Shown here one piece after another: positions 1-64,000 of a stretch of DNA of 64,000 nt (positions are counted from its first letter, which is position 1; every line of letters starts with the position of its first letter). The notes under the pieces were generated by a model. The model was given only the letters and a program-made list of their open reading frames with translations. It was not told the DNA's origin and made no database searches. Origin of the DNA: an uncultured Phycisphaerales bacterium (lineage in GTDB: Bacteria; Planctomycetota; Phycisphaerae; Tepidisphaerales; Tepidisphaeraceae). The position numbers and the translations under genes are program-made. The stretch covers positions 513,911 through 577,910 of the forward strand of contig CAWFRU010000004.1 in NCBI GenBank assembly GCA_963818385.1, written 5' to 3'.

Positions 1-696
1 GGCGAGCCAAACGATGGCACGAGCGATTTCCTGCGGCTGGGCCCATCGCCGCATGCTAATCATTTGCTCCGACCACTGTCGCACGTCGGCGGACTCTTTC
101 GATCCGTTCGGGGCGATGTCGGCGCCCATGGCGGTGTCGACCGCTCCGGGTTGCACGGACAAGACTCGGATGCCCGAAGGTCCGTAGAGCGCGGCCAGAT
201 CGTATGTCAGTGAATCGATTGCACCTTTTGACGCCACATAGGCCGGAGCCACACCGTTTGCGTGGCCGGACATGATGCTCGAGACGTTGATGATCACACC
301 GCGGTGCAGCGGTTCCATTTGTTCGGCCGCCCAACGAGCCATAAAGGCCGGGGCCGTGACACACACGCGCAGGGTTCGTTCCCAGGAATCGGTGGAAATT
401 TCGCGCATCGTGACGAGCTCACGCCACGCCGCGTTGTTGACGAGCACATGTGGCGCACCCAGCTCAGCCGCAGAAGCTTGAACAAAAGATTGCGCGAAAT
501 GCAGATCCGCCAGATCGCCCGGGCGGGCTACTACTTTGGCGCCTTTGGTGCGCAATTGGTCAGCGACACCATTGAGCGTTTCCGATTCGAGAGCTGTGAC
601 GCCGAGGTCGTATCCCCTGGCAGCGAATTCCTGTGCGGTCGCTTGACCAATTCCGGTGGAGGCGCCGGTAATAAGCGCGACGCGTTTTTCAGGCAT
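1..696 (-). CDS. SDR-family oxidoreductase, 3' end beyond window start
   Basis: The reverse frame is open from ATG 696..694 to the window edge. It is absent from the ORF track because there is no stop inside the window. Translation MPEKRVALITGASTGIGQATAQEF...NNAAW...YVASKGAI carries the TGxxxGxG and YxxxK SDR motifs. Confidence 0.85.
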   Translation of the reverse strand, partial: MPEKRVALITGASTGIGQATAQEFAARGYDLGVTALESETLNGVADQLRTKGAKVVARPGDLADLHFAQSFVQASAAELGAPHVLVNNAAWRELVTMREISTDSWERTLRVCVTAPAFMARWAAEQMEPLHRGVIINVSSIMSGHANGVAPAYVASKGAIDSLTYDLAALYGPSGIRVLSVQPGAVDTAMGADIAPNGSKESADVRQWSEQMISMRRWAQPQEIARAIVWLA

Positions 697-1610
697 CGGT
701 TCCTCCAGGCACCGCCAATTGTCGGGGGACTATCGTGGCCAGCGCGTCGCCCACCTGAACGCGCGGCATTGCGCGAAGCATCACGAGCAAGCCGGCTTTT
801 TCCGCGCGAACTGCGGAAGAATCGCCGGTTTGCAGATCGGTAACGCGGCCGATGATTTCGCCAGGCTCCATATATCGGCCCAAAGTCGCCGCAGGTTCGA
901 AGATCCCGTTCAACGGCGAAGGATAGTTGATTTGAAGATGACCGCTCTGCGGACTGGGATCTTCGACGATTTTCTGCTTTCGTTGCGGTGGCATAGGTCG
1001 ATCGAGCATTTTCAACTCGGTCATGACGTTCAGGCAGCCGGAAGTAAGCTCAGCGACGGCCGCCGCGCTGAATTCAGCGCCCCCACCATGTTCGACATAG
1101 ATCGCCGGGACGTTGGCGTCACGCGCAACAGAAATAGATCGGCCGTTGAGGGTGGGAGTGGTTCCCCAAATAAAGGGCAAATTGAATGCCCGCGCCATTC
1201 GACGCTGGGTCTCAAGCACTGTTGCATCGCTATGCAAAAGATATCCGGACAATGGAATCAGCGTCAGCGCCGCACCGCCGGTGTGAAGATCAATATAAAA
1301 GTCGGCACTGCGAATCAATTCGCTGAGATGATGAGCGATGCGCTGCGTGATAGAGCCATCGATCTGTCCTGGGCAGACCCGCGAGATCGAGCCCATCTTC
1401 GGCCGTCCGTGCGCCGCGCTGATAGGCGGCGGCATTTACCACCGGCACAAGAATTACTTTGCCGCGCAAGCTCGTCGATTCGAGAATGGGGAACAGGCTG
1501 CGAATCGCCAGCATGGGCTCGTATTCGTCACCGTGGACGCCCGCTGTAATCAAAAGAGTCGGGCCCTCGGCTCTGGAATAGTTAGTCGAAATAATCTGCT
1601 CTTGTGACAC
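689..1610 (-). CDS. succinylglutamate desuccinylase/aspartoacylase (AstE/AspA, M14-like) family protein, one frameshift
   Basis: ORF 1290..1610 is the N-terminus (GVHGDEYEP zinc motif, ..EDGLDLA). ORF 689..1435 continues the family (RVCPGQIDGS...DLHTGG). The two frames join near 1378. Confidence 0.75.
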
Positions 1611-1628
1611 TCAATCGCGCCTGAAAAA

Positions 1629-2726
1629 CTAAAACTCGAGCCGAAAACTACATAACGAACGGACTCCATCGGCCGTGACAACGTAGTCATTTTCCAATCG
1701 AACACCGCCGCGCAGGTCTTCGCCGTAGAGGCCGGGCTCGGCGGTAAAGACGTCGCCTTCCTGAAAGCTATCGTCCCAATTCGGATTCAGACGGGGAGCC
1801 TCGTGGGCCGACAGGCCGATCCCATGCCCAAGATGATGGGGAAAAGCCCATTGGGATTTGCGCAGCATTTCCGCGACGTCGAGATAAAGACGGCGGCAAT
1901 TTACGCCCGGCCTGGCGTTTTGTTCAACGTAACTCAGAGCGTCGGCGACGCGCTGTCGAGCCTCCGTCTGCGCGGCAGTCGGTTTTCTGCCGACGCAAAA
2001 CGTTCGGCACATGTCGGACGAATAGCCGCGAACGACGACGGATAAATCGAGCGGCAGCAGCTCGCCATCTCCCATCGTGCGTCTTCGAGGCGGGCCGCCA
2101 GGCGTGCCCGCCTGAAAATCGTTGCCGAATTCACCGATCGGCTCTCCCACGGCGGCAATCGCGGTGGCGTGAAGCTGTAAATACATTTCCCATTCACAGT
2201 ACCCGGGACGGATGCTCTCCTTTGCCACTGCATAAGCAGCCTCGCATCCCACGATGCCTCGCCGAATCAGTTCGATCTCATCGGGAAGCTTTGTGCGTCG
2301 AACTTTTCGCAGCAGGGGAGTGATGTCCTGGGGATAGATTTCTCCGCCGGCGAGCGGTCCTGTCGGCATGTCGGAACCGATTCGTTTCCGGCCGGAAATC
2401 AAAGGCGCAAGCGCTTCCAGTGCGGCCGCCTGCTGATCGTCGACTAGCGTTCCGAGCTTGTCGCCACGGAAAACGATTGTGTCCGTGACGAACACGTGCA
2501 GCCCCGGGGGAATTGGAGTGGCAAGGATGGCTTTCCCCTCGCTACTGATGAAAAGAAGCGATTGATAGACGCCGCGCGTCCAATGGCCGGCGAGGGAGAA
2601 GATTTGTCCGGCGTCGGTCAGGATGGCGCCGTCATATCCATTTTCACCCAGCAATTCGGCAAAGCGCATTTGCCGCGCCTGACAACCGTCTCGAGTGACG
2701 CGCGGCTCCGTGTATGGCTCGGACAT
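1629..2726 (-). CDS. M24-family metallopeptidase (Xaa-Pro aminopeptidase/creatinase-like)
   Basis: 365-aa ORF with C-terminal pita-bread motifs HHLGHGIGLSAHEAP and EPGLY..GGVRLEND. Its start overlaps the upstream stop as ATGA at 2724..2728. Confidence 0.85.
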   Translation of the reverse strand: MSEPYTEPRVTRDGCQARQMRFAELLGENGYDGAILTDAGQIFSLAGHWTRGVYQSLLFISSEGKAILATPIPPGLHVFVTDTIVFRGDKLGTLVDDQQAAALEALAPLISGRKRIGSDMPTGPLAGGEIYPQDITPLLRKVRRTKLPDEIELIRRGIVGCEAAYAVAKESIRPGYCEWEMYLQLHATAIAAVGEPIGEFGNDFQAGTPGGPPRRRTMGDGELLPLDLSVVVRGYSSDMCRTFCVGRKPTAAQTEARQRVADALSYVEQNARPGVNCRRLYLDVAEMLRKSQWAFPHHLGHGIGLSAHEAPRLNPNWDDSFQEGDVFTAEPGLYGEDLRGGVRLENDYVVTADGVRSLCSFRLEF

Positions 2727-3391
2727 CAGAGAATTCCGTACTTCGAGAAAGCCGCGGCGGCTTTCATTCCGGCGCGAATTTCATTGCGCATATGATCTTC
2801 GGCGTGAACTTTTTCCCAGGCTCGCTGGATTGCCTCGGTTTCGGCCTCGCGCGGGATGACAACAACGCCGTCCGAATCCGCAATCACAAGATCTCCGCTG
2901 CGAAAGGCAACACCGTCGATTTCGAGCGGCACATCAAGGTCGATGACGCGCTGGCGGTGCAGGCTGTCATAGACGCACGTTCCACGCGCGAAGACGGGAA
3001 AGCGCATCGCCGTCATTTTTTGGACATCCCGGACGGCGCCGTCAACAATCGCACCGACACAACCGCTGTTGCGCGCGGCGGTCGATAGGAGTTCACCCCA
3101 GATTCCCGACCGCATCGATCCCCCCGCCGCGCAGATCAACACTTCGTCGGCCAGGCAGCCATCCACCGCCTGAAGTTCCAATTCGTAAGGACGCGGGTCT
3201 TCGTGAGCCATATCGGCCCAGAGTGTGGTCCGGCATCGCCCGATAAGACGGGAGATTCCGGTCATTGGTCCCAAGGGGATACGAGGAGATTGGTTGCGCA
3301 GTCCAATTGCGTCCAGGGCGTCGCTCACAACCGCACTGTAGAGCTTTCCCCTCATCATGCCGAGCGTAATTTCATCTGTTGTATTAGTCAT
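2726..3391 (-). CDS. RraA-family protein (HMG/CHA aldolase or RraA-like)
   Basis: 221-aa ORF. The pattern SAVVSDALD...GELLSTAARNSGCVGAIVDGAVRD...FARG is typical of the RraA/4-hydroxy-4-methyl-2-oxoglutarate aldolase family. Confidence 0.8.
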   Translation of the reverse strand: MTNTTDEITLGMMRGKLYSAVVSDALDAIGLRNQSPRIPLGPMTGISRLIGRCRTTLWADMAHEDPRPYELELQAVDGCLADEVLICAAGGSMRSGIWGELLSTAARNSGCVGAIVDGAVRDVQKMTAMRFPVFARGTCVYDSLHRQRVIDLDVPLEIDGVAFRSGDLVIADSDGVVVIPREAETEAIQRAWEKVHAEDHMRNEIRAGMKAAAAFSKYGIL

Positions 3392-3403
3392 AATCGAACC
3401 GTC

Positions 3404-4161
3404 TTAGGCGGTGATGCGCTGCGAAGCGGCAAGTTCGCGGGCGAGCGAGTGGGCAGTCGCCTGCACATCGGCGATCCACCGTTTTTCCGAAGTTGAATCG
3501 ACGCGGGCCGAGGGAACGCTGAGGCTGATTGCCGCCACCGGCTGCGTCTCAACCAGGACGGGTGCGGCAATGCACGTCACACCGAGATCCGTTTCATCCC
3601 GTTCGATGGCATATCCCACCCGTGAAACCCTCGCGAGAATTCGCCGCAGGTCTTCTTCGTCCCTGGTTGTTCGAGGAGTTCGCACTTCAATCGCCGCTGT
3701 GGAGAACAGTTGGTTGATCTTTGTCTCGGGCAAAAAGCGCCGATTGCGCGACCGAGAGCGGTGGAAAAGATCGGGTCACTCTCGTGGGGTTCGGCGACGC
3801 GCCGCAAAGGATGAGAGGACTCTAGTACCGTGATGTAAACGACGCGATTGCGGCGCAGGACGCCCAGGTTGACAGTTTCTGCGGTTTGCTGATGAAGCCG
3901 ACGGAGGAGCGGGTCGGCGACCGATGCCAGCCGGCGATCGCTTCTTCCGAGCGCGACCCAGTGAAGCTTGGGCGTGAGCCGGTAAATCCCTCCCGAATCA
4001 TGCTGAACGTATCCGAGCTCGACGAGACAGCGCAGGATGCGATGTGCGCTTGGCTTTGTCATGCCGGTGCCGAGCGCAACCTGGTTGAGCGAGCCGGAAC
4101 CTTTCAACTCGGCCAGTAATTCCACGAGGGAAAAGGCTTTGACAATCGAACTGGATTCCAT
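3404..4161 (-). CDS. IclR-family transcriptional regulator, one frameshift
   Basis: The N-terminal wHTH (SLVELLAE..LNQVALGTGMTKPSAHRILRCLVELGYV) is in ORF 3577..4197. The effector domain (..GYAIERDETDLGVTCIAAPV..) is in ORF 3404..3733. The frames join near 3730. The gene is divergent from the ridA-mlrC-like pair. Confidence 0.8.
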
Positions 4162-4191
4162 TATTCTGAATATATCGTTTCGTATAGTGGA

Positions 4192-4600
4192 ATGCAAGTG
4201 CTTCCATCGTTGGAGGTTGTTCTGGCAAAATTAGAAGTTCCAAGGCCGTCTTTGCCTTTTTCCCCGGCTGTGCGCGCTGGGGAATTTGTGCTGGTTTCGG
4301 GGCAGGCTTCGGTCGATTTTGCCGGCCGGATAGTGACCGATTCTTTCGAGGGGGAAATGCGTCGATCAATCGCCAATGTGTCGGCGGTACTCGCCGGCAT
4401 TGGAATGAACCTGAAGGATGTTGTTCAGGTGCGCAGCTACTTGGGCCGCGAAGAGGATCTCGCCGAATACAATCGGATCTATCGCGAGTATTTTAAACAG
4501 CCGTTGCCGGCTCGCACCACCCAGGTCGGAGTTCTGGGCAAAGCGCGTAAAGTTCGAAGTGGATGTGATGGCGTACCCCGGTGGCCCCGTCCCGATTTGA
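4192..4600 (+). CDS. RidA/YjgF/endoribonuclease L-PSP family protein, one frameshift
   Basis: ..AVRAGEFVLVSGQ...IYREYF..PLPARTT lies in ORF 4192..4701. The family C-terminus VKFEVDVMAY plus a stop lies in the frame of ORF 4418..4600. The join is near 4547. Confidence 0.75.
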
Positions 4601-4615
4601 TCGGCACGACGAATC

Positions 4616-6097
4616 ATGCCCGCAAACCGCATGCGTATTGGAATCATAGCTCTCCAGCACGAATCAAATACGTTTTTATCGCGGGCAACGGCTTTGGATG
4701 ATTTCCGCAGAAACGTGCTGCTGACGGGTGAAGCGGTCCGAGACCATTTTCACAACAGCCATCATGAGGTGGGGGGATTTTTCGACGGGCTGAAGGCGGC
4801 GGATGTGGAAGCCGTCCCACTATTCGCGGCGATCGCCACGCCGGGCGGCGTCGTTACCGCTGACGCTTTCGAGCATCTTCTGGCGACGATGCTCGATTGT
4901 TTTGATCGAGCGGGGCCGCTGGACGGATTATTGGCTGCGCCCCACGGGGCCGGTGTGAGCGAACAAATTCCCGACATGGATGGGCATTGGCTTGGCCTGA
5001 TTCGCCAGCGACTCGGCAGCGCCAAACCGATCATTGCCACAATTGATCCGCATGCGAATCTATCGCTCGCCATGGTCAGCGCCTGCCAGGCGATTATTCC
5101 GTATCGCACAAATCCTCACGTCGATCAGCACGTTCGGGGTCTTGAGGCCGCGACGCTGATCGTGCGGACGCTTCGGGGCGAAGTACGGCCGACAATGGCA
5201 GCGAACTTTTCGCCGGTCGCAATCAATATTGCCGCACAACACACCGAGACCCCCCCTTGCGTTAACCTGCTACGTTTGGCCGACGCCCAGTTAAAACTGC
5301 CGGGCGTGCTGGGCAACGGCGTTGTTCTGGGATTTCCCTATGCCGATGTCCCGGAAATGGGGTCCAGCCTCGTTGTGGTGACGGACAACGATCATGAGCG
5401 GGCACGCGGATTGGCGGATGACTTGGGTAAATATCTCGTCGCGCACCGGCGGGATTTTGTGGCGCATTTACCGACGGTCGAAGAAGCGATCGACCTGGCG
5501 ATGCGATCTGATATGCCGGTGTGCCTGCTGGACTTGGGGGACAACGTCGGTGGCGGCTCGCCGGGGGATGGGACGATCATAGCGCACGCGCTGCAAAGGC
5601 GCAAGGTTGAACGTAGCTTTGTGGCGATTTGCGATGCGGGGGCGGTCAATGCGGCAGCGTCTCTCGGCGTGGGCGCGAAGTTTGAAGGGTTTGTCGGCGG
5701 CAAAAGCGACCAAATGCATGGCGAGCCGCTGCTGGTCAAAGGGCGCGTTCGAAGCCTTCACGACGGGGTATTTCACGAAGACCAGATCCGCCATGGCGGG
5801 CAGGGGCGATTTGATATGGGAAAGACAGTAGTGATTGAATCGGAATCGTTGACTTTGCTGGTGCATTCATTGCGCACGCCGCCTTTCAGCTTGAATCAGT
5901 TGATCTCGTGTTCGATTGAGCCGGGGAAATTCTCCGTTCTTGTTGCCAAGGGCGTCAATGCGCCGATCGCGGCGTATTCGCCAGTGTGCCGAACATTTAT
6001 CCGCGTAGACACACCTGGCGTCACGACCGCAAATATGGCGCGGCTTCCATTTGAGCATCGGCGCCGTCCACTGTTTCCTTTCGAAGAGTTGCAATGA
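4616..6097 (+). CDS. M81-family metallopeptidase (MlrC-like, microcystinase C family)
   Basis: 493-aa intact ORF. The N-terminus MRIGIIALQHESNTF and the overall length fit the DUF1485 plus MlrC C-terminal architecture. Confidence 0.8.
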   Translation: MPANRMRIGIIALQHESNTFLSRATALDDFRRNVLLTGEAVRDHFHNSHHEVGGFFDGLKAADVEAVPLFAAIATPGGVVTADAFEHLLATMLDCFDRAGPLDGLLAAPHGAGVSEQIPDMDGHWLGLIRQRLGSAKPIIATIDPHANLSLAMVSACQAIIPYRTNPHVDQHVRGLEAATLIVRTLRGEVRPTMAANFSPVAINIAAQHTETPPCVNLLRLADAQLKLPGVLGNGVVLGFPYADVPEMGSSLVVVTDNDHERARGLADDLGKYLVAHRRDFVAHLPTVEEAIDLAMRSDMPVCLLDLGDNVGGGSPGDGTIIAHALQRRKVERSFVAICDAGAVNAAASLGVGAKFEGFVGGKSDQMHGEPLLVKGRVRSLHDGVFHEDQIRHGGQGRFDMGKTVVIESESLTLLVHSLRTPPFSLNQLISCSIEPGKFSVLVAKGVNAPIAAYSPVCRTFIRVDTPGVTTANMARLPFEHRRRPLFPFEELQ

Positions 6098-6127
6098 CAA
6101 GTCCGGGAAATGCTTATTTCGCCGAAG

Positions 6128-6904
6128 TTACTTTGCAGTGTAGCCACCATCAACGGGAATGTTGGCGCCGGTAATGTATGCGGAGGCGTCGGAGGCAAGA
6201 AATACGATGATACCGGCGAGATCGGTTTCGTTGGCCATTCGTCCCAGGAATGTGCGGGCGGCGTATCGCTGGACAAAAGCATCGCTCTGCCCGTACAGGA
6301 ATCCGCCGGGGCTGATTGCATTCACGCGAACACCATTGGGTCCAAGTTTGGCGGCAGCGTATCGCGTGAGCTGGAGCAAGCCGCCTTTGTGGAAGAAGTA
6401 GTCGGGCGGTGTTTCCAGGTCGAGGCCTTCGTAAAGTGTGAGGTCGGGCCCGACGCAGCCCTGGATAGAGCCAACATTGATGATGCTGCCACCGCCATGC
6501 TTGGCCATGTGATCGCCGAAGGTCCGCGTCATTATGAACAGTCCGGTCGCGTTCACGGCCATGCTTTGGGCAAACTTGTGCGATTCCGAGGACCAGCCTC
6601 CCATGGTTCGAAGAACCGCATTGTTGACAAGGATGTCGATTTTCCCGGCCCGTTTGAGGATTTCGGCGAGAAGCTTATGAATGGAGTCTTCGGATGCCTG
6701 ATCGAAACTGAGCGCGGTTAGATCCAACCCATCGGCGATTAAGTCTTCTGCCTGCCGCTTCAGCTTATCGAGGTCGCGGCTGGCGACGAAAACTTTGGCG
6801 CCCGCTTCGGCTACGGCCCGAACGATCTGCCGACCAAATAATCCGTCGCCACCCGTAACCAAGGCCACCTTTCCGGTCAGTCGAAAAGAATCGAGTATTC
6901 CCAT
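6128..6904 (-). CDS. SDR-family oxidoreductase
   Basis: GKVALVTGGDGLFG Rossmann motif, NNA, and YAAAK (YxxxK). The likely start is MGILDSF at 6904; the ORF-track start at 6964 is an upstream extension. Confidence 0.85.
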   Translation of the reverse strand: MGILDSFRLTGKVALVTGGDGLFGRQIVRAVAEAGAKVFVASRDLDKLKRQAEDLIADGLDLTALSFDQASEDSIHKLLAEILKRAGKIDILVNNAVLRTMGGWSSESHKFAQSMAVNATGLFIMTRTFGDHMAKHGGGSIINVGSIQGCVGPDLTLYEGLDLETPPDYFFHKGGLLQLTRYAAAKLGPNGVRVNAISPGGFLYGQSDAFVQRYAARTFLGRMANETDLAGIIVFLASDASAYITGANIPVDGGYTAK

Positions 6905-6991
6905 CTTGACTCCTGCGATTGCAGTTAATGCGCCCCGCTTAATCGTACGAGCGCCTTGATGCATTTGCGATGTCGAACGGCTGCTATAGCT

Positions 6992-7560
6992 TCACCTATA
7001 TTCTCGAGTTCCAATGGATGATCCGAGTCCAGCCAAATGCGCGAGTGACTCGATGCGTATCGGCGGAACAGTGACTTCAAACCACATCATGCCGTCGAAC
7101 TCGATCCGGCTGTCAACCTTGATCGCACCCTGGGTCGTCTGGAAATGGACGACGCCCGGTTTCACCTCCCCCATCGCCAGGGTGGCGGCTGCGGGAGGAG
7201 AATTGGGGGCGGGCGGCCATGACCAGTTGAATTGGGGCCGCCAGCAGGGGGTTGTTGAGTGCCGTGATCTGGCTGGGAAAGAGGCCTCCGTCATACTGGT
7301 AGCTGCGACCCCAAACATCAAAGGTGGCCTTGCCATCGGAGGAAGCCTTTGCCTCGACCGGCGCCCACGGTTTAGGCACCTGATCCGAGATGCCGATTTT
7401 GTTTCCGAGCCAGACGGGTTTGTTGGTCGCAGCCGCGTCCGAAGCTCCGGTCCTTCCCGCCGCCGGGTCCCCCTGAGCTTGGACTGAAGAGGTGTTCCCC
7501 AAAAAAAACAGGAACGAAAGAATCGAGAGGATTTGGAGACGGCGAATTAAAAAAACACAT
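6992..7560 (-). pseudogene. 5' remnant of a secreted DUF6067/glycoside-hydrolase-like protein (truncated, about 2 frameshifts)
   Basis: A signal peptide MCFLIRRLQILSILSFLFFLGNTSSVQA appears only if the A7 run at 7549..7555 is read as 6. The sequence then reads ..KPWAPVEA..VWGRSYQYDGGLFPSQITALNNPLLAAPIQL.., with a second shift near 7210. The reading frame stops after about 190 aa, whereas this family is several hundred aa long. Confidence 0.5.
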
Positions 7561-8028
7561 GGACGTTAACCATGCGCGGACGGCTTAAAATTGTCAATTT
7601 TGGAATATCTCATCGGGACGAAAAAGTTCGGGCGAAGACTGAGCCGATTGGTTGATGGAGCCACCCAAAGGCAAAAACGCCGATTTCGGCGCATGAGCTT
7701 GGAAAAAGTTTAACCGGTCTCTTGACACCCCGATTTCAAGGGACGGAATCTCGGTTCGGGTATCCTTTTCTGTCCCGCGTGGGACGCTGGTGAACCGTTT
7801 GAGACGATCCACCGAAGGTACGCCGCTTTTATTCAGCCGCCAACCATCCACGACTTTTGGTTATAGCTCTCAGCCGATACGACGGAACATGGTTTGAAAG
7901 GAAACGGGGCATTACAGAGCCTTCGAAAAGACCAAAAACTGAATCTTCCGTTTTTGGAGGCGTTTTCGGCCGCTCTGTCCCACTCGGGCAGGTATCCTAA
8001 TCCAAGGATTCGGCGGGTTTTATCCCAC

Positions 8029-8102
8029 TGGGCGATACAGGGCTCGAACCTGTGACCTTACGGGTGTGATCCGTACGCTCTGGCCAACTGAGCTAATCGC
8101 CC
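8029..8102 (-). tRNA. tRNA-Val (anticodon CAC)
   Basis: Hand-folded 74-nt cloverleaf. Acceptor GGGCGAT/ATCGCCC, D stem GCTC/GAGC, anticodon stem TACGG/CCGTA with loop AU-CAC-AC, T stem ACAGG/CCTGT with loop TTCGAGC. CCA is not encoded. Confidence 0.95.
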
Positions 8103-8201
8103 GACGGTTTTTGATGGTATCGCGACGGCCGCCGGCCTTCAAGCGGCGGAGCTGTTTTCAGATAAAGAGGCCCACCATTCCGGCCGATTTATTATGAGGC
8201 C

Positions 8202-8402
8202 ATGCGAATCGCGACCGGCATCAATATCACCGACGAGGAGCGTAGGTTCCTCATGGAACTGGCGGATCGAAGGCGCAGTTCGATCAGGACGCCGGAGCCT
8301 GTGCTTCTTTCCCTGGTGCGAAAAGGGCTGATCCAGTTCGATCTAAGCTCGCTCGGGGACGAGCTTGCCAAAGAGCTCGTCAAAGGCACTCTCCAGCGCT
8401 GA
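8202..8402 (+). CDS. small hypothetical protein (66 aa)
   Basis: Non-repetitive, balanced composition (MRIATGINITDEERRFLMELADRR...). The opposite-strand ORF is low complexity. No family recognised. Confidence 0.3.
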   Translation: MRIATGINITDEERRFLMELADRRRSSIRTPEPVLLSLVRKGLIQFDLSSLGDELAKELVKGTLQR

Positions 8403-8466
8403 TCTGCCGCTTACACCGTCGCGTGCGGCACTCGCAACTTCCCCTCCCCTCCAGTATATAACCGCC

Positions 8467-9585
8467 ATGCTAGACCCACGCATTGACCACTTCGCGAAAA
8501 TGCTTATTGACTACTCCTGCGCGGTGAAAAAGGGGGAAAAGATCCTGATTGAAGCGATCGACGTGCCGGAGGAATTCACCATCGCTCTGATCAATCACGC
8601 GGCCAAAGCCGGTGGCCATCCGCTGGTCCTGCTCAAGAGCAATCCGATCACGCGCGCCCTCCAGCTTGTAGGCCAGAAGGAGCAGTGGGACCTGATCTCC
8701 CGCGTCGAGCGATTGCAGATGGAAGGGGTGCAGTGCTACATCGGCGCGCGGGGCAGCCAGAATGTGTCCGAGCTTTCGGATGTCAGCGGCGAAAAGCAAA
8801 AGCTTTACGAATCGACGGTGTGGGAAAAGGTTCATCGGGAGGTGCGGATCGCCAAGACCCGCTGGTGCGTTTTGCGCTGGCCGACGCCTTCGATGGCGCA
8901 GATGGCGGAGATGAGCACCGAGGCGTTCGAGGATTTTTATTTCAACGTCTGCACGCTGGATTATGCGAAGATGAGCCGGGCGATGCAGCCGTTGAAAAAG
9001 CTGATGGAGAAGACGGACGCGGTGCGGCTCAAGGGGCCGGGGGATACGGACCTTAGCTTCAGCATCAAGGGCATTCCGGCGATTCCGTGCGACGGCCGGG
9101 TGAACATCCCGGACGGGGAGGTTTTTACCGCCCCGGTGAAAACGAGCGTGAACGGCGTCATCCATTACAACTGCCCCACCATCTACCGCGGCACGACGTT
9201 TAACGACGTGCGGCTGGTTTTCCGAAATGGGAAGATTGTCGAAGCGACGAGTTCGGCGACCGAGAAACTGAACGAAGTTTTCGACACTGATGCCGGCGCG
9301 CGTTACGTCGGCGAGTTCGCGATCGGGTTCAACCCCTACGTGACGAAGCCGATGAAGGACATTCTGTTCGACGAGAAAATCGCCGGCAGCATCCACTTCA
9401 CGCCCGGCGCCTGCTACGACGATGCGAGCAACGGGAACAAGAGCGAGATCCACTGGGACATGGTGATGCGGCAAACGCCGGAAGCGGGCGGAGGGGAAGT
9501 GTGGTTCGACGGCAAAGTGATCCGGCGGGATGGGCGGTTTATCGTGAAAGAGCTGCTGGGGCTGAATCCTGAAAAGCTGAAATAG
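8467..9585 (+). CDS. M29-family aminopeptidase (AmpS/PepS-like)
   Basis: Starts at MLDPRIDHFAKMLIDYSCAVKKGEKILIEA (ATG 8467). The ORF-track start at 8365 overlaps the previous small ORF. Length and the C-terminus ..GSIHFTPG...EIHWDMV fit aminopeptidase T/S. Confidence 0.8.
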   Translation: MLDPRIDHFAKMLIDYSCAVKKGEKILIEAIDVPEEFTIALINHAAKAGGHPLVLLKSNPITRALQLVGQKEQWDLISRVERLQMEGVQCYIGARGSQNVSELSDVSGEKQKLYESTVWEKVHREVRIAKTRWCVLRWPTPSMAQMAEMSTEAFEDFYFNVCTLDYAKMSRAMQPLKKLMEKTDAVRLKGPGDTDLSFSIKGIPAIPCDGRVNIPDGEVFTAPVKTSVNGVIHYNCPTIYRGTTFNDVRLVFRNGKIVEATSSATEKLNEVFDTDAGARYVGEFAIGFNPYVTKPMKDILFDEKIAGSIHFTPGACYDDASNGNKSEIHWDMVMRQTPEAGGGEVWFDGKVIRRDGRFIVKELLGLNPEKLK

Positions 9586-9608
9586 CACATCGGAACGTAA
9601 GGAATATC

Positions 9609-9764
9609 TCACCGCCCGCTTCGCTAGAGATCGCAGAGAGCGCTGAGGGAAATGGAAGAGGTTTCGCGCAGAGGCGCTGAGGCGCGGAGGGGGATTTGGG
9701 TTGAAAATATTTTTAATTTCTTTTTCTCCGCGCTCTCGGCGATCTCTAGCGCAGCGGGCGGTGA
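9609..9764. repeat. long imperfect inverted repeat (about 35-nt arms, about 86-nt spacer)
   Basis: The left arm tcaccgcccgcttcgctagagatcgcagagagcgc (9609..9643) pairs with the right arm gcgctctcggcgatctctagcgcagcgggcggtga (9730..9764). It lies in the spacer where the compositional regime changes. Confidence 0.8.
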
Positions 9765-9795
9765 AATCGGTCTTCGTTTCGGTCAAGATGCGTAG

Positions 9796-12479
9796 ATGAT
9801 TTCGCTGCCGATTGATGGGTATCTGGGGGAGATTGTCGATGCGCTGCGGGGCGCGAAATCGGTGGTGGTGGTGGCTGAGCCGGGGGCGGGGAAGACGACG
9901 CGGGTGGCGCCGGGGATTTTGCGGGGTGGGGTTCTTTCCCGCGAGCATCCGAATATCGTGATGCTTCAACCGCGGCGGGTTGCGGCGCGGGCGGCGGCGG
10001 CGCGGATTGCGCAGGAAAACGGGTGGGACGTCGGGCGGGAAGTGGGGTATCAGATACGGTTTGAAAAGCGGATCACGGCTCAGACCCGGCTGCGGGTTTT
10101 GACTGAGGGGGTGCTTACCCGGCAGATGTTGGACGATCCGTTTCTGGAGGGCGTGGGGGCGGTGATTTTGGATGAGTTTCATGAGCGGTCGCTGCATGTC
10201 GATCTGGCGATCGCGATGCTTCGGGAGATGCGGCAGACGGTTCGGCCGGACCTGCTGATCGTGGTGATGTCGGCGACGATGGACGCCGGGCCGGCAGCGA
10301 AATTTTGGGGGATTGCCCGATTATCGATGTGCCGGGTAGGACGTTTGGGGTGGAGATTGAGTATCGGGGGGGTGGTGGAGTTTCGGCCGTCGAGCGGGTG
10401 AGGGATGCGGTGGAAGAGGTTGTGGGTCGGAAGGAAAGCGCGGGGGATGTGCTGGTTTTTCTGCCTGGGGCACAGGAGATTCGGGGCGCAGCGCGAGCTG
10501 GCTGGTATTGGGCAGCGGCATGATCTGGCGGTGCTGCCGCTGTATGGGAGTTTGCCGGCTGAGGAGCAGATGACCGCGCTTCAGCCATCGAGCCGGCGGA
10601 AGATCATTCTGGCGACGAACATCGCGGAGACTTCGCTGACCATCGAGGGCGTGCGCTGGGTGATCGACGCGGGATTGGCGCGGGTGCCGATGTTTGACGT
10701 GCGACGGGGACTGGACCGGCTGGAGCTGAAACGGATCAGCAAGGCTTCGGCCACGCAGCGAGCGGGTGCGCGGGCCGGACCGCGCCGGGAAAATGTTTGC
10801 GGCTCTGGTCGGCGAAGGAGCAGGCGGGGCTCGAGGAATTTGAATTGCCGGAGATCCAGCGGGTGGATCTGTGCGGGGCGGTGCTGGATTTGCATGCCTG
10901 GGGGAAATCCGATCCGGGGGGGTTTGGATGGTTTGAAGCCCCCCCGCCGGAGGCGCTCGAACATGCGAGGAGTTTGCTGGGGATGCTGGGGGCGGTGGAT
11001 TCGCAGGGCGTAACGGAATTGGGTGGGCGGCTGATGAAATTGCCGGTGCATCCGCGGATTGGAAGGATGCTGTGCGAGGCGGCGGATCGGGGGTGCGCCG
11101 AGGAGGGGGCAATTCTGGCGGCGATGCTTTCGGAGGAGGTGAGGCAGGCGAAGAAGGGCGCGCCGGCGACCATTGGGGATAGCGATTTGCTGGTGATGAT
11201 GGATGGTTCGCAGGACCCTGACGTGCGGCGGGTGAGCGCGGAATTGCTGCGGATTGGGCGAAGATTGGGGGGATCGGCGCGGAGATCGCCGGATCGGGAG
11301 ACGCTTTTGAAGCTGCCGCTTTTTGGGTATCCGGATCGGGTTTGCCGGCGGAGGGAGCGAGATCCGTCGGCGGCGGTGATGGTGGGCGGAGGGGGTGTGA
11401 GGCTGGATCGGGAATCGGTGGTGCGCCAGGGGGAATTTTTTCTGGCGCTGGATGCGCGCAGCGACCCGCGAATGTCGAGCCGGGAGGCGGCGGTGCGGAT
11501 CGCGAGCGCGATCGAGCCGGGGTGGCTGGTGGAGATGTTTCCTCAGTCGATCGTTCGGGAGCAGGTTGCGGAGTTTGATCCTAAGCGCGAGGCGGTGGTT
11601 GGGCGAAGGATTGTGCGGTATCGCGACCTGGTTTTGTCGGAAGAAATGGATGCGGCGGTTAATCCGGCCGAAGCCGGGAAAAAGCTGGGTGAGGCGCTTG
11701 GGGCGCGTGCGGGAGAGTTTTTTGCGGCGGATAAGGGGGCGGCAAACATTCTCGGTCGGGTGGCGCTGCTGCGGCGGGCGATGCCGGAGCATGGCTGGCC
11801 GAAGTTCGACGATGCGCAGCTTGGGGAGATTTTCGCAGAGCTGTGCGCGGGAAAGCGGAGGGTGGAGGAGGTCCGCCGATCCGGGCTGGGGGCGGCGCTG
11901 GAGGGGCGGCTTCAATATCCGCTGGATCAGGTTCTTCGGCGTGAAGCGCCGGAGGCGCTGGAGGTTCCGAGCGGGAGCACGATTCGTTTGCAGTATCGCG
12001 GGGAGCAGTCGCCGATATTGGCGGTGCGATTGCAGGAGGTTTTCTCCTGGCAGGATACGCCGAGGGTTGCGGCGGGAAGAGTTGCGGTGGTTTTGCATTT
12101 GCTTGGACCTAATTTTCGGCCGGTGCAGATCACGGATGATCTGCGGAGCTTTTGGAAAACGATGTATTTTCAGGTTCGGAAAGACCTTAGAGTCAGATAT
12201 CCGAAACATTCCTGGCCGGATGATCCGCTTACCGCGAAGGCGGTTGCGAAGGGCTGCCGAAACACAAATGAATTCTTGCGCTCTGGCGCCTTGAGCGAAG
12301 CGAGCGGTTATAAGATTTTTAACCGCCAAGACGCCAAGAGTGCCAAGAAAAGACAACAGTTGGATTCATCCGGAGGCGCAATGGGTTTTCCAGGTTTGGC
12401 GGTAGGCGGTTTCCATGTCGCGGGTGAATTTCGGGAAATTCATGAGGGGGGAGGATTGGAATTTTGCGCGGAGAGTTGA
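9796..12479 (+). CDS. hrpB: ATP-dependent RNA helicase HrpB (DEAH box), three frameshifts, 3' end uncertain
   Basis: AEPGAGKTT (Walker A), DEFHERS and SATMD, then PIIDVPGRTFGVEIEY, LVFLPG..EI, VLPLYGSLPAEEQ, ILATNIAETSLTIEGV and a C-terminal YPKHSWPDDP. The frames change near 10308, 10490 and 10770. The last 60 or so codons of the open frame read through a repeat and the antisense of the next gene, so the true stop is probably near 12270. Confidence 0.85.
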
Positions 12480-14020
12480 GCGGAGATTTGTGAGGCGGGC
12501 GGTGTCGGCGGCGAGATTTGCGGCGATCTTCACGAAATCGTCAGGGGATTTGGCGATGAGGTCGGGGAGGCCGGTGTTTTGGAGGATGCTTGCACCGGCG
12601 CGGCCGGCGGCGGTGCGGCCGGGGAGGGTGATGACGGGGAGGCCCATCCAGAGGGCGTCGCAGGAGGTGGTGATGCCGTTGTAGGGGAGGGGGTCGAGGC
12701 AGATGTCGATGTGGTCGTAGGCGCGGAGATATTGGCGTCGGTCGCAGCGCGGGGCGAATTGGACGCGGTTGGAGGAGATGCCGTTAGATTCGAAAGTGGA
12801 GAGGATGCGGGCGCGGTGGGCGTTGGAGATGGCCTGGATGAGGATTTGGGAATCGGGGACGGCGCAAAGGACCTGGGACCAGAGCTTTAGCAGCGGGTCG
12901 TTGAGCTTGCAGGGATTGTTGAGGGAGCCGAAACAAATCGGTCCGGGCGGTGCGGGGTTGCGGGTGGTTCGGTGCTCATCGGGTCGTAGCAGATCCAGGT
13001 GCTGGAGAGATGGATCGATTGCTCGTTGTAATTTTCGTCTTGGGTAATCGAAGAACCCACGGCGGCGCGGCTCGACTGAGCTCGCCGAAGTCCGTGGGCG
13101 TTCGGGGAAAGAGGATCTAAGTAGGGATCCGTGATGCGGTAGTCTATGGCGTCGAGGCCTGAACCGCCGGGGTAGGCGAGCCAGGCGATCTGGATGGGGG
13201 CGGGTTTTTGGGCGAAGGCCAGGGGGCGATTGTTGGCCATGTGCATGGCGAGGTCGATAGCGATGTCGATGTGGGCGGCGCGGATTTTTGTACGAGTTGC
13301 TGGCGCGTGAAGCCGGCGACGTCGTGCCAGACGTGGGCGGCGTTTTTCAGGCGCTGGGTGACGGCGTCGGGGCGGTTACTGTCGCTAAAGCAGTGGATTT
13401 CGAAATTCTGGCGGTCGTGGGATTCGAGGAGGGGGAGGACGAAAAATGACTCGGCGTGCTTCCAGAAATAGGGGGAGACGTAGGCGATGCGAAGGGGACG
13501 ATCGGGGTCGCGATTATTTTCGTGGGGGCGGATGAGGGGCTTCAGCGGAGCGGCATGAAACTGATTCCAACGGCGCTGCTCGGCGAGAAGGGATTGGGGT
13601 GTGCTTCGGGGATCGAATTCCAGGGTGTAAACCATTCCGCTGTGAATGATGGGGTTGTGGGGATCGAGCTCGGCGGCCTGCTTGAACGCATCGACGGCGG
13701 GTTCGATCTGGCCGTCTTCCTTGAGAATGAGCCCGAGGGTGTTTCGGTAGGAGGCTTCGCGCGGGTTGAGCTGCGTCGCGGTTTGGGCGGAGGGGAGGGC
13801 TTCGTCGATGCGGCCGAGGTCGTAGAGGCAGAGGGCGAGAATGTGATGTGCGTCGGAGCAGTTCGAGTCGAGTGCGATGGCGCGGTGGGCGGCGGCGATG
13901 CCGTCTTCGGCGCGGGCGAGGTGGCGAAGAAGCCAGGCGCGATTGGCCCAACCCTGGGGCCACTGCGGACGGAGTTCGAGGAGCTGGTCGAGGGAGGTTA
14001 GGGCGTCGGCGTAGCGGTTT
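12366..14020 (-). CDS. TPR + GT41 (SPINDLY/O-GlcNAc-transferase-like) glycosyltransferase, module 1, 2 frameshifts
   Basis: TPR stretch ..YADALTSLDQLLELRPQWPQGW..LGRIDEAL.., then YTLEFDPRSTPQ..RIAYVSPYF..AESFF..LLESHD. A shift occurs at the T5 run 13285..13289. The sequence continues ..IQIAWLAYPGGSGLDAIDYRITDPYLDP.., shifts again near 12937, and ends ..ICLDPLPYNGITTSCDALWMGLPVITLPGRTAAGRAGASIL. Confidence 0.75.
13056..13098 (+). repeat. hairpin repeat family B, copy B1 (inside GT41 module 1, split by a 24-nt insert)
   Basis: cccacggcggcg [cggctcgactgagctcgccgaagt] ccgtggg. The insert adds LRRAQSSR in frame (..NAHG-LRRAQSSR-AAVG..). Confidence 0.8.
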
Positions 14021-15858
14021 TCATTGACGAGTTTGACGGTCAGGGCATGGTAATGTTCGGGATCGGCGGGACTCGGGTTGCACCAGACGGACCAGACGTT
14101 TCGATAGGCGGCTTCGATGTCGCGGGCGAATTTTTTTTGCGTTCATCATGGACGAGGATTCGATTCGGCCGCGGAGGGATTGGCGCAGGTCGGCGAGCCG
14201 CGGGGAGTCGGCGGCGAGGTTCGCGGCGATCTTCACGAATTCATCCGGGGTTTTGGCGATGAGGTCGGGGAGGCCGACGTTTTGGAGGATGCTTGCACCG
14301 GCGCGGCCGGCGGCGGTTTGGCCGAGGAGGGTGATGACAGGGACGCCCATCCAGAGGGCGTCGCAGGAGGTGGTGATGCCGTTATAAGGGAGGGGGTCGA
14401 GGCAGATGTCGATGCGGTCGTAGGCGCGGAGATATTTGGGGCGCGGGCAGCGGACGGCGAATTTAACGCGGTCGCCGGGGATTCCGCGGGATTCGAAGAA
14501 GGCGCGGATGCGGGCGCGGTGGGCGGCGGAGTTGGCCTGAAGGAATATCTGGGAATCGGGGACGGCGTGGAGGACTTTTGACCAGAGATCCAGCAAAGGG
14601 TCGTTGAGCTTGCAGGGGTTGTTCACGGAGCCGAAACGGATGGGGCCTGTAGGGCGCGGGGTTGCGGGGGGCTCGTCGCTCATGGGGTTGTAGCAGATCC
14701 AAGTGGTGAGGAGATGGATGGATTGCTCGTGGTAATTGTCGTCGTGGGTGATTGTGGGACCCACGGCGGCGCCGTGGGCGTTCGGGGAAAGAGGATCTAA
14801 GTAGGGATCCGTGATGCGGTAGTCGATGGCGTCGAGTCCGGAGCCCCCGGGGTAGGCTAACCAGGCGATCTGGATGGGGGCGGGTTTTTGGGCGATGGCT
14901 GGGGCGCGGTTATGGGCCATGTGCATGGCTAGGTCGATGAGGATGTCGATTCGATCGCCGCGGATTTTTTCGGCGAGCTGGTTGTGGGTGAGGGAGGCGG
15001 TTTCGTGCCAGGCGTGGGCGGATTTTCGGAGGCGGTCGGTGATCTCATCCGGTTCTTTGCAGTCGCTGTAGCAGTGGATTTCGACTTGGGCGGGGTCGTG
15101 GGATTCGAGGAGGGGGAGGACGAAGAATGTCTCGGCGTGCTGGCGGAAATAGGGGGAGACGTAGGCGATCCGCAGTCGGCGATTCGGGTCGCGGTCGTTT
15201 TCGTGGGGGCGGAATTCGATCTTGAGCGATTCCTTGAATCGCTGGTTCAGGAGGCGCTGATTCGCCAGGAGGGACTGGGGCGTGGAGCGCGGGTCGAATT
15301 CGAGGCTGTAGGCGCGGTTACTGAGGAAGACGGGGTGATTGGGTTCGAGCTGGAGGGATTTGTCCATTTCGGCGAGGGCGGCTTCGAGTTGGCCATCTTC
15401 TTTCAGGATGCGCCAAGGGTGTTGTGGGCGGCGCCGCTGGTGGGATTGAGCTCGACGGCGCGGCGGGCGGCGGGAAGGGCCTCGTCGATGTTGGCGAGGT
15501 CCATGAGGGTGACGGCAAGATAGTAGTGGGCTTCGAAAGCTTCGGGGGCGGAGGGATGGAGTTCGATGGCGCGGCGATAGGATTCGACGGCGCCCTTGGA
15601 ATCCGCGGCGGATTTTCGGGCGCGGGCGAGATTGATGTGAAAGCCGGGGGTGTTGGGCTGGAGGGTGATGGCTTTGCGGATCAGGTCGATGGCTTCAGAG
15701 TGTGCGCCTTTTTGGGCGCAGAGGACGCCGAGGAGGTGGAGGGCGTCGGGGGAATCGGGCGAGGTTGCGAGGGCCTGGCGGTAGAGACGTTCGGCCTCAC
15801 TGAAACGGCCGGCCTGATGGTGGGCCATGGCGGCGGTTAGTTGCTGGTGGAGGTTCAT
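14021..15858 (-). CDS. TPR + GT41-like glycosyltransferase, module 2, frameshift near 15412
   Basis: MNLHQQLTAAMAHHQAGRFSEAERLYRQAL.. (TPR, ORF 15403..15879) continues as ..ILKEDGQLEAALAEMDKSLQLEPNHP.. into ORF 14021..15367, which carries the same GT41 motifs as module 1. The stop at 14021 is reached only because of the T8 run at 14131..14138. Confidence 0.75.
14750..14768 (+). repeat. hairpin repeat family B, copy B2 (inside GT41 module 2)
   Basis: cccacggcggcgccgtggg followed by cgtt. It is read on the minus strand as ..NAHGAAVG... Confidence 0.9.
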
Positions 15859-18173
15859 TGGGCGATTCCCCCGATCCATATTTGCCGAAGGGCGGATTCA
15901 AAGTCGCGGGCGAATTGGAGGAAATCCATCAGGGGAGAAGGCGAAGGCGATCGCGCAGGGTGGACCGTAATTCTTTCAGACGGGCGCGATTATTGGCTAA
16001 TTCCCGGGCGATTTCGATGAATTGGTCTTCGCCGGGGGCGATGAGTTCGGGGAGGCCGACGTTGGCGAGGATGCTTTTTCCGGCCCTGCCGGCGGCGGTG
16101 CGGCCGGGGAGAGTGATGACGGGGACGCCCATCCAGAGGGCGTCGCAGGTGGTGGTGATTCCGTTGTAGGGGAGGGGATCGAGGCAGATATCGATCTGGT
16201 CGTAGAGGCGGAGATATTGGTCGCGGTTCAGGCGCGAGGCGAAGTGGAGGCGGGCGGAGGAGACGGCGGCGGAATCGAAGATGGCAGTGATCTTGTCGCG
16301 CTGCTCCTGGGAGAGGGATTGGATGACGAGGGTTGAATCGGGGACTGCGCTGAGGAGTTTGGCCCAGAGGCTGAGGGTGGGGTCGCTGAGTTTGCAGGGG
16401 TTGTTAAGGCAGCCGAAACGGATGGGGCCCGAGTTGCTCATTGGGGCGGCGGGGATGTCGGTGAGGGGGTTGTAGCAGGCCCAGGTGTGGGGGAGGAGGA
16501 TCGATTGCTCATGGTAATTTTCGTCTTTAGTAATCGAATTCCCCACGGCGGCGCCGTGGGCGTTTCGGGATTGCGGATCCAGGTACGGGTCGGTGATGCG
16601 GTAGTCGATGGTGTCGAGTCCGGAACCCCCCGGGTAGGCTAACCAGGCGATCTGGATGGGGGCGGTTTTTTGGACGAGGGTCAGGAGGCGGTTGTGGGAC
16701 ATGTGCATGGCGAGGTCGATGAGGATGTCGATGCGATCGGCGCGGATTTTTTCGGCGAGCTGGTTGTGGGAAAGGGCGGTGGTGATGTGCCATACGTTGG
16801 CGGTGCGCTTGAGGCGGTCGGTGATTTCGTCGGTGCGGATGGCGTCGCTGTAGCAGTGGATTTCGAAATTTTCGTGGTCGTGGGATTCCAGGAGGGGGAG
16901 GACGAAGAAGGATTCGGCGTGGCCGTGGAAATAGGGGGAGAGATATCCTATGCGCAGAGGACTGCGCTGCGCGAGAAAGGGGAGCAGTAGAGGGAGATGG
17001 GGAAACGCGGTGGAGTTCGTTCCATTTTCTTTGTTCGGCGAGGAGGGACTTTGCATCGGCGCGGGGGTCGAATTCTAGGGTGTAGATTTTGTTGCTGCGA
17101 TGGGTGGGGTTGGCTGGATCGAGTTCCAGGGCGCGATCGAGGGAGGCGATGGAGGCGGGGATGTCGCCGGCGTCTTTGAGGGCCCAGGCCAGGGTGGCGA
17201 GGGCTTCGGGGGAGCGGGGGTTGAGCTCGACGGCGCGGCGCGCGGGGGTGAGAGCGTCGTCGATGCGTTCGAGGATGAGGAGGGAGCCGGCGAGGTTGAT
17301 GTGGGCCTCGGGGAGGTTGGGATCGATGTCGATGGCGCGCTGGGCGGCAAGGGCGGCCTCATGGGGGCGGCCGGCATCGCGGAGGGTGGTGGCGCGGTTG
17401 ACCCAGGGGGTGGGCCAGTTGGGCTGGAGGGCGATGGCCTTGTCGAGGGCGACGAGGGCTTCGTCGAAACGCTTTCGGGCGGTGAGGGAGATAGAGAGGT
17501 TGTTGAGGATTTTGGGGGCGTTGGGCTGGAGGGTGAGGGCCTGATTGAAGCAGGTGATGGATTCGTCGATTCGGCCGAGCTCGCGGAGGGAATTTCCGCG
17601 GGCGGCGGCGGCGTCGGGGAAATGGGGCTGGAGGGAGAGGGCTTTGTCGGCGCAGTCGAGAGCTTCGGTGAATTTTTTCTGCTCGTTGAGGATGTGGGCG
17701 AGGTTGGACCAGGCGATGACGAAATCGGGGCGGATTTTTAAGACGGCTCGGCAGCAGTCGGCGGCATCGTTAAAAAGGCGGCGTTCGAAATAGAGGCCGC
17801 CGAGGTTGGAGAGGGCTTCGACGTAGTCGGGGCGGAGCGCTATGGCGCGTCGATAGCAGGCGATGGATTCGTCGAATTGGCCGGCGGCGTGATGGATGTT
17901 GGCGAGGCTGGCGTGGAAGGTGGGAGCATTGGGATGGAGGTGGATGGCGCGGCGGACTAATTCGATGGCCTGGGGGTGATGACCGGTTTGGGAGAAGAGG
18001 AGGCCGAGGAGGTGAAGGGCGTCGGGGTTGTTGGGATCGGCGGCGAGGATTTTCTGGTAGATGGATTGGGCGTCGCGGAGGCGGCCGGCCTGGTGGTGCT
18101 GGAGAGCGAGGGCGAGGGCCTGGGGGAGGGTGAAGTTTGATTCTGTGGGGTTGGACATGGGCGTTTTTTTCAT
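15855..18173 (-). CDS. TPR + GT41-like glycosyltransferase, module 3, 2 frameshifts
   Basis: About 10 TPRs in ORF 16527..18173, a shift near 16965 into ORF 15929..17056 (GT41 domain), then a shift near 15930 to the C-terminus SPLMDFLQFARDFESALRQIW. The stop TGA at 15855..15857 overlaps the module 2 ATG (15858..15856) as ATGA. Confidence 0.75.
16542..16560 (+). repeat. hairpin repeat family B, copy B3 (inside GT41 module 3)
   Basis: cccacggcggcgccgtggg followed by cgttt. It is read as ..NAHGAAVG... Confidence 0.9.
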
Positions 18174-18194
18174 CGCTTAGAATAATTGAAATAC

Positions 18195-18213
18195 CCCACC
18201 GCGGCGCGGTGGG
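18195..18213 (+). repeat. hairpin repeat family B, copy B4 (compensatory stem variant)
   Basis: cccaccgcggcgcggtggg followed by cgttcc. Relative to the consensus, both stem halves changed (GG to CG on the left, CC to CG on the right), which keeps the palindrome perfect. Confidence 0.85.
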
Positions 18214-18228
18214 CGTTCCGATATATAT

Positions 18229-19602
18229 CTACTTTCGTTTATGTGAATGGGGTTTGGGTTTTGGGGAAACGCGGTTTTTGGGGGTGCTGCGGGGGGTTTC
18301 GTTACCGTTGACGGGGTCGAAGAGTTTAAAAAGCATGGAGGGGTGGCCGTTGCGGTGGGGCCAGGTGATTTGTCCTAGGCCGGCTTTTTCCAGGGCGTTT
18401 AGGAAGTTGACGGCGATGGCGGTGGAGGAGCGGAAGAAGCGGGAGGAGTGGACGAGTTGGCGCGGGGTGATGACGCCGCCCAGGGAACGGATGATGTGGA
18501 GATGGTGGTCGAAGTCGGGGTCTTCGTTTTGGGCGAGCTGGGGGAGAGTGGCGTGGAGATGGATGGTGTGATGGAGGAAGAATTCGAGGACCGTGATGGC
18601 ATTCTCTAACTGGTGGGTGGGGACGGTGGTTTCTTGCGCGGGTTTGGGGGATTCCAGGAGGTGGAAGATGAGGGCTAGGCGCGGGGCGAGGGAGATGAGG
18701 TTGTGGAGGTGGTCGCGGAGAACGGGGTTGGACTGGGAGTCGGCTAGACGGCGGAGACGATTGTGGGCAGATGTGTAGATTTTTTTGGATTCTGGGGCCA
18801 GGGAGAGGGGCTGGGGGTCGTGGCCGAAGCCGGGCATGGGGATGTCGAGAAGGTTGTGGACGTGGTCGTGCCAGGATTGACGGATGGGGAGGGGGAGAGC
18901 GGGGAGTGGGATGTGGGGTCCGGGAGGGGCGGGGAAATAGAGGAGGAAAGTCAGAACAGTAGAGCAGTCGAGCAGGGGAGCAGTCGAAAGAGGGAAGAGG
19001 CCGGTGATGGAGAGGAAGGGGTTGCGGATGAAGAGGGTTGGGGGAAGGGATTTGGGTTGGTCGAAGCTGAGGGGGGAGGCAGTGAAGAATTCGTCGCGGA
19101 GGTTGGGGAGAGCGGGATGGAGGTTTTCGAGGAAGAGGAGGAGGCCGCGCGGGTTGGCGTGGAGGTTGCGGGCGATGAGGCGGGGATTGGGATCCGATAG
19201 GTAGAGCATGGGGTGGCGAAGCTCGACGATGTGGGGGCGTGATTGGCGAAGCTTGGGGGGGAGCTCGTTAAAAGCGAGGCGCTGGGCTTGGTTGTCGGCG
19301 AGGTCTCTTTCAAAATTGTCGGCGATGTGGGCTTGGTGGAGGGTGAGGGGGTTGAGGATAAGGCGGAGAAGGTGGGCGTAGCGCGGGGATTCGGGGGAGA
19401 GGAGAGCGGACCAGATGACGGGGCGGATGAGGAGGTCGGGGGTGGGGGAAAGGGGACGGGAGTTGCCAATGGCAGCGGAGGCGACGGAAAGCATGGGGAG
19501 GATGGGGGCTAGGGGGTCGAGATTGAGAGATTCCTGGGTTTGGGCGCAGAAATCGCGGAGGATTGGGGGGAGATGGGGGAGGATTTGTTGGGTATCGGTC
19601 AT
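18229..19602 (-). CDS. DUF3987-like protein (family usually found on integrated or mobile elements)
   Basis: 457-aa intact ORF. The N-terminus LPPILRDFCAQTQESLNLDPLAPILPMLSVASAAIGNS resembles the DUF3987 (YfjI-like) signature. The Walker-A position looks degenerate. Confidence 0.45.
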   Translation of the reverse strand: MTDTQQILPHLPPILRDFCAQTQESLNLDPLAPILPMLSVASAAIGNSRPLSPTPDLLIRPVIWSALLSPESPRYAHLLRLILNPLTLHQAHIADNFERDLADNQAQRLAFNELPPKLRQSRPHIVELRHPMLYLSDPNPRLIARNLHANPRGLLLFLENLHPALPNLRDEFFTASPLSFDQPKSLPPTLFIRNPFLSITGLFPLSTAPLLDCSTVLTFLLYFPAPPGPHIPLPALPLPIRQSWHDHVHNLLDIPMPGFGHDPQPLSLAPESKKIYTSAHNRLRRLADSQSNPVLRDHLHNLISLAPRLALIFHLLESPKPAQETTVPTHQLENAITVLEFFLHHTIHLHATLPQLAQNEDPDFDHHLHIIRSLGGVITPRQLVHSSRFFRSSTAIAVNFLNALEKAGLGQITWPHRNGHPSMLFKLFDPVNGNETPRSTPKNRVSPKPKPHSHKRK

Positions 19603-19623
19603 GGGTTGGGTCTCCGGTGGATT

Positions 19624-19645
19624 CCGCCGGTGGGGACACCGGCGG
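19624..19645 (+). repeat. hairpin repeat family A, copy A1
   Basis: ccgccggtggggacaccggcgg, in the divergent spacer between the DUF3987-like and esterase genes. Confidence 0.9.
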
Positions 19646-19835
19646 CACTTGGGTTTTTATACGGGACTCTATATATGGGTCCAAAGGGTGCACGTTTTGG
19701 ACCTATTTTTGGAACGTGCGGTGATTTTTTTTTGCGGGAGTGTGTTTTTTTGGTTTAAAAGAAGTAGATGAGAAGGCTTTTTTCGGTTGCGGTTCTTGAT
19801 GGGGTGGGGAAGAACTTTGCGTTTGTGCGAAGGGG

Positions 19836-21833
19836 GTGTTTGTTGCGATCGTATTGAGGGAGAATGGCGGAATGAGAATGAGAATGATGGCGCGCGGTAA
19901 TCGGGCAGTCAGGTCAATGGTGTTTTTCGTGACGGGGTGGGCGGCAGTGGTCATTCTCTCGAGCAGTGTGCAAACGGCTCGTGGGCAGTTGCGGCTGGGG
20001 TCTACGTTTTCGGACAATATGGTGGTGCAGCGGGGGCAGGAGGTGATTGTCTGGGGGGAGGCGAAGCCGGGGGCGGGGGTTGATGTTCAATTGGGGGAGG
20101 AGAGGGGGTCGACGGTGGCGGATGCTTCGGGTCATTGGAGGATCGCGCTGAAGGGGCTGGGGGTGGGTGGGCCTTATGTGGGGAGTGTTTCGAGCGGGAG
20201 TGAAGCGATTGAGCTGAGGAATATTCTTTGCGGGGATGTGTGGCTATGTGCGGGGCAGTCGAATATGCAACTGGGGGTGGGGGAAGATGCGGAGTCGCAG
20301 GAGATGGAGAGGGAGGCGCGGGGGATGGGGGATTTGCGGCTGCTTTCGATGCCGAAGGCTGGGGCGGATGAGCCGAGCTATCGGGTGGAGGGGCATTGGG
20401 TGACTTGCGACTCGCCGGAGCTGGAGAAATTCAGCGCGGTGGGGGTGCATTTTGGGTTGGCGCTTTTGCGGGATCCGAAACTTAAGGGGGTGCCGATTGG
20501 GTTGATTGATAGCTCGTTTGGGGGGACTTCGGCGGAGGGGTGGACGCCGGTGGGGAGGTTGAAGGGTTTTTCTAAAGCCGAGTTTTCGCCTTCGATGTTT
20601 AATTTGGGGCCGGGAGCTTTATACAACGGGATGATTGCGCCGCTGGGGGCGTTGGGGCTTAGCGGAGTGGTTTGGTATCAGGGGGAGAACAATTCGGGGA
20701 AGTCGCAGTTTTATGCGGGGATCATGCATGAGTTGATTGGGGGGTGGCGGGAGCAGTTTGGGCGTGGGGATGTGCCGTTTGTTGTGGTGCAGTTGCCGGC
20801 GTTTACGGATCTTTATGCGGGGTTTCCGTTTACGTGGGTGAGGGAGGCGCAGAGCAAAGTTGTGAATGAGAATCCGGACTGTGGGCTGGTGGTTTCGATC
20901 GATACGACGAATGGGTTTAATTTGCATCCGCGGGAGAAGGGGGAGATTGGGAGGCGGGCGGCGCTGCAGGCGCGGCGGCTGGCGTATCACGAGGATGTGG
21001 TGGCGGATGGGCCTACGTTTAAGAGCGCGGTGCGCGAGGGGGATGGGATGCGGGTTGCGTTTGATACGCATGATGGGGAGCTGGTGGCGCGCGGGGGTGG
21101 GAAACAGGTGACGGGGTTTGGGGTGGCGGGTGGGGATGGGGTTTTTCATTTTGCGGAAGGGACGATCGAGGGGGAGGATGCGGTGGTGGTGAGGTGTGAG
21201 GATGTGAAGGAGCCGCGGTTTGTGAGGTATGCGTGGGGGGCGGTGCCGGTGTGTGATCTTTATAATTCGGCGGGGCTGCCGGCGGGGCCGTTTCGGACGG
21301 ATGATTTTGCGCCGACGGTGGGGATTGAGATTAAGCCAGTGATTGGGTCGCGGCGGGTGGGGACGGATTTGTATGATGTGGTTATTTCCGGAAATGGGGA
21401 TTTGTTGAGCTTGGGGGTCGATAAAGAGCAGTTTGTTTCTAATGATCTGGATGGGTTTGGGGCGGGGAATTTTCCGACTTTTTTTGGGCCGCGACAGTTG
21501 CAGAACGTGGTGGAGAAGACGGGGAGTTCGATTTGTTTCAGCGATTTGGGGGTTAGGGAGACGTATTCGTTTTCGGCGGATTCGATGACTGTGAGGATTG
21601 AGGATTTGTCTGTAAATCCGAAGGATCGGGTGGGGTTTCATTTGAAATTGGCGCGGGGGGTGAAAGTTGTGAGGGAGGGGGATGGGGTTGATCTGGTGCG
21701 CGGGGGTTCTCGGGTGAGGGTGATGGGGGCGGATGGGGTTCAGGCGGATCCTTCGGGGGGTGGGGATGTGGAGGTGAATGTTGATGGGGGTGGTTCGCGG
21801 ACGGTGGTGTTTGGGTTTGGGAAAACGGGGTAG
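19836..21833 (+). CDS. sialate O-acetylesterase (SGNH/DUF303 family) with C-terminal extension
   Basis: Signal peptide, DVWLCAGQSNM catalytic block, GVVWYQGENN, and LHPREKGEIGRR. Intact 665-aa ORF; the true start is likely one of the internal Met codons near 19872..19920. Confidence 0.8.
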   Translation: MFVAIVLRENGGMRMRMMARGNRAVRSMVFFVTGWAAVVILSSSVQTARGQLRLGSTFSDNMVVQRGQEVIVWGEAKPGAGVDVQLGEERGSTVADASGHWRIALKGLGVGGPYVGSVSSGSEAIELRNILCGDVWLCAGQSNMQLGVGEDAESQEMEREARGMGDLRLLSMPKAGADEPSYRVEGHWVTCDSPELEKFSAVGVHFGLALLRDPKLKGVPIGLIDSSFGGTSAEGWTPVGRLKGFSKAEFSPSMFNLGPGALYNGMIAPLGALGLSGVVWYQGENNSGKSQFYAGIMHELIGGWREQFGRGDVPFVVVQLPAFTDLYAGFPFTWVREAQSKVVNENPDCGLVVSIDTTNGFNLHPREKGEIGRRAALQARRLAYHEDVVADGPTFKSAVREGDGMRVAFDTHDGELVARGGGKQVTGFGVAGGDGVFHFAEGTIEGEDAVVVRCEDVKEPRFVRYAWGAVPVCDLYNSAGLPAGPFRTDDFAPTVGIEIKPVIGSRRVGTDLYDVVISGNGDLLSLGVDKEQFVSNDLDGFGAGNFPTFFGPRQLQNVVEKTGSSICFSDLGVRETYSFSADSMTVRIEDLSVNPKDRVGFHLKLARGVKVVREGDGVDLVRGGSRVRVMGADGVQADPSGGGDVEVNVDGGGSRTVVFGFGKTG

Positions 21834-21910
21834 CTGGACTTGCTTTGCGGTGCGAGCCCCCCACTTGTCATTTACTGCACTTGTTGGAGCGAACGGCTTG
21901 ATTCATATCG

Positions 21911-22043
21911 AAGAGAGAATGAAGAGTATTTTCGGTTATGGTTTGTGTGACGAGAAGATTTGTTGGCTCGAATATAAAACGCGGTTCCGCCGCGATGGCA
22001 CATGGCTGGCCTGGTGACGTTCGGGCGGCCTTGGGGTGTTGGG
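21911..22043 (+). repeat. R130 repeat copy A (about 130-nt conserved element, candidate ncRNA or MITE)
   Basis: Aligns along its length with 36961..37088 and 52167..52296. Shared core: TTTTATCGGTTRTGGTTTGTGTGACGAG-[variable 12 nt]-CTCGAATAT...CACATGGCTGGCCKGGTGACGTTCGGG...GGTGTTGG. Confidence 0.8.
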
Positions 22044-22247
22044 CTGGAAAGCGCCTTGCGGTTCGACACAGCTCACCGAAATCAAGCACGGCGGCTACAC
22101 GGGGAGAGGTTGGGGAGGGCGGCAGGGCGCTGAGGAGTTTTGAGCGCAGGCGGGAAAGCGCTTCCCTTCGGGCGCGGGTAAACAATTGCGGAATCCCGCG
22201 GGTGCAAGCACCCGGCGGCTTTGATAACGGAAGGCAGGGGCGGGGGG

Positions 22248-23635
22248 TTAGGCGGATTCTTTGCGGCGCTCGGGTTTTAGGTCGAAGAGGCTTTGGCGGC
22301 CTTCTACGATGTCTTCCGTGATGAGGTACTTGCCCCCCTGCTCCTGGTCGGGGAGGCGGTACATGAGGTCCATCATGATTTCTTCGACTACGGCGCGGAG
22401 GCGCCGGCGCCGGTGTCGCGTTTTAGGGCGCGTTCGGCGATTAATTCCAGGGCGCCGGGGGTGAAATCTAACTCACTGCCTTCTATGCGGAAGAATTTCT
22501 GGAACTGTTTGACCAGGGCGTTTTTGGGCTCGGTCAGGATGTTGATCAGGGTCTTGATGTCTAGTGGGTCCAGCGTGGCGGCGACGGGGAGACGGCCTAC
22601 GAATTCTGGGATCATGCCGAACTCGACTAAGTCCTCGGGCTGGACCTGGGCGAGGATGCGGGCGCGGTCGCGGGAGGTTTCTGCCGGGGAGGTTTCGGAG
22701 TTGAAACCGATTTGGCGCTTGCCGAGGCGTTTGCGGATGATGTCTTCGAGTCCGACGAAGGTGCCGCCGCAGATGAAGAGGATCTGGGACGTGTCCATCT
22801 GGATGTATTGCTGCTCGGGGTGCTTGCGGCCGCCTTGCGGGGGGATGTTGGCGATGGTGCCTTCCAGCATCTTTAGTAGCGCTTGCTGGACACCTTCGCC
22901 GGAGACGTCGCGGGTGATGGAGACGTTGTTCTGGGTTTTGCCGATCTTGTCGATTTCGTCGATGTAGACGATTCCGCGCTGGGCGGATTCGAGGTCGTAG
23001 TCGGCGTTTTGAAGAAGCTTGAGGAGAATGTTTTCTACGTCTTCACCAACGTAGCCGGCCTCGGTGAGGGTGGTGGCGTCGCCGATGGCGAAGGGGACAT
23101 TCAAGATTCGCGCCAGGGTTTTGGCGAGAAGGGTTTTGCCGGAGCCTGTGGGTCCGATGAGAAGGACGTTGCTCTTGTCGATTTCGACATCGGCGACCGT
23201 GGGAGTCACCGGGGCGACGGAGTCGGGGGAGGCGGCACTCGCGCTGGCGGTGGAGTCGGAAGTTGTGAGGCGTTTGTAGTGGTTGTGAACGGCGACGGCG
23301 AGGGCTTTTTTGGCGTGGGGTTGGCCGACGACGTATTGGTCCAGGAATTCCTTGACTTGGCGCGGGGAGGGGATGGAACTGAAAAGGGGCTGGGAGGCGG
23401 AGAGCTTTCGTTTTTCCTGGCGGATGATGTTGTGGGCGAGGTCGACGCAGTTGGCGCAGATGTAGACCTCGCTGGGACCTTCGACCATGGGGCCGACGTC
23501 GCGGGAGGACTTGCCGCAGAAGGAGCAGGTGGTGATCCTGCGGCCGCGGAACCCGGTTTGGTTGTTGGGATTGTTGCCTGGAGGGGGAAGATTTCCGGGG
23601 GGGCCGCCGTTGCCGGTGCGATTCGTGGTTGCCAT
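22248..23635 (-). CDS. clpX: ATP-dependent Clp protease ATP-binding subunit ClpX, one frameshift near 22390
   Basis: Zinc ribbon CSFCGK..YICANC, Walker [24 protein letters not shown], and GRKHPEQQ. After ..RDTGA the family C-terminus R(G)[17 protein letters not shown]... continues in the -1 frame to TAA at 22248. Confidence 0.9.
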
Positions 23636-23887
23636 CGACTTTCGATCCTTCGGGGCCGATGAGCGGCCCGGTCAATACATTATTGAGCGCCAAACGTCAG
23701 TAAGAGCAAAACTTAACGTCAAGTTAAGTATCGAACATTCATGGGTGGAGACTTGACCTCCAATCCACGAGGGACAGGCAATCTTACAGCGGGAATATGG
23801 GAAAGGGAAAAGGCAAAATGTGGGCCTTGGAAAAGAATTTTTGGGGTGCGGTTTTGGGGGAATGGAGTGAGAGATTATTGGTAGATG

Positions 23888-23921
23888 GATTGCCGATTGC
23901 CGATTGCCAATTGCCGAATGG
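23888..23921 (+). repeat. octamer tandem array (gattgccg-type) feeding into hairpin A2
   Basis: gattgccgattgccgattgccaattgccgaatgg, with 8-nt periodicity. Confidence 0.85.
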
Positions 23922-23935
23922 AATACGGGGGAATT

Positions 23936-23957
23936 CCGCCGGTGGGGACACCGGCGG
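23936..23957 (+). repeat. hairpin repeat family A, copy A2
   Basis: ccgccggtg-ggga-caccggcgg (9-bp stem) with conserved flanks attc...cact. Identical cores at 19624, 34140 and 52339. Confidence 0.9.
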
Positions 23958-23962
23958 CACTA

Positions 23963-24241
23963 TTACTGGTTATGGGGCGGTTTGGGGGGGGCGGGTGGGG
24001 ATTGGAGAGAGGAGACGATTTTTTGTTTGGCTTTTTGGAATTCTTCGTCGGTGAGTTTTCCGGAGCGGTGTAGGTCGCGGAGGTCGCCGATGGTGAAACC
24101 GAGGGAGGGGGGAGCGGAGTCATCCACGCCCCAGATGCGTTTGCGTAGCCAGTAGACGGCGTAGAAGCCGGCTAGGACGAAAATCAAGAGGAAGAAGCAG
24201 GCTAGGAAGATGTCGAGGGGGTCGGTGTCGGCGAGGGGCAT
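23963..24241 (-). CDS. small membrane protein with SHOCT-like C-terminal domain
   Basis: One TM helix (IFLACFFLLIFVLAGFYAVYWL), then GFTIGDLRDLHRSGKLTDEEFQKAKQKI, the SHOCT pattern. Confidence 0.5.
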   Translation of the reverse strand: MPLADTDPLDIFLACFFLLIFVLAGFYAVYWLRKRIWGVDDSAPPSLGFTIGDLRDLHRSGKLTDEEFQKAKQKIVSSLQSPPAPPKPPHNQ

Positions 24242-24295
24242 GCTTGGGGGACTTTATGTGCGCGTCTTGGGGGGGTCAATGTGGAGAGGTGGGAG

Positions 24296-24343
24296 GGTGA
24301 CTTGGTGACTAGGTGACTAGGTGACAAGGTGACAAGGTGACCA
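24296..24343 (+). repeat. nonamer tandem array (ggtgacWWg)
   Basis: ggtgacttg gtgactag gtgactag gtgacaag gtgacaag gtgacc. The same unit recurs at 28571..28636. Confidence 0.85.
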
Positions 24344-24357
24344 GATGCGAAAGTTGG

Positions 24358-25986
24358 TTAGGGGGTGGGGGTGGGGATTAGTTCGTAGATTTTTCCGGTT
24401 CCTGTGGGGGTGGTTAGTTGGGAGTGTTTGAATTCGGCTTGTCCGAAGTCGAGGATAAAGAGGTTGCCGTCGGGGGAGAATTTTACGTCGATGGGGCGTT
24501 CTAGGGCGTGGGAGGTTGAGCCGGGGACTTTGCTGGCGGGGCCGGCCTGGGTGTTGAAGACGAAGTCGGAGACTTTGCCGTGCTGGTTGGGGTCTACGAG
24601 GACGACGCGGTAGCCGGGGAGGGGATTGGGGATGGGTCGGCCACTGGTGGAGAAGGGAGCGGAGTCGCCCCAGAGGGCGACGAGGAGCTGGCCCTCGTAG
24701 CGGGGGATGTGGAAGGGTCCGGATTCGGGGATCCAAGCCATTTTGGAGACGCCGGACTGCCAGGGGAATTGGGAGAGGAGGTCTTGGGCGGGCGGGGGTT
24801 GGAGCTTGCTGGTTTCGTGATCGACGACGAAGCGAACGTCGGGGTAGCCGGTGGGGAGAACCATCCATGGAGGGGGTTGGTATTTGGGGAGATAGATGGG
24901 GTCGAAGGTGCTGGAGTAGTCGGGGAAGCCGAACCAGGTGCCGGGGAAGGTCCAGCGGTAGAGGGCGTCGGGATCGTTGTCGATGGGCCGGGTGCCGCGG
25001 AGTTCCATGCCGCGGTTTGTGACGTAGATGTTGCCGTAGTCGTCGAGGGAAAGGCCGACGGGATCGCGTAGGCCGTGGGCTTCGACGCGTTCGTCGCCAC
25101 CGTCGAGGGCGACGCTCATGACGGCGCCGGTGGGTTTTTGGAGGGGGAAATCGGCGGCGGGAACTTGTTCGATGTCGCTGATGCCGAGGGGCTGGAAGGG
25201 AACCGTCACGAGTGTGCCGGGGGAGAAGAGGGAGGCCTGGGGGTTGGGGACGTCGAAACGGAAGCCGAGGAGGAAGAGGGGGACGTAGGGGATGTCGCAG
25301 GCCTGGGGATGTTCGCGAGTCCAGCCTGCTTCCCAGTTGTCGAGACCGACGACGCCGGAGTTGGTGGCGGCGCCGACGCCGAAGTAGAGGCGTGGGTCTG
25401 GGGAGGAGGAAGGGATGGCGACGTCGGTGACGCCGAAATCTCCCTGGGCGGGGAGATTGGCGATGATGGTCTGGTGGTTGCCGTTGTTGTCGAAGGCGGT
25501 GATGGCGCCCATGTCGTTGTAATCGCGGTGGGAGACGTAGAGTTTTCCGTGGTAGGCGGCCATGCCACCGATGGGGCCGTAGATGTGATAGCCGACGGAG
25601 GAGACGAGGGGGATGGGGATGCGGGTGCCGACGGGGTAGATGTCGACGCGAGCGCCGTCGGATTTGCGGATATAGAAGATGCGCGGATCGCGGCCATCGA
25701 GGCCACCTTCGGCGACGAACATGTTTCCGGCGTCGTCGAAGCACATTGCAGTTGGGCTGGTGAGGCCGGTCATGACTTCCTGGAGCTGGAAGTTTTCGGG
25801 GTACTCGACGAGTCGGCGGTCGATGGGGGTGCGGGTGGAGGAGGGGTAGTAGGTGGGACCTGTGGTGCAGGCGGTGGCTAGCAACAGGGAGAGGAGGAGA
25901 ATGCGCCGCGTAAACGCGGCCGCTAAACGGGGGAGCCCGGCGGCTACACGGGAAGAGTCGGCGGGAATAACGCGAACTACGGTCAC
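24358..25986 (-). CDS. beta-propeller lipoprotein, glucose/sorbosone-dehydrogenase-like fold
   Basis: Lipobox LLLATAC, GLTSPTAMCFDDAGNMFVAEGG, and a C-terminal RPIDVKFSPDGNLFILDFG. The first 25 or so codons are translated from two repeat elements, so the start is uncertain. Confidence 0.55.
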   Translation of the reverse strand: MTVVRVIPADSSRVAAGLPRLAAAFTRRILLLSLLLATACTTGPTYYPSSTRTPIDRRLVEYPENFQLQEVMTGLTSPTAMCFDDAGNMFVAEGGLDGRDPRIFYIRKSDGARVDIYPVGTRIPIPLVSSVGYHIYGPIGGMAAYHGKLYVSHRDYNDMGAITAFDNNGNHQTIIANLPAQGDFGVTDVAIPSSSPDPRLYFGVGAATNSGVVGLDNWEAGWTREHPQACDIPYVPLFLLGFRFDVPNPQASLFSPGTLVTVPFQPLGISDIEQVPAADFPLQKPTGAVMSVALDGGDERVEAHGLRDPVGLSLDDYGNIYVTNRGMELRGTRPIDNDPDALYRWTFPGTWFGFPDYSSTFDPIYLPKYQPPPWMVLPTGYPDVRFVVDHETSKLQPPPAQDLLSQFPWQSGVSKMAWIPESGPFHIPRYEGQLLVALWGDSAPFSTSGRPIPNPLPGYRVVLVDPNQHGKVSDFVFNTQAGPASKVPGSTSHALERPIDVKFSPDGNLFILDFGQAEFKHSQLTTPTGTGKIYELIPTPTP

Positions 25987-26051
25987 TGGGTGATATGTAT
26001 AACTCAGTGTGGGGGCGGTGTCACTGTGATTGGGTGGGTCCGATAAATCCG

Positions 26052-27041
<990 letters not shown>

Positions 27042-27057
27042 TCAAGAGTTGATGGGG

Positions 27058-27143
<86 letters not shown>

Positions 27144-27167
27144 TTTTGGCCTAACATTGTCCGCCCT

Positions 27168-28568
27168 ATGACCCAGACTGTTGTTACCCGAGGTTCCGCG
27201 GAAATCTCTCTCGAGCGGGAGAGCAATTGGGGGCTTTTTGGGCAGTTGTTCGCGCTGGCGGGACCGGTTTGGGTTGAGCAAGTTTTGCACATGCTGGTGG
27301 GGCTTAACGATACGTATCTGGCGAATCATCTTCCTTCGCATGCGGCGGATGCGGGGGCGGCGGTGGGGACGGTTACGTATTTTTTGTGGCTGATTGGGCT
27401 TTTGGTTTCTTCGATAGGGACGGGGAGCACGGCGCTGATCGCGCGGGCGAAGGGGGCGCGGCATCGGTCGCTAAGTAACCGGGTGACGGGACAGTCGGTG
27501 TCGGCGGCGATTATTTTGGGGGTGGTTTGTGGGGTGATGTTATCCATCGGGGGACGGCCGATTATTGAGGCGACGCAGTTGCAGGGGATGGGGAAGGGGT
27601 TTGCGCTGGAGTATCTGAGGATGCTGAGCGCGGCGCTGCCGTTTACAATGGTGATGTTTATCGCGGGGGCTTGCCGGCGCGGGGGTGGGGATACGCTGAC
27701 GCCGGCGATTGTGATGGTGATTGTGGACGTCGTGAATATGGTTTGCAGTTTTGCGCTGACGCGGGGGTGGTGGGGGTTGCCGGTGATGGGATTTACGGGG
27801 ATCGCGGCGGGAACCATCATCGCGTATGTGACGGGGGGTGTGCTGGAGTTCCTCGTTGTGTGGGTTGGGACTAGCGGGGCGCGGCTTTATATCCATCGGA
27901 TGTCGCCGGACTGGCTTACGATCAAGAGGCTGTTCAAGATTGGGATTCCGGCGGGGGTGGAAAATCTGCTGGCGTGGATTGCGAATTTTGCGGTGATCGC
28001 GGTGATCAACCGGATGGATCCTACGAATGCTTCTTCGGCGGCGCATATCAATACCGTCAGGCTGGAGAGCGTGAGCTTTTTGTCGGGGATCGCGTTCGCT
28101 ACGGCGGCGGCGACGATGGTGGGGATCAGTTTGGGGAGGAAGGATCCGGGGCGGGCGATGCGGAGCGCGCTGCTGGCGTATGCGGGGGGTGGAGGGGCGA
28201 TGGTTTTGTGTGGTGTCCTGATGATTACGCTGGGGAGGTATCCGGCGGAGTGGTTGTCGCCGAATGATGGGCATATCGTGGAAATGACGGCGCGGTGTTT
28301 GAGGATTACCGGTTTTATACAGGCGGGGTTTGCTTCCAGCTTGATCTTTGGAGGGGCGCTGCGGGGGGCGGGGGATACTTTCGTCGTGATGTGTTTGAAT
28401 TTGGCGAGTGTGATTGGGCTTCGGTTTACGGGGGTGATCGTGGTGGGGTTGTTTTTGAAGATGGGGCTGGAGGCGGTTTGGGTGGTGCTGGCGGGTGAGT
28501 TGTTTATTCGAGGGTGTGTGATTTTTGGGAGGTTTTGGGGTGGGGGGTGGGAGAAGATCGCGGTGTGA
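27168..28568 (+). CDS. MATE-family efflux transporter
   Basis: 466-aa intact ORF with about 12 predicted TM segments. The N-terminus ..LFALAGPVWVEQVLHMLVGLNDTYLANHL and the internal duplication are typical of MATE/NorM. Confidence 0.85.
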   Translation: MTQTVVTRGSAEISLERESNWGLFGQLFALAGPVWVEQVLHMLVGLNDTYLANHLPSHAADAGAAVGTVTYFLWLIGLLVSSIGTGSTALIARAKGARHRSLSNRVTGQSVSAAIILGVVCGVMLSIGGRPIIEATQLQGMGKGFALEYLRMLSAALPFTMVMFIAGACRRGGGDTLTPAIVMVIVDVVNMVCSFALTRGWWGLPVMGFTGIAAGTIIAYVTGGVLEFLVVWVGTSGARLYIHRMSPDWLTIKRLFKIGIPAGVENLLAWIANFAVIAVINRMDPTNASSAAHINTVRLESVSFLSGIAFATAAATMVGISLGRKDPGRAMRSALLAYAGGGGAMVLCGVLMITLGRYPAEWLSPNDGHIVEMTARCLRITGFIQAGFASSLIFGGALRGAGDTFVVMCLNLASVIGLRFTGVIVVGLFLKMGLEAVWVVLAGELFIRGCVIFGRFWGGGWEKIAV

Positions 28569-28570
28569 AG

Positions 28571-28636
28571 AGTGACTTGGTGACAAGGTGACTAGGTGAC
28601 TAGGTGACTTGGTGACTAGGTGACTTGGTGACTTGG
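28571..28636 (+). repeat. nonamer tandem array (ggtgacWWg), about 7 units
   Basis: agtgacttggtgacaaggtgactaggtgactaggtgacttggtgactaggtgacttggtgacttgg, between the convergent MATE and SDR genes. Confidence 0.85.
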
Positions 28637-28648
28637 GGTGAAAGGGGA

Positions 28649-29431
28649 TTAGCGGGATTGGTTTAGTTTTTTGGCGACCGCGGCAGTCATTTGGCGCGGG
28701 AGGAGGCGGGTGGAGAAGGCGGAGAGTTTGTTTAGGGGGCCGGGGATGGAGGTGCGACGGCCTTTCATCATGGCGTGATAGCCGATGCGGGCGGCGGTCA
28801 TGGAAGGCATTACCTTGGATTTGAAGAGGAGGGAGTGGGAGATGCCGGCGCGGGATTGGAATTCGGTTTTTGTGGGGCCGGGGCAGAGGGCGGTGACGGT
28901 GATGCCGGTTCCGGCCAGCTCGGAGGAGAGGGCTTCGGAGAAGGAGAGGACGTAGGCTTTGGTGGCGTAGTAGACGGACATAAGGGGGCCGGGGAGGAAG
29001 GCGGCTAGGGAGGCGACGTTGAGGATTTTTCCGCTGTTGCGGGCGAGCATGTGGGGGAGGAAGAGGCGGGTGAGGTGGGTTAGGGTGGTGATGTTTAGTT
29101 GGAGCATGGAGAGAGTTGTCTGGATGTCGGAGTCGGCAAAGGGGCCGTGGGAGCCGAAGCCCGCGTTGTTGATCAGGAAGTCGATGGGTTGGGATTGGAG
29201 TTGGTCGAAGATTTTTTGGGGGGATGTGGGGTCGGAGAGGTCCTGGGAGATGATTTGGACTTCGATTTTATGTTGGTGTTTTAGAGTGGCGGCGAGTTTT
29301 TCGAGAGCGGGTTGGGTGCGGGAGATTAGGATTAGGTTGTGGTGGTCTTGGGCGAAGAGGTAGGCGAGGTCGCGGCCGATGCCTGTGGAGGCGCCGGTGA
29401 TTAGGGCGGTTTTTTTTGGGGTGGGGGTCAT
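28649..29431 (-). CDS. SDR-family oxidoreductase
   Basis: ALITGASTGIGRDLA, NNAG, and YYATKAY (YxxxK). Intact 260 aa. Confidence 0.88.
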   Translation of the reverse strand: MTPTPKKTALITGASTGIGRDLAYLFAQDHHNLILISRTQPALEKLAATLKHQHKIEVQIISQDLSDPTSPQKIFDQLQSQPIDFLINNAGFGSHGPFADSDIQTTLSMLQLNITTLTHLTRLFLPHMLARNSGKILNVASLAAFLPGPLMSVYYATKAYVLSFSEALSSELAGTGITVTALCPGPTKTEFQSRAGISHSLLFKSKVMPSMTAARIGYHAMMKGRRTSIPGPLNKLSAFSTRLLPRQMTAAVAKKLNQSR

Positions 29432-29443
29432 TTTTGGAGGGGA

Positions 29444-29465
29444 CCTGCCGACTGAAGTCGGCAGG
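29444..29465 (+). repeat. hairpin repeat family D (RAYT-associated REP), copy D1
   Basis: cctgccgac-tgaa-gtcggcagg, 75 nt downstream of the RAYT stop. Confidence 0.9.
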
Positions 29466-29539
29466 CCGGGTGGTGGCGCGCCGGGTGGGGGAAGTTGCGT
29501 GGGGTTGTCCTTACTGTGTCGTGTTTGGTTTCGGTGGGT

Positions 29540-30103
29540 TTAATTTGCTTTTTCATAACGCTTATAGGGGACATGTCGTAAAAATACTTGGCGTTGTTGG
29601 GCGAATCGGAGGCCATCGCGAAGGGCGATGCGGATTTTGGTGTCGGAATAGATTCGGTAGTCGAGGCATAGGCCGGCGCGGACGGATTGGAATAGGGTGT
29701 AGCGGTAGGCGCGGCAATATTGGGATTCGTCGCGGAGGCAGCCGTCGAAATAGTCTTCCCAGAAAGGGAGAATCCGGTTCGGGAGAAGGTCGTTTACGAG
29801 CTTTGCGACTGAGCCGTGGATTTTGCGGATCATGGGGGCGAGGTCTGGTGCGCGGGGGAGGTAGCCTATTACGTGATAGTGGTTGTTCATCAGGGTGCAG
29901 ATCCAGAGATCGAAATGATGTTGGGCGGCGTATTTTTCCAGTTGGCGCCAGAAGATGGCTTTGGCTTGGGGGGAGGAGAAAGCGGGGTGGCGATCGGTGC
30001 AGCGGGTAGTGATGAAATAGAGGGTGTTGTCGCGGTACCAGTGCTCTTTGCGATGTTGGTTTTCGTGGAATTCTTTTTGGGTGGAGGAGCCTTTTTTGAA
30101 CAT
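29540..30103 (-). CDS. REP-associated tyrosine transposase (IS200-like Y1 HUH family, RAYT)
   Basis: LYFITTRCTDRHPAF (beta1), LMNNHYHVIGY (the HUH motif as H-Y-H), WEDYFDGCLRDE and AYRYTLFQSVRAGL (catalytic Tyr region). 187 aa, flanked by REPs. Confidence 0.75.
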   Translation of the reverse strand: MFKKGSSTQKEFHENQHRKEHWYRDNTLYFITTRCTDRHPAFSSPQAKAIFWRQLEKYAAQHHFDLWICTLMNNHYHVIGYLPRAPDLAPMIRKIHGSVAKLVNDLLPNRILPFWEDYFDGCLRDESQYCRAYRYTLFQSVRAGLCLDYRIYSDTKIRIALRDGLRFAQQRQVFLRHVPYKRYEKAN

Positions 30104-30123
30104 AAAAAAAACCTGCGGAAAGA

Positions 30124-30145
30124 CCTGCCGACTGAAGTCGGCAGG
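30124..30145 (+). repeat. hairpin repeat family D, copy D2
   Basis: Identical to D1 and sits 20 nt upstream of the RAYT ATG. On the minus strand the hairpin is followed by a T8 run (30104..30111), so it could also act as the fbaB terminator. Confidence 0.9.
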
Positions 30146-30164
30146 CCGGGTTTTAGTGGGGTGG

Positions 30165-31229
30165 TTATGCGATGGTGATTCCTTGATCTAGATAGACGTC
30201 TTGGATTACGTTCAGGAGTTTTACGCCGTCTTGAATGGGGCGTTGGAAGGCTTTTCTTCCCGAGATCAGGCCCATGCCACCGGCGCGTTTGTTGATGACG
30301 GAGGTGCGGACGGCGTCGGCGAAGTCGTGCTCGCCGGAGGCGCCGCCGGAGTTGATTAATGGGCTGCGGCCCATGTAACAATTTGCGACTTGATAGCGGC
30401 AGAGTTCGATGGGGTGGTCGCCGGGGGTTAGATCGGAATAGACCTTTTTGCTGGTCTTGCCGAATTTTAAGGTGGTGAAGCCGCCGTTATTTTCGGGGAG
30501 TTTTTGTTTGATGATGTCGGCTTGGATGGTGACGCCGAGGTGGTTGGCCTGGCCGGTGAGGTCGGCGGCGAGGTCGAAATTTTTGTCGGGGGTGGAGAAG
30601 GCGGGGTTGCGGAGGTAACACCAGAGGACGGTAACGAGGCCTAGCTCGTGGGCGGCAGCGAAGGCGCGGGAGACTTCCTGGATCTGGCGGTCGGATTCGG
30701 GGGAGCCGAAATAGATGGTTGCGCCGATGGCGACGGCGCCCATGTCGAAGGCCTGTTTGACCTGGGCGAACATGATCTGGTCGAACTTGTTGGGGTAGGA
30801 CAAGAGCTCGTTGTGGTTGAGTTTGACGAGGAAGGGGATTTTATGGGCGTATTTTCGGGAGCAGGAGCCGAGGACGCCGAGGGTTGAGGCGACGGCGTTG
30901 CAGCCACCTTCGACGGCGAGCTTGACGATGTTTTCGGGGTCGAAGTAGATGGGGTTGGGGGAGAAGCTGGCGCCGGCGGTGTGTTCGATTCCCTGATCGA
31001 CGGGGAGGATGGAGACGTAGCCGGTCTTGGCGAGACGGCCGGTGTTCATGATGAGGTGGAAATTTCGGAGGACGTTGGAGGAACGGTCGGTGGAGGCGAG
31101 GATTCGGTCGACGAAGTCGGGGCCGGGGAGGTGGAGGAGATCGCGTTTGAAACCTTTGGCGGTGTAGGAGAGAAGGGAATCGGCGTCGGGGCCGAGGAGA
31201 TCGATTAGTTGACGGTTTGCGGTAGACAT
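30165..31229 (-). CDS. fbaB: class I fructose-bisphosphate aldolase (FbaB/DhnA type)
   Basis: Collinear with E. coli FbaB from memory: [66 protein letters not shown], and [19 protein letters not shown]. Confidence 0.92.
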
Positions 31230-31338
31230 TTGGGAACTCCTTGAAAAGAGGGTGTAGAGTTTATGGATGGGGAAGGAGGTTGCAATGGGGGATGGGGTGG
31301 TGGGTCAATTTGAAATTGGTGGATGGATTGCGGGGGGA

Positions 31339-31357
31339 CCCACGGCGGCGCCGTGGG
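31339..31357 (+). repeat. hairpin repeat family B, copy B5
   Basis: cccacggcg-g-cgccgtggg followed by cgtttcc. Intergenic. Confidence 0.9.
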
Positions 31358-31383
31358 CGTTTCCATTTGTGCGAGGGCGGGGT

Positions 31384-31734
31384 TTATATTTTTTTTACTA
31401 ATAGCTGGGGGAGGATTTGGACGAAGCGGCTGCGGGCTAGGATTTGGTGGAGGCCTGCGGAGCGGGCTTCAGAGATAGTCGTCGCGTCTTCGTGGGAGAC
31501 GAAACCTACGGCGGTGCGGGTGGGGGATTGGGATTGCCAGGCGGCGGCGGCCTGGATTGCGCCGGGGAGGTTGAGGTCTACCAGCATCAGGGTGGAGGTG
31601 GGGTCCGAGAGTTCGAGTGCGGCGGGGTCGCGGATGATTTTTATGGGTGCGCTGGCGGCGCGGGCTTCGGCGGTGATGCGGGAGGAGAACATCAGGTCGC
31701 GGACCAGGGCGAGGATGGGAGGGGGTGGGGTCAT
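31384..31734 (-). CDS. single-domain response-regulator receiver-like protein (atypical)
   Basis: 116 aa. ILALVRD.., MLVDLNLPG (phospho-acceptor Asp context), and VGFVSHED. The conserved Lys position reads ARSRF, so this may be a pseudo-receiver. Confidence 0.4.
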   Translation of the reverse strand: MTPPPPILALVRDLMFSSRITAEARAASAPIKIIRDPAALELSDPTSTLMLVDLNLPGAIQAAAAWQSQSPTRTAVGFVSHEDATTISEARSAGLHQILARSRFVQILPQLLVKKI

Positions 31735-31763
31735 CTTGTGAGTTTAGGCGAACTTTTGAGGAA

Positions 31764-31788
31764 AATGCCGAATGCCAAATGCCGAATG
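31764..31788 (+). repeat. octamer tandem array (aatgccga-type)
   Basis: aatgccgaatgccaaatgccgaatg. Confidence 0.8.
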
Positions 31789-31797
31789 AAGGACGGA

Positions 31798-32922
31798 CTA
31801 CGGGGTATCTTTGGGTTTTTCGTGGGGTTTTACAACGGGGTAAAATTCACCCATGTATTCTGCGGGTTCTTCGGGCGGTTTGGGAATGACCTTGGGGGCT
31901 TCGGTGGTGGGGGTGAGTTTTTTGACTTCGGGGGGGGCGGCGGCGACGGGTGCGGAGATGGGCGTTTCGGTTGGGGCGGCTTTGATGGAGGCGGAGAGGG
32001 ATTCTTCGAGCTCGCGGAGACGGTCCATGTCAGATTGGGTAACCACGGGGGCGGTGGATTTGGCGGTTGCGGGTTCGGAGCTGGGCTTGAAGCGGGCGAG
32101 GTTAAATTCGTCGGGGGTCAGGCGGCCGTAGCCGCCCTTAAGCATGACGGTGAGGAGTGTGGGCCAGATGACGCCGACGAGGAGGAAGGAGGCGATCATC
32201 CAGGCTTCGTAGGTGTACTTGGAGTTTTCCCACCAGCGGTAATGGAAGGAGATGAGGAGAGCGTTATCGCCCTGCTGCTTTTGGAGATATTGGTTGGCGG
32301 CGAGGATGAAATCGGTGACATTGTGCCCGTCGGCGGGGTTCCAGGGGATCCAGTAGGCGCGGCCGGGGGTGATTTTGATTTGGGATGGGCCGTGGGCTTC
32401 GCGGAGGGAGGAGTTGGCGTAGATGATGGAGTGGATGCCGAGGGGCGTGGACTTGTGATAGAAGCGGGCGGCGAGGGAGTCGAGGGTGTCGCCTTTTTTT
32501 CCGATGTAGAGGCTGGTGCCGGGATAAGGCTGGCTGCTCGGACGGGCGTTGGCGCGTGGGGTGGGCTCGTAGGGGAAAGGGGTCCAGCACCATTGGGTTT
32601 GAGTGGAGCCGGAGGGGTGGTCTTTGTCGGGGGCGAGGAGACGGGTGAAGCTGATGAGCTGCATTTTGACGGTGTGATCGCCGACGGGGACGTCCTGGAC
32701 GGGGTGGATGACGAGGCCACTGTACCAGGCCTCGCGGCGGCTGGGGTTGTTGGGGTCGACCCAGGGGCGGAGGAGGAGGCCGGTTTCGAAAGTTACGGTG
32801 GAGACAGATTCGTGATTGACGGAGGTGTCGGCGCCGCCGGAGTTGATGTAGGCGAGGAACGCACCGAGAGCGATGCTGATGAGGGTCCAGTGCCACCATT
32901 TCATGCGTTCTATGAAGCCCAT
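31798..32922 (-). CDS. hypothetical membrane protein with LysM-like segment and Pro/Ala-rich C-terminus
   Basis: 374-aa intact ORF with N-terminal and internal TM helices. GDTLDSLAARFY...IIYANS resembles LysM. No confident family. Confidence 0.5.
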   Translation of the reverse strand: MGFIERMKWWHWTLISIALGAFLAYINSGGADTSVNHESVSTVTFETGLLLRPWVDPNNPSRREAWYSGLVIHPVQDVPVGDHTVKMQLISFTRLLAPDKDHPSGSTQTQWCWTPFPYEPTPRANARPSSQPYPGTSLYIGKKGDTLDSLAARFYHKSTPLGIHSIIYANSSLREAHGPSQIKITPGRAYWIPWNPADGHNVTDFILAANQYLQKQQGDNALLISFHYRWWENSKYTYEAWMIASFLLVGVIWPTLLTVMLKGGYGRLTPDEFNLARFKPSSEPATAKSTAPVVTQSDMDRLRELEESLSASIKAAPTETPISAPVAAAPPEVKKLTPTTEAPKVIPKPPEEPAEYMGEFYPVVKPHEKPKDTP

Positions 32923-32997
32923 ATTTGTGCAGGGTTTTCTTGGGTGATTAGATTAGAGCATTTTGGGGGGTGGGGGACAAGCGTGAGCAACCATTGC

Positions 32998-33030
32998 AAT
33001 GCCGATTGCCGATTGCCAAATGCCGAATGG
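32998..33030 (+). repeat. octamer tandem array feeding into hairpin B6
   Basis: aatgccgattgccgattgccaaatgccgaatgg. Confidence 0.85.
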
Positions 33031-33042
33031 AAATTCAAAAGC

Positions 33043-33061
33043 CCCACGGCGGCGCCGTGGG
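33043..33061 (+). repeat. hairpin repeat family B, copy B6
   Basis: cccacggcggcgccgtggg followed by cgtttcc. Confidence 0.9.
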
Positions 33062-33091
33062 CGTTTCCATTAGTAGATGTCGTCTCATCGC

Positions 33092-34072
33092 TTATTTGTG
33101 ACGTTTGGGGGGGGATTTCTTTCGTTTTTTTTCTAGGTTTCGGATTCGGTCGTTGATTTCGGGGAGTTGGGCTAGGAGGGTGATGGCTTTTCGGCCGTGG
33201 GGGGCGGGGGTTGCGGGGGCTCCGTAGAGGATGACGTTGTCGGGGGCGTTGGTGGCGACGCCGGCGCGGGCGGCGATGGTGACGTGGTTGCCGAGGAGGA
33301 GGTGGCCGGCGATGCCGGCTTGGCCGCCGAGGGTGAGGTGGTGGCCGATTTTGGTGGAGCCGGCGATTCCGGAGAGGGAGACGATGAGGGCATGGTCGCC
33401 GATGGTGGTGCCGTGGCCGATGACGGCGAGGTCGTCGATTTTGGTGCCGGCGCCGATGGTGGTTTTTCCCAATGTGGCGCGCTGGATGGTGGCGTTGGCG
33501 CCGATTTCCACGTCGTTCATGAGTTCTACGATGCCGATCTGGGGGATTTTGTGGTGGATGCCGGCGTGGGTGGCGTAGCCGAAGCCGTCGACGCCGATAA
33601 CGGCGCCGGCGTGTAGGGTGACGCGGTCGTGGAGGATGCAGTCGTCGTAGACGACGGCGTTGGGGTAGAGGAGGCAATCGCGGCCGAGGGTGGCGCGGGG
33701 GCCTACATAGACGCCGGGATAAATTGTGCAGCCTTCGGCGATTTTGGCGGTGGGGTCGATGTGGGCAGCGGGGTGGATTCCTGAATGCGGGTGTTTGCGG
33801 TGGCCGTGGATAAGGACCATGGCTTGCATGAAGGCGAAGTAGGGGTCGTCGCAGCGGAGGAGGGTGACGGATTTCGAGCGGGTGTGTTTGGGGGCGATTA
33901 CCGCGGTGGCTTTGGTGGTGGAGAGGAGCTTTTCGTATTTGGGGTTGGAGAGGAAGGAGAGTTGGCCGGGCTGGGCGTCTTCGAGGGTGGCGATTGAAGT
34001 GATGACCGCCCCACCGTCGCCGACTACGGCGGCGTTGAGCTTTTCGGCTAAGTGGGAAATGGATATTGTCAT
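33092..34072 (-). CDS. lpxD: UDP-3-O-acylglucosamine N-acyltransferase LpxD
   Basis: Starts at MTISISHLAEKLNA (ATG 34072). The ORF-track start at 34186 is an extension translated from repeats. SFLSNPKYEKLL plus a long left-handed beta-helix of hexapeptide repeats. Confidence 0.88.
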   Translation of the reverse strand: MTISISHLAEKLNAAVVGDGGAVITSIATLEDAQPGQLSFLSNPKYEKLLSTTKATAVIAPKHTRSKSVTLLRCDDPYFAFMQAMVLIHGHRKHPHSGIHPAAHIDPTAKIAEGCTIYPGVYVGPRATLGRDCLLYPNAVVYDDCILHDRVTLHAGAVIGVDGFGYATHAGIHHKIPQIGIVELMNDVEIGANATIQRATLGKTTIGAGTKIDDLAVIGHGTTIGDHALIVSLSGIAGSTKIGHHLTLGGQAGIAGHLLLGNHVTIAARAGVATNAPDNVILYGAPATPAPHGRKAITLLAQLPEINDRIRNLEKKRKKSPPKRHK

Positions 34073-34105
34073 TGTTTGAGGGGCATTATTTGGTATCTGG
34101 TAGAG

Positions 34106-34124
34106 AATGCCAAATGCGGAATGG
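34106..34124 (+). repeat. short octamer array feeding into hairpin A3
   Basis: aatgccaaatgcggaatgg, then gaatacggggggatt. Confidence 0.7.
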
Positions 34125-34139
34125 GAATACGGGGGGATT

Positions 34140-34161
34140 CCGCCGGTGGGGACACCGGCGG
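34140..34161 (+). repeat. hairpin repeat family A, copy A3
   Basis: ccgccggtggggacaccggcgg. Confidence 0.9.
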
Positions 34162-34185
34162 CACTTTGAGAAGGAGTAGCGCGCA

Positions 34186-35711
34186 ATGGGTTATTTGCTG
34201 GGAATTGATGTTGGGACTTCGGGGACGAAGACTGTCATTTGTGATGAGAGGGGGAAGGTGATTGCGACGGGGATGGCGGAGCATCCGATTTATTCGCCTA
34301 AGCCGGGGTGGTCGGAGCAGGATCCGGGGGATTGGTGGAAGTCGACCGTGCGGGCGACGCGGGAAGTACGGAAGAAGGCGAAAGTCAGGGAGAAGGAGAT
34401 TTCGGGGATTGGGCTTTCGGGGCAGATGCATGGGAGCGTTTTTCTTGGGGATGGGGTTAAGGCGCTGCGGCCGGCGCTGCTTTGGAATGATCAGAGGACT
34501 TCGCTTGAGTGTGAGGAGATTGAGCGGGCGGCGGGTGGGAGGGAGGGATTGATTGAGATGGTGGCGAATCCTGCGCTCACCGGGTTTACGGCGCCGAAGA
34601 TTTTGTGGGTGAGGAAGAATGAGCCGCGGATTTATGAGAAGACGAAACATATTTTGCTGCCGAAGGATTTTATCCGGTTGCGGATGACGGGGGAGTATGC
34701 GACGGAGGTGAGCGATGCGAGCGGGACGCTGCTGCTGGATGTGGTGAATCGGAAGTGGTCGGATCGGTTGATGGGGTTGTTGGGGATCGATAAGGCGCTG
34801 ATGCCGGAGGTGTTTGAGTCGCCGAAGATTACCGGGTATCTGACGGTTTCGGCGGCGGAGGAGTTGGGGCTGGCGCCGGGGACGGCAGTCGTCGGGGGCG
34901 GCGGGGATCAGGCCGCGGGGGCGGTGGGGAATGGGATCACTTCTACAGGGATTGTGAGCGCGACGCTGGGAACTAGCGGGGTGGTGTTTGCGCATAGCGA
35001 TGAGCCTACTAGGGATCCGAAAGGGCGGGTGCATACGATGTGTCACGCGGTGCCGGGGAAGTGGTGCGTGTTTGGGTGCATGCTGTCGGCGGGTGGATCG
35101 TTTCAGTGGTTTCGGAATAATCTGGCGGAAGCAGAGGTGGCGGTGGCGAAGAAGAAGAAAGTGGATCCGTATGGGTTGTTGATAGAAGAAGCGACCAAGG
35201 CGCCGGCGGGGTGTGAGGGGTTGCAGTTTTTGCCTTATCTCACCGGGGAGAGATGTCCGTATCCGGATCCGCTGCGCGCGGGGGGTGGATTGGGATTACG
35301 GCGCGGACGACGCGGGGGATGATGATTCGAGCGCTATTGGAGGGGGTGACGTATGGGATGAAAGATGGGCTTTCGATTATGCAGGAGATGGGGATACCGG
35401 TTTCGGAGGTGAGGGCGAGCGGGGGCGGGGCGCGGAGCGATTTCTGGCTGCAATTGCAGGCGGATATTTATCGGCAGCCGATCGTGAGCACGAGCGCGGC
35501 GGAGGGTCCGGCGTATGGGGTGGCGATTTTGGCAGGGGTGGGGACGGGGGTTTGGAATAGTGTGGAGGAGGCGGCGAAGGTTTGTGTGAAGAGCGTGAGG
35601 AGGCGGAAGCCGAATAAAAAGTTGGAGGGGGTTTATGGGAGGGGGTATGGGGTTTATGGGAAGTTGTATGGGGATTTGAGGGAGAGGTTTGGGGAGATGG
35701 GGGGCGCGTGA
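34186..35711 (+). CDS. xylB: xylulokinase (FGGY family), one frameshift near 35268
   Basis: [40 protein letters not shown], and [12 protein letters not shown]. The sequence then continues in ORF 35253..35711 as [38 protein letters not shown]. Confidence 0.88.
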
Positions 35712-35867
35712 ATACGCGAAATTCGAAATCCGAAACTCGGAGGCGCGGACGCCTCCGGGGCGTACTCGCCGATTACGGCCCGGAGCCGTCCGCGGCTCCG
35801 ACGAATCAAATTCGAAGTTCGAATGAAGACGCGCCGCGTAAACGCGGCCGCTAAACGTGGGTGGAGA

Positions 35868-36806
35868 TTATCCGACCAGGGCTTTTCCACAGTGTTTTTC
35901 CAGGACTCTTAGGGGGCTGCGGTCGGGGGTTACCATGGCTTTCAGGGGGATGATGTAGGTTTGTTCGGTCATAAACTGGCCGGACATGGCGGCGTGGGGG
36001 ACCTGGTCGGTGTAGACCATCCAGGTGCTTCCCGGCGGGAACTCCATGCGGATTTTGGGCCAGTTGGTTTGGTAGTCGGTGTTTTCTTTGAGGTAGTCGT
36101 GAAAGCGGAGCATGAAGCGGTCGTAGGCGCTGCGGTCTAGGCCTTTGACGCCAACGGCTCGGAAGACGGGGGCGAAGGCTTTGCGGAGTTTTTCACCGGC
36201 GGAGCCGGACTCGCGGGCGAAGGTTGGCAGACCCGCGTCGTCGGCGAAGGTCTTAACGAGCGCGGGGAATTTGTCTGTTGTTTCCCAGACGCGGGGGCGG
36301 GTGGGGTTGATGTTGGTGAAGACGCGGAGGATGCGTCCGCCGTGGGTCGGGCGGCTGGGGAAAGCGTCTACGTGCATGAGGTCGTTGCGTTTGTGGAGGG
36401 GGAGGTCGCGGCCTTTTTCTTCCAGGGGGCGGTAGCTGGCGAAATCCAGGGTCCAGTGAGGGGCGTAGGGGGCCAGGAACTGGGTTAGGAAGCGGGTGAC
36501 TTCTTTGGAGTAGCGGCGCATGATGTCGTGAAGGCGCTGGTTTTCTTCGGGGGTTTCGCAGGCGTCGCCGCGGAGGAGGTCTTGGCTGGGGCGGTAGGAG
36601 ACGTTTTTGTGGACTTTCAGGCCGGATTGTTTTTGGGATAGCAAAAAATCGCGGTCGTCTTTGGAGAAATCGAAGGGGGTGGAGTTGAAGACGACGATGT
36701 CGCCGTCTTCGAGGGCTTCGCAGTATTTTCTTGAGAGTTCGTCAGAGCGGGCAGGGTCGTTCCATCCCTGGGGAAAGGTGTATTCCGTTACTTCGGCTTT
36801 GGGCAT
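35868..36806 (-). CDS. kdoO: Kdo hydroxylase (KdoO-like Fe(II)/2-oxoglutarate dioxygenase)
   Basis: 312-aa intact ORF. The pattern ..KNVSYRP...ASYRPLEEKGRDLPLHKRNDLMHVDAFPSRPTHGGRILRVFTNINP..RVWET matches my recollection of the KdoO family signature (HxD...RILRvFxNxNP). Confidence 0.55.
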   Translation of the reverse strand: MPKAEVTEYTFPQGWNDPARSDELSRKYCEALEDGDIVVFNSTPFDFSKDDRDFLLSQKQSGLKVHKNVSYRPSQDLLRGDACETPEENQRLHDIMRRYSKEVTRFLTQFLAPYAPHWTLDFASYRPLEEKGRDLPLHKRNDLMHVDAFPSRPTHGGRILRVFTNINPTRPRVWETTDKFPALVKTFADDAGLPTFARESGSAGEKLRKAFAPVFRAVGVKGLDRSAYDRFMLRFHDYLKENTDYQTNWPKIRMEFPPGSTWMVYTDQVPHAAMSGQFMTEQTYIIPLKAMVTPDRSPLRVLEKHCGKALVG

Positions 36807-36960
36807 AAATCAGGTCTCCGTGTTAAGCGTCCTTGCTTAAAAACAACTGCCCGGGGCATCCATCCCTCATGAGGCACGCATATTGTATGTGCAAAACCGG
36901 CATATGGGCAAATGTTCAGGGAGGGAGCTTTAGTGGCAGTGGCGCCCTGTTGAGGTTTGG

Positions 36961-37088
36961 AGGAGAGAGATTTTTATCGGTTGTGGTTTGTGTGACGAGG
37001 GAAGGCGGTTGCTCGAATATCACGCGGGTTCCGCAGCGATAACACATGGCTGGCCTGGTGACGTTCGGGACGGCTTTGGGGTGTTGGA
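36961..37088 (+). repeat. R130 repeat copy B, abutted by the IS5 insertion
   Basis: Same core as copies A and C. It ends ..GGGGTGTTGGAC immediately before the TA target duplication of the IS. Confidence 0.8.
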
Positions 37089-37092
37089 CTTA

Positions 37093-37952
37093 GAGCGTGT
37101 TGTGCACTTTACGCCACTCCTGTCATCATGAGCCGACGCAGCATCACGCAGGCGAAGGCGACAAAGTGAAGACCGGCCAGAGTTGTGGCCAACCGTTCGT
37201 AGTCACGAGCCAATCGGCGGAAGCGTCCGAGCCAACCGAACGATCGCTCGACAACCCATCGCCGGGGGAGCAGCACGAAGCCTCGTTTGGCCTGCGGAAG
37301 TTTAACCACCGACAATTCGATGTCGCTTTTCGCCGCGTCGGCAGCGGGTTGTTCGCCGGTGTATCCCTGATCCACAAATGCCAACGCCACCGAATCGCCG
37401 GTGGCTTTCTGCACGTCCCTGGCCAGTTGCTTCACGCGTGAACGATCTTGCTGATCGGCCGATGTCACGTGCAGCGCCAGCAGATGTCCCAGCGTGTCTA
37501 CCGCCATGTGCGTTTTGCTTCCTTTCTTCCGCTTGGCGCCGTCGTAACCGCCGCGTCCGCCGCTCTCGGGCGTGCTCTGCAGCGTGCGACTGTCGAAGAT
37601 CGCCGCCGATGGTTTGGGATCGCGGCCCGACAGCATTCGCAGCAATTCTCGCAGATCATGCGTCATGGCCTCGAACACGCCGGCTTTGATCCAGCGCCGG
37701 GTCTGCTGATAAACGATGTCCCACGGCGGCAGGTCGTTGGGCATCATTCGCCAGGCTTCGCCGGCTCGAACCACGTATCGCAACGCATCGAAGACCTCAC
37801 GTAGCGAATGTTCTCGCTGCGGAGCATCTTCCCGCATCAGCGTCAGATACGGCGCCACAAATGCCCATTCTTCATCCGTCACGTCAGTTGGGTAAGGCTT
37901 CCTTGCCATCCACCCAATATCGCAGATGATGGGGAAAGTTCACAACACGCTC
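37093..37952 (-). mobile_element. IS5-family insertion sequence (860 bp) with TA target-site duplication
   Basis: The terminal inverted repeats gagcgtgttgtgcacttt (37093..37110) and aaagttcacaacacgctc (37935..37952) match at 17 of 18 positions. Each is flanked by TA (37091..37092 and 37953..37954). Confidence 0.85.
37109..37909 (-). CDS. IS5-family DDE transposase
   Basis: 266-aa intact ORF. N-terminus KPYPTDVTDEEWAFVAPYL, ..IFDSRTLQSTPESG..DGAKRKKGSK, VDQGYTG, and RWVVERSFGWL..FRRLARDYER. Confidence 0.88.
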   Translation of the reverse strand: MARKPYPTDVTDEEWAFVAPYLTLMREDAPQREHSLREVFDALRYVVRAGEAWRMMPNDLPPWDIVYQQTRRWIKAGVFEAMTHDLRELLRMLSGRDPKPSAAIFDSRTLQSTPESGGRGGYDGAKRKKGSKTHMAVDTLGHLLALHVTSADQQDRSRVKQLARDVQKATGDSVALAFVDQGYTGEQPAADAAKSDIELSVVKLPQAKRGFVLLPRRWVVERSFGWLGRFRRLARDYERLATTLAGLHFVAFACVMLRRLMMTGVA

Positions 37953-37980
37953 TAGGTAATTCTGGGATTCGAGTATATTT

Positions 37981-38451
37981 GTGGACATGTTGCGGAAGAT
38001 GGCGGCGGCGCTGGTGTGTGTTGCGTGGGGGCTTTGGTTTGGGGGGTTGGGGGCGCTGTTTTTGTTTGTCTCCGATTTGTTTGCTAAGGACCGCCCTACC
38101 GCTTTGGTTGCGGCGCCGGAGATGTTTTTGGTTTGGGAGAGGTATCAATTGATTGTCGCGGCGGCGGGGTTGGTGGGAGCGGTGGGTTGGAGAGTTTTGT
38201 CGGGGTCGGTGAGAGTCAGCGTTATTTTTTCGCTGCTGGCGGTTGCGGCGGTGCCGGCGGCGTTGGGGCCGATTTTTGTTACTTCCAAAATGGAACGGTT
38301 GAGGGAGGAGGGTTTGTCGTCGGGGGAGGAGTTTAAGAAGTTGCATGGGATTTCGATGATGGTCTATTCGGGCGAGGTGCTGGTATTGCTGGGGGCGGGG
38401 GTTGCGTTGCCGTGGGCGATGAGGGAAGGGGAAGAAAAGTTGCGAGAATAG
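37981..38451 (+). CDS. small integral membrane protein (DUF4149-like, 4 TM)
   Basis: 156 aa with four hydrophobic segments. Family assignment is tentative. Confidence 0.45.
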   Translation: MDMLRKMAAALVCVAWGLWFGGLGALFLFVSDLFAKDRPTALVAAPEMFLVWERYQLIVAAAGLVGAVGWRVLSGSVRVSVIFSLLAVAAVPAALGPIFVTSKMERLREEGLSSGEEFKKLHGISMMVYSGEVLVLLGAGVALPWAMREGEEKLRE

Positions 38452-38552
38452 ACCCCCGCCCATCGTGCCGAAACTGGCGGAAGAGGACAGGGAGGGCTCC
38501 CCCGGCGTACCAGGGGAGGGGAAAATACGGGGAAAATAGTTATAGTGTGGGG

Positions 38553-39728
38553 GTGAGCAAACGAGTTGCGATTCTTGGGTCTACGGGGTCGATTGGGTGC
38601 AGCACGCTGGATGTGGTTCGGCATCTGGGGCCCCCCTACCGGGCGGTGGGATTGGGGGCGCATCGGCAGGTGGGGAAGCTGGCCGGGCAATGTAAAGAGT
38701 TCAGCCCGCATTCGGTGGCGATTGTGGATCGGGCGCGGGTGGAGGAGTTGAAGGAATTGCTGGGGGTGGCGGGGCCGCGGATTTATGCGGGGGAGAGCGG
38801 GCTGGTGGATCTGGCGCGGCATGAGGAGGTGGATATTGTTGTCGCGGCCGTGGTCGGGGCGGCGGGGCTGCCGGCGGCGCTGGCGGCGGTGAGGGCGGGG
38901 AAGACATTGGCGCTGGCGAATAAGGAGGCGCTTGTCGTCGCGGGGTCATTGCTGATTCCGGAGGCTCGGAAGCGCGGGGTGAAGTTGCTTCCTGTGGATT
39001 CGGAGCATTCGGCGATATTTCAGGCGATGGCTTGTGGGAGGAGAAGCGAAGTCAAGCGGGTGGTTCTTACGGCTAGCGGGGGTCCGTTTCGAAATGCGCC
39101 TTTGGAGAAGATTCGGAGCGCGACTGTGGAGGACGCGCTGAATCATCCTACTTGGAGGATGGGAAATAAGATTACGATTGATTCGGCGACGATGTTTAAC
39201 AAAGCGCTGGAACTTATTGAGGCTTGCTGGTTGTTTGATCTGAAGCCGGAGCAGGTGCAGATCATGGTGCATCCGGAGTCGGTGATTCATTCGATGGTGG
39301 AGTTTGTGGATGGGTCGGTGATGGCGCAGATGTCACCGCCGGATATGCGGACGCCGATTCAGTATGCGCTGACTTATCCGGATCGTGCGGTGGGATGTTC
39401 GAGACGGATGGATTGGACGAAATGTCATAGTCTGAACCTGGAGCCACCGGATTTTGAGCGGTTTCCGGCTTTGAAGCTGGCGTATAGGGTGGCGGAGGCT
39501 GGAGGGACGGCTGGGGCGGTGTTAAACGCGGCAAATGAGGTAGGAGTTGCGGCCTTTATGGGGGGTCGAATCGCCTTTGGCGAGATTTCGGGTATTGTGG
39601 AACATACAATTTCGACTCATCGTATTCAGGAGCAACCGTCTCTGGACGATTTGCTCGAAGCGGACCGATGGGCGAGAGAGACGGCCGAAAGTTCGATAGC
39701 GGCGAGGGTTTGTGCGCCGTTGGGTTAA
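38553..39728 (+). CDS. dxr: 1-deoxy-D-xylulose 5-phosphate reductoisomerase
   Basis: GTG start at 38553 (VSKRVAILGSTGSIGCSTLDV). The ORF-track start at 38412 is translated from a family C repeat. LANKEALV, DSEHSAIFQ, LTASGGPFR, and NHPTW.MG.KITIDSATM. Confidence 0.9.
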   Translation: MSKRVAILGSTGSIGCSTLDVVRHLGPPYRAVGLGAHRQVGKLAGQCKEFSPHSVAIVDRARVEELKELLGVAGPRIYAGESGLVDLARHEEVDIVVAAVVGAAGLPAALAAVRAGKTLALANKEALVVAGSLLIPEARKRGVKLLPVDSEHSAIFQAMACGRRSEVKRVVLTASGGPFRNAPLEKIRSATVEDALNHPTWRMGNKITIDSATMFNKALELIEACWLFDLKPEQVQIMVHPESVIHSMVEFVDGSVMAQMSPPDMRTPIQYALTYPDRAVGCSRRMDWTKCHSLNLEPPDFERFPALKLAYRVAEAGGTAGAVLNAANEVGVAAFMGGRIAFGEISGIVEHTISTHRIQEQPSLDDLLEADRWARETAESSIAARVCAPLG

Positions 39729-39767
39729 GAAAGCGCCGGGCAAGCCCGGCGGCTACACGGGACATCG

Positions 39768-41896
39768 ATGATCTACCTTCATAACGTGTTGGATTACGCG
39801 CAGTTGGCGCTTGGGCTGGGGATCGTGATATTCGTTCACGAGCTGGGGCATTTCCTGGCGGCGAAATATTGCGACGTGAAGGTGGAGCAGTTTGCGATTG
39901 GGTTTGGGCCGGCGATCGTGGCGTATCGGAAGGGAATCGGGTTTCGATGGGGGACGACTACGCCGGACTATAACAAGGCGATTCACAAGCATATCGAAGA
40001 GGCGGAAAAGAACGAGTTGCAACTGCATGAGCAAGCGATGCCGACGCTGGATTATGCGGCGACGGTGGCGGCGCGGATCGGGCTGGGGGAGACGGAATAC
40101 CGGTTTAACTGGGTGCCGCTGGGCGGGTATGTGAAGATGCTGGGGCAGGATGACCTTCGGCCGGGGGTGACGGCGGAGGATCCACGGGCGTATAACAAAA
40201 AGTCCGTGGGGGCGCGGATGATCATTGTTTCCGCCGGCGTGGTGATGAACATCATCTTCGCGGCGATCGGGTTCATGATTTTGTTCATGGTGGGATATCC
40301 GGTTCCGCCGGCGATTGTGGGAGGCGTGATCGCGGGGAGTCCGGCGGCGCGGGCGGTGACGGCGGATGGGAACGTGGTGGGGTTGCAGCCTGGGGATGAG
40401 ATTGTTTCGTATCGCGGGAAGCCGATGATGGGGGATTTTCGCGGATACCACTGAATGTTGCGCTGACGTATGCGGGGACGAACGTGGCGCTGGAAGTGAA
40501 GCATCCGAATGGGAAGAGCGAGACTTTGTATACGACGCCGCAGCGGGAGGGGGAGGATGGGAAGGGATTGCTGCAGCTTGGGGTGATTCAGCCGTTTGAG
40601 CTTTCGGGGCCAGAGGTTTTTGCAGAGGATGATACGGACGACGACGCGACGCTGGCGAAGATGGAATTGCCGGATGAGAACGCGCTGAATCCTGGGGATC
40701 GGGTGACGCAGATTGATGGGAAGCCAGTGAATCGGAACCCCCCCGCCGCTGCGATAGCGCAGTTGTATGGGGCGCTGGAGGATTCGAATGGGAAGGCGGT
40801 GGCGCTGACGGTGGAAGGACCGGATGGGAAGATCCGGCATACATCGGTGACGGCGTATTTTGGGTTGCCGTTTACGGAGGCGGATTTGTCGATTTTGGGG
40901 ATGGCGCCTCGGGCGACCGTGATGGGGCTGATCGATACGTCGCCGGCGCTGGGGCGGCTGATTCCCGGGGATGTGATATTGGCGGTGGATGCGGCGTCGG
41001 ATCATTTGTCGCATCCGACGGTGCAGCAGCTTCGGCAGACGATTTTGCGGGCTGGGGATAATGATGTGAAGGTTTCGCTGACGGTGCTGGATCCTGGACA
41101 GACGACGCCGCGGGTGGTGGCGGATTTGCAGCCGTACCGGCTGCCGAAGAGCGGCGGTCGGATGGGGCTGGGAATTGCGCCGCTGGGGACGGATGAGCAG
41201 CATCTGGTGGTGGCGGAGGTCGTTAAAGACGGGCCTGTTGCGGGGAAGATTCCCGCGGGGGCGACGTTGACGGAGATTAATGGGCAGGCGATCAGTAATT
41301 GGTTTGAGTTGCGGAAGATCGTGGCGGGTGGGAAGGCGGGAGAGAAGCTGGCGATTACGTATTTGCCGCCGGACGTTGATGGGAAGGCGGCGGTGGCGAC
41401 GATCGAGCTGGCGCAGAATGATATTGATGACGCGAAGGCGGTGACGCTGACGCAGTATCTGCCGCTGCATGCGATGATGAGCGAGCGGCATACGCATAAT
41501 CCGCTGCTGGCGATGGGATGGGGCGTGGATGAGACGCGGGATTTGATCTTGCAGTTTTACGTAACGCTGCAGCGGATGGTTACCGGTGGCGTGGCGCTTT
41601 CGAATGTGATGGGACCTGTGGGGATGGCGCATGAGGGGGCGCAGGTGGCTAGCCGGGGGTATACGTGGTTGCTTTGGTTTTTGTGTTTGATTTCGGCGAA
41701 TCTGGCAGTGGTTAACTTTTTGCCGATTCCGATTGTGGATGGGGGACTTTTTACGCTGCTGATTCTGGAGAAGATTCAGGGGAAGCCGCTGTCGGCGGAG
41801 ACGCAGAGGATTGTGCAGATGGTGGGGCTGGTTCTTATCCTGGGGGTTTTTCTGCTGGTCACTTATCAGGATATCGCGCGGTGGGCGGGATATTAG
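39768..41896 (+). CDS. rseP: RIP site-2 metalloprotease RseP (M50) with PDZ domains, one frameshift near 40440
   Basis: HELGHFLAA (HExxH) in ORF 39768..40454. After ..KPMMGDF the frame shifts to ..RIPLNVALTYAGTNVALEVKH.. (ORF 40484..41896). The C-terminus has NLAVVNFLPIPIVDGG. It lies downstream of dxr, a common synteny. Confidence 0.88.
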
Positions 41897-41970
41897 GGAA
41901 AACCCGAAATTCGAAACTCGAATGACGAATCAAATTGCTCTGCTGAAATCCTCGCCTTTTGGTATCCGGC

Positions 41971-42009
41971 CCCCACCCTAACCCTCCCCCGGAGTACCAG
42001 GGGAGGGGA
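41971..42009 (+). repeat. hairpin repeat family C, copy C1, nested inside a larger palindrome
   Basis: cccccaccctaaccctcccccggagtaccaggggagggg, with stem ccctcccc/ggggaggg. The outer arms attgctctgctgaaatcctc (about 41931) and gaggatttcagcagagcagaat (about 42029) enclose it. Confidence 0.85.
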
Positions 42010-42090
42010 TAAGAAGGGTTGCTGATAGAGGATTTCAGCAGAGCAGAATCAAATCTGAAATCCGAATGAGTGAATTTAAGCACGGGGAAA

Positions 42091-42112
42091 CCTGCCGACT
42101 AAAGTCGGCAGG
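42091..42112 (+). repeat. hairpin repeat family D, copy D3 (solo REP)
   Basis: cctgccgact-aa-agtcggcagg with the same acc...ccggg flanks as D1 and D2 and one loop substitution. Confidence 0.85.
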
Positions 42113-42138
42113 CCGGGGTGGGATCTTGCTGCGCCTGT

Positions 42139-42807
42139 TCACTGGAAGTGGTAGTTTCCTACGATCCAATCTTTTTGGGGGCCGCCAATGGGGGGGAGGG
42201 TTTTGGAGCGGCGGTATTCCAGTTTGAGATAGTCGGGTTTTTGGGGGATTCCGCCGCAGACGTAGTCGAAGAAGTGGTCCTGGAGCTCGAAGCCTGAGGC
42301 GCGGAAGGATTGGATGAACTTATCGTGGGAGAGGTGGGTGTTGTTGTCGATGAAGGCTTCGTCTTTGTTAACGGAAATGCTGAGGATGATGGGGATTTGT
42401 TTTTTGCCGATGATCTGGCGGAGCTTGGCGGGGACTTGGTATGGGCGTTGCCAGCCGGTGGAATTGTTGGTGTTGCCGTAGCGGGTGTCGTTGAAGCAGT
42501 GGATGGCGGCGTGTGAGATGACGCAGTCGATGTCGAGGGGAGGGAGTTCGAAGAAGTCATTGCGATGTTCGAAGAGTTTGGCGGGGAATCGGTCCGGGGG
42601 GGCGGGCCAGTGGGTTTCGACGAGAGAGCTGTGGTGGACGGTGTGGAAGAGAGCCAAATAGTCGGCGAGGTGGGGCATGAGGCAGGCGATGCTGAAAAGC
42701 TTTTGCTGATTGAGGGGCTTGTTCTGCTGGATGATGGAGAGGGCGAAGAGACTGGTGTTGGCGTGGTAGTTGACGAATTCCATTTTGGGGTCGGTGGAGA
42801 CGAGCAT
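42139..42807 (-). CDS. hypothetical protein
   Basis: 222-aa intact, non-repetitive ORF. DCVISHAAIHCFND is faintly methyltransferase-like, but I cannot find a SAM-binding GxGxG motif. Confidence 0.5.
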   Translation of the reverse strand: MLVSTDPKMEFVNYHANTSLFALSIIQQNKPLNQQKLFSIACLMPHLADYLALFHTVHHSSLVETHWPAPPDRFPAKLFEHRNDFFELPPLDIDCVISHAAIHCFNDTRYGNTNNSTGWQRPYQVPAKLRQIIGKKQIPIILSISVNKDEAFIDNNTHLSHDKFIQSFRASGFELQDHFFDYVCGGIPQKPDYLKLEYRRSKTLPPIGGPQKDWIVGNYHFQ

Positions 42808-42871
42808 ATTTGTTGATTATCGGACGGGGGAGGGGAATGGGAGTAGGAAATCCGAAATCCAGAATGGAATA

Positions 42872-42905
42872 GATTGCCGAATGCCGATTGCCAATTGCCG
42901 AATGG
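42872..42905 (+). repeat. octamer tandem array feeding into hairpin C2
   Basis: gattgccgaatgccgattgccaattgccgaatgg. Confidence 0.85.
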
Positions 42906-42912
42906 AAAGCGA

Positions 42913-42981
42913 CCCCCACCCTAGCCCTCCCCTCTTCGAGCCTGAGCCTCAGAGCCGAAGGCCGGAGTACCAGGGGAGGGG
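42913..42981 (+). repeat. hairpin repeat family C, copy C2, carrying a 29-nt nested insert
   Basis: cccccaccctagccctcccc [tcttcgagcctgagcctcagagccgaagg] ccggagtaccaggggaggg. The insert splits the two stem halves. Confidence 0.8.
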
Positions 42982-44072
42982 AAAAGAGGAGAGGTGGCGA
43001 CTGGCAGTTTCTGGAGGAGAAGCTTTTGGCGGTCGGTCCACCAGCGGGGGCGGTTTTCGTTTAGATCGGTAATGCCTAGTTCGCGGTGAATCGCGGCGTG
43101 GAGGGCTTCGATTCCCTGGGCGGTTTTGGCGGAGATGGGGATAGGGTTTAGAGATTGGAAATCCCAGGCTGAGGGTTGATCGATCTTGTTGATGATGGTG
43201 ATTTTTTGGGGGGATGCGGGAAAAGTGAGCGGGGTCTGGGGCGGATGGGTGGCGTCGAGGAGGATGAGGAGGAGGTCGGATTGGGCGATTTTTTTTTGGC
43301 TGGAGGCGATGGCGGCGCGTTCTAGGGGGTCGGGGGTTTGACGGTGGCCGGGGGTGTCGATGATGGTGGCGGGAAGGCCGGCGATGTCGGCGAGTTCGGC
43401 GACGTAGTCGCGGGTGGTGCCGGGGATGTCGGCGGTGATGGAGCGCGGGGCGGCGAAGAGGAGATTGGCGAGGGTGGATTTTCCGACGTTGGGCTCGCCT
43501 ACGATGGCGATTTGTGGGGGATGTAATAGGCGCCAGAGGGTTTGGTCCTGGAGGATTAGGGTGGGGTCCAGCGATTTATTTTTGAGGGCTTCGTGCCAGA
43601 GGGTGGGCTGGTTGAGGAGCAATCTCAGGGATTGGCGGGTCAACGCTTGCGGAAGATGGGTGAGCATCTCGCGTTGGAAATCGTCGGAGGCTTCGGCAAA
43701 GGATTCGTGGGGAAGGGGCCCCCCACCCTCACCCTCCCCCGGAGTACCAGGGGAGGGGAAAGAGGGGATATGAGTGAAGCCTTCGCGTTGGCAGAGGGCG
43801 AGGGCGGAGGCGAGGATCCAGGGGCCGCCGTGGAGGGAGATGTCGGCCCATTGGGAATCTTGGGAGAGGAGGAGGATGGGATCGTCAATGATTTCGGATT
43901 GGTCGCGGAGTTGGGCGTGGAGGCATTTTCCGGGAATGGGGGATTTGGAGAAATGGACGGCGAGGAATTGAGGGACGAGGGGGCCGTGGATGCGGATGAC
44001 GGCGATGGCGGATCCCTGGGAGCTGGGGTTGGCGGTTAGGGCGATGACGGAGTTCTTGCTGCTTGTCGCCAT
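42921..44072 (-). CDS. MnmE/TrmE-like GTPase lacking the canonical C-terminus, with an in-frame repeat insertion
   Basis: TrmE-type N-terminus (GSAIAVIRIHGP) and a G domain (IAIVGEPNVGKSTLAN, DIPGTTRD, DTPG, NKID). There is no C-terminal CIGK. The 3' end runs into repeat C2. Confidence 0.65.
   Translation of the reverse strand: MATSSKNSVIALTANPSSQGSAIAVIRIHGPLVPQFLAVHFSKSPIPGKCLHAQLRDQSEIIDDPILLLSQDSQWADISLHGGPWILASALALCQREGFTHIPSFPSPGTPGEGEGGGPLPHESFAEASDDFQREMLTHLPQALTRQSLRLLLNQPTLWHEALKNKSLDPTLILQDQTLWRLLHPPQIAIVGEPNVGKSTLANLLFAAPRSITADIPGTTRDYVAELADIAGLPATIIDTPGHRQTPDPLERAAIASSQKKIAQSDLLLILLDATHPPQTPLTFPASPQKITIINKIDQPSAWDFQSLNPIPISAKTAQGIEALHAAIHRELGITDLNENRPRWWTDRQKLLLQKLPVATSPLFPSPGTPAFGSEAQARRGEG
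43720..43758 (+). repeat. hairpin repeat family C, copy C3, inside the MnmE-like coding region
   Basis: A 39-nt full-length copy (13 codons) is read in frame as ..PSPGTPGEGEGGG.. at about residues 105-118 of the ORF. Confidence 0.85.
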
Positions 44073-44166
44073 TGGGGAAGAGATTAACCGCGAAGGCGCG
44101 AAGAGCGCGAAGGAAAAAAATCAGAAAATGATGCGCAATCGCATATGGATTAGAAAATGCGGAGGA

Positions 44167-44206
44167 CCCCCACCCTAGCCCTCCCCCGGAGTACCAGGGG
44201 AGAGGG
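44167..44206 (+). repeat. hairpin repeat family C, copy C4
   Basis: cccccaccctagccctcccccggagtaccaggggagaggg. Confidence 0.85.
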
Positions 44207-44307
44207 AGAAAGGGGAGAAAGCGGGAAATTGGCTTATGAAGGGGGAAGGCCGTTAGAATTTATTGCTGGCGGGCGGGTAACGAAGGCGCGTTTGACTGAG
44301 GGATATC

Positions 44308-47300
44308 ATGAAGAGCAATTCCTGGAATCGCTGGGGCGGGGCGAAGACTTGGGTTTTGATTGGGCTGATCGTGCTGGCGGCGGTGTTGGTGCCGGCGGGG
44401 TTGTATTGGGTGGGGACGCTGTCGTTTACGAATGGGAGTTCGGGGGCGAATTTGAGTACGCCGGATACGGGAATTGTCGCGAATTCTGCGCCGGCGGCAG
44501 TGGCGGGTGGTGGCGGTGGGCCGGCGGCTGGGGCGAGGGCGGCTACGCCGGTGGTGAATACACCTATTGCGGCGGGGAGCAAGACGATGGATTTGGTGGT
44601 GGTGGACCGGAAGACGAAGGAGCCGGTGGCGGGGTTGAGGGTGAGCGTGAATCGGCCACGGTTTAATGGGACGACGGGGGCGGATGGGCATGTGACGGTG
44701 CCGGTGCCGGATGCGGAGAATCCGAATTTTAGTTTGCGGGTGAGCGGGAAGGGGTATGTGGCGCAGCGGCTGATGTGGGCGCCGTACAATCAATCGTATC
44801 GGGGTCCGATTCCGGCAAGTATGACGCTGGGGATGGGGAAGGCTACGAAAATTTCGGGGAAGGTGGTGGACGATTCGGGGCAGGCGGTGGAGGGGGCGAA
44901 CGTGGCGCTGGATTTTACGGAGGATTTGTCGAACCCACGCGCGGAGGTGGATTACAACTGGAGCAATCCGACGCACGCGATCAAGACGGATGCGGAAGGG
45001 AAGTGGAGTTACAACGGGGCGCCGGTGGATTGCGAGCAGATTGGGATCGTGGCATGGAATCTGAATTATGTGACGGGGACTTTTTATTATCCGCAGCCGT
45101 ATTCGCCGGTGTCGGCGTTTTATGATGGGACGGCGGTTTATACGCTGCACCGGGGGGTGGCGGTGACGGTGAAAGTGCTGGGGCCGGACGGTACTCCCGT
45201 CACGGGAGCGACGGTTTCGCTGGGGCAAAACCGATTCAGCTCGAACAGCATTCCGGTGCAGAAGACGGATGGTTCGGGGCAGGTCGTGCATCACTTTAAT
45301 GCGGGAGAATCGGCGTCAGTGGTGGCGGAGTCGCCGGGATTTGCGCCGACGATGAAGCAGTTTGGGGTAGGGCAGGCGGATCAGAGCGTGACGATCCAGT
45401 TGAGTAAGGGGCAGACGATTACAGGGAGGGTTTTGGATGGGAATGGGCAGCCGGTGCGGGGGGCGTTTATCAATATCGACAACTGGAATGGGATAAATGG
45501 GGCGCTGACGCCGAGAATTCAGACGGATGGGGACGGGAATTTTAAGTGGGCGGGAGCTCCGGATGGGCCGGTGCAGGTAAGCGTGGATGCGCGGGCTGCG
45601 CGGGGTGCAAAACCAGACGATTTCGGCCGGGCAGGCGAATGTGATCCGGCTGGGGAAGACGTCGCGGATCAGCGGGACCGTGGTGGATGCGGGGACGGGG
45701 GAGCCGATCGAGAAGTTTACGCTGACGATGGGGATTATGTTTCAAGGGAATGACCAAGTGAATTGGCAGCCGGGGTGGGATTTTGCGCAGAATGCGGTGG
45801 AGCCCGGGGGGAGGTTTTCGTTTGAGAACACGTGGCCGTACCAGGGGATCGCGGTGAAAGTGGAGGCGAAGGGGTATAAGCCGGCGGAGTCGCGGGTGGT
45901 GATGTCGAGCGAAGGGGATGCGACGCTGGCGCTGAAGATGGAGGTGGGGAAGGATTTGATTTTTACGGTGGAGACGGCGGATGGGAAGCCGGTGGCGAAT
46001 GCGAAGGTGGGGATCGCGATGCCGGGGGAGCAATTGTTTGTGCAGGACGCGAGGCAGTTTGGGAATGGGATGAGTGCGGCGACGGAGAGCGGAGCGGATG
46101 GGAAAGTGGATTTGCCGCCGGAGGAGGAGGGGAAATTCAAAGTGGCGGTGATCGCGGATGAGGGGTATGGGGAAGCGGACGGGGATGCGATCGCGAAGAC
46201 GGGGGTGGTGACGGTGTCGGCGTGGGGGAAGATTGAGGGGAAGATGATGATTGGTTCGAAGCCGGCGGCGAACCAGCAAGTGAGCATTTCGTCGATGGAT
46301 GAGAATCAGGGTCCGTACGATCCGCAGGAGCCGCGGGTGTATATGGGGATCAATGCGCAGACGGATGCGGCGGGGAATTTTTCGGCGGATCGTGTGCCGG
46401 CGGGGCATTGGAGTTTGGGGAGAACGATTCCGCTGAGCGCAAACTCTTCAACGACGGCGACGCTGGGGATGACGGAGGTGAAGGCGGGGGAGACGGTGAC
46501 GGTGAGCTTGGGGGGAACGGGAAGGCCGGTGGTGGGGAAGGTGATTTTGCCGGGGTATTTTCAGACGCATTCGGATTGGCAGTATGGGTTTTGCCAGGTG
46601 AATACGTGGAACAGCGGGATGAATATGATGCCACCGATGCCGCTGATCGTGCGGATGCTTTCGGAGGAGAGGCAGCGGGAGTGGATGCGGAACTGGACGA
46701 AGAGCGACGAGGGGAAGGCGTGGCAGGAGAAGCGGATGAAGGCGATGGCGAATAACCGGAACATTCCGTTCACGATTGCCAGCGACGGGTCGTTCCGGAT
46801 CGACGACGTGCCGGCGGGGACGTATCAGTTGATGATCAATATTCAGCAGGTAAGCGGACAGAATTTTGGAGGGATGGCGATCGGGACGGGAGCGATGCAG
46901 TTTACGGTTGCGGATATGCCTGGTGGGCGGAGCGATCAGCCGCTGCTGATTCAGCCGGTGGAGGTGGAGAAGATCGGGCATTATGACGTGGGGGATGAGG
47001 TGGCGGATTTAGACCTGATGACGACGGATGGGAAGAGCATGAAGATGTCGGATTTGAAGGGGAAGTATGTGTTGCTGACGTATGGGCCGGCGGGGTTTGG
47101 GAACATGCTTGAGCAGCCGATGAAGGAGGTTTATGGGCAGTATGGGCATGATGATCGGCTGGTGATGCTGGAGATTACGCCGGAGTTCATGCAGAAAGGG
47201 GAGACGCCGGCGAGGATGGGGAATGATCCGTGGACGCAGGCGGCGGTGGTGGCGAATAATTATGCGTTTCAGATTTTGAATACGAATTTTGGGACGGGAC

Positions 47301-47431
47301 ATGCGTGGCTGATTGGACGGGATGGGAAAGTGGTGGGGAAGGATTTGACGGGGGAGGGGATTTTTACGGCGGTGAAGGGGGTGTTGGGGGAGGCGGAGGT
47401 GCCGGCTACGGGGCCGAGTACGATGCCTTAG
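44308..47431 (+). CDS. large membrane-anchored protein with repeated carboxypeptidase-regulatory-like (Ig/prealbumin) domains and a C-terminal thioredoxin-like domain, one frameshift near 45590
   Basis: ORFs 44308..45753 and 45587..47431 join at ..GPVQVSVDA / RG..VQNQTISAG... There is an N-terminal TM helix and at least 6 modules of the type ISGKVVDDSGQAVEGANVAL. The C-terminus ..DLKGKYVLLTYGP... has a redoxin-like fold without a CxxC. Confidence 0.7.
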
Positions 47432-47537
47432 GAAAAATTGAGAATTTGAAATTTGAGATTTGGGGAGAGCGCCGCAGAAGTGCGGCGGCTACATGGGGAG
47501 GGTTCTGGCATTTGGCGCGAGATTGATTTTTTGCTTG

Positions 47538-47577
47538 CCCTCACCCCTCCCCTCTCCCGGAGTACCGGGCGAGGGGG
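47538..47577 (+). repeat. hairpin repeat family C variant, copy C5
   Basis: ccctcacccctcccctctcccggagtaccgggcgaggggg. The same variant occurs at 52410. Confidence 0.8.
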
Positions 47578-47813
47578 AAAGAGAAGAAATTGGAGATCAA
47601 GCTGGGCCCGACTCGGCGGTGACAAATTAAGCGCCGGAACGCGCAGCGCATTTCTGCGATTATTTTCTTGGCGTCAAACTCGGCGTATTGACCCCGGTCT
47701 AATTCGTCAATTCCGCGCTGAAGCTCGCGGCGAAGATAGGCTTCGTGCTCGGAGGTGAATTCCTTTTCAGGGCCAAATTCATCGGTCTCGGGATTGGCAG
47801 ATTCAGGGCTCAT
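47541..47813 (-). CDS. small hypothetical protein with ParD-like C-terminal segment
   Basis: EAYLRRELQRGIDELDRGQYAEFDAKKIIAEMR resembles the C-terminal half of ParD-type antitoxins, but there is no RHH N-terminus and no toxin partner. The 3' end reads into repeat C5. Confidence 0.3.
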   Translation of the reverse strand: MSPESANPETDEFGPEKEFTSEHEAYLRRELQRGIDELDRGQYAEFDAKKIIAEMRCAFRRLICHRRVGPSLISNFFSFPLARYSGRGEG

Positions 47814-47826
47814 TGGAATAACCGTA

Positions 47827-49038
47827 TCAGACGGAGGCGGGTTCGGGGAGCGCTTCCCTTCGGGGGGCAGTTGGACGGGGAGAGGGGGTGAGAATCCATT
47901 TGCGGATTGTGTTGGTTTGGGATTCCCAGTGGGACGTGGTGCGATTCTTCAGGAATGTGGCGAAGAGATGGTCGATGGCGCGCCAGAGGTCTCTTAAGAG
48001 CATGATGCGCTCTTCGAAGAGGACGCGCGGGGTTTCGGCGTCTTCTACTTCGGGGAGACGGGCGGAGGAAATTGAGAGGGGTTCGGCGCTGAGGGTTAGG
48101 GAGAATTGCTGGCCGGTGTCGAGGATGAGGCCTAGTTTTCTGGGGACTTTGGCGGAGCGGAGGGCGTCGAGGGCTTCGGGCATTTGGGCGGGGCCGGCGG
48201 CGCGGAGGGTGTCGCGGCCAGTCTGGCCGTAGGCGCAATCTAGGTCGAGAAGCTTGTCGATAAACAGGGTGATTTCGGCCGGGTCGGTTTTGATTACGCC
48301 CTGGTTGCGGTCGGCTTCGTGCCAGAGCCAGAGGAGGAATTCGTTGCCGAGGAAGTCTTTGGGCTGGGGGCCTTTGGCGGCCCAGGGGTAGTCGGGGTAA
48401 TGGGAATCACCGCCGTCGGTAAGGACGAAACGCGTGGGGCGGAGGTCTTCGTAGTCGCGGCGGTGGGCTTGCGATTTCAGAAGATTCAGGGCCAGGGAGC
48501 CGGCGCAGAGGGGCTGGAGCTCGAGGCCGAAGGTGCGTTCGAAGAGTTCCATCAATTTCTCCGCGGCGGAGCTTGTGGCGGAGGTGTAGAGGGTGCTGGT
48601 AGGGAAATCCCAGAGGATGGGGGTGAGCTTGCTGCGGCGGTATTTGCCGGTGCGAAGCTCGTCGTCGATTTTTTGCGTTAGAGTTTCGCGGACGGTCTTT
48701 TTTTGTTTGTTGCTGATGAAACCGGAGGGATTCTGGGCGGCGAGGGCGTCTTCCTCCATGATTTTAAAGGCGGCGCGAATTTCGGCGGGGACGCGGTTGG
48801 TGTCGACGCGGAGAGCGAAAGAGAGGGCGTCGTTGAAGACGTTGTGCTCGAAGGAAAACTGGGTGTCGAAGACGTGGCGGCCGGCGGTCCAGCCGTAGTC
48901 GATTTCGACGCTTCCGGAGTCCTGGGGGTTGATTTTGTGCTTTTCCAGGGCGTCGAGATGGGACTGGTCGATGGACTTTGGTTGGGAGCCGAGGACGGAG
49001 AAACGACGCATGGAGACGGTGCCTGAAGAAAATGACAT
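47827..49038 (-). CDS. rdgC: recombination-associated protein RdgC-like
   Basis: Starts at MSFSSGTVSMRRFSV (ATG 49038). ..IDYGWTAG.., NKQKKTVRETLTQKIDDEL and LFERTFGLEL follow the RdgC family layout as I recall it. Intact. Confidence 0.5.
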   Translation of the reverse strand: MSFSSGTVSMRRFSVLGSQPKSIDQSHLDALEKHKINPQDSGSVEIDYGWTAGRHVFDTQFSFEHNVFNDALSFALRVDTNRVPAEIRAAFKIMEEDALAAQNPSGFISNKQKKTVRETLTQKIDDELRTGKYRRSKLTPILWDFPTSTLYTSATSSAAEKLMELFERTFGLELQPLCAGSLALNLLKSQAHRRDYEDLRPTRFVLTDGGDSHYPDYPWAAKGPQPKDFLGNEFLLWLWHEADRNQGVIKTDPAEITLFIDKLLDLDCAYGQTGRDTLRAAGPAQMPEALDALRSAKVPRKLGLILDTGQQFSLTLSAEPLSISSARLPEVEDAETPRVLFEERIMLLRDLWRAIDHLFATFLKNRTTSHWESQTNTIRKWILTPSPRPTAPRREALPEPASV

Positions 49039-49083
49039 AGGGGGGAGAATGTAGCGGAAGAGAGGAAATCTTTTGCAGGAGGG

Positions 49084-50536
49084 TTGCGGCATCGACAGGC
49101 TTCGCGCATGTTATCCACAACTTTTTCAATGAATCGAATATTGATTCGAAATATTGCCTGGCTGGTGTGTCTGATAATCGCGGGCTGCGAGGTTGAGCCC
49201 TATCCGGGCGCAACGCCGCGGCGGGTGACGGACGTGACGGGGAAGATTTCACCGGCGGTGGTGCGGGTGGATATCGCGCAGGCGGAATATAAGGATGGGA
49301 AGCAGAGTCTGGTGCGGGGGAATGGGTCGGGGGTGATCATCGACGAGCAGGGGCGGATCTTGACGAATTATCACGTCGCGGGGCGGGCGATTGAGATTTA
49401 TGTGACGCTGGCGGACAAAGAGCGGGTGCCGGCGCATTTGATCGGGGACGATCACTGGACGGATTTGGCGATTATTCAGATGGATATGAACGCGGTTCGC
49501 AAAGGCAAGTTTGCGTTTGAGCCGGCGAAGCTGGGGGCGAGCGGAAAGCTGGTCGTGGGGCAGGATGTGATGGCGTTTGGGACGCCCTTCGGGCTGGCGC
49601 GGACGGCGACGCGCGGGAGCGTTTCGAATACGGACCGGACGTTTTATGACGTTTCGCCGCACATGGATATTGATGGGTATGAGACGGGGGATTTTTCGAA
49701 CTGGATCCAGATGGATGTGCCCATCAATCCGGGGAACAGCGGTGGGCCGCTGGTGGATATGAATGGGGACGTGGTGGGGATCAACACGCGCGGGGGCGGG
49801 CAGAATTTGAATTTCGCGATACCGATCGACACGGCCAAGCCGGTGATCTGGGCGATATTGCAGTCGGCGGCGCCGGGAAAAGTGGGGACAGTTGAGAGAA
49901 GCGATTTGGGGTTTGAGTTGATGCCGATGCACGAGCTGGAGACGTTTTACGACATCGATATCAATAAAGGCGTGCTGATCAACAGCGTGGACCGGGTTGG
50001 GCCGTATAAGGATGCGGGAGGGAAGGCGCAGGATATTTTATTGGCGGTGAATGGAGTGCCCACGAATGTGCGGTTTCCGGAAGAGCTGGCGGCGGTGAGG
50101 CAGCGGATTGCGTCGCTGCCGATTGGGGGCGATGTGCAGCTTCTCATTAAGCGCGGGAAGGAGACGATGACGCTGACGGCGAAGACGACGCGACTGGAGG
50201 GATATCTGGGGGTAGAGAAGGGATTTGCGAAATGGGGTGGGTCGGTGCGGGGTAACGAGGCCTTATGCGGTGGCGAACCAGCTTGATGACGTGGCGGGGG
50301 TTTGGATAACGAGCATGTCGGATGGGGAGCCAATGGAACGGGCGCATTTGCAGGCGGGGGATGTGATTTTGTCGGTGGATGGGAAGCCGGTGACGGATAT
50401 GGATGGGTTTGAGAAGTTGTATGACCAGACGAAGTCGGAAGACGAGGTTGCGCTTGAAGTGCAGCGGGATCGGGCGGTGTTTACGGCGATATTGAAGGTG
50501 AAGGAATATGCGCCGGGGGATGATTCGAGTGAATAG
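49084..50536 (+). CDS. HtrA/DegP-family serine protease lipoprotein with two PDZ domains, one frameshift near 50250
   Basis: Lipobox LIIAGC. The catalytic triad contexts are LTNYHVAG (His), WTDLAIIQ (Asp) and NPGNSGGPLVD (Ser). The second PDZ (GDVILSVDGKPV) continues in ORF 50225..50536. Confidence 0.85.
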
Positions 50537-50585
50537 GGCGCTGCGAGAGAGGTGAGCAGTAGAGAGTAGAGCAGTAGAAAAAAGA

Positions 50586-50625
50586 CCCCCACCCTAACCC
50601 TCCCCCGGAGTACCAGGAGAGGGGA
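50586..50625 (+). repeat. hairpin repeat family C, copy C6
   Basis: cccccaccctaaccctcccccggagtaccaggagagggga. Confidence 0.85.
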
Positions 50626-50671
50626 TAAGAGGGGAAAGAGGGGAAAAGCGAAAGAGACGAATAGGAGAATC

Positions 50672-52112
50672 ATGAAGCGGGCTGATGAGATTTGGAAACT
50701 GAGTGTGGCGCTGATAGTGATCTTGGCCGCCCCGCTGGGGCTTGCCCGCGCGGATGATGAGGCAGGGACCGTCAAGAAGATGTATGAGTTTGCGAAGCCG
50801 TCTCTCGTCGCGGTGAAATATACCTGGGAGAACGAGCTGGGGTCGCAGGAATTGTCGGCGGCGGGAGTTATCGTGCGGGAGGATGGGCTCGTGGCTTTTT
50901 CGATTGAGATTATGCCGCCGGCGCTGGTGCCGAACGATCAGATCAAGCGGTTTAAGATCATTGTGCCGAGCGATACGCAGGACGAGACGGAGATTGATGG
51001 GACGTTTCAGGGGAGGGATGAGAGGTCGGACCTGGCGTTTGTGAAGCCGGAGAATCCGGTGAAGTGGCAGGCGATTAAGTTTGTGGGGGAGACGCCGGTG
51101 GTTGGAGACCGGCTTTATTCGGTGGGGATGCTGCCGAAGTCGGCGGGGTATAAGTCTTGGGTGACGACGGCGACGGATGGCGACGGTTTTGCGCGGGCCG
51201 GTGCCGCAGATTTTGGTTTCGGGGGAATTGGCGGGGACTGGCGCCGTTGTGCTGGATGGGGAGGGACAGGCGATCGGGCTGGTGCATCCGCGGGCACTGG
51301 CGGATGCGCTGTTGGATAATCCGGAGAATCCGGAGGACATGCCGATGGTGAACAATCCGCCGCGGATGTATATCCCGGCGAGCGATTTCCTTCCCAGCAT
51401 CGAGGCCCCCCCTACTCCGGATCATCCGCTGGTGATTCCGTGGATCGGGTGCCAGATGATTGGGCTGGAGAAAGAGGAGGCGGAGTATTTTGGGCTCAAG
51501 AATGTGCCGTCGGTTTCGATCGCGGATGTGATCCCGGATTCACCGGCGGCGAAGGCAGGGTTGACGAAGCTGGACATTATCACGCAGATCGACGGGAAGC
51601 CGATCGAGCGCGGGGATTTGCCGGTGGAGCTGCCGGAGATTGTGACGCGGAAGATTCAGCGGATGAACGTGGGAGATAAGGTGACGTTTACGGTGACGCG
51701 GGGGAAGGGAGATGCGCCGCGGCAGATTGTGTTGACGCTGGAGGCTCGGCCGAAGGAGCCGCAGGAAGTGCGGCGGTTTTATGCGCGGGAGCTGGGGTTT
51801 GTGGTGAGAGAGGTGACGTTTGGGGATACGTATTACCGGCATATCCCGGCGGATACGGAAGGGGTGGTGGTAGCGCTGCTTCGGCCGCAGGCGGCGGCGC
51901 AGGCGGCACAGCTTGGGATGAACGATTTGATTACGCAGATGAATGGGAAGCCGGTGTCGGGGTTGGATGAATTTAAAAAAGATTATTTGGATTTTCGGAA
52001 GGATCATGCGGATGAGCCGGTGGTGCTGGAGGTGACGAGGTTGGATGGGAAACAGCAGACGGTGAATATTCAGCCGCCGCAGGAGAATGCGAACCCTGGG
52101 GCGGGAGGATGA
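50672..52112 (+). CDS. HtrA-like protein with two PDZ domains but no catalytic His or Ser (pseudo-protease), one frameshift near 51175
   Basis: Signal peptide present. The His context reads GLVAFSIEIM, the Asp context RSDLAFV is kept, and the Ser context reads GELAGTGAVVLD instead of GNSGG. The PDZ motifs are IADVIPDSPAAKAGL and LGMNDLITQMNGKPV. Confidence 0.7.
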
Positions 52113-52166
52113 GGGATTTTGTGCGATTGAAAGATCTATATGGTTTGGGAGCGTTGAGGGCGTTAA

Positions 52167-52296
52167 GGAGAGAAGAATTTTTATCGGTTATGGTTTGTGT
52201 GACGAGAAGAGGCGGTCACTCGAATATAACAGGCGGTTTCGCCGCGATAACACATGGCTGGCCGGGTGACGTTCGGGGCGGCCTAGAGGTGTTGGG
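52167..52296 (+). repeat. R130 repeat copy C
   Basis: Same conserved core as copies A and B. Confidence 0.8.
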
Positions 52297-52322
52297 CGGA
52301 GTACTGTATCCATTGTAAGAGC

Positions 52323-54071
52323 TTGGCGCTATGGGATTCCGCCGGTGAGGACACCGGCGGCACTTGGGGAGTGTTGGGCGATCGCATGTGGTCTCGGAAT
52401 TTTTCACGGCCCTCACCCCAGCCCTCTCCCGGAGTACCGGGCGAGGGGGTAAGAGGGGGCTGGCGGGAGTTGGTTTGGGTGGGGGTGATTGGGGTGGGGG
52501 TGGCGATCTTTTATTCTGTCGCGGCCTGGAATAATCAGTTTGTCTTTGATGATCATATTGTGATTGAGGGGTTGCCGGCGAAGGTGAGTGGACGGGAATT
52601 GGCGGGGTTGTTTGGGGAGCCGCATTATTTGAATTTTTTGTATTACCGGCCGGTGACTCGGGCGACGCTGGCGATTCAGCGCGGGGTTTGGGGGATCCAG
52701 CCGCGGGCGTTTCATGTTTTTAATGCGGGGTTGGCGGGGTTCGTGTTTATTGCAGTTTATCTGCTGCTTAGGAGCGGGGAGTTTGGGATTGGAGCGTTGG
52801 CGGCGGGGCTGGGAGCGCTTTGGGTGGCGGTGCATCCGGCGACGAGCGAGTGTGTTTATCCGGCGGCTTCGGGGAGGGAATCGCTGATGCCGATGTTTTT
52901 TATTCCGCTGGGGATGTGGATGTATTTGAAAAACGGATGGGGATGGTTTGCGGGGGCGATGTTTGTTTTTGTGCTGGGGTTGCTTTCGAAGGAGCAGGCG
53001 GTGGTTTTGGGGGGAATGTTTTTTGTGGGGGATTTGATTTGGCGACGAGATAGAGCGATGGTTCGATGGGCTATCGTCGTTGCTGTTTTGGCGGGGTATT
53101 TTGTTTTGCGGCATTTTATTTTTTCGGGAAGGTCGATTCATCTGGATTTTTGGGAGCATCCGGGGGAGGTGGGGTTGTCGATTTTGTATGGGGTGCAGAC
53201 GGTGGTGTTGCCGTTTGGGGAATTACGGTATGAGCCGCCATTTGAGGTTTGGTTTTCGGGGTGGAGGGTGGTTGTGGCGGGGATTTTTTTGGTTGGGGTG
53301 GTTGTGGCGGTCTGGAAGGTGGGGATTTGGCGGGCGGGAGTTTTCTGGGGAGCGTGGTTCGTCTTGATGCAGCTTCCGACGGCGCATCTAGTCGCGGAAC
53401 AGGAGGCGGGGTATTCGGAGAGGTATGTGGCGCTGGCGGGAGTGGGGTTTGCGGCGGTGGTTGCGGGGGTGGTGTCGCGGGTTAAGAAGCCGAGGGTGAT
53501 CGGGGCTTGTGCGGCAACGGCGGTCTTGTGGGTTTTGGGGATGGGGGTGATTTCGTTTGGGAGGGGGCAATATTATTCCGATGATTTTGCGTTTGATGGG
53601 CAGTGGGAACGGACGAATCCGAAATCCTCCGTGGCGCATTCGGGGCTGGGAGTGGCGTATGAAAAGATGGGGGAGACGGACAACGCGGTCGCGGAATATG
53701 AGGCGGCGCTGGCGTGTAGTCCGGGGGACTGGACGGCGAACGATAATTTGGGCGTGATCCTTTTGCACCGGGGGGATTACTGGGAGGCGGAGAAACATCT
53801 GCGGGTGGATATCGAGGCGGAGATTCATGATCCGCAGATCATGGTGAATTATGGGATCGCGCTGGAGATGCTGGGGGTGCAACAGAAGAATGCCGGGTTT
53901 CGAGATGCGGGGAAGTCTTGGTTTGAGGCGGTGATTAAGAGCAATCCAGGGGATGCGAATGCGCATTTTGAGCTGGGGATGTGGGAGCGGAGGTTTGGGG
54001 ATAAGAAAATCGCTGAGGTGGAGTTGGGGAGGGCGTATGAGTTGGATCCGGGGTTGAGGGGGCTCAAGTAG
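52323..54071 (+). CDS. polytopic membrane protein with C-terminal TPRs (TMTC/PMT_2-like glycosyltransferase, DUF1736-type)
   Basis: NNQFVFDDHIVI, YYRPVT, LLSKEQAVV and multiple TM segments, then TPRs (..GLGVAYEKMGETDNAVAEYEAAL..). The first 40 or so codons are translations of repeats A4 and C7, so the real start is probably after 52450. Confidence 0.6.
   Translation: MALWDSAGEDTGGTWGVLGDRMWSRNFSRPSPQPSPGVPGEGVRGGWRELVWVGVIGVGVAIFYSVAAWNNQFVFDDHIVIEGLPAKVSGRELAGLFGEPHYLNFLYYRPVTRATLAIQRGVWGIQPRAFHVFNAGLAGFVFIAVYLLLRSGEFGIGALAAGLGALWVAVHPATSECVYPAASGRESLMPMFFIPLGMWMYLKNGWGWFAGAMFVFVLGLLSKEQAVVLGGMFFVGDLIWRRDRAMVRWAIVVAVLAGYFVLRHFIFSGRSIHLDFWEHPGEVGLSILYGVQTVVLPFGELRYEPPFEVWFSGWRVVVAGIFLVGVVVAVWKVGIWRAGVFWGAWFVLMQLPTAHLVAEQEAGYSERYVALAGVGFAAVVAGVVSRVKKPRVIGACAATAVLWVLGMGVISFGRGQYYSDDFAFDGQWERTNPKSSVAHSGLGVAYEKMGETDNAVAEYEAALACSPGDWTANDNLGVILLHRGDYWEAEKHLRVDIEAEIHDPQIMVNYGIALEMLGVQQKNAGFRDAGKSWFEAVIKSNPGDANAHFELGMWERRFGDKKIAEVELGRAYELDPGLRGLK
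52339..52360 (+). repeat. hairpin repeat family A, copy A4
   Basis: ccgccggtgaggacaccggcgg (one loop substitution). Confidence 0.85.
52410..52449 (+). repeat. hairpin repeat family C variant, copy C7
   Basis: ccctcaccccagccctctcccggagtaccgggcgaggggg. Confidence 0.8.
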
Positions 54072-54141
54072 TTGCGAGTTGCGAGTTGCGAGCAAAGGCA
54101 AATGCATTTAACTCGCAACGCGCAACTTGCAACTCGCAACT
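54070..54141. terminator. long palindrome P2 (gttgcgag octamers) filling the whole spacer between convergent stop codons; candidate bidirectional terminator
   Basis: The left arm (gttgcgag x3, 54071..54092) and the right arm ctcgcaacgcgcaacttgcaactcgcaac (54112..54140) are separated by the loop caaaggcaaaTGCATTTaa. The flanking stop codons are at 54069..54071 (+) and 54140..54142 (-). Confidence 0.6.
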
Positions 54142-54637
54142 AGTTTTTGGAGACGGTGTCTACGTCGATGCGGTAGACGCTTTGGATGTGGCCTGCGGAG
54201 GATTGGACGCCTACGTGGAGGGTGCCGATGACGTTTACGAAATCGCCGGTGGAGTCGGTGACGTTTTTGTTGGGGGGGACCGTGGCCTGGATGAAATGCT
54301 GGACTTTGGGGGGGCCGTTGAAGCAGCAGTTGGAGATGGAGTAAACGAGCGTGAATACGCGGACCTGTCCGTCGTCGGCGGCGTAGGGGTCGTACATCTG
54401 GCCGATGAGGAGGACTTTTTTTCCGTCGAGCTGTCGGTAGCGCTGGGGGATGTCGTTGTCGGTGCCGTTGTCCTGGTCCATCTCAAAGCTGGAGAGGGCC
54501 TTGAGGTCGACGACGAGGAGATTGCCCTGGTGGGTGATGCCACCGGTGAGCCAGATGTCGGCATACTCGAAAATGGGGTAGCCGAAGAGGAAGATTGCGG
54601 TGGCGATGAGGGCGAGGGTTCGCCAGGAGGGGATCAT
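54140..54637 (-). CDS. DUF3299-family protein (ZrgD-like)
   Basis: 165-aa intact ORF with an N-terminal TM helix. ..KKVLLIGQMYDPY...VFTLVYSISNCCFNGPPKVQHFI is the DUF3299 pattern. Its ATG overlaps the permease stop as ATGA at 54634..54637. Confidence 0.6.
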   Translation of the reverse strand: MIPSWRTLALIATAIFLFGYPIFEYADIWLTGGITHQGNLLVVDLKALSSFEMDQDNGTDNDIPQRYRQLDGKKVLLIGQMYDPYAADDGQVRVFTLVYSISNCCFNGPPKVQHFIQATVPPNKNVTDSTGDFVNVIGTLHVGVQSSAGHIQSVYRIDVDTVSKN

Positions 54638-56087
54638 GTGGCTACCAGGTTGGTGGCGACGGGGGTGCGGTAGGCCTTGAGGGCGGGGACGAGGCCGGCG
54701 ATGGTGGCGAGGATGACGACGGCGATGACGTAATAAACTTCGTAGAGATATTCGACGGGGTTAAAGGCGAGGACTTCTCCGTAGTTTTGGAGCATGTACC
54801 AGGCGCCGGCGGCATTGACGGCGTGGCCGAGCGAAGAGGCCGAGGATGGAGCCGATGAGGGCGACGATGCCGGCTTCCAGGCAGATGAGAGTCAGAATGG
54901 TTTTGCGGGTGGCGCCAGGGCGCGGAGGATGGCGATTTCTTTCAGGCGGGCGGAGACGGAGTTGTAGATGCTGACGAGGATTCCGACGGCGGCGACGATG
55001 GTCACCAGCGAGCAGATGATGAGGAGGACGAGGCGGGTGGGCTTGAGGAAGGTGTCGAAGAACCCGCGCATGACGGAGGCGGGGTTGAAGGCCATGACGT
55101 CGGTGCCGTTGTTGAGGGCGTATTCGAGTTGCTGCTCGGTGTCGCCGCCGCGGGATTCGACCAGGATCGCGGAAACGGCGCGGATTTCGGGGGGGATTTT
55201 GAGATGGAAGGTTCCGTCCTTGGTGTTGAGGTCGTAATTGCTGTAGTGCGGAGATTCCGCTCTGCGTCCGGGGTGTGATCCATGGTTTCATCGGAATCGG
55301 GATCGAAGGCGGGGTGGCCACGCCGTTGCGGATGGCGGCTTGGGCGATGAGGCCGGCGCCGTGCTCGGCGATGGTGTAGAAGCTTTCGAGGGGGATATAG
55401 ACGCAGCGATCGATGGCGGTGTGGGTGGGGGCGAGAACGCCGACGATGGTCCAGATCCTGCATGTGAATATCAGGTGGGCGGCCGGGGACGGCGATGCCG
55501 TGGGTGGCCTGGAAGTCGCTGCCGATGGTTTTGCCGGTGAGGCGGGGGATTTCGCTGCCGACGACGGCTTCGAATTTATTATAGGCGAAGAGGTCTTCCC
55601 TGGGCGATCTGGAGCTTTTTGCCGGGGCGGTAGTCCAGCCAGTCTTCGTCGGGGAGCTGATTGCCGTTTTCGTCGTAGCCGAAAAAGATGGGTGGCGTGC
55701 CGACGATGCGGTAATGGCCGTTGAGTGTGTCGCCGACGCACGGTGGGGACGGCGACCTTGACGTATTTGAAATAATTGTCCGGGAGGATAGGGGACGCCC
55801 TTGGGGAGATGGGGATTTAGCAGGCGGGTGTACTGGTCGTAGGGGATGTTGCCGGGGCTGACGTCGAGGTGATAGATGGTGTTGAGGACCAGTTGCAAGG
55901 TGGAGCCTTTTTTCCCGATGATGGCGTCGTAGCCGTAATCGTTTTGGCCGAAGAGGGATTCGCTCTCGCGGCCGAGGACCATGATGGCGATGGCGAGGGC
56001 GACGCCGAGCATGACGGAGAGAGTGGTGAGCCAGGTGGAGAGGGCCCGCTGGCGCATTTGTTTGAGGACGAGTTGGAAATAATTCAT
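54634..56087 (-). pseudogene. FtsX/MacB-type ABC transporter permease, at least 6 frame changes
   Basis: Family-like segments are scattered over all three reverse frames. In order they are [33 protein letters not shown].., ..DNYFKYVKVAVPTV, GDTLNGHYRIVGTPPIFFGYDENG.., EDLFAYNKFEAVVGSEIPRLTG.., IWTIVGVLAPTHTAIDRCVYIPLESF.., ..IRAVSAILVESRGG..FLKPTRLVLLIICSLVTIVAAVGILVSIYNSVSARLKEIAILRAL, GATRKTILTLICLEAGIVALIGS and ..AFNPVEYLYEVYYVIAVVILATIAGLVPALKAYRTPVATNL. Confidence 0.7.
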
Positions 56088-56104
56088 GGTTGGTAACCCT
56101 TTTT

Positions 56105-56832
56105 TTAAGCGCGACGGCGATGGCGGTGGGCGTACATGGCCTGGTTGATTTCGGTCAGAGTGAGGACGCGCGGGAGCTGGCGGGCGATGTTGAGGTCGTG
56201 GCTGACCAGCAGCAGGGAGGATGCCGACTTCGGAGCAGAGACTGGCGGATCAGGTCCAGCACTTGCTGGGCGTTGGTGGCGTCGAGGGCGCCGGTGGGCT
56301 CATCGGCGAGGACGAGCTTGGGGCGATTGGCCAGAGCGCGGGCGACGGCGACGCGCTGCTGCTGGCCGACGGAGAGTTTTTGGGGGCTGATAGTTCAGGC
56401 GGTCGGCTGAGGCCGACTTCGTCGAGGAGATGCTCGGCCCAGTTTCGGTCGTGGGCGCGGCCGGTGAAGGTCATGCCGAGCAGGACGTTTTCCAGGGCGG
56501 TGAATCCGGGGAGAAGGTGGTGGGTTTGGAAGATGTAGCCGATGTTTCGGCCGCGGAAAATGTCGCGCTCGGCTTCGGAGAGGAGGGTGAGATCGATGGA
56601 CGTCGGGGGAGTCGGGGTTGGCGGGGTCGTAGCCGAAGACGACGTTGCCGCTGTCGGGGGTGAGGATTCCGGCGATCATGTGGAGGAGGGTGGTTTTTCC
56701 GGAGCCGCTGGTGCCGATGAGGGCGACCTGCTCGCGCGTCGGCGAGATAAAGTTCGGGGATGTCGATGACGGGGACGCGGTGCCGTCCGGGGCGAGGTAG
56801 GTTTTTTTTAGTTTATGGATGAGGAGGCCCAT
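56105..56832 (-). pseudogene. ABC transporter ATP-binding protein, about 6 frame changes
   Basis: Walker A IGTSGSGKTT, Q-loop ..IGYIFQTHHLLPGFTALENV, signature [15 protein letters not shown], Walker [13 protein letters not shown], and H-loop LLLVSHDL each lie in different reverse frames. The joins are near 56775, 56737, 56600, 56405, 56385 and 56245. Confidence 0.7.
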
Positions 56833-56915
56833 TGGAGGTCCTTGATTGATGATGGTGCGCGGCAATTTTTGCGCCGGGGTGCGGATTCAGTTGGAAAAGA
56901 TTGGATGGGGGAGGA

Positions 56916-57332
56916 TCAGAGCGTAGGCGGGGCGCGGGATTGTTCGGTGATCAGGGTTGTTGGCGTTGGTGATGACGGCGGATCGAGGGTGATACGGCCA
57001 GTTATCGACAGGGGAGAAATCGTGGGAGGGGCGGAGGAGTCAATCGTTGCGGCGGAGTGGATAGCGATGCAGATGGAGCAGGTGGCGGGGTTATGGATGG
57101 GGAAACGCTGGGGGAGTTTTCTCAAGGGGGAGTTGGCGGGGAGACGCGGAGCGGGAATGGCGTCTAGTTCGCGCTGAACCTCGGCGGCGTGGGCGCGGTC
57201 GAAGGGGCCGGTGCCAATCAAGAAGAAGATGGTGAGGAGGAATAGAGCGGGGTAACGAAGCACGCTTTGATATTGTTGTGAGGGGGAGGGGCGGAGGTCA
57301 AGGGGAGATAAGAGGTGGAAGTTGGGGTTCAA
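56916..57332 (-). CDS. hypothetical protein with N-terminal TM/signal anchor
   Basis: 138-aa ORF upstream of the ABC genes and overlapping the upstream gene's stop by 4 nt. No family recognised. Confidence 0.3.
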   Translation of the reverse strand: MNPNFHLLSPLDLRPSPSQQYQSVLRYPALFLLTIFFLIGTGPFDRAHAAEVQRELDAIPAPRLPANSPLRKLPQRFPIHNPATCSICIAIHSAATIDSSAPPTISPLSITGRITLDPPSSPTPTTLITEQSRAPPTL

Positions 57333-59607
57333 CCTCCGGTGTTGGTGTTGGTGGGTTTTCCGGCGCTTTCGGCGTAGAGGATCATGTGTTCCATGAGGGT
57401 GGTGGCGGAGTCGGGGTCGTAGCCGATGATTCCGTCGACGGGTTCACCGACCAGGCCGGCGGTGATGTCTTCGGGGCTGTAGAAGACAGCGATCCGACGG
57501 TTGATTTTGATGCCGCGGATTCGGGGGACGGTGAGATCGTCGGAGTTGAGGACGTGATGGGCGAAGGTGCGGTAGGCGACCTGGTCGATCTTGCTGCCGA
57601 TCTCGGTGTAGAGGATGTGGCCGGGGCGGAGGGGCTGGTCGAGTTGAGTCGCCTGGTCGAAGAAAGTGGTTTGGAGCTGGGGGAGGATGTCGTCGTTGAA
57701 GGTTTGGGAGCCACCAGCGGCGTCGATGATGAGGGTGCCGCCGTTTTCGACGAAGGAGTGGAGCTGAATCCACTGGTCGATGTTGAGCTTGACGTGTCCT
57801 GAGCCGGTGAGGACGGCGATTTTATAGTCGGTCATGTCGGTGGACTGGTCGAGCTTGAGGGGATCGACTTCGATGTCGAGCTGGTCGCGGTTGTGCATGA
57901 TGGCGGCCATGCGCTGCCAGGCGCCGGGTTCGGGGTCCCACATGCCGTCGTAGCGGATGCGGGCGATTTTCATGGAGCGGGTGGCCTGGATGCGGGAGCT
58001 GGGCTGGACGATGAAGGAGTCGCCTTTTTCGCGGATGTTTTGTTTATCGGAGGCGTAGAGGAGAAGGTCGGCGCCGAGCTCGAAGAGTTCTTCCTTGGAA
58101 GAGGTGAGTTGGGCTTGCCAGGCGCGGGAGGCGTCGGCTTTGGGGAGGAGGATCATGAGTTCGCGCACGCCGTTGGAGAGGCCCAGGACGGTGGGCGGGT
58201 TGGTCCAGTCGGAGGCGAGGAACTGCTCATTTTCGAGGATGCAGTGATCGATGGGGAGCTCGCGGAATTCGCCGATCTGGGGGAAGAGCTCGGCGGCGAG
58301 TTGCTTGACGGAAGCGGAGAAAGCGGTGCTGCCGCAGTCGGCGTTGAAGAGGACCATGCCCCCCTGCTGGATGAAGGTTTTGATTTTTTGCTTGTCGGAG
58401 TCGGCGAGGGTGAGGGCTTTGTCGCCGGTGATAAAGAGGATGGAGGCGTCGTGGAGGTCGGCGGGGTCGCCGCTGAGATTGACGACCTGCCAGTTGAGGA
58501 GGCGGTCGAGCTCGACCTGTTTTCCCATCCAGCGGTTGAAGTTGGCGAGGTCGCGCGGCGCTGGTTCCAGTCGGCCTGGACGGGGTGGTTGTCGGCAGAG
58601 TCTGGGTCGGGCGCGGTGAAATATTCGAGCTTGTTCATGCCAATGGGGGCGCGGCCTCGGGTGAGGAAGAGGATGGCGAAGGAGGTGTCGGCGACATTGG
58701 AATTCCAGGAGCCGTCGGGTTTTTGGATGCGGACAAGATAGTCTGCGCCCTGGGCGTACCAATCGGTGGTGCCGAAGAATTTTCGTCCGCAGGCGGCGCC
58801 GAGTTCTTCGATGGAGTAGAGGGTGTAATAGCGGTAGGCGGATTTGAAAACGTCAGCGTAGTGCTCGCCGAGCCAACTTAGGCCGCGGTCGATGTCGGGG
58901 TCGGAGGAGTTGCCTTTGCAGGAGGGGCTGGTGCCCATGGCGAGAGCGTCCTGGGCGATGAAGAGGGTTGCGACACCGGCGGCGGTCATTGAAATGGTCT
59001 GGGCGAAGTCTTTATTGCGGCTGTAGTTCCAGCTACCGCCCTGCTGCTGGGCGGCGCGCAGCCGTCGCTGACGGTTTGCCAATAGGAGGTGGGGATTTCC
59101 ATTCCTTCTTCGGAGCAGGCCCAGACACCGAGAGGGCCGTACTGGCTGACGGCGTGGTCGGGGGGGGTCATGGGGGTGGCGAGATCGGCGTCGTACATGC
59201 CGTCCTGGGAGATGCCTTTCTGGAGGGTTTGGCCATCTTGGCGGAGGGCGGCTTTGATCTGATCGTTGGGCAGGAGCATTCGCCAGACCTGGCAGCGCAT
59301 ACCGAGGGTGAAGACGCTGGTGAAATTGGTGGATTGGAGATAGGTGATGGTAGCGGCCATTTTGGGGTTGTCGGGAGGTTCGCCGGCGACGAGGAGGGCG
59401 TAGGCGGCGGTGGAGGTGATGGCGCCGGGGGCGTTTTGGTCGGGAAAAGCGCGTTTCATTTTTTTGGAGACTTCCCAGTGCCCATCTTTCTGGTGGGCGA
59501 GAATATATTGCTCGGCCTTGTCGATGGCGTTTTGGACTTCGCCGGGGGTGGCGGCGCGTGCGAGAGGCGCAGATGAGGGCCAGGATGCAGAGGAATGCGG
59601 GACGCAT
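57329..59607 (-). CDS. secreted prenyltransferase/squalene-oxidase-repeat + DUF4159 protein, 3 frameshifts
   Basis: Starts with signal peptide MRPAFLCILALICAS. A shift near 59545 leads to ..GEVQNAIDKAEQYILAHQKDGHW.. (terpenoid-cyclase-like repeats, ORF 58986..59459). A shift near 59065 leads to ..GGSWNYSRNKDF..KPDGSWNS... A shift near 58565 leads to the DUF4159-like C-terminus (..ILFITGDKALTL..IQQGGMVLFNADCG.., ..VLTGSGHVKL..GGTLIIDAAGG). Confidence 0.6.
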
Positions 59608-59609
59608 TT

Positions 59610-60758
59610 TCAGTTTCCTCGCCAAAGGAGCAGCGGTCGCGAAGTAAAGAGCGCGGCGGCGGTTTTTGCGTCGATGGCTACGCCATTGAGGGATAGTCCG
59701 GCTTCGGAGCTGCTTGCCTGTCCGGTCGGCAAATTTGAGCGGGATGACAGCGTGTCGAAGAGGCTGACGTTTTTCTGATATTTGACGACGGACCAGGAGG
59801 TGAGTCCGGCGGTTTTGGCGGCGTAGTCGCAGGCGGCGTCGGGATAGCCGATCTGGTCGATGAGGCCGCGGGAGAGCGCGTCGGCGGCGATAAAGGCTTT
59901 GCCGCTGAAGACGTCATTCTGGATGTCGGTGAGTTTACCTTTGCGGCCGGTGAGGACGACGTGCTTGAATTGGGTGAAGATGCCGTCAACCAGGCCCTGG
60001 AGATAGGTTTCGTCGCGGGGGTCGGGGGGCTGGAACATGGAGCCGGCGTTTTTGAAGGAATGGCCGGTGGTGGTGGCGGTGAGGGTTGTTTCGTAGGCGC
60101 CGTATTTGTTAATGGTCTGGGCGAGGTTGAAGCGGGGGAAGAGGACGCCGATGTTTCCGGTGAGACAGCCGGGTTCGGCGAAGAGATAGTCACCGGCGGC
60201 GGAGACGTAGTAGCCGCCGCTGGTGGCCATGCCGCGCATGGCGATGATGACGGGGATTTTGTGGGTGGTCTTGAAGAGGTCGAGGCGGTGGTACATTTCG
60301 TCGGAAGCGGTGGCGGAGCCGCCTGGAGTGTTGACCGCGACGACGAGGGCTTTGACGGAGGCGTCTTTATCGACTTCCCTGAGGACGGTGTCGAAGGCGT
60401 CGGCGGAGGCGTCGTCGATGAGGCCGTCGATGGGGACAACCGCGACTTTGTCGGATCCGCCGGAGGTGAGGACGGTTTGCTTTACGTCGGAGAGGGTTAG
60501 GGCGAACTGGAAGAGATTTACGATGATGGAGATTCCGAGGGCGAGGAAAAGGAGGATAATGAGGGCCCACTTGGCGGTGCAGCGGCGGTGAGGGGGCATG
60601 GGGGAAGGCGGAGGGGGCGGAAACATCATGGGAGGCATTGGGATTCCGGGCGGGGGATAGCCGGGGGGCGTTCCCGCGGGCATTCCGGGGGACGGGGGCA
60701 TGGAGAAGAGACCGCGAGGATCAACGGGGGCCTGACCTGGCGGTAGGGGTTGTGTCAT
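59610..60758 (-). CDS. sppA: signal peptide peptidase SppA (S49, 36K type)
   Basis: Pro-rich N-terminus plus a TM helix, KVAVVPIDGLI, VNTPGGSATASDEMY, and MATSGGYYVSAAGDYLFAEPGCLTGNIGV. Intact 382 aa. Confidence 0.85.
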   Translation of the reverse strand: MTQPLPPGQAPVDPRGLFSMPPSPGMPAGTPPGYPPPGIPMPPMMFPPPPPSPMPPHRRCTAKWALIILLFLALGISIIVNLFQFALTLSDVKQTVLTSGGSDKVAVVPIDGLIDDASADAFDTVLREVDKDASVKALVVAVNTPGGSATASDEMYHRLDLFKTTHKIPVIIAMRGMATSGGYYVSAAGDYLFAEPGCLTGNIGVLFPRFNLAQTINKYGAYETTLTATTTGHSFKNAGSMFQPPDPRDETYLQGLVDGIFTQFKHVVLTGRKGKLTDIQNDVFSGKAFIAADALSRGLIDQIGYPDAACDYAAKTAGLTSWSVVKYQKNVSLFDTLSSRSNLPTGQASSSEAGLSLNGVAIDAKTAAALFTSRPLLLWRGN

Positions 60759-60787
60759 ATCGTTATAAATTTTAACACATGAAAGAG

Positions 60788-60867
60788 GAGTTGCGAGTTA
60801 CGAGTTGCGCGTTGCGAGTGAAATCCATTGCATTTTCACGCAACTCGCAACTCGTAACTCGCAACTT
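60788..60867. repeat. long palindrome P3 (gttgcgag-type octamers)
   Basis: The arms gagttgcgagttacgagttgcgcgttgcgag and gcaactcgcaactcgtaactcgcaactt enclose the loop tgaaatccatTGCATTTtcac. It lies between the pilT stop and the sppA start. Confidence 0.85.
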
Positions 60868-60870
60868 CCT

Positions 60871-61991
60871 TCAAGGTTTGGAGCGTGGGGTGGGGGTGGC
60901 GAGTTTGGGGATGGTTTCACCGACGCCTTTTGCGCCGATGCCGCGGACGGCCATTTCCAGGGCTTCGCGGTTGGTGGCGTGGCGGATGGCTTCGCTGTGG
61001 GTAATCAGCTCCTGCTTGAAAAGCTGGAGGAGGTTCTGGTCGAAGGTTTGCTGGCCGTCGCCGGCGGTTTTCATGTAGTCGCTGAGTTCGAGGGCTCGGC
61101 CCTCGAGAATGTATTTTTGAGGAACGGGGCCACCGCGGAGAATCTCAGTCGCGGGGCGGCGCTTGCCGTCGCGGGCGGCGACGAGGCGCTGGGAGATGAT
61201 GGCCTCGAGATTGCCCGCAAGCTGGGTGAGGAGGAGCTTGTGCTCGGACGGGGGGAACATCGCGATAATGCGTTCGATGGTCTGCGGGGCGCTGGCGGAG
61301 TGAACGGTGGAGAAGACCTGGTGGCCGGTGTCGGCAGCGCGAAGGGCGATGCGCAGGGTGTCCATGTCGCGAAGCTCGCCGACGAGAACGACGTCGGGGT
61401 CCTGCGCAGGGATTGGCGAAGGGCCTGCTCGAAGCTCGGCGTGTCCATGCCGACTTCAAGCTGGGCGATCAGTGAGAGCTTGGGCGTGTGGAGGTATTCG
61501 ACGGGATCTTCGATGCTGATGATCTTGCTGGCCCGGGTGCTGTTGATGAGCTCGATCATCGAGGCAAGGGTGGTGGATTTTCCCGAGCCGGTGGTGCCCG
61601 TCACAAGGGTGAGTCCGCGTCCGGAAAGGGCGATGTCGTTGACGACGGGGGGAAGATGGAGTTCGGGAATGGAGGGGATTTTGGATTTGATGAGGCGCAT
61701 GGTCATGCCGGGGCTGCCGAGGACGCGATAGCCGGAGCATCGGAAGCGACAGAGGCCGGGGGCGGCGTAGGAAAAGTCAAGGCCGACGGTGAGGCGTTCG
61801 TCGATTTTGTCGCGCACCTGCGCGGGGGCGATGGTGGCGATAAAGTTACGGATGTCGTCGTCGGTCATGACCGGTTGATCGACGGTGTGGAGGGTTCCCT
61901 GGATGCGGAGCTTTGGGGCAAGGCCCGCCTGGAGGTGGATGTCCGATGCGTCGCGATCGGCGGCGAAGTGCATCAGCATTTGGAAGTCCAT
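60871..61991 (-). CDS. pilT: type IV pilus twitching-motility ATPase PilT, one frameshift near 61405
   Basis: ASDIHL, GLTLVTGTTGSGKSTTLA (Walker A), and IISIEDPVEY. After ..ALRQSLR the sequence (Q)DPDVVLVGELRDMDT..TGHQVFSTVHS continues in ORF 60871..61365. Confidence 0.88.
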
Positions 61992-62084
61992 GTGCGGGGT
62001 AGTTTACGTTGCCGGGGCGTGGGATCGCAACAAAATCCCGTGTTGTTGCAACGGGACGGGAGGGACTGTACACAGACCGGCGAT

Positions 62085-62987
62085 ATGAACACACGCATTC
62101 GCAAAGCGGTTATCCCCGCGGCTGGTCTGGGCACCCGGCATTTTCCCGCGTCGCACGCGGTGAAGAAGGAGCTGTTTCCGATCGTGGGGCGGGATGGGAT
62201 CGCCCGGGCGCTGATCCACTATCACCTGATCGAACTGCTGGCGGCGGGAATGGAGGAGGTTTGCATTATCGTGCAGCCGGGGGACGACAAGGCGATACGG
62301 GATTACTTCGCGGGACCGGACGCGGAGTATTTGAAGCGGCTGGAGAAATATCCGGCGCTGGCGGCGGAGGCGCGGGAGATGCGGGGGATGAATGAGCGGA
62401 TTTCGTTTGCGGTTCAGCATGAACAGGAGGGGTATGGACATGCCGTGTATCAGACCAGATCGTTCGCGGGGGATGAGATGGTGCTGCTGTGTCTGGGGGA
62501 TCATTTGTTTCGAGGGGAGCCAAGGTCGCCTTACCGGCGGCTGGTGAAGGCGGCGCCGCTGTGCGGGGGGAAGAGCGTTTCGGCGGTGAATCGGATCGGG
62601 CCGAGGGAATTGAAAGGGTTTGGAACGATCGCGGGGAGGCGGCGGAGGGAGAATCCTGGGCTGATTGATGTGAGCCTGATTATTGAGAAGCCGGATGTGG
62701 CGACGGCTCGGGAGAAGCTGCGGGTGGATGGTCTTGAAGAGAATGTTTTTTTGGGGTGGTTTGGGATGCACGCGCTGGCGCCTTCGATCTATGTGGTGCT
62801 GGAGGAGATGATCCGGGGTGAGGTGCGAGATAACGGGGAGTTTCAGCTTACGCGGGCGCAGGAGATTCAGAGACAGCGGCAGGGGTATGTGGCGATGGAA
62901 GTGAGCGATTGCGAGCGGTTTGATTTTGGAATTCCGGATGATTTTGTGCATAGTTTGAATGCGTTCAGGTCAAATGCAGGCGGTTAA
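62085..62987 (+). CDS. galU: UTP--glucose-1-phosphate uridylyltransferase-like sugar nucleotidyltransferase
   Basis: Starts at MNTRIRKAVIPAAGLGTRHFPASHAVKKELFPIV (ATG 62085), the GalU N-terminal signature. The ORF-track start at 61488 is antisense overlap with pilT. Confidence 0.7.
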   Translation: MNTRIRKAVIPAAGLGTRHFPASHAVKKELFPIVGRDGIARALIHYHLIELLAAGMEEVCIIVQPGDDKAIRDYFAGPDAEYLKRLEKYPALAAEAREMRGMNERISFAVQHEQEGYGHAVYQTRSFAGDEMVLLCLGDHLFRGEPRSPYRRLVKAAPLCGGKSVSAVNRIGPRELKGFGTIAGRRRRENPGLIDVSLIIEKPDVATAREKLRVDGLEENVFLGWFGMHALAPSIYVVLEEMIRGEVRDNGEFQLTRAQEIQRQRQGYVAMEVSDCERFDFGIPDDFVHSLNAFRSNAGG

Positions 62988-63240
62988 AGGCGCGAGTTGA
63001 CAGAGCGGACGGCAACCGATTTCTGTAGCGGGGCACCATTTAAGACAATTATCTGCAATAACTTATAGTCAATAAGGCGGCTTGGGCTCATTTTTTGGTT
63101 GACTTTCCGACAAAGAAGATTAAATTTGCGACATTGCAGCAAACGGTTGCTGTAGGCGGTCTTAAGTGCGGTTGGATCGCTGGAGAACAAATCTTGGGGT
63201 TCCGAACCCCGCCGGCAGGCAAATTCGGAGGAGGTCAGAA

Positions 63241-64000
63241 ATGTTTGGAGAATTGCGGTCTTCCATATCCATTTTCCCACGGATTACGCGGCGCTCGACG
63301 AGAGTGCTGGGCGTGTGCGCGGGGTTGTGCCTGGGGGTTTCGTCATTCGCCGGTGCAGCAACTTTGTTTACCACGACAGGCGATTTTACTGGGTGGGGCA
63401 ACGACGTCGGGGGAGTTTCCAACACTCCGACTACTGCCTGGGATTTTGATGCAAGCACGACCAACGGCGCGGGAAACGGCACCAATCCCGGTGGGACGGG
63501 CACGGCGGGATCGCTGGCGATCAGCGGACCGGCGGTGGGTTACGGGAACATCGTCGACATTGGGGAAAGCACCAATTCGGCATTTCTGAGTGTGCTCGAT
63601 CCGGGTTCGACCGCTGTGTCCTATCCGGGGCCGAGTTTTAACCAAGTCGACGGAACCACTACCGCTTATAGCGGAACACTTACACTCGCATATACGATTC
63701 CGACCAACGCCGGTGGAAGTTATTTCGAGGTGGGAATTGGTCTGAATTACGACGGGCATGGATACAATCCGTTTTTGCCAAGCAGCAACACTTTCACAAG
63801 CGTGGGTGGCCTGACTACGGCGGTAGCGACGATTCCGTACACGATTGGGGCCGGGTCACTCACATATTTTGATTTCCAACTCTGGAGCAACACGAATTAC
63901 GCTTCGCCGGGAACATTTTACGTGGACGATATTCAGGTTCCCGAACCCGCATCGCTGGGGAGTCTAGCGCCGGGCTCGCGTTGTTGGTATTGCGAAGGCG
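63241..64000 (+). CDS. PEP-CTERM-anchored secreted protein, 3' end at window edge, probable frameshift near 63965
   Basis: The frame is open from ATG 63241 to the window end and is not in the ORF track. Signal peptide ..VLGVCAGLCLGVSSFAGA. The C-terminus VPEPASLG is followed in the +2 frame by ..AGLALLVLRRR, the PEP-CTERM sorting signal. Confidence 0.7.
   Translation, partial: MFGELRSSISIFPRITRRSTRVLGVCAGLCLGVSSFAGAATLFTTTGDFTGWGNDVGGVSNTPTTAWDFDASTTNGAGNGTNPGGTGTAGSLAISGPAVGYGNIVDIGESTNSAFLSVLDPGSTAVSYPGPSFNQVDGTTTAYSGTLTLAYTIPTNAGGSYFEVGIGLNYDGHGYNPFLPSSNTFTSVGGLTTAVATIPYTIGAGSLTYFDFQLWSNTNYASPGTFYVDDIQVPEPASLGSLAPGSRCWYCEG

Follow-up and report, generated by a model that had tools for sequence, protein, structure and literature searches.

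Three explanations of bacterial GC skew have long competed: deamination of DNA exposed as single strands, replication errors that differ between the strands, and selection. In ordinary genomes the skew amounts to a few percent, which makes the underlying substitution spectrum hard to read. Borrelia burgdorferi, Treponema, Chlamydia and endosymbionts reportedly combine replication-associated skew with strand-specific codon and amino-acid usage, in work by McInerney from 1998 and by Lafay and Rocha from 1999. GC skew is "typically around 2.5%" according to SkewDB (PMC8941118). A survey of bacterial genomes gives a mean composition-bias score of 0.023 for Planctomycetes and 0.10 for the highest-scoring phylum, with strong bias accompanying small, low-GC genomes (PMC4613354). 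In the same survey, the leading-strand gene share averages 0.50 in Planctomycetes, indicating that the phylum has no orientation bias (PMC4613354 Table 2). Among organelles, the mitochondrial DNA of Galdieria sulphuraria has a GC skew of 0.74 (PMC4316638).

The 64,000-nucleotide stretch analysed here (the window) belongs to an uncultured, free-living soil planctomycete of the family Tepidisphaeraceae (Phycisphaerae) with a high-GC genome of at least 5.0 Mb, a host unlike the strongly biased bacteria of the survey. Its asymmetry resembles Borrelia-type skew in that the strand sets silent G and C and some amino-acid usage, G exceeds C while T exceeds A, and the pattern is uniform over long distances. 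It differs from that type in size, with a score of 0.266 against phylum means of at most 0.10 and a fourfold skew of 0.8-0.9, and in a spectrum dominated by changes to G, transversions included. Vertebrate mitochondria and Galdieria reach a comparable silent-site magnitude, which is blamed on asymmetric replication, and the G-rich strand of Galdieria is also pyrimidine-poor. Those genomes are 15-20 kb long, replicate by strand displacement or unidirectionally and carry their genes mostly on one strand, whereas the bacterial chromosome here measures several megabases and carries genes on both strands. Literature searches found no account of comparable skew in Planctomycetes or Tepidisphaeraceae, and the bias is several times above any published bacterial average found. 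It is best classed as a new, extreme variant of replication-associated skew, in which the link to replication is one that we infer and the molecular cause is a matter of candidates.

Size and form of the strand bias

A preliminary description of this DNA, based on hand counts, had proposed that silent-site G and C across positions 9600-63000 are set by DNA strand, not by gene orientation, and at a magnitude far beyond that of well-studied bacteria. Both points hold. The + strand of this block contains 22052 G and 10046 C, a GC skew of +0.374, at a GC content of 0.601 and an AT skew of -0.104. In 2-kb windows the GC skew is 0.14-0.55 within the block versus 0.00-0.12 across the first 10 kb. All five hand counts are exact: third-position G/C over the first 60 codons is 39/5 in hrpB, 28/9 in MATE, 1/43 in fbaB and 15/25 in the M24 peptidase gene, and the line at 20041-20100 has 33 G and 6 C.

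Pooling the fourfold sites of the block gives.748 G and.077 C for + genes (skew +0.81) and, read on their own strand,.769 C and.061 G for - genes (skew -0.85). The + strand is thus G-rich under both orientations, with about 75-80% G and roughly 7% C. Per correctly framed gene segment, its fourfold skew ranges from +0.51 to +0.97, an insertion-sequence (IS) transposase being the sole exception (-0.18), and the sign tracks the DNA strand in 36 of 36 gene segments. Housekeeping genes illustrate the rule: mdh (26052..26987, - strand; Ldh_1_N/C domains) and fbaB (30165..31229, - strand; class I fructose-bisphosphate aldolase of the DeoC/LacD family) use C-ending codons, with gene-strand fourfold skews of -0.97 and -0.96, and dxr (38412..39728, + strand; DXP reductoisomerase domains) uses G-ending codons (+0.79). 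The strongest stretch, with a raw skew of about 0.5, is a SASA-family esterase gene identified by Pfam (19836..21833, + strand; fourfold skew +0.92).

The defining trait of bacterial GC skew, a G/C excess by DNA strand at silent and non-coding sites irrespective of orientation, is therefore present here. Un-annotated DNA within the block has a GC skew of +0.33, and amino acids are skewed as well, Val and Gly being about twofold more frequent in + genes and His and Pro about twofold more frequent in - genes. The preliminary description had placed two thirds of the genes on the C-rich strand and saw a paradox in their orientation. By gene count a majority does lie there (about 60%), but coding length divides 48:52 between the strands, with 52% on the C-rich one, and against a phylum average of 0.50 on the leading strand the paradox is weak.

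Substitution spectrum and polarity

A sister genome is collinear with the window and 89-94% identical, and it shows the same skew at the same loci, past the right end of the window and 2 Mb away. More distant collinear relatives were found with dxr as the query. In these genomes, whose orthologous proteins are 75-89% identical, raw skew has a magnitude of at most 0.16 and strand-set fourfold skew is only about 0 to 0.45. This orthologue comparison, which the preliminary description had recommended, shows that the extreme skew is derived, the clade having amplified a family trait.

A 12-rate non-reversible maximum-likelihood model was fitted to 1864 fourfold sites in three lineages, with 95% ranges from bootstrapping. 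The fitted model recovers the observed composition, with G at.80 at stationarity. On the G-rich strand, C-to-G exceeds the complementary G-to-C 20-fold (6.6-30) and A-to-G exceeds T-to-C 5.3-fold (3.5-14.6); the ratio of T-to-G over A-to-C is very large, A-to-C being about 0. C-to-T over G-to-A is 2.3 (0.4-5.7), a range that includes 1, and G-to-T over C-to-A is about 1. Summed over bases, changes into G exceed changes into C 8.6-fold (6.1-17.5). When the root frequencies are left free, the ratios become 8.2 for C-to-G, 4.8 for A-to-G and 1.8 for C-to-T, and strand symmetry is rejected (LRT 42, df 6, p 2e-7). These are substitution rates drawn from only about 300 non-G sites, and the absolute ratios depend on the model, as the values of 20 and 8 for C-to-G over G-to-C illustrate. 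Parsimony polarisation with the sister as outgroup gave a net loss of G; it was rejected as a known parsimony bias under skewed composition, and maximum likelihood was used. Owing to the strength of the skew, three closely related lineages with about 1,900 silent sites suffice for a significant 12-rate spectrum, and this spectrum favours changes into G (C placed opposite A, T or C) over C-to-T.

These observations are probably best explained by an ordinary piece of native Tepidisphaeraceae chromosome under exceptionally strong, replichore-scale mutation pressure to G that is specific to the replication strand and would act on the lagging-strand template. Of the readings considered, a mutational origin tied to replication fits best. 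Under such pressure, changes of A, T and C to G on one strand would far outpace their complements, with G itself seldom lost; silent sites would be pushed to about 80% G on that strand, with non-coding DNA and amino-acid content dragged along. The G-rich strand would be the lagging-strand template, carrying the leading-strand sequence, which is the usual polarity. A connection with replication is suggested indirectly by a sign change flanked by convergent genes in the sister genome (0.34 Mb) and by the direction of the substitution asymmetries. The usual polarity would agree with the excess of T over A on the G-rich strand (AT skew -0.10) and with the likeness of these asymmetries to a lagging-strand-template pattern.

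That pattern is known from mismatch-repair-defective E. coli. There, an A or C on the lagging-strand template raises the frequency of transitions 2.4x, and A:T transversions occur preferentially when this template carries the pyrimidine; the authors of that study credit C misinsertion during lagging-strand synthesis, and raised dCTP (ndk) heightens the asymmetry (bioRxiv 10.1101/346874). As in the mismatch-repair-defective and ndk strains, every asymmetry class here runs in the same direction, the shared event being C opposite A and T. The two systems differ in size (ratios of about 1.7-2.4x there versus 5x to >20x here) and in kind, since mutations were scored there and substitutions here, and C-to-G is no major class in E. 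coli. In eukaryotes, REV1 inserts C opposite abasic sites, and APOBEC-linked C-to-G changes occur on the lagging-strand template. REV1-like C insertion would turn any damaged base of the exposed strand into G and spare G itself, matching the pattern of changes into G described here. The TpC-type motif dependence of APOBEC-linked C-to-G is absent, however, and G stands at 0.70-0.82 in nearly all neighbour contexts, so that the pressure is not motif-specific.

The asymmetries could be unified by a single event: during synthesis of the complementary strand, C would be inserted across from a template A, T or C. Candidate causes include an altered dCTP/dGTP balance, poor correction of that strand by proofreading or mismatch repair, and C-inserting lesion bypass. 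A heritable change in the copying of one strand, whether a lagging-strand polymerase or bypass activity that places C across from any damaged template base or any base other than G, or a gross dCTP/dGTP pool shift with strand-unequal correction, is tentatively suggested as a possible source. If it were correct, this would be the most strand-asymmetric cellular chromosome known, and a natural experiment indicating that GC skew can stem mainly from replication misinsertion and not from cytosine deamination. Neighbouring lineages have two- to many-fold weaker skew, so the responsible change might be traced by comparing genes for replication, repair and nucleotide pools between these genomes.

Amplified classical deamination (C-to-T) of the exposed strand, through long single-strand exposure as in mitochondria or through loss of ung, is an unlikely cause. 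It would fit the excess of G over C and of T over A on one strand, as well as C-to-T at about twice G-to-A and A-to-G at about five times T-to-C, both deamination-type changes being known in mitochondrial DNA. A C-to-T-dominated process would act at the expense of GC, yet GC at fourfold sites is 0.83-0.87, similar to relatives. The largest asymmetries are the transversions C-to-G and T-to-G, with C-to-G over G-to-C at 20 against 2.3 for C-to-T over G-to-A, whose interval spans 1. On the G-rich strand, 81-88% of fourfold sites are purines and 12-19% pyrimidines, so that more than transitions must be at work. On this evidence, one-sided change of other bases to G appears to be responsible and classical C-to-T deamination does not. 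The spectrum likewise disagrees with the earlier hint at deamination or missing mutY, mutM or ung, given asymmetries of about 2x for C-to-T and about 1x for G-to-T over C-to-A, beside 5x to >20x for changes into G. The possibility that uvrA, hrpB, glpK and rseP are pseudogenes, implying repair loss, was largely dismissed: JGI contigs carry intact copies of glpK and rseP, uvrA retains all motifs across its frame switches, and the indels in the window are 1-2 nt.

Reversed polarity, in which the leading strand of this clade has become C-rich while replication runs in the same direction as in relatives, is similarly improbable. It would account for three relatives (L001, L023 and L007) whose same collinear genes in the dxr/M29 region have the opposite strand-set skew; the preferred reading, usual polarity, would require a putative change of replication direction. 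Reversed polarity would also suit the placement of most genes (60-80%, rpsR, ruvCAB and der among them) on the C-rich strand, both in the window and at two further loci (L029, L037), but gene orientation is no argument in a phylum without an orientation bias. The closest relative (L040) agrees in sign with the extreme clade at the uvrA-ruv locus, which led a genome-wide reversal to be mostly rejected. In the sister genome (L030, about 0.34-0.35 Mb) there is one sign change at reduced amplitude, and convergent genes lie mostly on the G-rich strand on either side of it. All substitution asymmetries, moreover, run as in the E. coli lagging-strand-template pattern.

Selection in place of mutation, either strand-specific for G-rich DNA (polar motifs or structure) or acting on codons, is very unlikely. 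The M29 aminopeptidase gene, which in relatives is the most C-preferring gene with the highest GC4, resists the skew, suggesting that selection can modulate it. The bias itself is common to fourfold sites of both orientations, non-coding DNA and amino-acid content, opposite codon choice on opposite strands is incompatible with translational selection, and motif dependence is absent.

Extent along the chromosome

The asymmetry occupies 9796..64000 (GC skew 0.374, fourfold skew about +/-0.8) and reaches the end of the window. It is not the discrete 53-kb block first described but belongs to a feature of replichore scale. A genuine, sharp left edge lies at about 9.6-9.8 kb; no edge exists at 63 kb, and in the sister the extreme skew continues for at least 7 kb past the orthologue of the window's last gene. 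Four sister loci (L008, L024, L028 and L037) show the same asymmetry, their collinearity implying continuation past the window. Native genes of the sister at 1.04 Mb (ruvCAB, rpsR and der) have fourfold skews between -0.6 and -0.95 whichever way they point. On the same 5.0-Mb contig, genes at 2.95-3.02 Mb share their record-strand sign and magnitude, and genes on a second sister contig lie at -0.7 to -1.0. The sign is thus constant over a replichore-sized span at the sampled sister loci, which do not form a continuous curve. Some high-GC4 genes of two loci (L027 and L030) have weak skew, and IS genes in the sister reach just -0.13 to -0.30.

A horizontally acquired 53-kb island or integrated replicon, with its own composition or with unidirectional or rolling-circle replication, is a highly improbable source. 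The sharp left edge beside a tRNA gene and mobile DNA invites this reading, and extreme skew from unidirectional replication has a precedent in Galdieria mitochondria (PMC4316638). However, the genes are housekeeping ones (mdh, fbaB, lpxD, dxr, rseP and clpX), and the order M29-hrpB-TPR/GT41 is kept across the edge in non-skewed relatives. The skew runs past 64 kb and recurs 2 Mb off and on another sister contig, and mobile DNA (IS, integrase/TraG, TrwC) sits on the unskewed side, unlike in a genomic island.

A sequencing or assembly artefact of Nanopore metagenome-assembled genomes, such as systematic miscalls at modified bases, was considered on the ground that both large genomes are long-read assemblies with gene-splitting indel errors, and it is already refuted: independently assembled contigs from JGI (L033-L036, four samples) and Logan (L038) carry intact genes with fourfold skew magnitudes of 0.68-0.95, apart from one PEP-CTERM gene, the skew falls from about 0.8 at fourfold sites to about 0 at the second codon positions of + genes while proteins are conserved, and a symmetric miscall could not produce a one-strand bias. 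Transcription-associated asymmetry, which nothing specific favours, is equally refuted by the agreement of all 36 gene segments with the DNA strand and not the coding strand.

Methods that assume strand symmetry (codon usage, amino-acid composition, detection of horizontal transfer, binning and phylogenetics) will misbehave on these genomes.

Edges and low-skew patches

The left edge of the skewed region probably reflects recent arrivals (IS, integrated mobile elements and variable islands) that are not yet skewed and so give the appearance of a block boundary. The variable left flank (1..7969), which encodes an M24 peptidase, an RraA-like protein, IclR, MlrC/M81 and an SDR protein, has ordinary composition (GC skew 0.037, composition-bias score 0.026), and its genes combine a lower GC3 with + strand fourfold skews of +0.12 to +0.41. 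No sister-genome protein falls into the RraA cluster. A tRNA-Val gene (8029..8102, - strand; ARAGORN and Rfam) marks a hot spot of integration. Each of the three lineages has different DNA on its left side, homology with the window beginning at 7970 for three loci (L020, L025 and L026) and at 8081 for L024, and in the other lineages this DNA carries integrases with TraG or TrwC, ParA and resolvase genes. A 135-nt repeat belongs to no Rfam family, and its core, used as a probe, had no match on metagenome contigs.

The M29 gene (8467..9585, + strand; Pfam) and 386 nt upstream are without extreme skew in all three lineages. The skew of the gene is weak (fourfold +0.28 to +0.34), with values of +0.25 to +0.34 over these lineages versus -0.45 to -0.49 in relatives, and it is native, being collinear with hrpB in relatives (gene order in L021-L023). 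Purely replichore-wide pressure does not explain this low skew without additions, for instance an allele brought in from elsewhere or selection on codons. In principle, the age of foreign DNA could be read from its skew, recent arrivals being without it; applied to M29, this reading as recently imported DNA is weakened, since C-to-G and G-to-C are about equal per site and the gene has no current C-to-G excess. The fine skew profile steps up in the M29-hrpB spacer (9586..9795), which contains a palindromic insertion of about 160 nt (9609-9770; DNA hairpin dG -55.6, z -7.9). The palindrome was rejected as the cause of the step, as it is missing from sister locus L024, where the step persists.

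Two further patches lie within the skewed region. A PEP-CTERM gene, read from the sequence and cut at the window end (63242..64000, + strand), has weaker skew; its orthologue (L037/L038) is at +0.40, the only weakly skewed gene on the five independently assembled contigs, and the genes beyond it return to +0.70 to +0.81, which makes it a local dip and not the end of the region. The unskewed transposase noted above (37109..37909; DDE_Tnp_1 and DUF4096) belongs to a recent IS5-family insertion (37092..37951, - strand) that ends in inverted repeats of 23 nt and has duplicated (C)TAG. The element is missing from sister locus L008, where the empty site is intact.

Strand-set composition of the block

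Raw GC skew in 2-kb windows is 0.00-0.12 over the first 10 kb and 0.14-0.55 from about 9.6 kb to the window end. The block at 9600-63000 contains 22,052 G and 10,046 C, giving a GC skew of +0.374, with an AT skew of -0.104 and a G+C fraction of 0.601. Gene models were based on ORFs whose GC1/GC2/GC3 pattern is of the coding type, and Pfam confirmed them. At fourfold-degenerate sites, + strand genes of the block have G.748 and C.077 (own-strand skew +0.81) and - strand genes have G.061 and C.769 (-0.85), so that about 75% of silent sites on the + strand are G in either gene orientation. These opposite values bear out the preliminary description, which held that silent G/C is set by the DNA strand, and all five of its hand counts were reproduced exactly. 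Fourfold skew of the + strand ranges from +0.51 to +0.97 in every correctly framed gene segment of the block except one transposase, and un-annotated DNA has a skew of +0.33. Codon positions 1 and 2 of block genes are also shifted, resulting in about twofold more Val and Gly in + strand genes and about twofold more His and Pro in - strand genes.

The block encodes ordinary housekeeping and envelope functions: hrpB, three TPR-GT41 paralogues, a clpX-like gene, mdh, a MATE transporter, fbaB, lpxD, glpK, a Kdo hydroxylase, dxr, rseP, and htrA-like and galU-like genes. The three TPR + GT41 (O-GlcNAc-transferase-like) paralogues lie in tandem at 12400-18173, where relatives have one. Two thirds of the genes had been placed on the C-rich strand, and this had been presented as the opposite of the usual link between the G-rich leading strand and gene orientation. 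A majority by count (~60%) is indeed on that strand, but coding length is near-even (20.1 kb on +, 21.5 kb on -) and the mean fraction of genes on the leading strand in Planctomycetes is 0.50 (PMC4613354, Table 2; column defined in section 2.6). The orientation of block genes shows no meaningful anomaly.

Strand-set codon and amino-acid usage is already known in spirochaetes and other bacteria; new in the window are the magnitude of the skew, its occurrence in a free-living organism with a large, high-GC genome, and a spectrum in which substitutions run toward G. Scored for composition bias as (|G-C|+|T-A|)/length, the block reaches 0.266; the phylum mean for Planctomycetes is 0.023 and the two highest phylum means are 0.071 (Firmicutes) and 0.100 (Fusobacteria), in a survey that found this bias weakest in large, high-GC, free-living genomes (PMC4613354). 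Bacterial GC skew is typically ~2.5% in SkewDB (PMC8941118), which places the block beyond the ordinary bacterial range, as first claimed. The highest genome-wide skew found in the literature is 0.74, in a 21-kb red-alga mitochondrial genome (PMC4316638), and the literature searched holds no report of such skew in Planctomycetes. The skew is interpreted here as an extreme, lineage-specific variant of what is probably replication-associated strand asymmetry, and its mutational signature is unusual.

Extent of the skew in related lineages

A Dxr-based scan of species-representative genomes matched only Tepidisphaeraceae/Phycisphaerales MAGs (Planctomycetota). The window is part of a 2,068,962-bp contig, and the sister genome is a 5.0-Mb contig (contig_5192, CAVWLP010000002.1) of MAG ERZ25039518, which also includes contig_8317; it is collinear with the window and 89-94% identical in DNA. 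A third lineage, known from JGI metagenome contigs, shares 92-95% identity with the window and 89-92% with the sister. Members of the clade formed by these three lineages occur in metagenome samples 3300037367, 3300079084 and ERR10755945 and in the MFD samples.

Raw skew at the sister dxr locus is +0.37. The sister counterpart of the window's left edge steps from ~0 to +0.34 and climbs to +0.59; past the window's right end, genes following a weakly skewed PEP-CTERM gene have fourfold skews of +0.70 to +0.81. Distant sister loci were reached via identical copies of an IS110 transposase. At 1.04 Mb on the same contig, ruvC, ruvA, ruvB, rpsR, der and other native genes have fourfold skews of -0.6 to -0.95 in both orientations, and among the sampled loci the record-strand sign there equals that at 2.95-3.02 Mb. 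On a second sister contig, genes at -0.7 to -1.0 are interspersed with little-skewed genes, about half of which have lower G+C at fourfold sites (GC4). Skew at these separate loci indicates a replichore-scale feature. The preliminary description was therefore correct in its observation but not in delimiting a discrete 53-kb block, since an island of that size is incompatible with skew beyond the right end, at 1.04 Mb and on the second contig. At 0.34 Mb on contig_5192 (338630-359829), the fourfold skew switches sign within the locus, with smaller amplitude and convergent genes. The sign change and gene arrangement fit a terminus with G-rich leading strands, although the sign change could instead mark an inversion breakpoint. 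This locus also carries a mobile-element cluster (IS110, a group II intron reverse transcriptase and IS3).

An artefactual origin of the skew is rejected, as the bias depends on codon position, the proteins are conserved, and the same skew recurs in independent JGI and Logan contigs. Four JGI contigs from four different samples and one Logan contig have raw skew magnitudes of 0.29-0.39 and fourfold magnitudes of 0.68-0.95, except for the PEP-CTERM gene (+0.40). Several window genes are split by indels of 1-2 nt, namely hrpB (~10300-10800), the TPR-GT41 genes (12.4-18.2 kb), glpK (35273), rseP (40435) and a CarboxypepD-domain gene (45587). JGI contigs have unbroken copies of glpK, rseP, dxr and the CarboxypepD-domain gene, from which the split window copies differ by such indels, identifying the window splits of glpK, rseP and the CarboxypepD-domain gene as long-read assembly errors rather than pseudogenes. 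The sister MAG has the same indel problem (dxr, uvrA, hrpB): its uvrA contains at least 8 frame changes with all conserved motifs kept, and hrpB is fragmented in both long-read genomes.

Low-skew patches and the left edge

An IS5-family element at 37092-37951, with terminal inverted repeats of 23 nt and a duplicated (C)TAG, has a fourfold skew of -0.18 and is missing in the sister, where the empty site is intact. An integration hot spot at 7970-8102 spans tRNA-Val (8029-8102) and its 3' side, and to the left of the tRNA each lineage has its own, unrelated DNA. The window has metabolic genes there (peptidase, IclR, SDR), the JGI lineage an element encoding two integrases and TraG, and the sister an element encoding TrwC relaxase, ParA, resolvase and ParE. 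The IS5 element and the DNA left of tRNA-Val fit recent arrivals that have still to acquire the skew.

The M29 aminopeptidase gene (8467-9585, +) is native, because the order M29-hrpB-TPR/GT41 is kept in relatives ~84% identical in M29. Its fourfold skew is only +0.25 to +0.34 in all three lineages, with nearly equal per-site C>G and G>C rates (0.08 vs 0.06) and a star-like three-lineage tree. The 386 nt upstream are likewise exceptional, the non-coding DNA there having a skew of -0.06. In relatives, M29 has the strongest C preference and highest GC4 of its neighborhood, suggesting that codon selection may explain part of the weak skew; M29 may also be an allele acquired by import, or mark a genuine local boundary of the skew. 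The M29-hrpB spacer holds a palindromic insertion of ~160 nt (9609-9770; 33-bp stem; z -7.9 for a DNA fold of -55.6 kcal/mol). The window and the JGI lineage share this insertion, and three JGI contigs break off within it. The sister lacks it and still has the skew step, so the insertion is rejected as the cause of that step.

Between tRNA-Val and M29, gene calling picks up a small conserved ORF of 66 aa (8203-8403, +) in each of the three lineages; it has no G-skew, and no family match is on record for it. A conserved intergenic repeat of ~135 nt occurs at 21925-22060, 36970-37093 and 52178-52310 of the window, with the three copies in one common orientation relative to the G-rich strand. It has no match in Rfam and little covariation, and a metagenome scan gave no exact match to its core. 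Further copies are found in sister loci L008 (2190-2251 + 3719-3795; 7696-7826) and L028 (19555-19690, -), and both the window's IS5-family element and the sister's IS110 element are inserted in or beside a copy.

Substitution spectrum, proposed mechanism and origin

Window and sister differ at 15% of 2,631 fourfold sites. On the + strand, these differences include 142 G/A versus 29 of the complement C/T, 125 G/T versus 7 C/A, and 77 of the self-complementary G/C. Because parsimony polarization is biased under composition this skewed, a 12-rate strand-specific non-reversible model was fitted by maximum likelihood to 1,864 fourfold sites on the tree ((window, JGI), sister). The fitted stationary composition (A.054, C.053, G.804, T.088) agrees with that observed. 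On the G-rich strand, in window-branch units, rates to G are.37 (A>G),.18 (C>G) and.11 (T>G), rates from G are.022 (G>A),.018 (G>T) and.009 (G>C), and other rates are.07 (T>C),.05 (C>T) and about 0 (A>C). Expressed as the ratio of each change to its strand complement, C>G/G>C is 20 (bootstrap 95% 6.6-30) in the stationary model and 8.2 with free root frequencies, A>G/T>C is 5.3 (3.5-14.6) and 4.8, C>T/G>A is 2.3 (0.4-5.7) and 1.8, and G>T/C>A is about 1 and 1.1. T>G/A>C is very large in both models, and summed N>G/N>C is 8.6 (6.1-17.5) in the stationary model. The data reject a strand-symmetric model (LRT 42, df 6, p 2e-7), indicating an ongoing process rather than a relic.

On the G-rich strand 81-88% of silent sites are purines, which is beyond the reach of transitions alone, and GC4 of the extreme clade (window, JGI lineage and sister) is not below that of relatives. 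Any contribution of classical C>T deamination is at most minor. G is in excess beside nearly every neighboring base, making a motif-specific enzyme unlikely as the cause.

These rates demonstrate a strand-specific pressure from A, T and C to G, with G spared, that is probably tied to replication. In mismatch-repair-defective E. coli, transitions are 2.4x commoner with A or C on the lagging-strand template and A:T transversions prefer a pyrimidine there, which the authors attribute to commoner C misinsertion in lagging-strand synthesis; higher dCTP (ndk) also increases C misinsertion opposite A and T (bioRxiv 10.1101/346874). The extreme clade resembles this E. coli in the direction of every asymmetry measured but differs in size, at 5x to >20x compared with ~2x. 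In the most economical reading, the G-rich strand would be the lagging-strand template, giving the usual polarity, and net insertion of C opposite A, T and C in the template would be unusually frequent. Candidate causes are altered dCTP/dGTP pools, proofreading or mismatch repair that is weak on one of the strands, and abasic-site bypass inserting C. The dgt mutator of E. coli reportedly favors GC>CG and AT>GC, as described by Gawel et al. in 2008. The mutator phenotype of the E. coli dgt deletion has been ascribed to dGTP changes (PMC4014421).

Raw skew magnitudes are at most 0.16 in relatives whose orthologous proteins are 75-89% identical, and the fourfold sites of these relatives are likewise strand-set. 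Fourfold skew of the + strand is -0.49 (+ genes) and -0.41 (- genes) in relative L001, -0.28 and -0.29 in L023, about -0.2 in L007, about +0.2 in L006, and +0.15 to +0.33 in L040. SPRUCE_198 and Ga0302324_100017471 are among the relatives whose fourfold skew does not exceed 0.45. A strong bias was thus already present in the family, and at silent sites of the extreme clade it has about doubled and come close to saturation. In the dxr/M29 region the sign in the extreme clade is opposite to that of collinear relatives. A genome-wide polarity reversal is unlikely, since at the uvrA-ruv locus the sign is that of the closest relative (L040); it would be simpler if a single lineage had changed its direction of replication across one region. 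The fourfold skew of 0.2-0.45 in ordinary Tepidisphaeraceae relatives itself looks high for bacteria and for a phylum whose composition bias is reportedly weak.

Follow-up and report, generated by a model that had tools for sequence, protein, structure and literature searches.

Single orientation of short intergenic repeats along the G-rich strand of a strongly skewed Tepidisphaeraceae chromosome

All ~36 copies of nine non-palindromic short intergenic repeat families found between 9.6 and 63 kb of a Tepidisphaeraceae chromosome lie on the + strand, a pattern suggesting that the repeats spread or persist in a way linked to one DNA strand. The chromosome belongs to a soil planctomycete and has an extreme GC skew of +0.3 to +0.5. 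The whole stretch of DNA that was analysed, 64,000 nucleotides long, is referred to below as the window.

Repeat families and their orientation

An earlier, sequence-only reading had claimed that every copy of every short-repeat family points the same way, with four copies of family A, six of B, eight of C, three of D and three of R130. Pattern scans of both strands, run per family with a chance expectation of no matches, reproduced all of these counts. They also added families E (two copies) and F (four), and the tandem arrays contributed four heptamer and two octamer arrays, again all on the + strand. The claim thus held for all non-palindromic families, as inverted matches came from palindromic arrays only. 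The five octamer and two nonamer arrays of that reading were recovered in part: most consist of unrelated units that cannot be oriented against each other, while the GGTGACTW and GATTGCC-type arrays are true families. The features are as follows; pattern positions equal the listed starts for families A, B, D and E and are given separately for C and F.

9600..63000, +: GC-skew block, + being G-rich (+0.3 to +0.5); third-codon skew follows the DNA strand, not gene direction
13056, 14760..14782 and 16542, +: family B hairpin (CCCACGGCGGCGCCGTGGGCGTT), the first a variant; inherited via tandem triplication of a 1.7-kb gene unit (pattern scan)
18195..18217, +: family B variant, two - genes either side (pattern scan)
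19619..19649, +: family A hairpin (GGATTCCGCCGGTGGGGACACCGGCGGCACT), divergent genes either side (pattern scan)
21932..22044, +: R130, convergent genes either side; a group II intron is inserted here in relative L001 (self-BLAST, L001 comparison)
23888, 31764, 32998 and 42872, +: GATTGCC-type heptamer arrays (array scan)
23931..23961, +: family A, between two - genes, preceded by heptamer array 23888-23917 (pattern scan)
24296..24341, +: GGTGACTW octamer array; second array at 28572-28633 (array scan)
25903..25929, +: family E hairpin (GCGCCGCGTAAACGCGGCCGCTAAACG); second copy at 35831-35857 (self-BLAST, pattern scan)
27058..27143, no strand: palindromic heptamer array pair, (GATTGCC)n...(GGCAATC)n (array scan, self-BLAST)
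29443..29470, +: family D hairpin (ACCTGCCGACTGAAGTCGGCAGGCCGGG), directly downstream of the RAYT gene (self-BLAST, pattern scan)
29540..30103, -: RAYT gene, 187 aa (NCBIfam NF047646, Pfam Y1_Tnp, motifs, synteny)
30123..30150, +: family D hairpin, directly upstream of the RAYT gene and direct relative to the other flank (self-BLAST, pattern scan)
31339..31361, +: family B, two - genes either side (self-BLAST, pattern scan)
33043..33065, +: family B, preceded by heptamer array 32998-33029 (self-BLAST, pattern scan)
34135..34165, +: family A, between divergent genes for LpxD (-) and an FGGY kinase (+) (pattern scan, Pfam)
36970..37087, +: R130, - genes either side; adjoins an unskewed IS5-family element (transposase 37109-37909, -) (self-BLAST)
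38495..38521, +: partial family C, hairpin half only, + genes either side; position 38502 (pattern scan)
39728..39761, +: family F, a hairpin then CTACACGGG, so that the - strand reads 5'-GTAG plus hairpin; position 39748 (pattern scan)
ends 22103, 25952 and 47497, +: remaining family F copies; positions 22090, 25939 and 47484 (pattern scan)
41968..42020, +: family C (CCCCCACCCTAACCCTCCCCCGGAGTACCAGGGGAGGGG...), convergent genes either side; position 41989 (pattern scan)
42090..42117, +: family D, solo (self-BLAST, pattern scan)
42906..42985, +: family C split by an internal insertion of ~29 nt, - genes either side, preceded by heptamer array 42872-42904; position 42962 (pattern scan)
43718..43770, +: family C; position 43739 (pattern scan)
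44165..44215, +: family C, divergent genes either side; position 44186 (pattern scan)
47536..47590, +: family C, CCGGGCGAGGGG subtype, convergent genes either side, with the F copy at 47484; position 47557 (pattern scan)
50584..50640, +: family C, between two + HtrA-like genes; R130 in its place in relative L064; position 50605 (pattern scan, L064 comparison)
52177..52297, +: R130, + genes either side; missing in L064 (179-nt indel, 52154-52332) (self-BLAST, L064 comparison)
52334..52364, +: family A, between two + genes; kept in L064 (pattern scan, L064 comparison)
52408..52460, +: family C, + genes either side; kept in L064; position 52429 (pattern scan, L064 comparison)

Self-BLAST of the window returned 79 direct versus 10 inverted HSPs, and all ten inverted HSPs were self-palindromic structures (three heptamer arrays, 27058-27143, 54070-54141 and 60788-60866, plus the inverted repeat 9609-9647/9726-9764). 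The three palindromic arrays show that inverted arrangements are tolerated. Reverse copies, decayed ones included, were absent from the window when both strands were scanned with 2-4 mismatches tolerated, and neither self-BLAST nor the pattern scans detected an inverted pair of A, B, C, D, E or F there. As the B copies at 13056, 14760 and 16542 lie inside the tandem triplication, they were scored as one event, and the within-family uniformity then has a P of ~3e-8 from ~25 independent binary choices. Those heptamer arrays that are joined to A or B in a composite unit are not independent observations, and across families, pointing the same way is meaningful solely relative to the G-rich strand.

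Apart from the three B copies carried by the gene triplication, the dispersed copies are all extragenic and flanked by Pfam-supported genes. As had been proposed, their orientation disregards the direction of these genes: six copies lie between + genes, ~16 between - genes, eight between convergent and three between divergent genes. Families A, C, F and R130 each occur both between + genes and between - genes, so orientation is not set by transcription.

A RAYT gene and REP-like hairpins

The gene between two of the D hairpins encodes a REP-associated tyrosine transposase (RAYT). It matches NF047646 with an E-value of 6.7e-20 (71.5 bits, under the equivalog cut-off of 80) and Pfam Y1_Tnp at 4e-4, and its homologues carry the name RayT. 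The HUH motif H75-Y-H77 is followed by Y135-x3-Q139; with this motif, a putative catalytic Tyr and a polar residue ~4 positions on, the protein is predicted to adopt an HUH fold. No solved structure matched RAYT by sequence. The gene is heavily skewed, its codons having the full strand skew as in long-resident DNA, and the DeoC-RayT locus is syntenic in relatives L215-L219; it is therefore a resident gene. The D hairpins on either side are direct repeats identical at 30/30 nt (29442-29471 = 30122-30151). Synteny, skewed codons and D hairpins on both sides mark it as a vertically inherited gene flanked by its cognate hairpins, and a syntenic gene with fully skewed codons and a C-rich sense strand does not qualify as an IS200/IS605 insertion sequence. 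On one strand, the D-rayT-D layout is reminiscent of LE/RE. In the moderately skewed relatives L216 and L217, the D flanks of this conserved locus are inverted, whereas they are direct in the window; the copy that has flipped is the one whose orientation would have run against the skew.

In canonical REPs, a stem of 7-20 bp carries a loop of 2-5 nt, and a 5' GT[AG]G tag stands 0-2 nt away from the stem foot (PMC6006769, PMC3333891). Families A and F are REP-like in that a GTAG tag adjoins the hairpin: on the - strand, it stands 5' of the hairpin foot at 0 nt in F and at 2 nt in the A copies of low-skew relatives. In the window, the A tags read CAAG, ATAG or AAAG (on the + strand, CTAC has become CTTG, CTAT or CTTT) while the hairpin stems are perfectly conserved. 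Such a loss of the GT is what the mutation bias of the + strand should produce in copies that no longer move. The GTAG tag is missing from D, B, C and E, the last of which has TTAG. Two inverted REPs ~70-110 bp apart, which would constitute a REPIN, were not found in the window; inverted A and C doublets are common in low-skew relatives. The suggestion that Y1/HUH enzymes such as RAYTs spread the hairpins is partly supported, in that most of the elements are REP-type hairpin repeats and the window encodes a RAYT with D flanks. It does not extend to R130 and the tandem arrays, which are not REP/Y1-type hairpins yet have the same orientation bias.

Strand asymmetry and orientation in relatives

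The skew of the window is visible at four-fold sites, where + genes have G 0.79 and C 0.05 and - genes have C 0.67 and G 0.11. In the genome, one strand has ~40% G and 18% C. GC skew in this Tepidisphaeraceae lineage is about ten times the bacterial norm, giving a free-living bacterial lineage a strand asymmetry that nears that of animal mitochondrial DNA; a literature search for extreme skew in this clade returned nothing relevant. Under the usual skew polarity, the G-rich strand would be the lagging-strand template and the C-rich strand the leading-strand template. Hints of polarity come from a G>C and T>A signature and from a tuf-nusG-rplK cluster on the G-rich strand in L207; in conflict with the latter, L215 has rpoA-rplQ on its weakly C-rich strand. 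Gene-strand counts (44 vs 47) carry no signal of replication direction. Among ~230 loci, we found no clean reversal of skew polarity, and a motif scan of all of them gave no match to dnaA. In L221, the skew is +0.42 on one side of a mobile-DNA block and -0.2 on the other, and the negative side has no repeats.

Beyond the window, family A has >80 and family C >120 further loci. In independent contigs with duplicates removed, we compared the orientation of A and C copies with the G-rich strand, a proxy for replication direction. Concordant copies outnumbered discordant ones 26:5 at |skew| >= 0.15 (p = 2e-4) and 43:17 at |skew| 0.08-0.15 (p = 1e-3), and the ratio was 109:94 at |skew| < 0.08. Concordance outside the window thus amounts to ~54%, 72% and 84% with rising skew, and to 100% inside. 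Five to six copies are discordant in strongly skewed contigs, for example a C beside rplK in L207 and doublets in L016 and L119.

Between strains that are 88-94% identical, copies at the same site are present or absent, or are swapped for other families. Strain-specific insertions or replacements, all in the same orientation, include R130, B and E in L064 and C in L001. The copies are 90-100% identical, exceeding the genome identity of the strains, which indicates that they are young. Elements often land side by side or reuse the same intergenic spots. Intermediates of excision or insertion were not seen; public sequencing runs, considered as a source of excision junctions, share <=12% of sampled 31-letter words from 41900-44300, and none of these runs contains this strain.

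Proposed mechanism, known systems and alternatives

Together, these findings support a strand-coupled mechanism that acts on single-stranded DNA. The reading we lean towards is that REP-type hairpins are handled by RAYT-type Y1/HUH enzymes and that strand-specific insertion and/or excision at the replication fork orients the copies. Most of the repeats would be REP-type hairpins without mobility of their own, processed as single-stranded DNA by enzymes that recognise one strand only of the folded hairpin. Since the strands at a fork would be single-stranded to very unequal degrees, one-strand recognition would make insertion and/or excision strand-specific, and a single orientation relative to replication direction would accumulate. 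With the ~ten-fold excess of GC skew in this lineage indicating an unusually strong strand asymmetry, the bias would become nearly absolute. Such a scheme presumes that RAYT moves these particular families and that the bias arises at the fork.

The preference of IS608 for the lagging-strand template, to which the sequence-only reading had appealed, is documented (PMC5027513), but its polarity probably does not carry over to the window. The C-rich strand, the probable leading-strand template, carries both the sense of RAYT and the 5' GTAG tag of the REPs (F, and A in relatives), and polarity opposite to the IS608 rule counts against the mechanism if the G-rich strand is the leading strand. Given that the active strand, which bears the 5' tag, is the C-rich one, we favour retention: a copy whose active strand is on the exposed lagging-strand template would be excised, and one with it on the other strand would be frozen in place. 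One RAYT cannot explain all families, because D, B, E and C lack GTAG and R130 and the arrays are not REPs, yet all are biased. More tentatively, one template strand may be long single-stranded or poorly repaired in this lineage, driving both the skew and a near-absolute filter on elements that depend on hairpins or single-stranded DNA (REPs, RAYT flanks, and R130 with its intron and IS110 guests). If true, a coupling of REP/RAYT systems to the replication fork would here be demonstrated from genomes for the first time, with a polarity opposite to IS608, that is, survival on the leading-strand template.

The closest known system is the REP/REPIN-RAYT (TnpAREP) 'REPtron' of E. coli and Pseudomonas. 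Shared traits are short GC-rich hairpins that lie between genes, numerous and of several families in each genome, the 5' GTAG tag at the hairpin foot (here in F, and in A of relatives), repeats targeted by IS elements and introns, and a vertically inherited, probably single-copy Y1/HUH gene with its own hairpins flanking it (here family D). Canonical REPs, however, are mostly inverted doublets (REPINs/BIMEs), whereas here singlets all point one way, the RAYT flanks are direct and D, B, E and C are without GTAG. IS200/IS605 elements (IS608 and ISDra2, which 'peel and paste' at the fork) likewise use a Y1 HUH enzyme on one-strand hairpins and have a genomic orientation biased relative to replication (PMC5027513). 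Unlike the repeats described here, such ISs are autonomous and multi-copy, and it is on the lagging-strand template that their active strand comes to lie; the present enzyme gene is syntenic and probably single-copy, and tagged strand and RAYT sense lie on the C-rich, probably leading-strand template. A precedent for the polarity of retention comes from sedentary chromosomal integrons: their attC sites keep the active strand on the leading-strand template, which limits excision and stabilises large arrays (PMC5371416). The attC sites, too, are folded single-strand recombination sites subject to the same logic, but they are acted on by the tyrosine recombinase IntI and form one array at one locus, not dispersed intergenic repeats. 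The only replication-related REP orientation that we found in the REP literature is that of tandem arrays in P. fluorescens SBW25, whose direction changes from forward to reverse across the origin (PMC3116915). They set a precedent for replichore-dependent REP orientation, although that genome has ordinary skew and the arrays are few and large, while here dispersed copies of many families are all affected.

The earlier proposal of replication-coupled spread gains from an orientation that is independent of transcription and tracks the G-rich strand in independent contigs; it probably loses its IS608-like polarity and faces composition as a rival. In that explanation, which we consider unlikely, a short strand-specific target motif is commoner on one strand and the skew itself, not replication, orients insertions. 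The climb of concordance with skew would follow directly, as would the tendency of elements to settle adjacently or at the same intergenic spots, and Y1 enzymes do use short single-strand targets, such as TTAC for IS608 (PMC5027513). The same graded relation is equally expected, however, if weak local skew is a noisy proxy of replication direction. Moreover, no motif is seen to recur in the flanks of A, B, C or D, and G-biased targets would be required for nine unrelated families. Less probable still is selection for a strand-tied host function, such as single-strand priming or restart signals or polar signals like KOPS or Chi, in place of transposition. The intact stems beside decayed tags in the A copies of the window, the re-oriented RAYT-flanking D copy and the dependence on DNA strand instead of transcription would suit such a function. 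Presence/absence and family replacement at the same site between closely related strains nevertheless imply that single copies are dispensable, the bias is common to many unrelated sequences, and the copies are all intergenic, unlike KOPS or Chi.

Very improbable, and largely refuted, is an origin by mutation alone, in which copies once pointed both ways and strand mutation pressure erased or converted the opposite ones. The mutation bias is indeed very strong, and erosion by it is visible in the unpaired tag of A. Even so, the both-strand scans met no decayed reverse copies, the high identity of the survivors, strain-specific ones included, marks them as recent insertions, and conversion from reverse to forward would need ~10 specific loop or flank changes with the stems intact. 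Selection against stable hairpins on the exposed strand was likewise set aside, given that hairpin stabilities are nearly equal between strands except in family C and that long perfect palindromic arrays are tolerated.

Fork-coupled handling by RAYT-type enzymes bears on how REPs spread and on whether these enzymes act at the replication fork. In model bacteria, inverted REP pairs mask any strand preference; here, singlets on distinguishable strands allow orientation to be read directly. The lineage thus lends itself to testing models of single-strand transposition in nature, with the prediction that orientation should flip at the origin and the terminus.

The nature of R130 was considered separately. 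Rfam searches at gathering thresholds returned tRNA only and nothing credible for R130. Its + strand folds better, but through G-U pairs only and with no covariation, so a structured RNA was rejected. It is also not the 3' fragment of a group II intron, as the intron ends just before R130.

Uniform orientation of the repeats in the window

Scanning both strands with mismatches allowed, we found all copies of the short hairpin families A, B, C, D, E and F and of the GATTGCC and GGTGACTW arrays on the + strand, where chance expectation was none, and the longer repeat R130 in one orientation (3/3 copies). Self-BLAST of the window returned 79 direct and 10 inverted HSPs, and 10/10 of the inverted HSPs involve self-palindromic structures, namely the heptamer arrays at 27058-27143, 54070-54141 and 60788-60866 and the inverted repeat 9609-9647/9726-9764. 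Both analyses bear out the claim of the sequence-only reading that all copies of the repeat families point one way; its counts were reproduced, and families E and F are newly added. The five octamer and two nonamer arrays that it had also listed have mostly unrelated units and add little to the orientation case. With three B copies within a tandem gene triplication scored as one event, there are about 25 independent orientation choices (P about 3e-8).

The triplication (12366-18173) has a ~1.7-kb unit, 74-88% identical, encoding TPR and GT41 glycosyltransferase-like proteins. A family-B hairpin recurs at the equivalent position of all three units, with additional DNA in the loop of the copy at 13056. 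The heptamer arrays form long perfect intergenic palindromes with units (GATTGCC)n/(GGCAATC)n and (AGTTGCG)n/(CGCAACT)n; the one at 27058-27143 is kept in the related contig L001.

Using flanking genes validated by Pfam, we placed the copies in ++ (6), -- (about 16), convergent (8) and divergent (3) gene contexts. Orientation had been said to ignore the direction of flanking genes, and it does: four families have copies between - genes as well as between + genes. Transcription is not what sets orientation.

Repeat copies in tandem gene contexts
Family A: between - genes at 23931; between + genes at 52334
Family C: between - genes at 42957; between + genes at 38495, 50598 and 52422
Family F: between - genes at 25939; between + genes at 39748
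R130: between - genes at 36970; between + genes at 52177

We compared the window with two strains, L064 (MAG CAVWLP01, 88% identical, syntenic to 49.7-57.3 kb) and L001 (94% identical). R130 (52154-52332) is missing in L064, which also has R130 where the window has C (~50.55 kb), an E hairpin in place of the window's palindromic array (54.07-54.14 kb), and a 32-nt B insertion at 56889. At 22.09-22.17 kb, the window has F and L001 has C plus extra DNA. All of these strain-specific copies are in the window orientation relative to the G-rich strand, and copies within a family are 90-100% identical, more than the genomes are between strains. Judged from these alignments, the elements are mobile and recent. 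Since the strain-specific copies all point the same way and are so similar, the bias acts at or soon after insertion.

Strand skew and orientation outside the window

Between ~9.6 and 63 kb, GC skew on the + strand runs at +0.3 to +0.5, and AT skew is slightly negative. Base frequencies at four-fold sites are G 0.79 and C 0.05 for + genes and, read in their own sense, C 0.67 and G 0.11 for - genes; the skew is tied to the DNA strand, not to the direction of genes. Bacterial skew is typically ~2.5% (PMC8941118), and that of the window (9600-63000) is more than ten times the usual value, a feature common to L001, L064, L207 and L220. The skew is real, because the relatives' Illumina-based JGI contigs are equally skewed (L001/L220, 94% identity, and L207). 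Contigs L215-L219 have moderate skew (about -0.12) and share polarity with the window at the syntenic locus. Unskewed patches are young insertions, and in L001 these are a group II intron and other ISs. The left 9.6 kb (1-9600), with weak skew of the same sign and lower GC3, looks like a more recent acquisition; strong skew sets in at the helicase gene at 9796.

Features of the window with weak or no skew
37109-37909: IS5-family transposase, unskewed patch
1-9600: SDRs, M24/M29/M81 peptidases, RraA-like and IclR genes; accessory metabolic
8029-8102: tRNA-Val, in the left 9.6 kb

The inverted repeat 9609-9647/9726-9764 (39 nt, 92% identical, 78-nt spacer) lies exactly at the strong-skew boundary and carries CGCAGAG/GCGCTGAGG motifs. 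ClpX (22388-23635, -) shares 99-85% identity with Tepidisphaeraceae/Phycisphaerae MAG proteins, which makes the window part of a planctomycete chromosome. Many genes are split into 2-3 ORFs or truncated: the HrpB-like helicase (9796-12479), the FGGY kinase (34186-35711), RseP (39768-41896), ClpX (22388-23671, 415 aa vs 462 aa) and the GT41/TPR paralogues (12366-18173). This suggests homopolymer indel errors of long-read assembly, or pseudogenes.

To look outside the window, we searched genomes once with A and metagenomes once with C, which gave about 200 loci. Flank skew was taken on the strand bearing the element in window orientation, and duplicates and window-syntenic loci were removed. The orientation pattern extends beyond the window.

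Copies concordant with the window orientation relative to the G-rich strand, by absolute flank skew
At least 0.15: 26 concordant, 5 discordant (p 2e-4)
0.08-0.15: 43 concordant, 17 discordant (p 1e-3)
Below 0.08: 109 concordant, 94 discordant (not significant)

With G+C between 0.57 and 0.71 and a wide variety of source samples, the strongly skewed contigs point to several lineages. Inverted pairs of A or C copies, spaced 70-110 bp and resembling REPINs (inverted REP doublets), are frequent in low-skew genomes; such doublets are rare in high-skew contigs and absent from the window. Among the few clear exceptions is a family-C copy in the rplK-rplA spacer of L207 (3797-3850), which opposes local skew and adjoins an inserted block of an IS5 and two ORFs. 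We found no report of genome-wide REP orientation bias relative to replication in the REP/RAYT literature examined; the closest parallel is in P. fluorescens, where the orientation of tandem REP arrays depends on the replichore (PMC3116915). The extreme skew makes the orientation question directly testable on full contigs.

The RAYT gene and the nature of the families

The ORF at 29540-30103(-) encodes a REP-associated tyrosine transposase (RAYT). It matches the NCBIfam model of that name (E 6.7e-20) and, weakly, Pfam Y1_Tnp, and its homologues are annotated RayT at JGI. Its HUH (H75-Y-H77) and Y135-x3-Q139 motifs agree with the published catalytic layout (PMC6006769). The gene has the codon skew of its neighbours, and its neighbourhood DeoC-RayT-...-MatE-Ldh-NHL-ClpX is conserved among relatives; we therefore regard it as resident and domesticated, as RAYTs usually are. 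FbaA and PNPOx, between RayT and an SDR gene in relatives, are absent from the window. Hairpins around RAYT genes are usually inverted, as are the two flanking D hairpins in the moderately skewed L216/L217. In the window, D hairpins identical over 30 nt flank the gene (29443-30150 vs L216 9969-10594), the downstream one re-oriented, direct and identical to the upstream one, so that even here the skew-opposing orientation has given way. The RAYT locus offers the clearest instance of the orientation bias.

A GTAG tag 5' of a hairpin is the canonical REP signature (PMC6006769, PMC3333891). By sequence, it can be recognised in family F, which on the - strand has GTAG and then the hairpin directly, and in family A of low-skew Tepidisphaerales MAGs, with GTAG-TG-hairpin (...CACTACATGCGA on the other strand). 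The tag is absent from the clean hairpins of families B, D and E; C adds a C-rich 5' extension to its hairpin, and neither R130 (~115 nt) nor the tandem arrays resemble REPs. The window gene classes as a RAYT, and F, with A in relatives, as REPs. The system acts like a REP/RAYT system and partly like IS200/IS605 single-strand transposition; the window repeats do not class as REPINs, nor the system as IS200/IS605.

The family-C hairpin, CCCTCTCCCGGAGTACCGGGAGAGGG with a 5' extension of the CCCTCACCCC type, has a very wide distribution in metagenomes of soil and peat (L087-L206, G+C 0.50 to 0.71), mostly as REPIN-like inverted doublets. R130 looks like a magnet for other mobile DNA (21932-22044, 36970-37087; L001 9301-11277; L221-L229). 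In L001, its 5' edge has a group II intron insertion; in the window, an IS5-family element adjoins its 3' edge; and in nine other contigs (L221-L229) it is split near position 38 by an IS110-family element and the same intron.

Explanations for the bias and replication polarity

The skew itself could orient insertions if a target motif were strand-asymmetric in abundance, but a common flanking motif was not seen. A strand-specific host function kept by selection is an unlikely cause, as copies come and go between strains and many unrelated families share the bias. Mutational erasure of reverse copies is essentially excluded by the two-strand, mismatch-tolerant scans, which found no reverse copies, and slow erosion is ruled out by the young, uniformly oriented strain-specific copies. 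As for hairpin stability, the two strands are all but equal in energy outside family C, and the long arrays that form perfect palindromes have survived. A mechanism that handles single-stranded DNA in a strand-coupled way is likely. The proposal that Y1/HUH transposases spread the repeats with replication is supported to that extent, a RAYT being present; polarity and the non-REP families count against taking it as the settled mechanism.

The + strand composition (G>C, T>=A) is that usually found on leading strands, whose sequence equals that of the lagging-strand template. In L207, a contig of the high-skew lineage found via the identical IS5 transposase, tuf-secE-nusG-rplK lie on the G-rich strand, which fits the usual polarity; contrary to this hint, rpoA-rplQ of L215 lie on the weakly C-rich strand. 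With ribosomal clusters in conflict and genes evenly divided between strands (44 vs 47), the polarity is presumptive. If the usual polarity holds, the REP 5'-tag strand and the RAYT sense strand would be the leading-strand template. The active strand of IS608 is on the lagging-strand template (PMC5027513), so the observed arrangement is the reverse of that expected from a simple IS608 model.

Under the usual polarity, a retention model fits better: copies with the active strand on the exposed template would be excised, and those in the other orientation would stay frozen in place. The re-oriented RAYT flank is consistent with retention, as is the finding that window A copies have lost the GT of the tag through changes that follow the + strand mutation bias. 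By analogy, so are the attC sites of sedentary integrons, which are held on the leading-strand template (PMC5371416).
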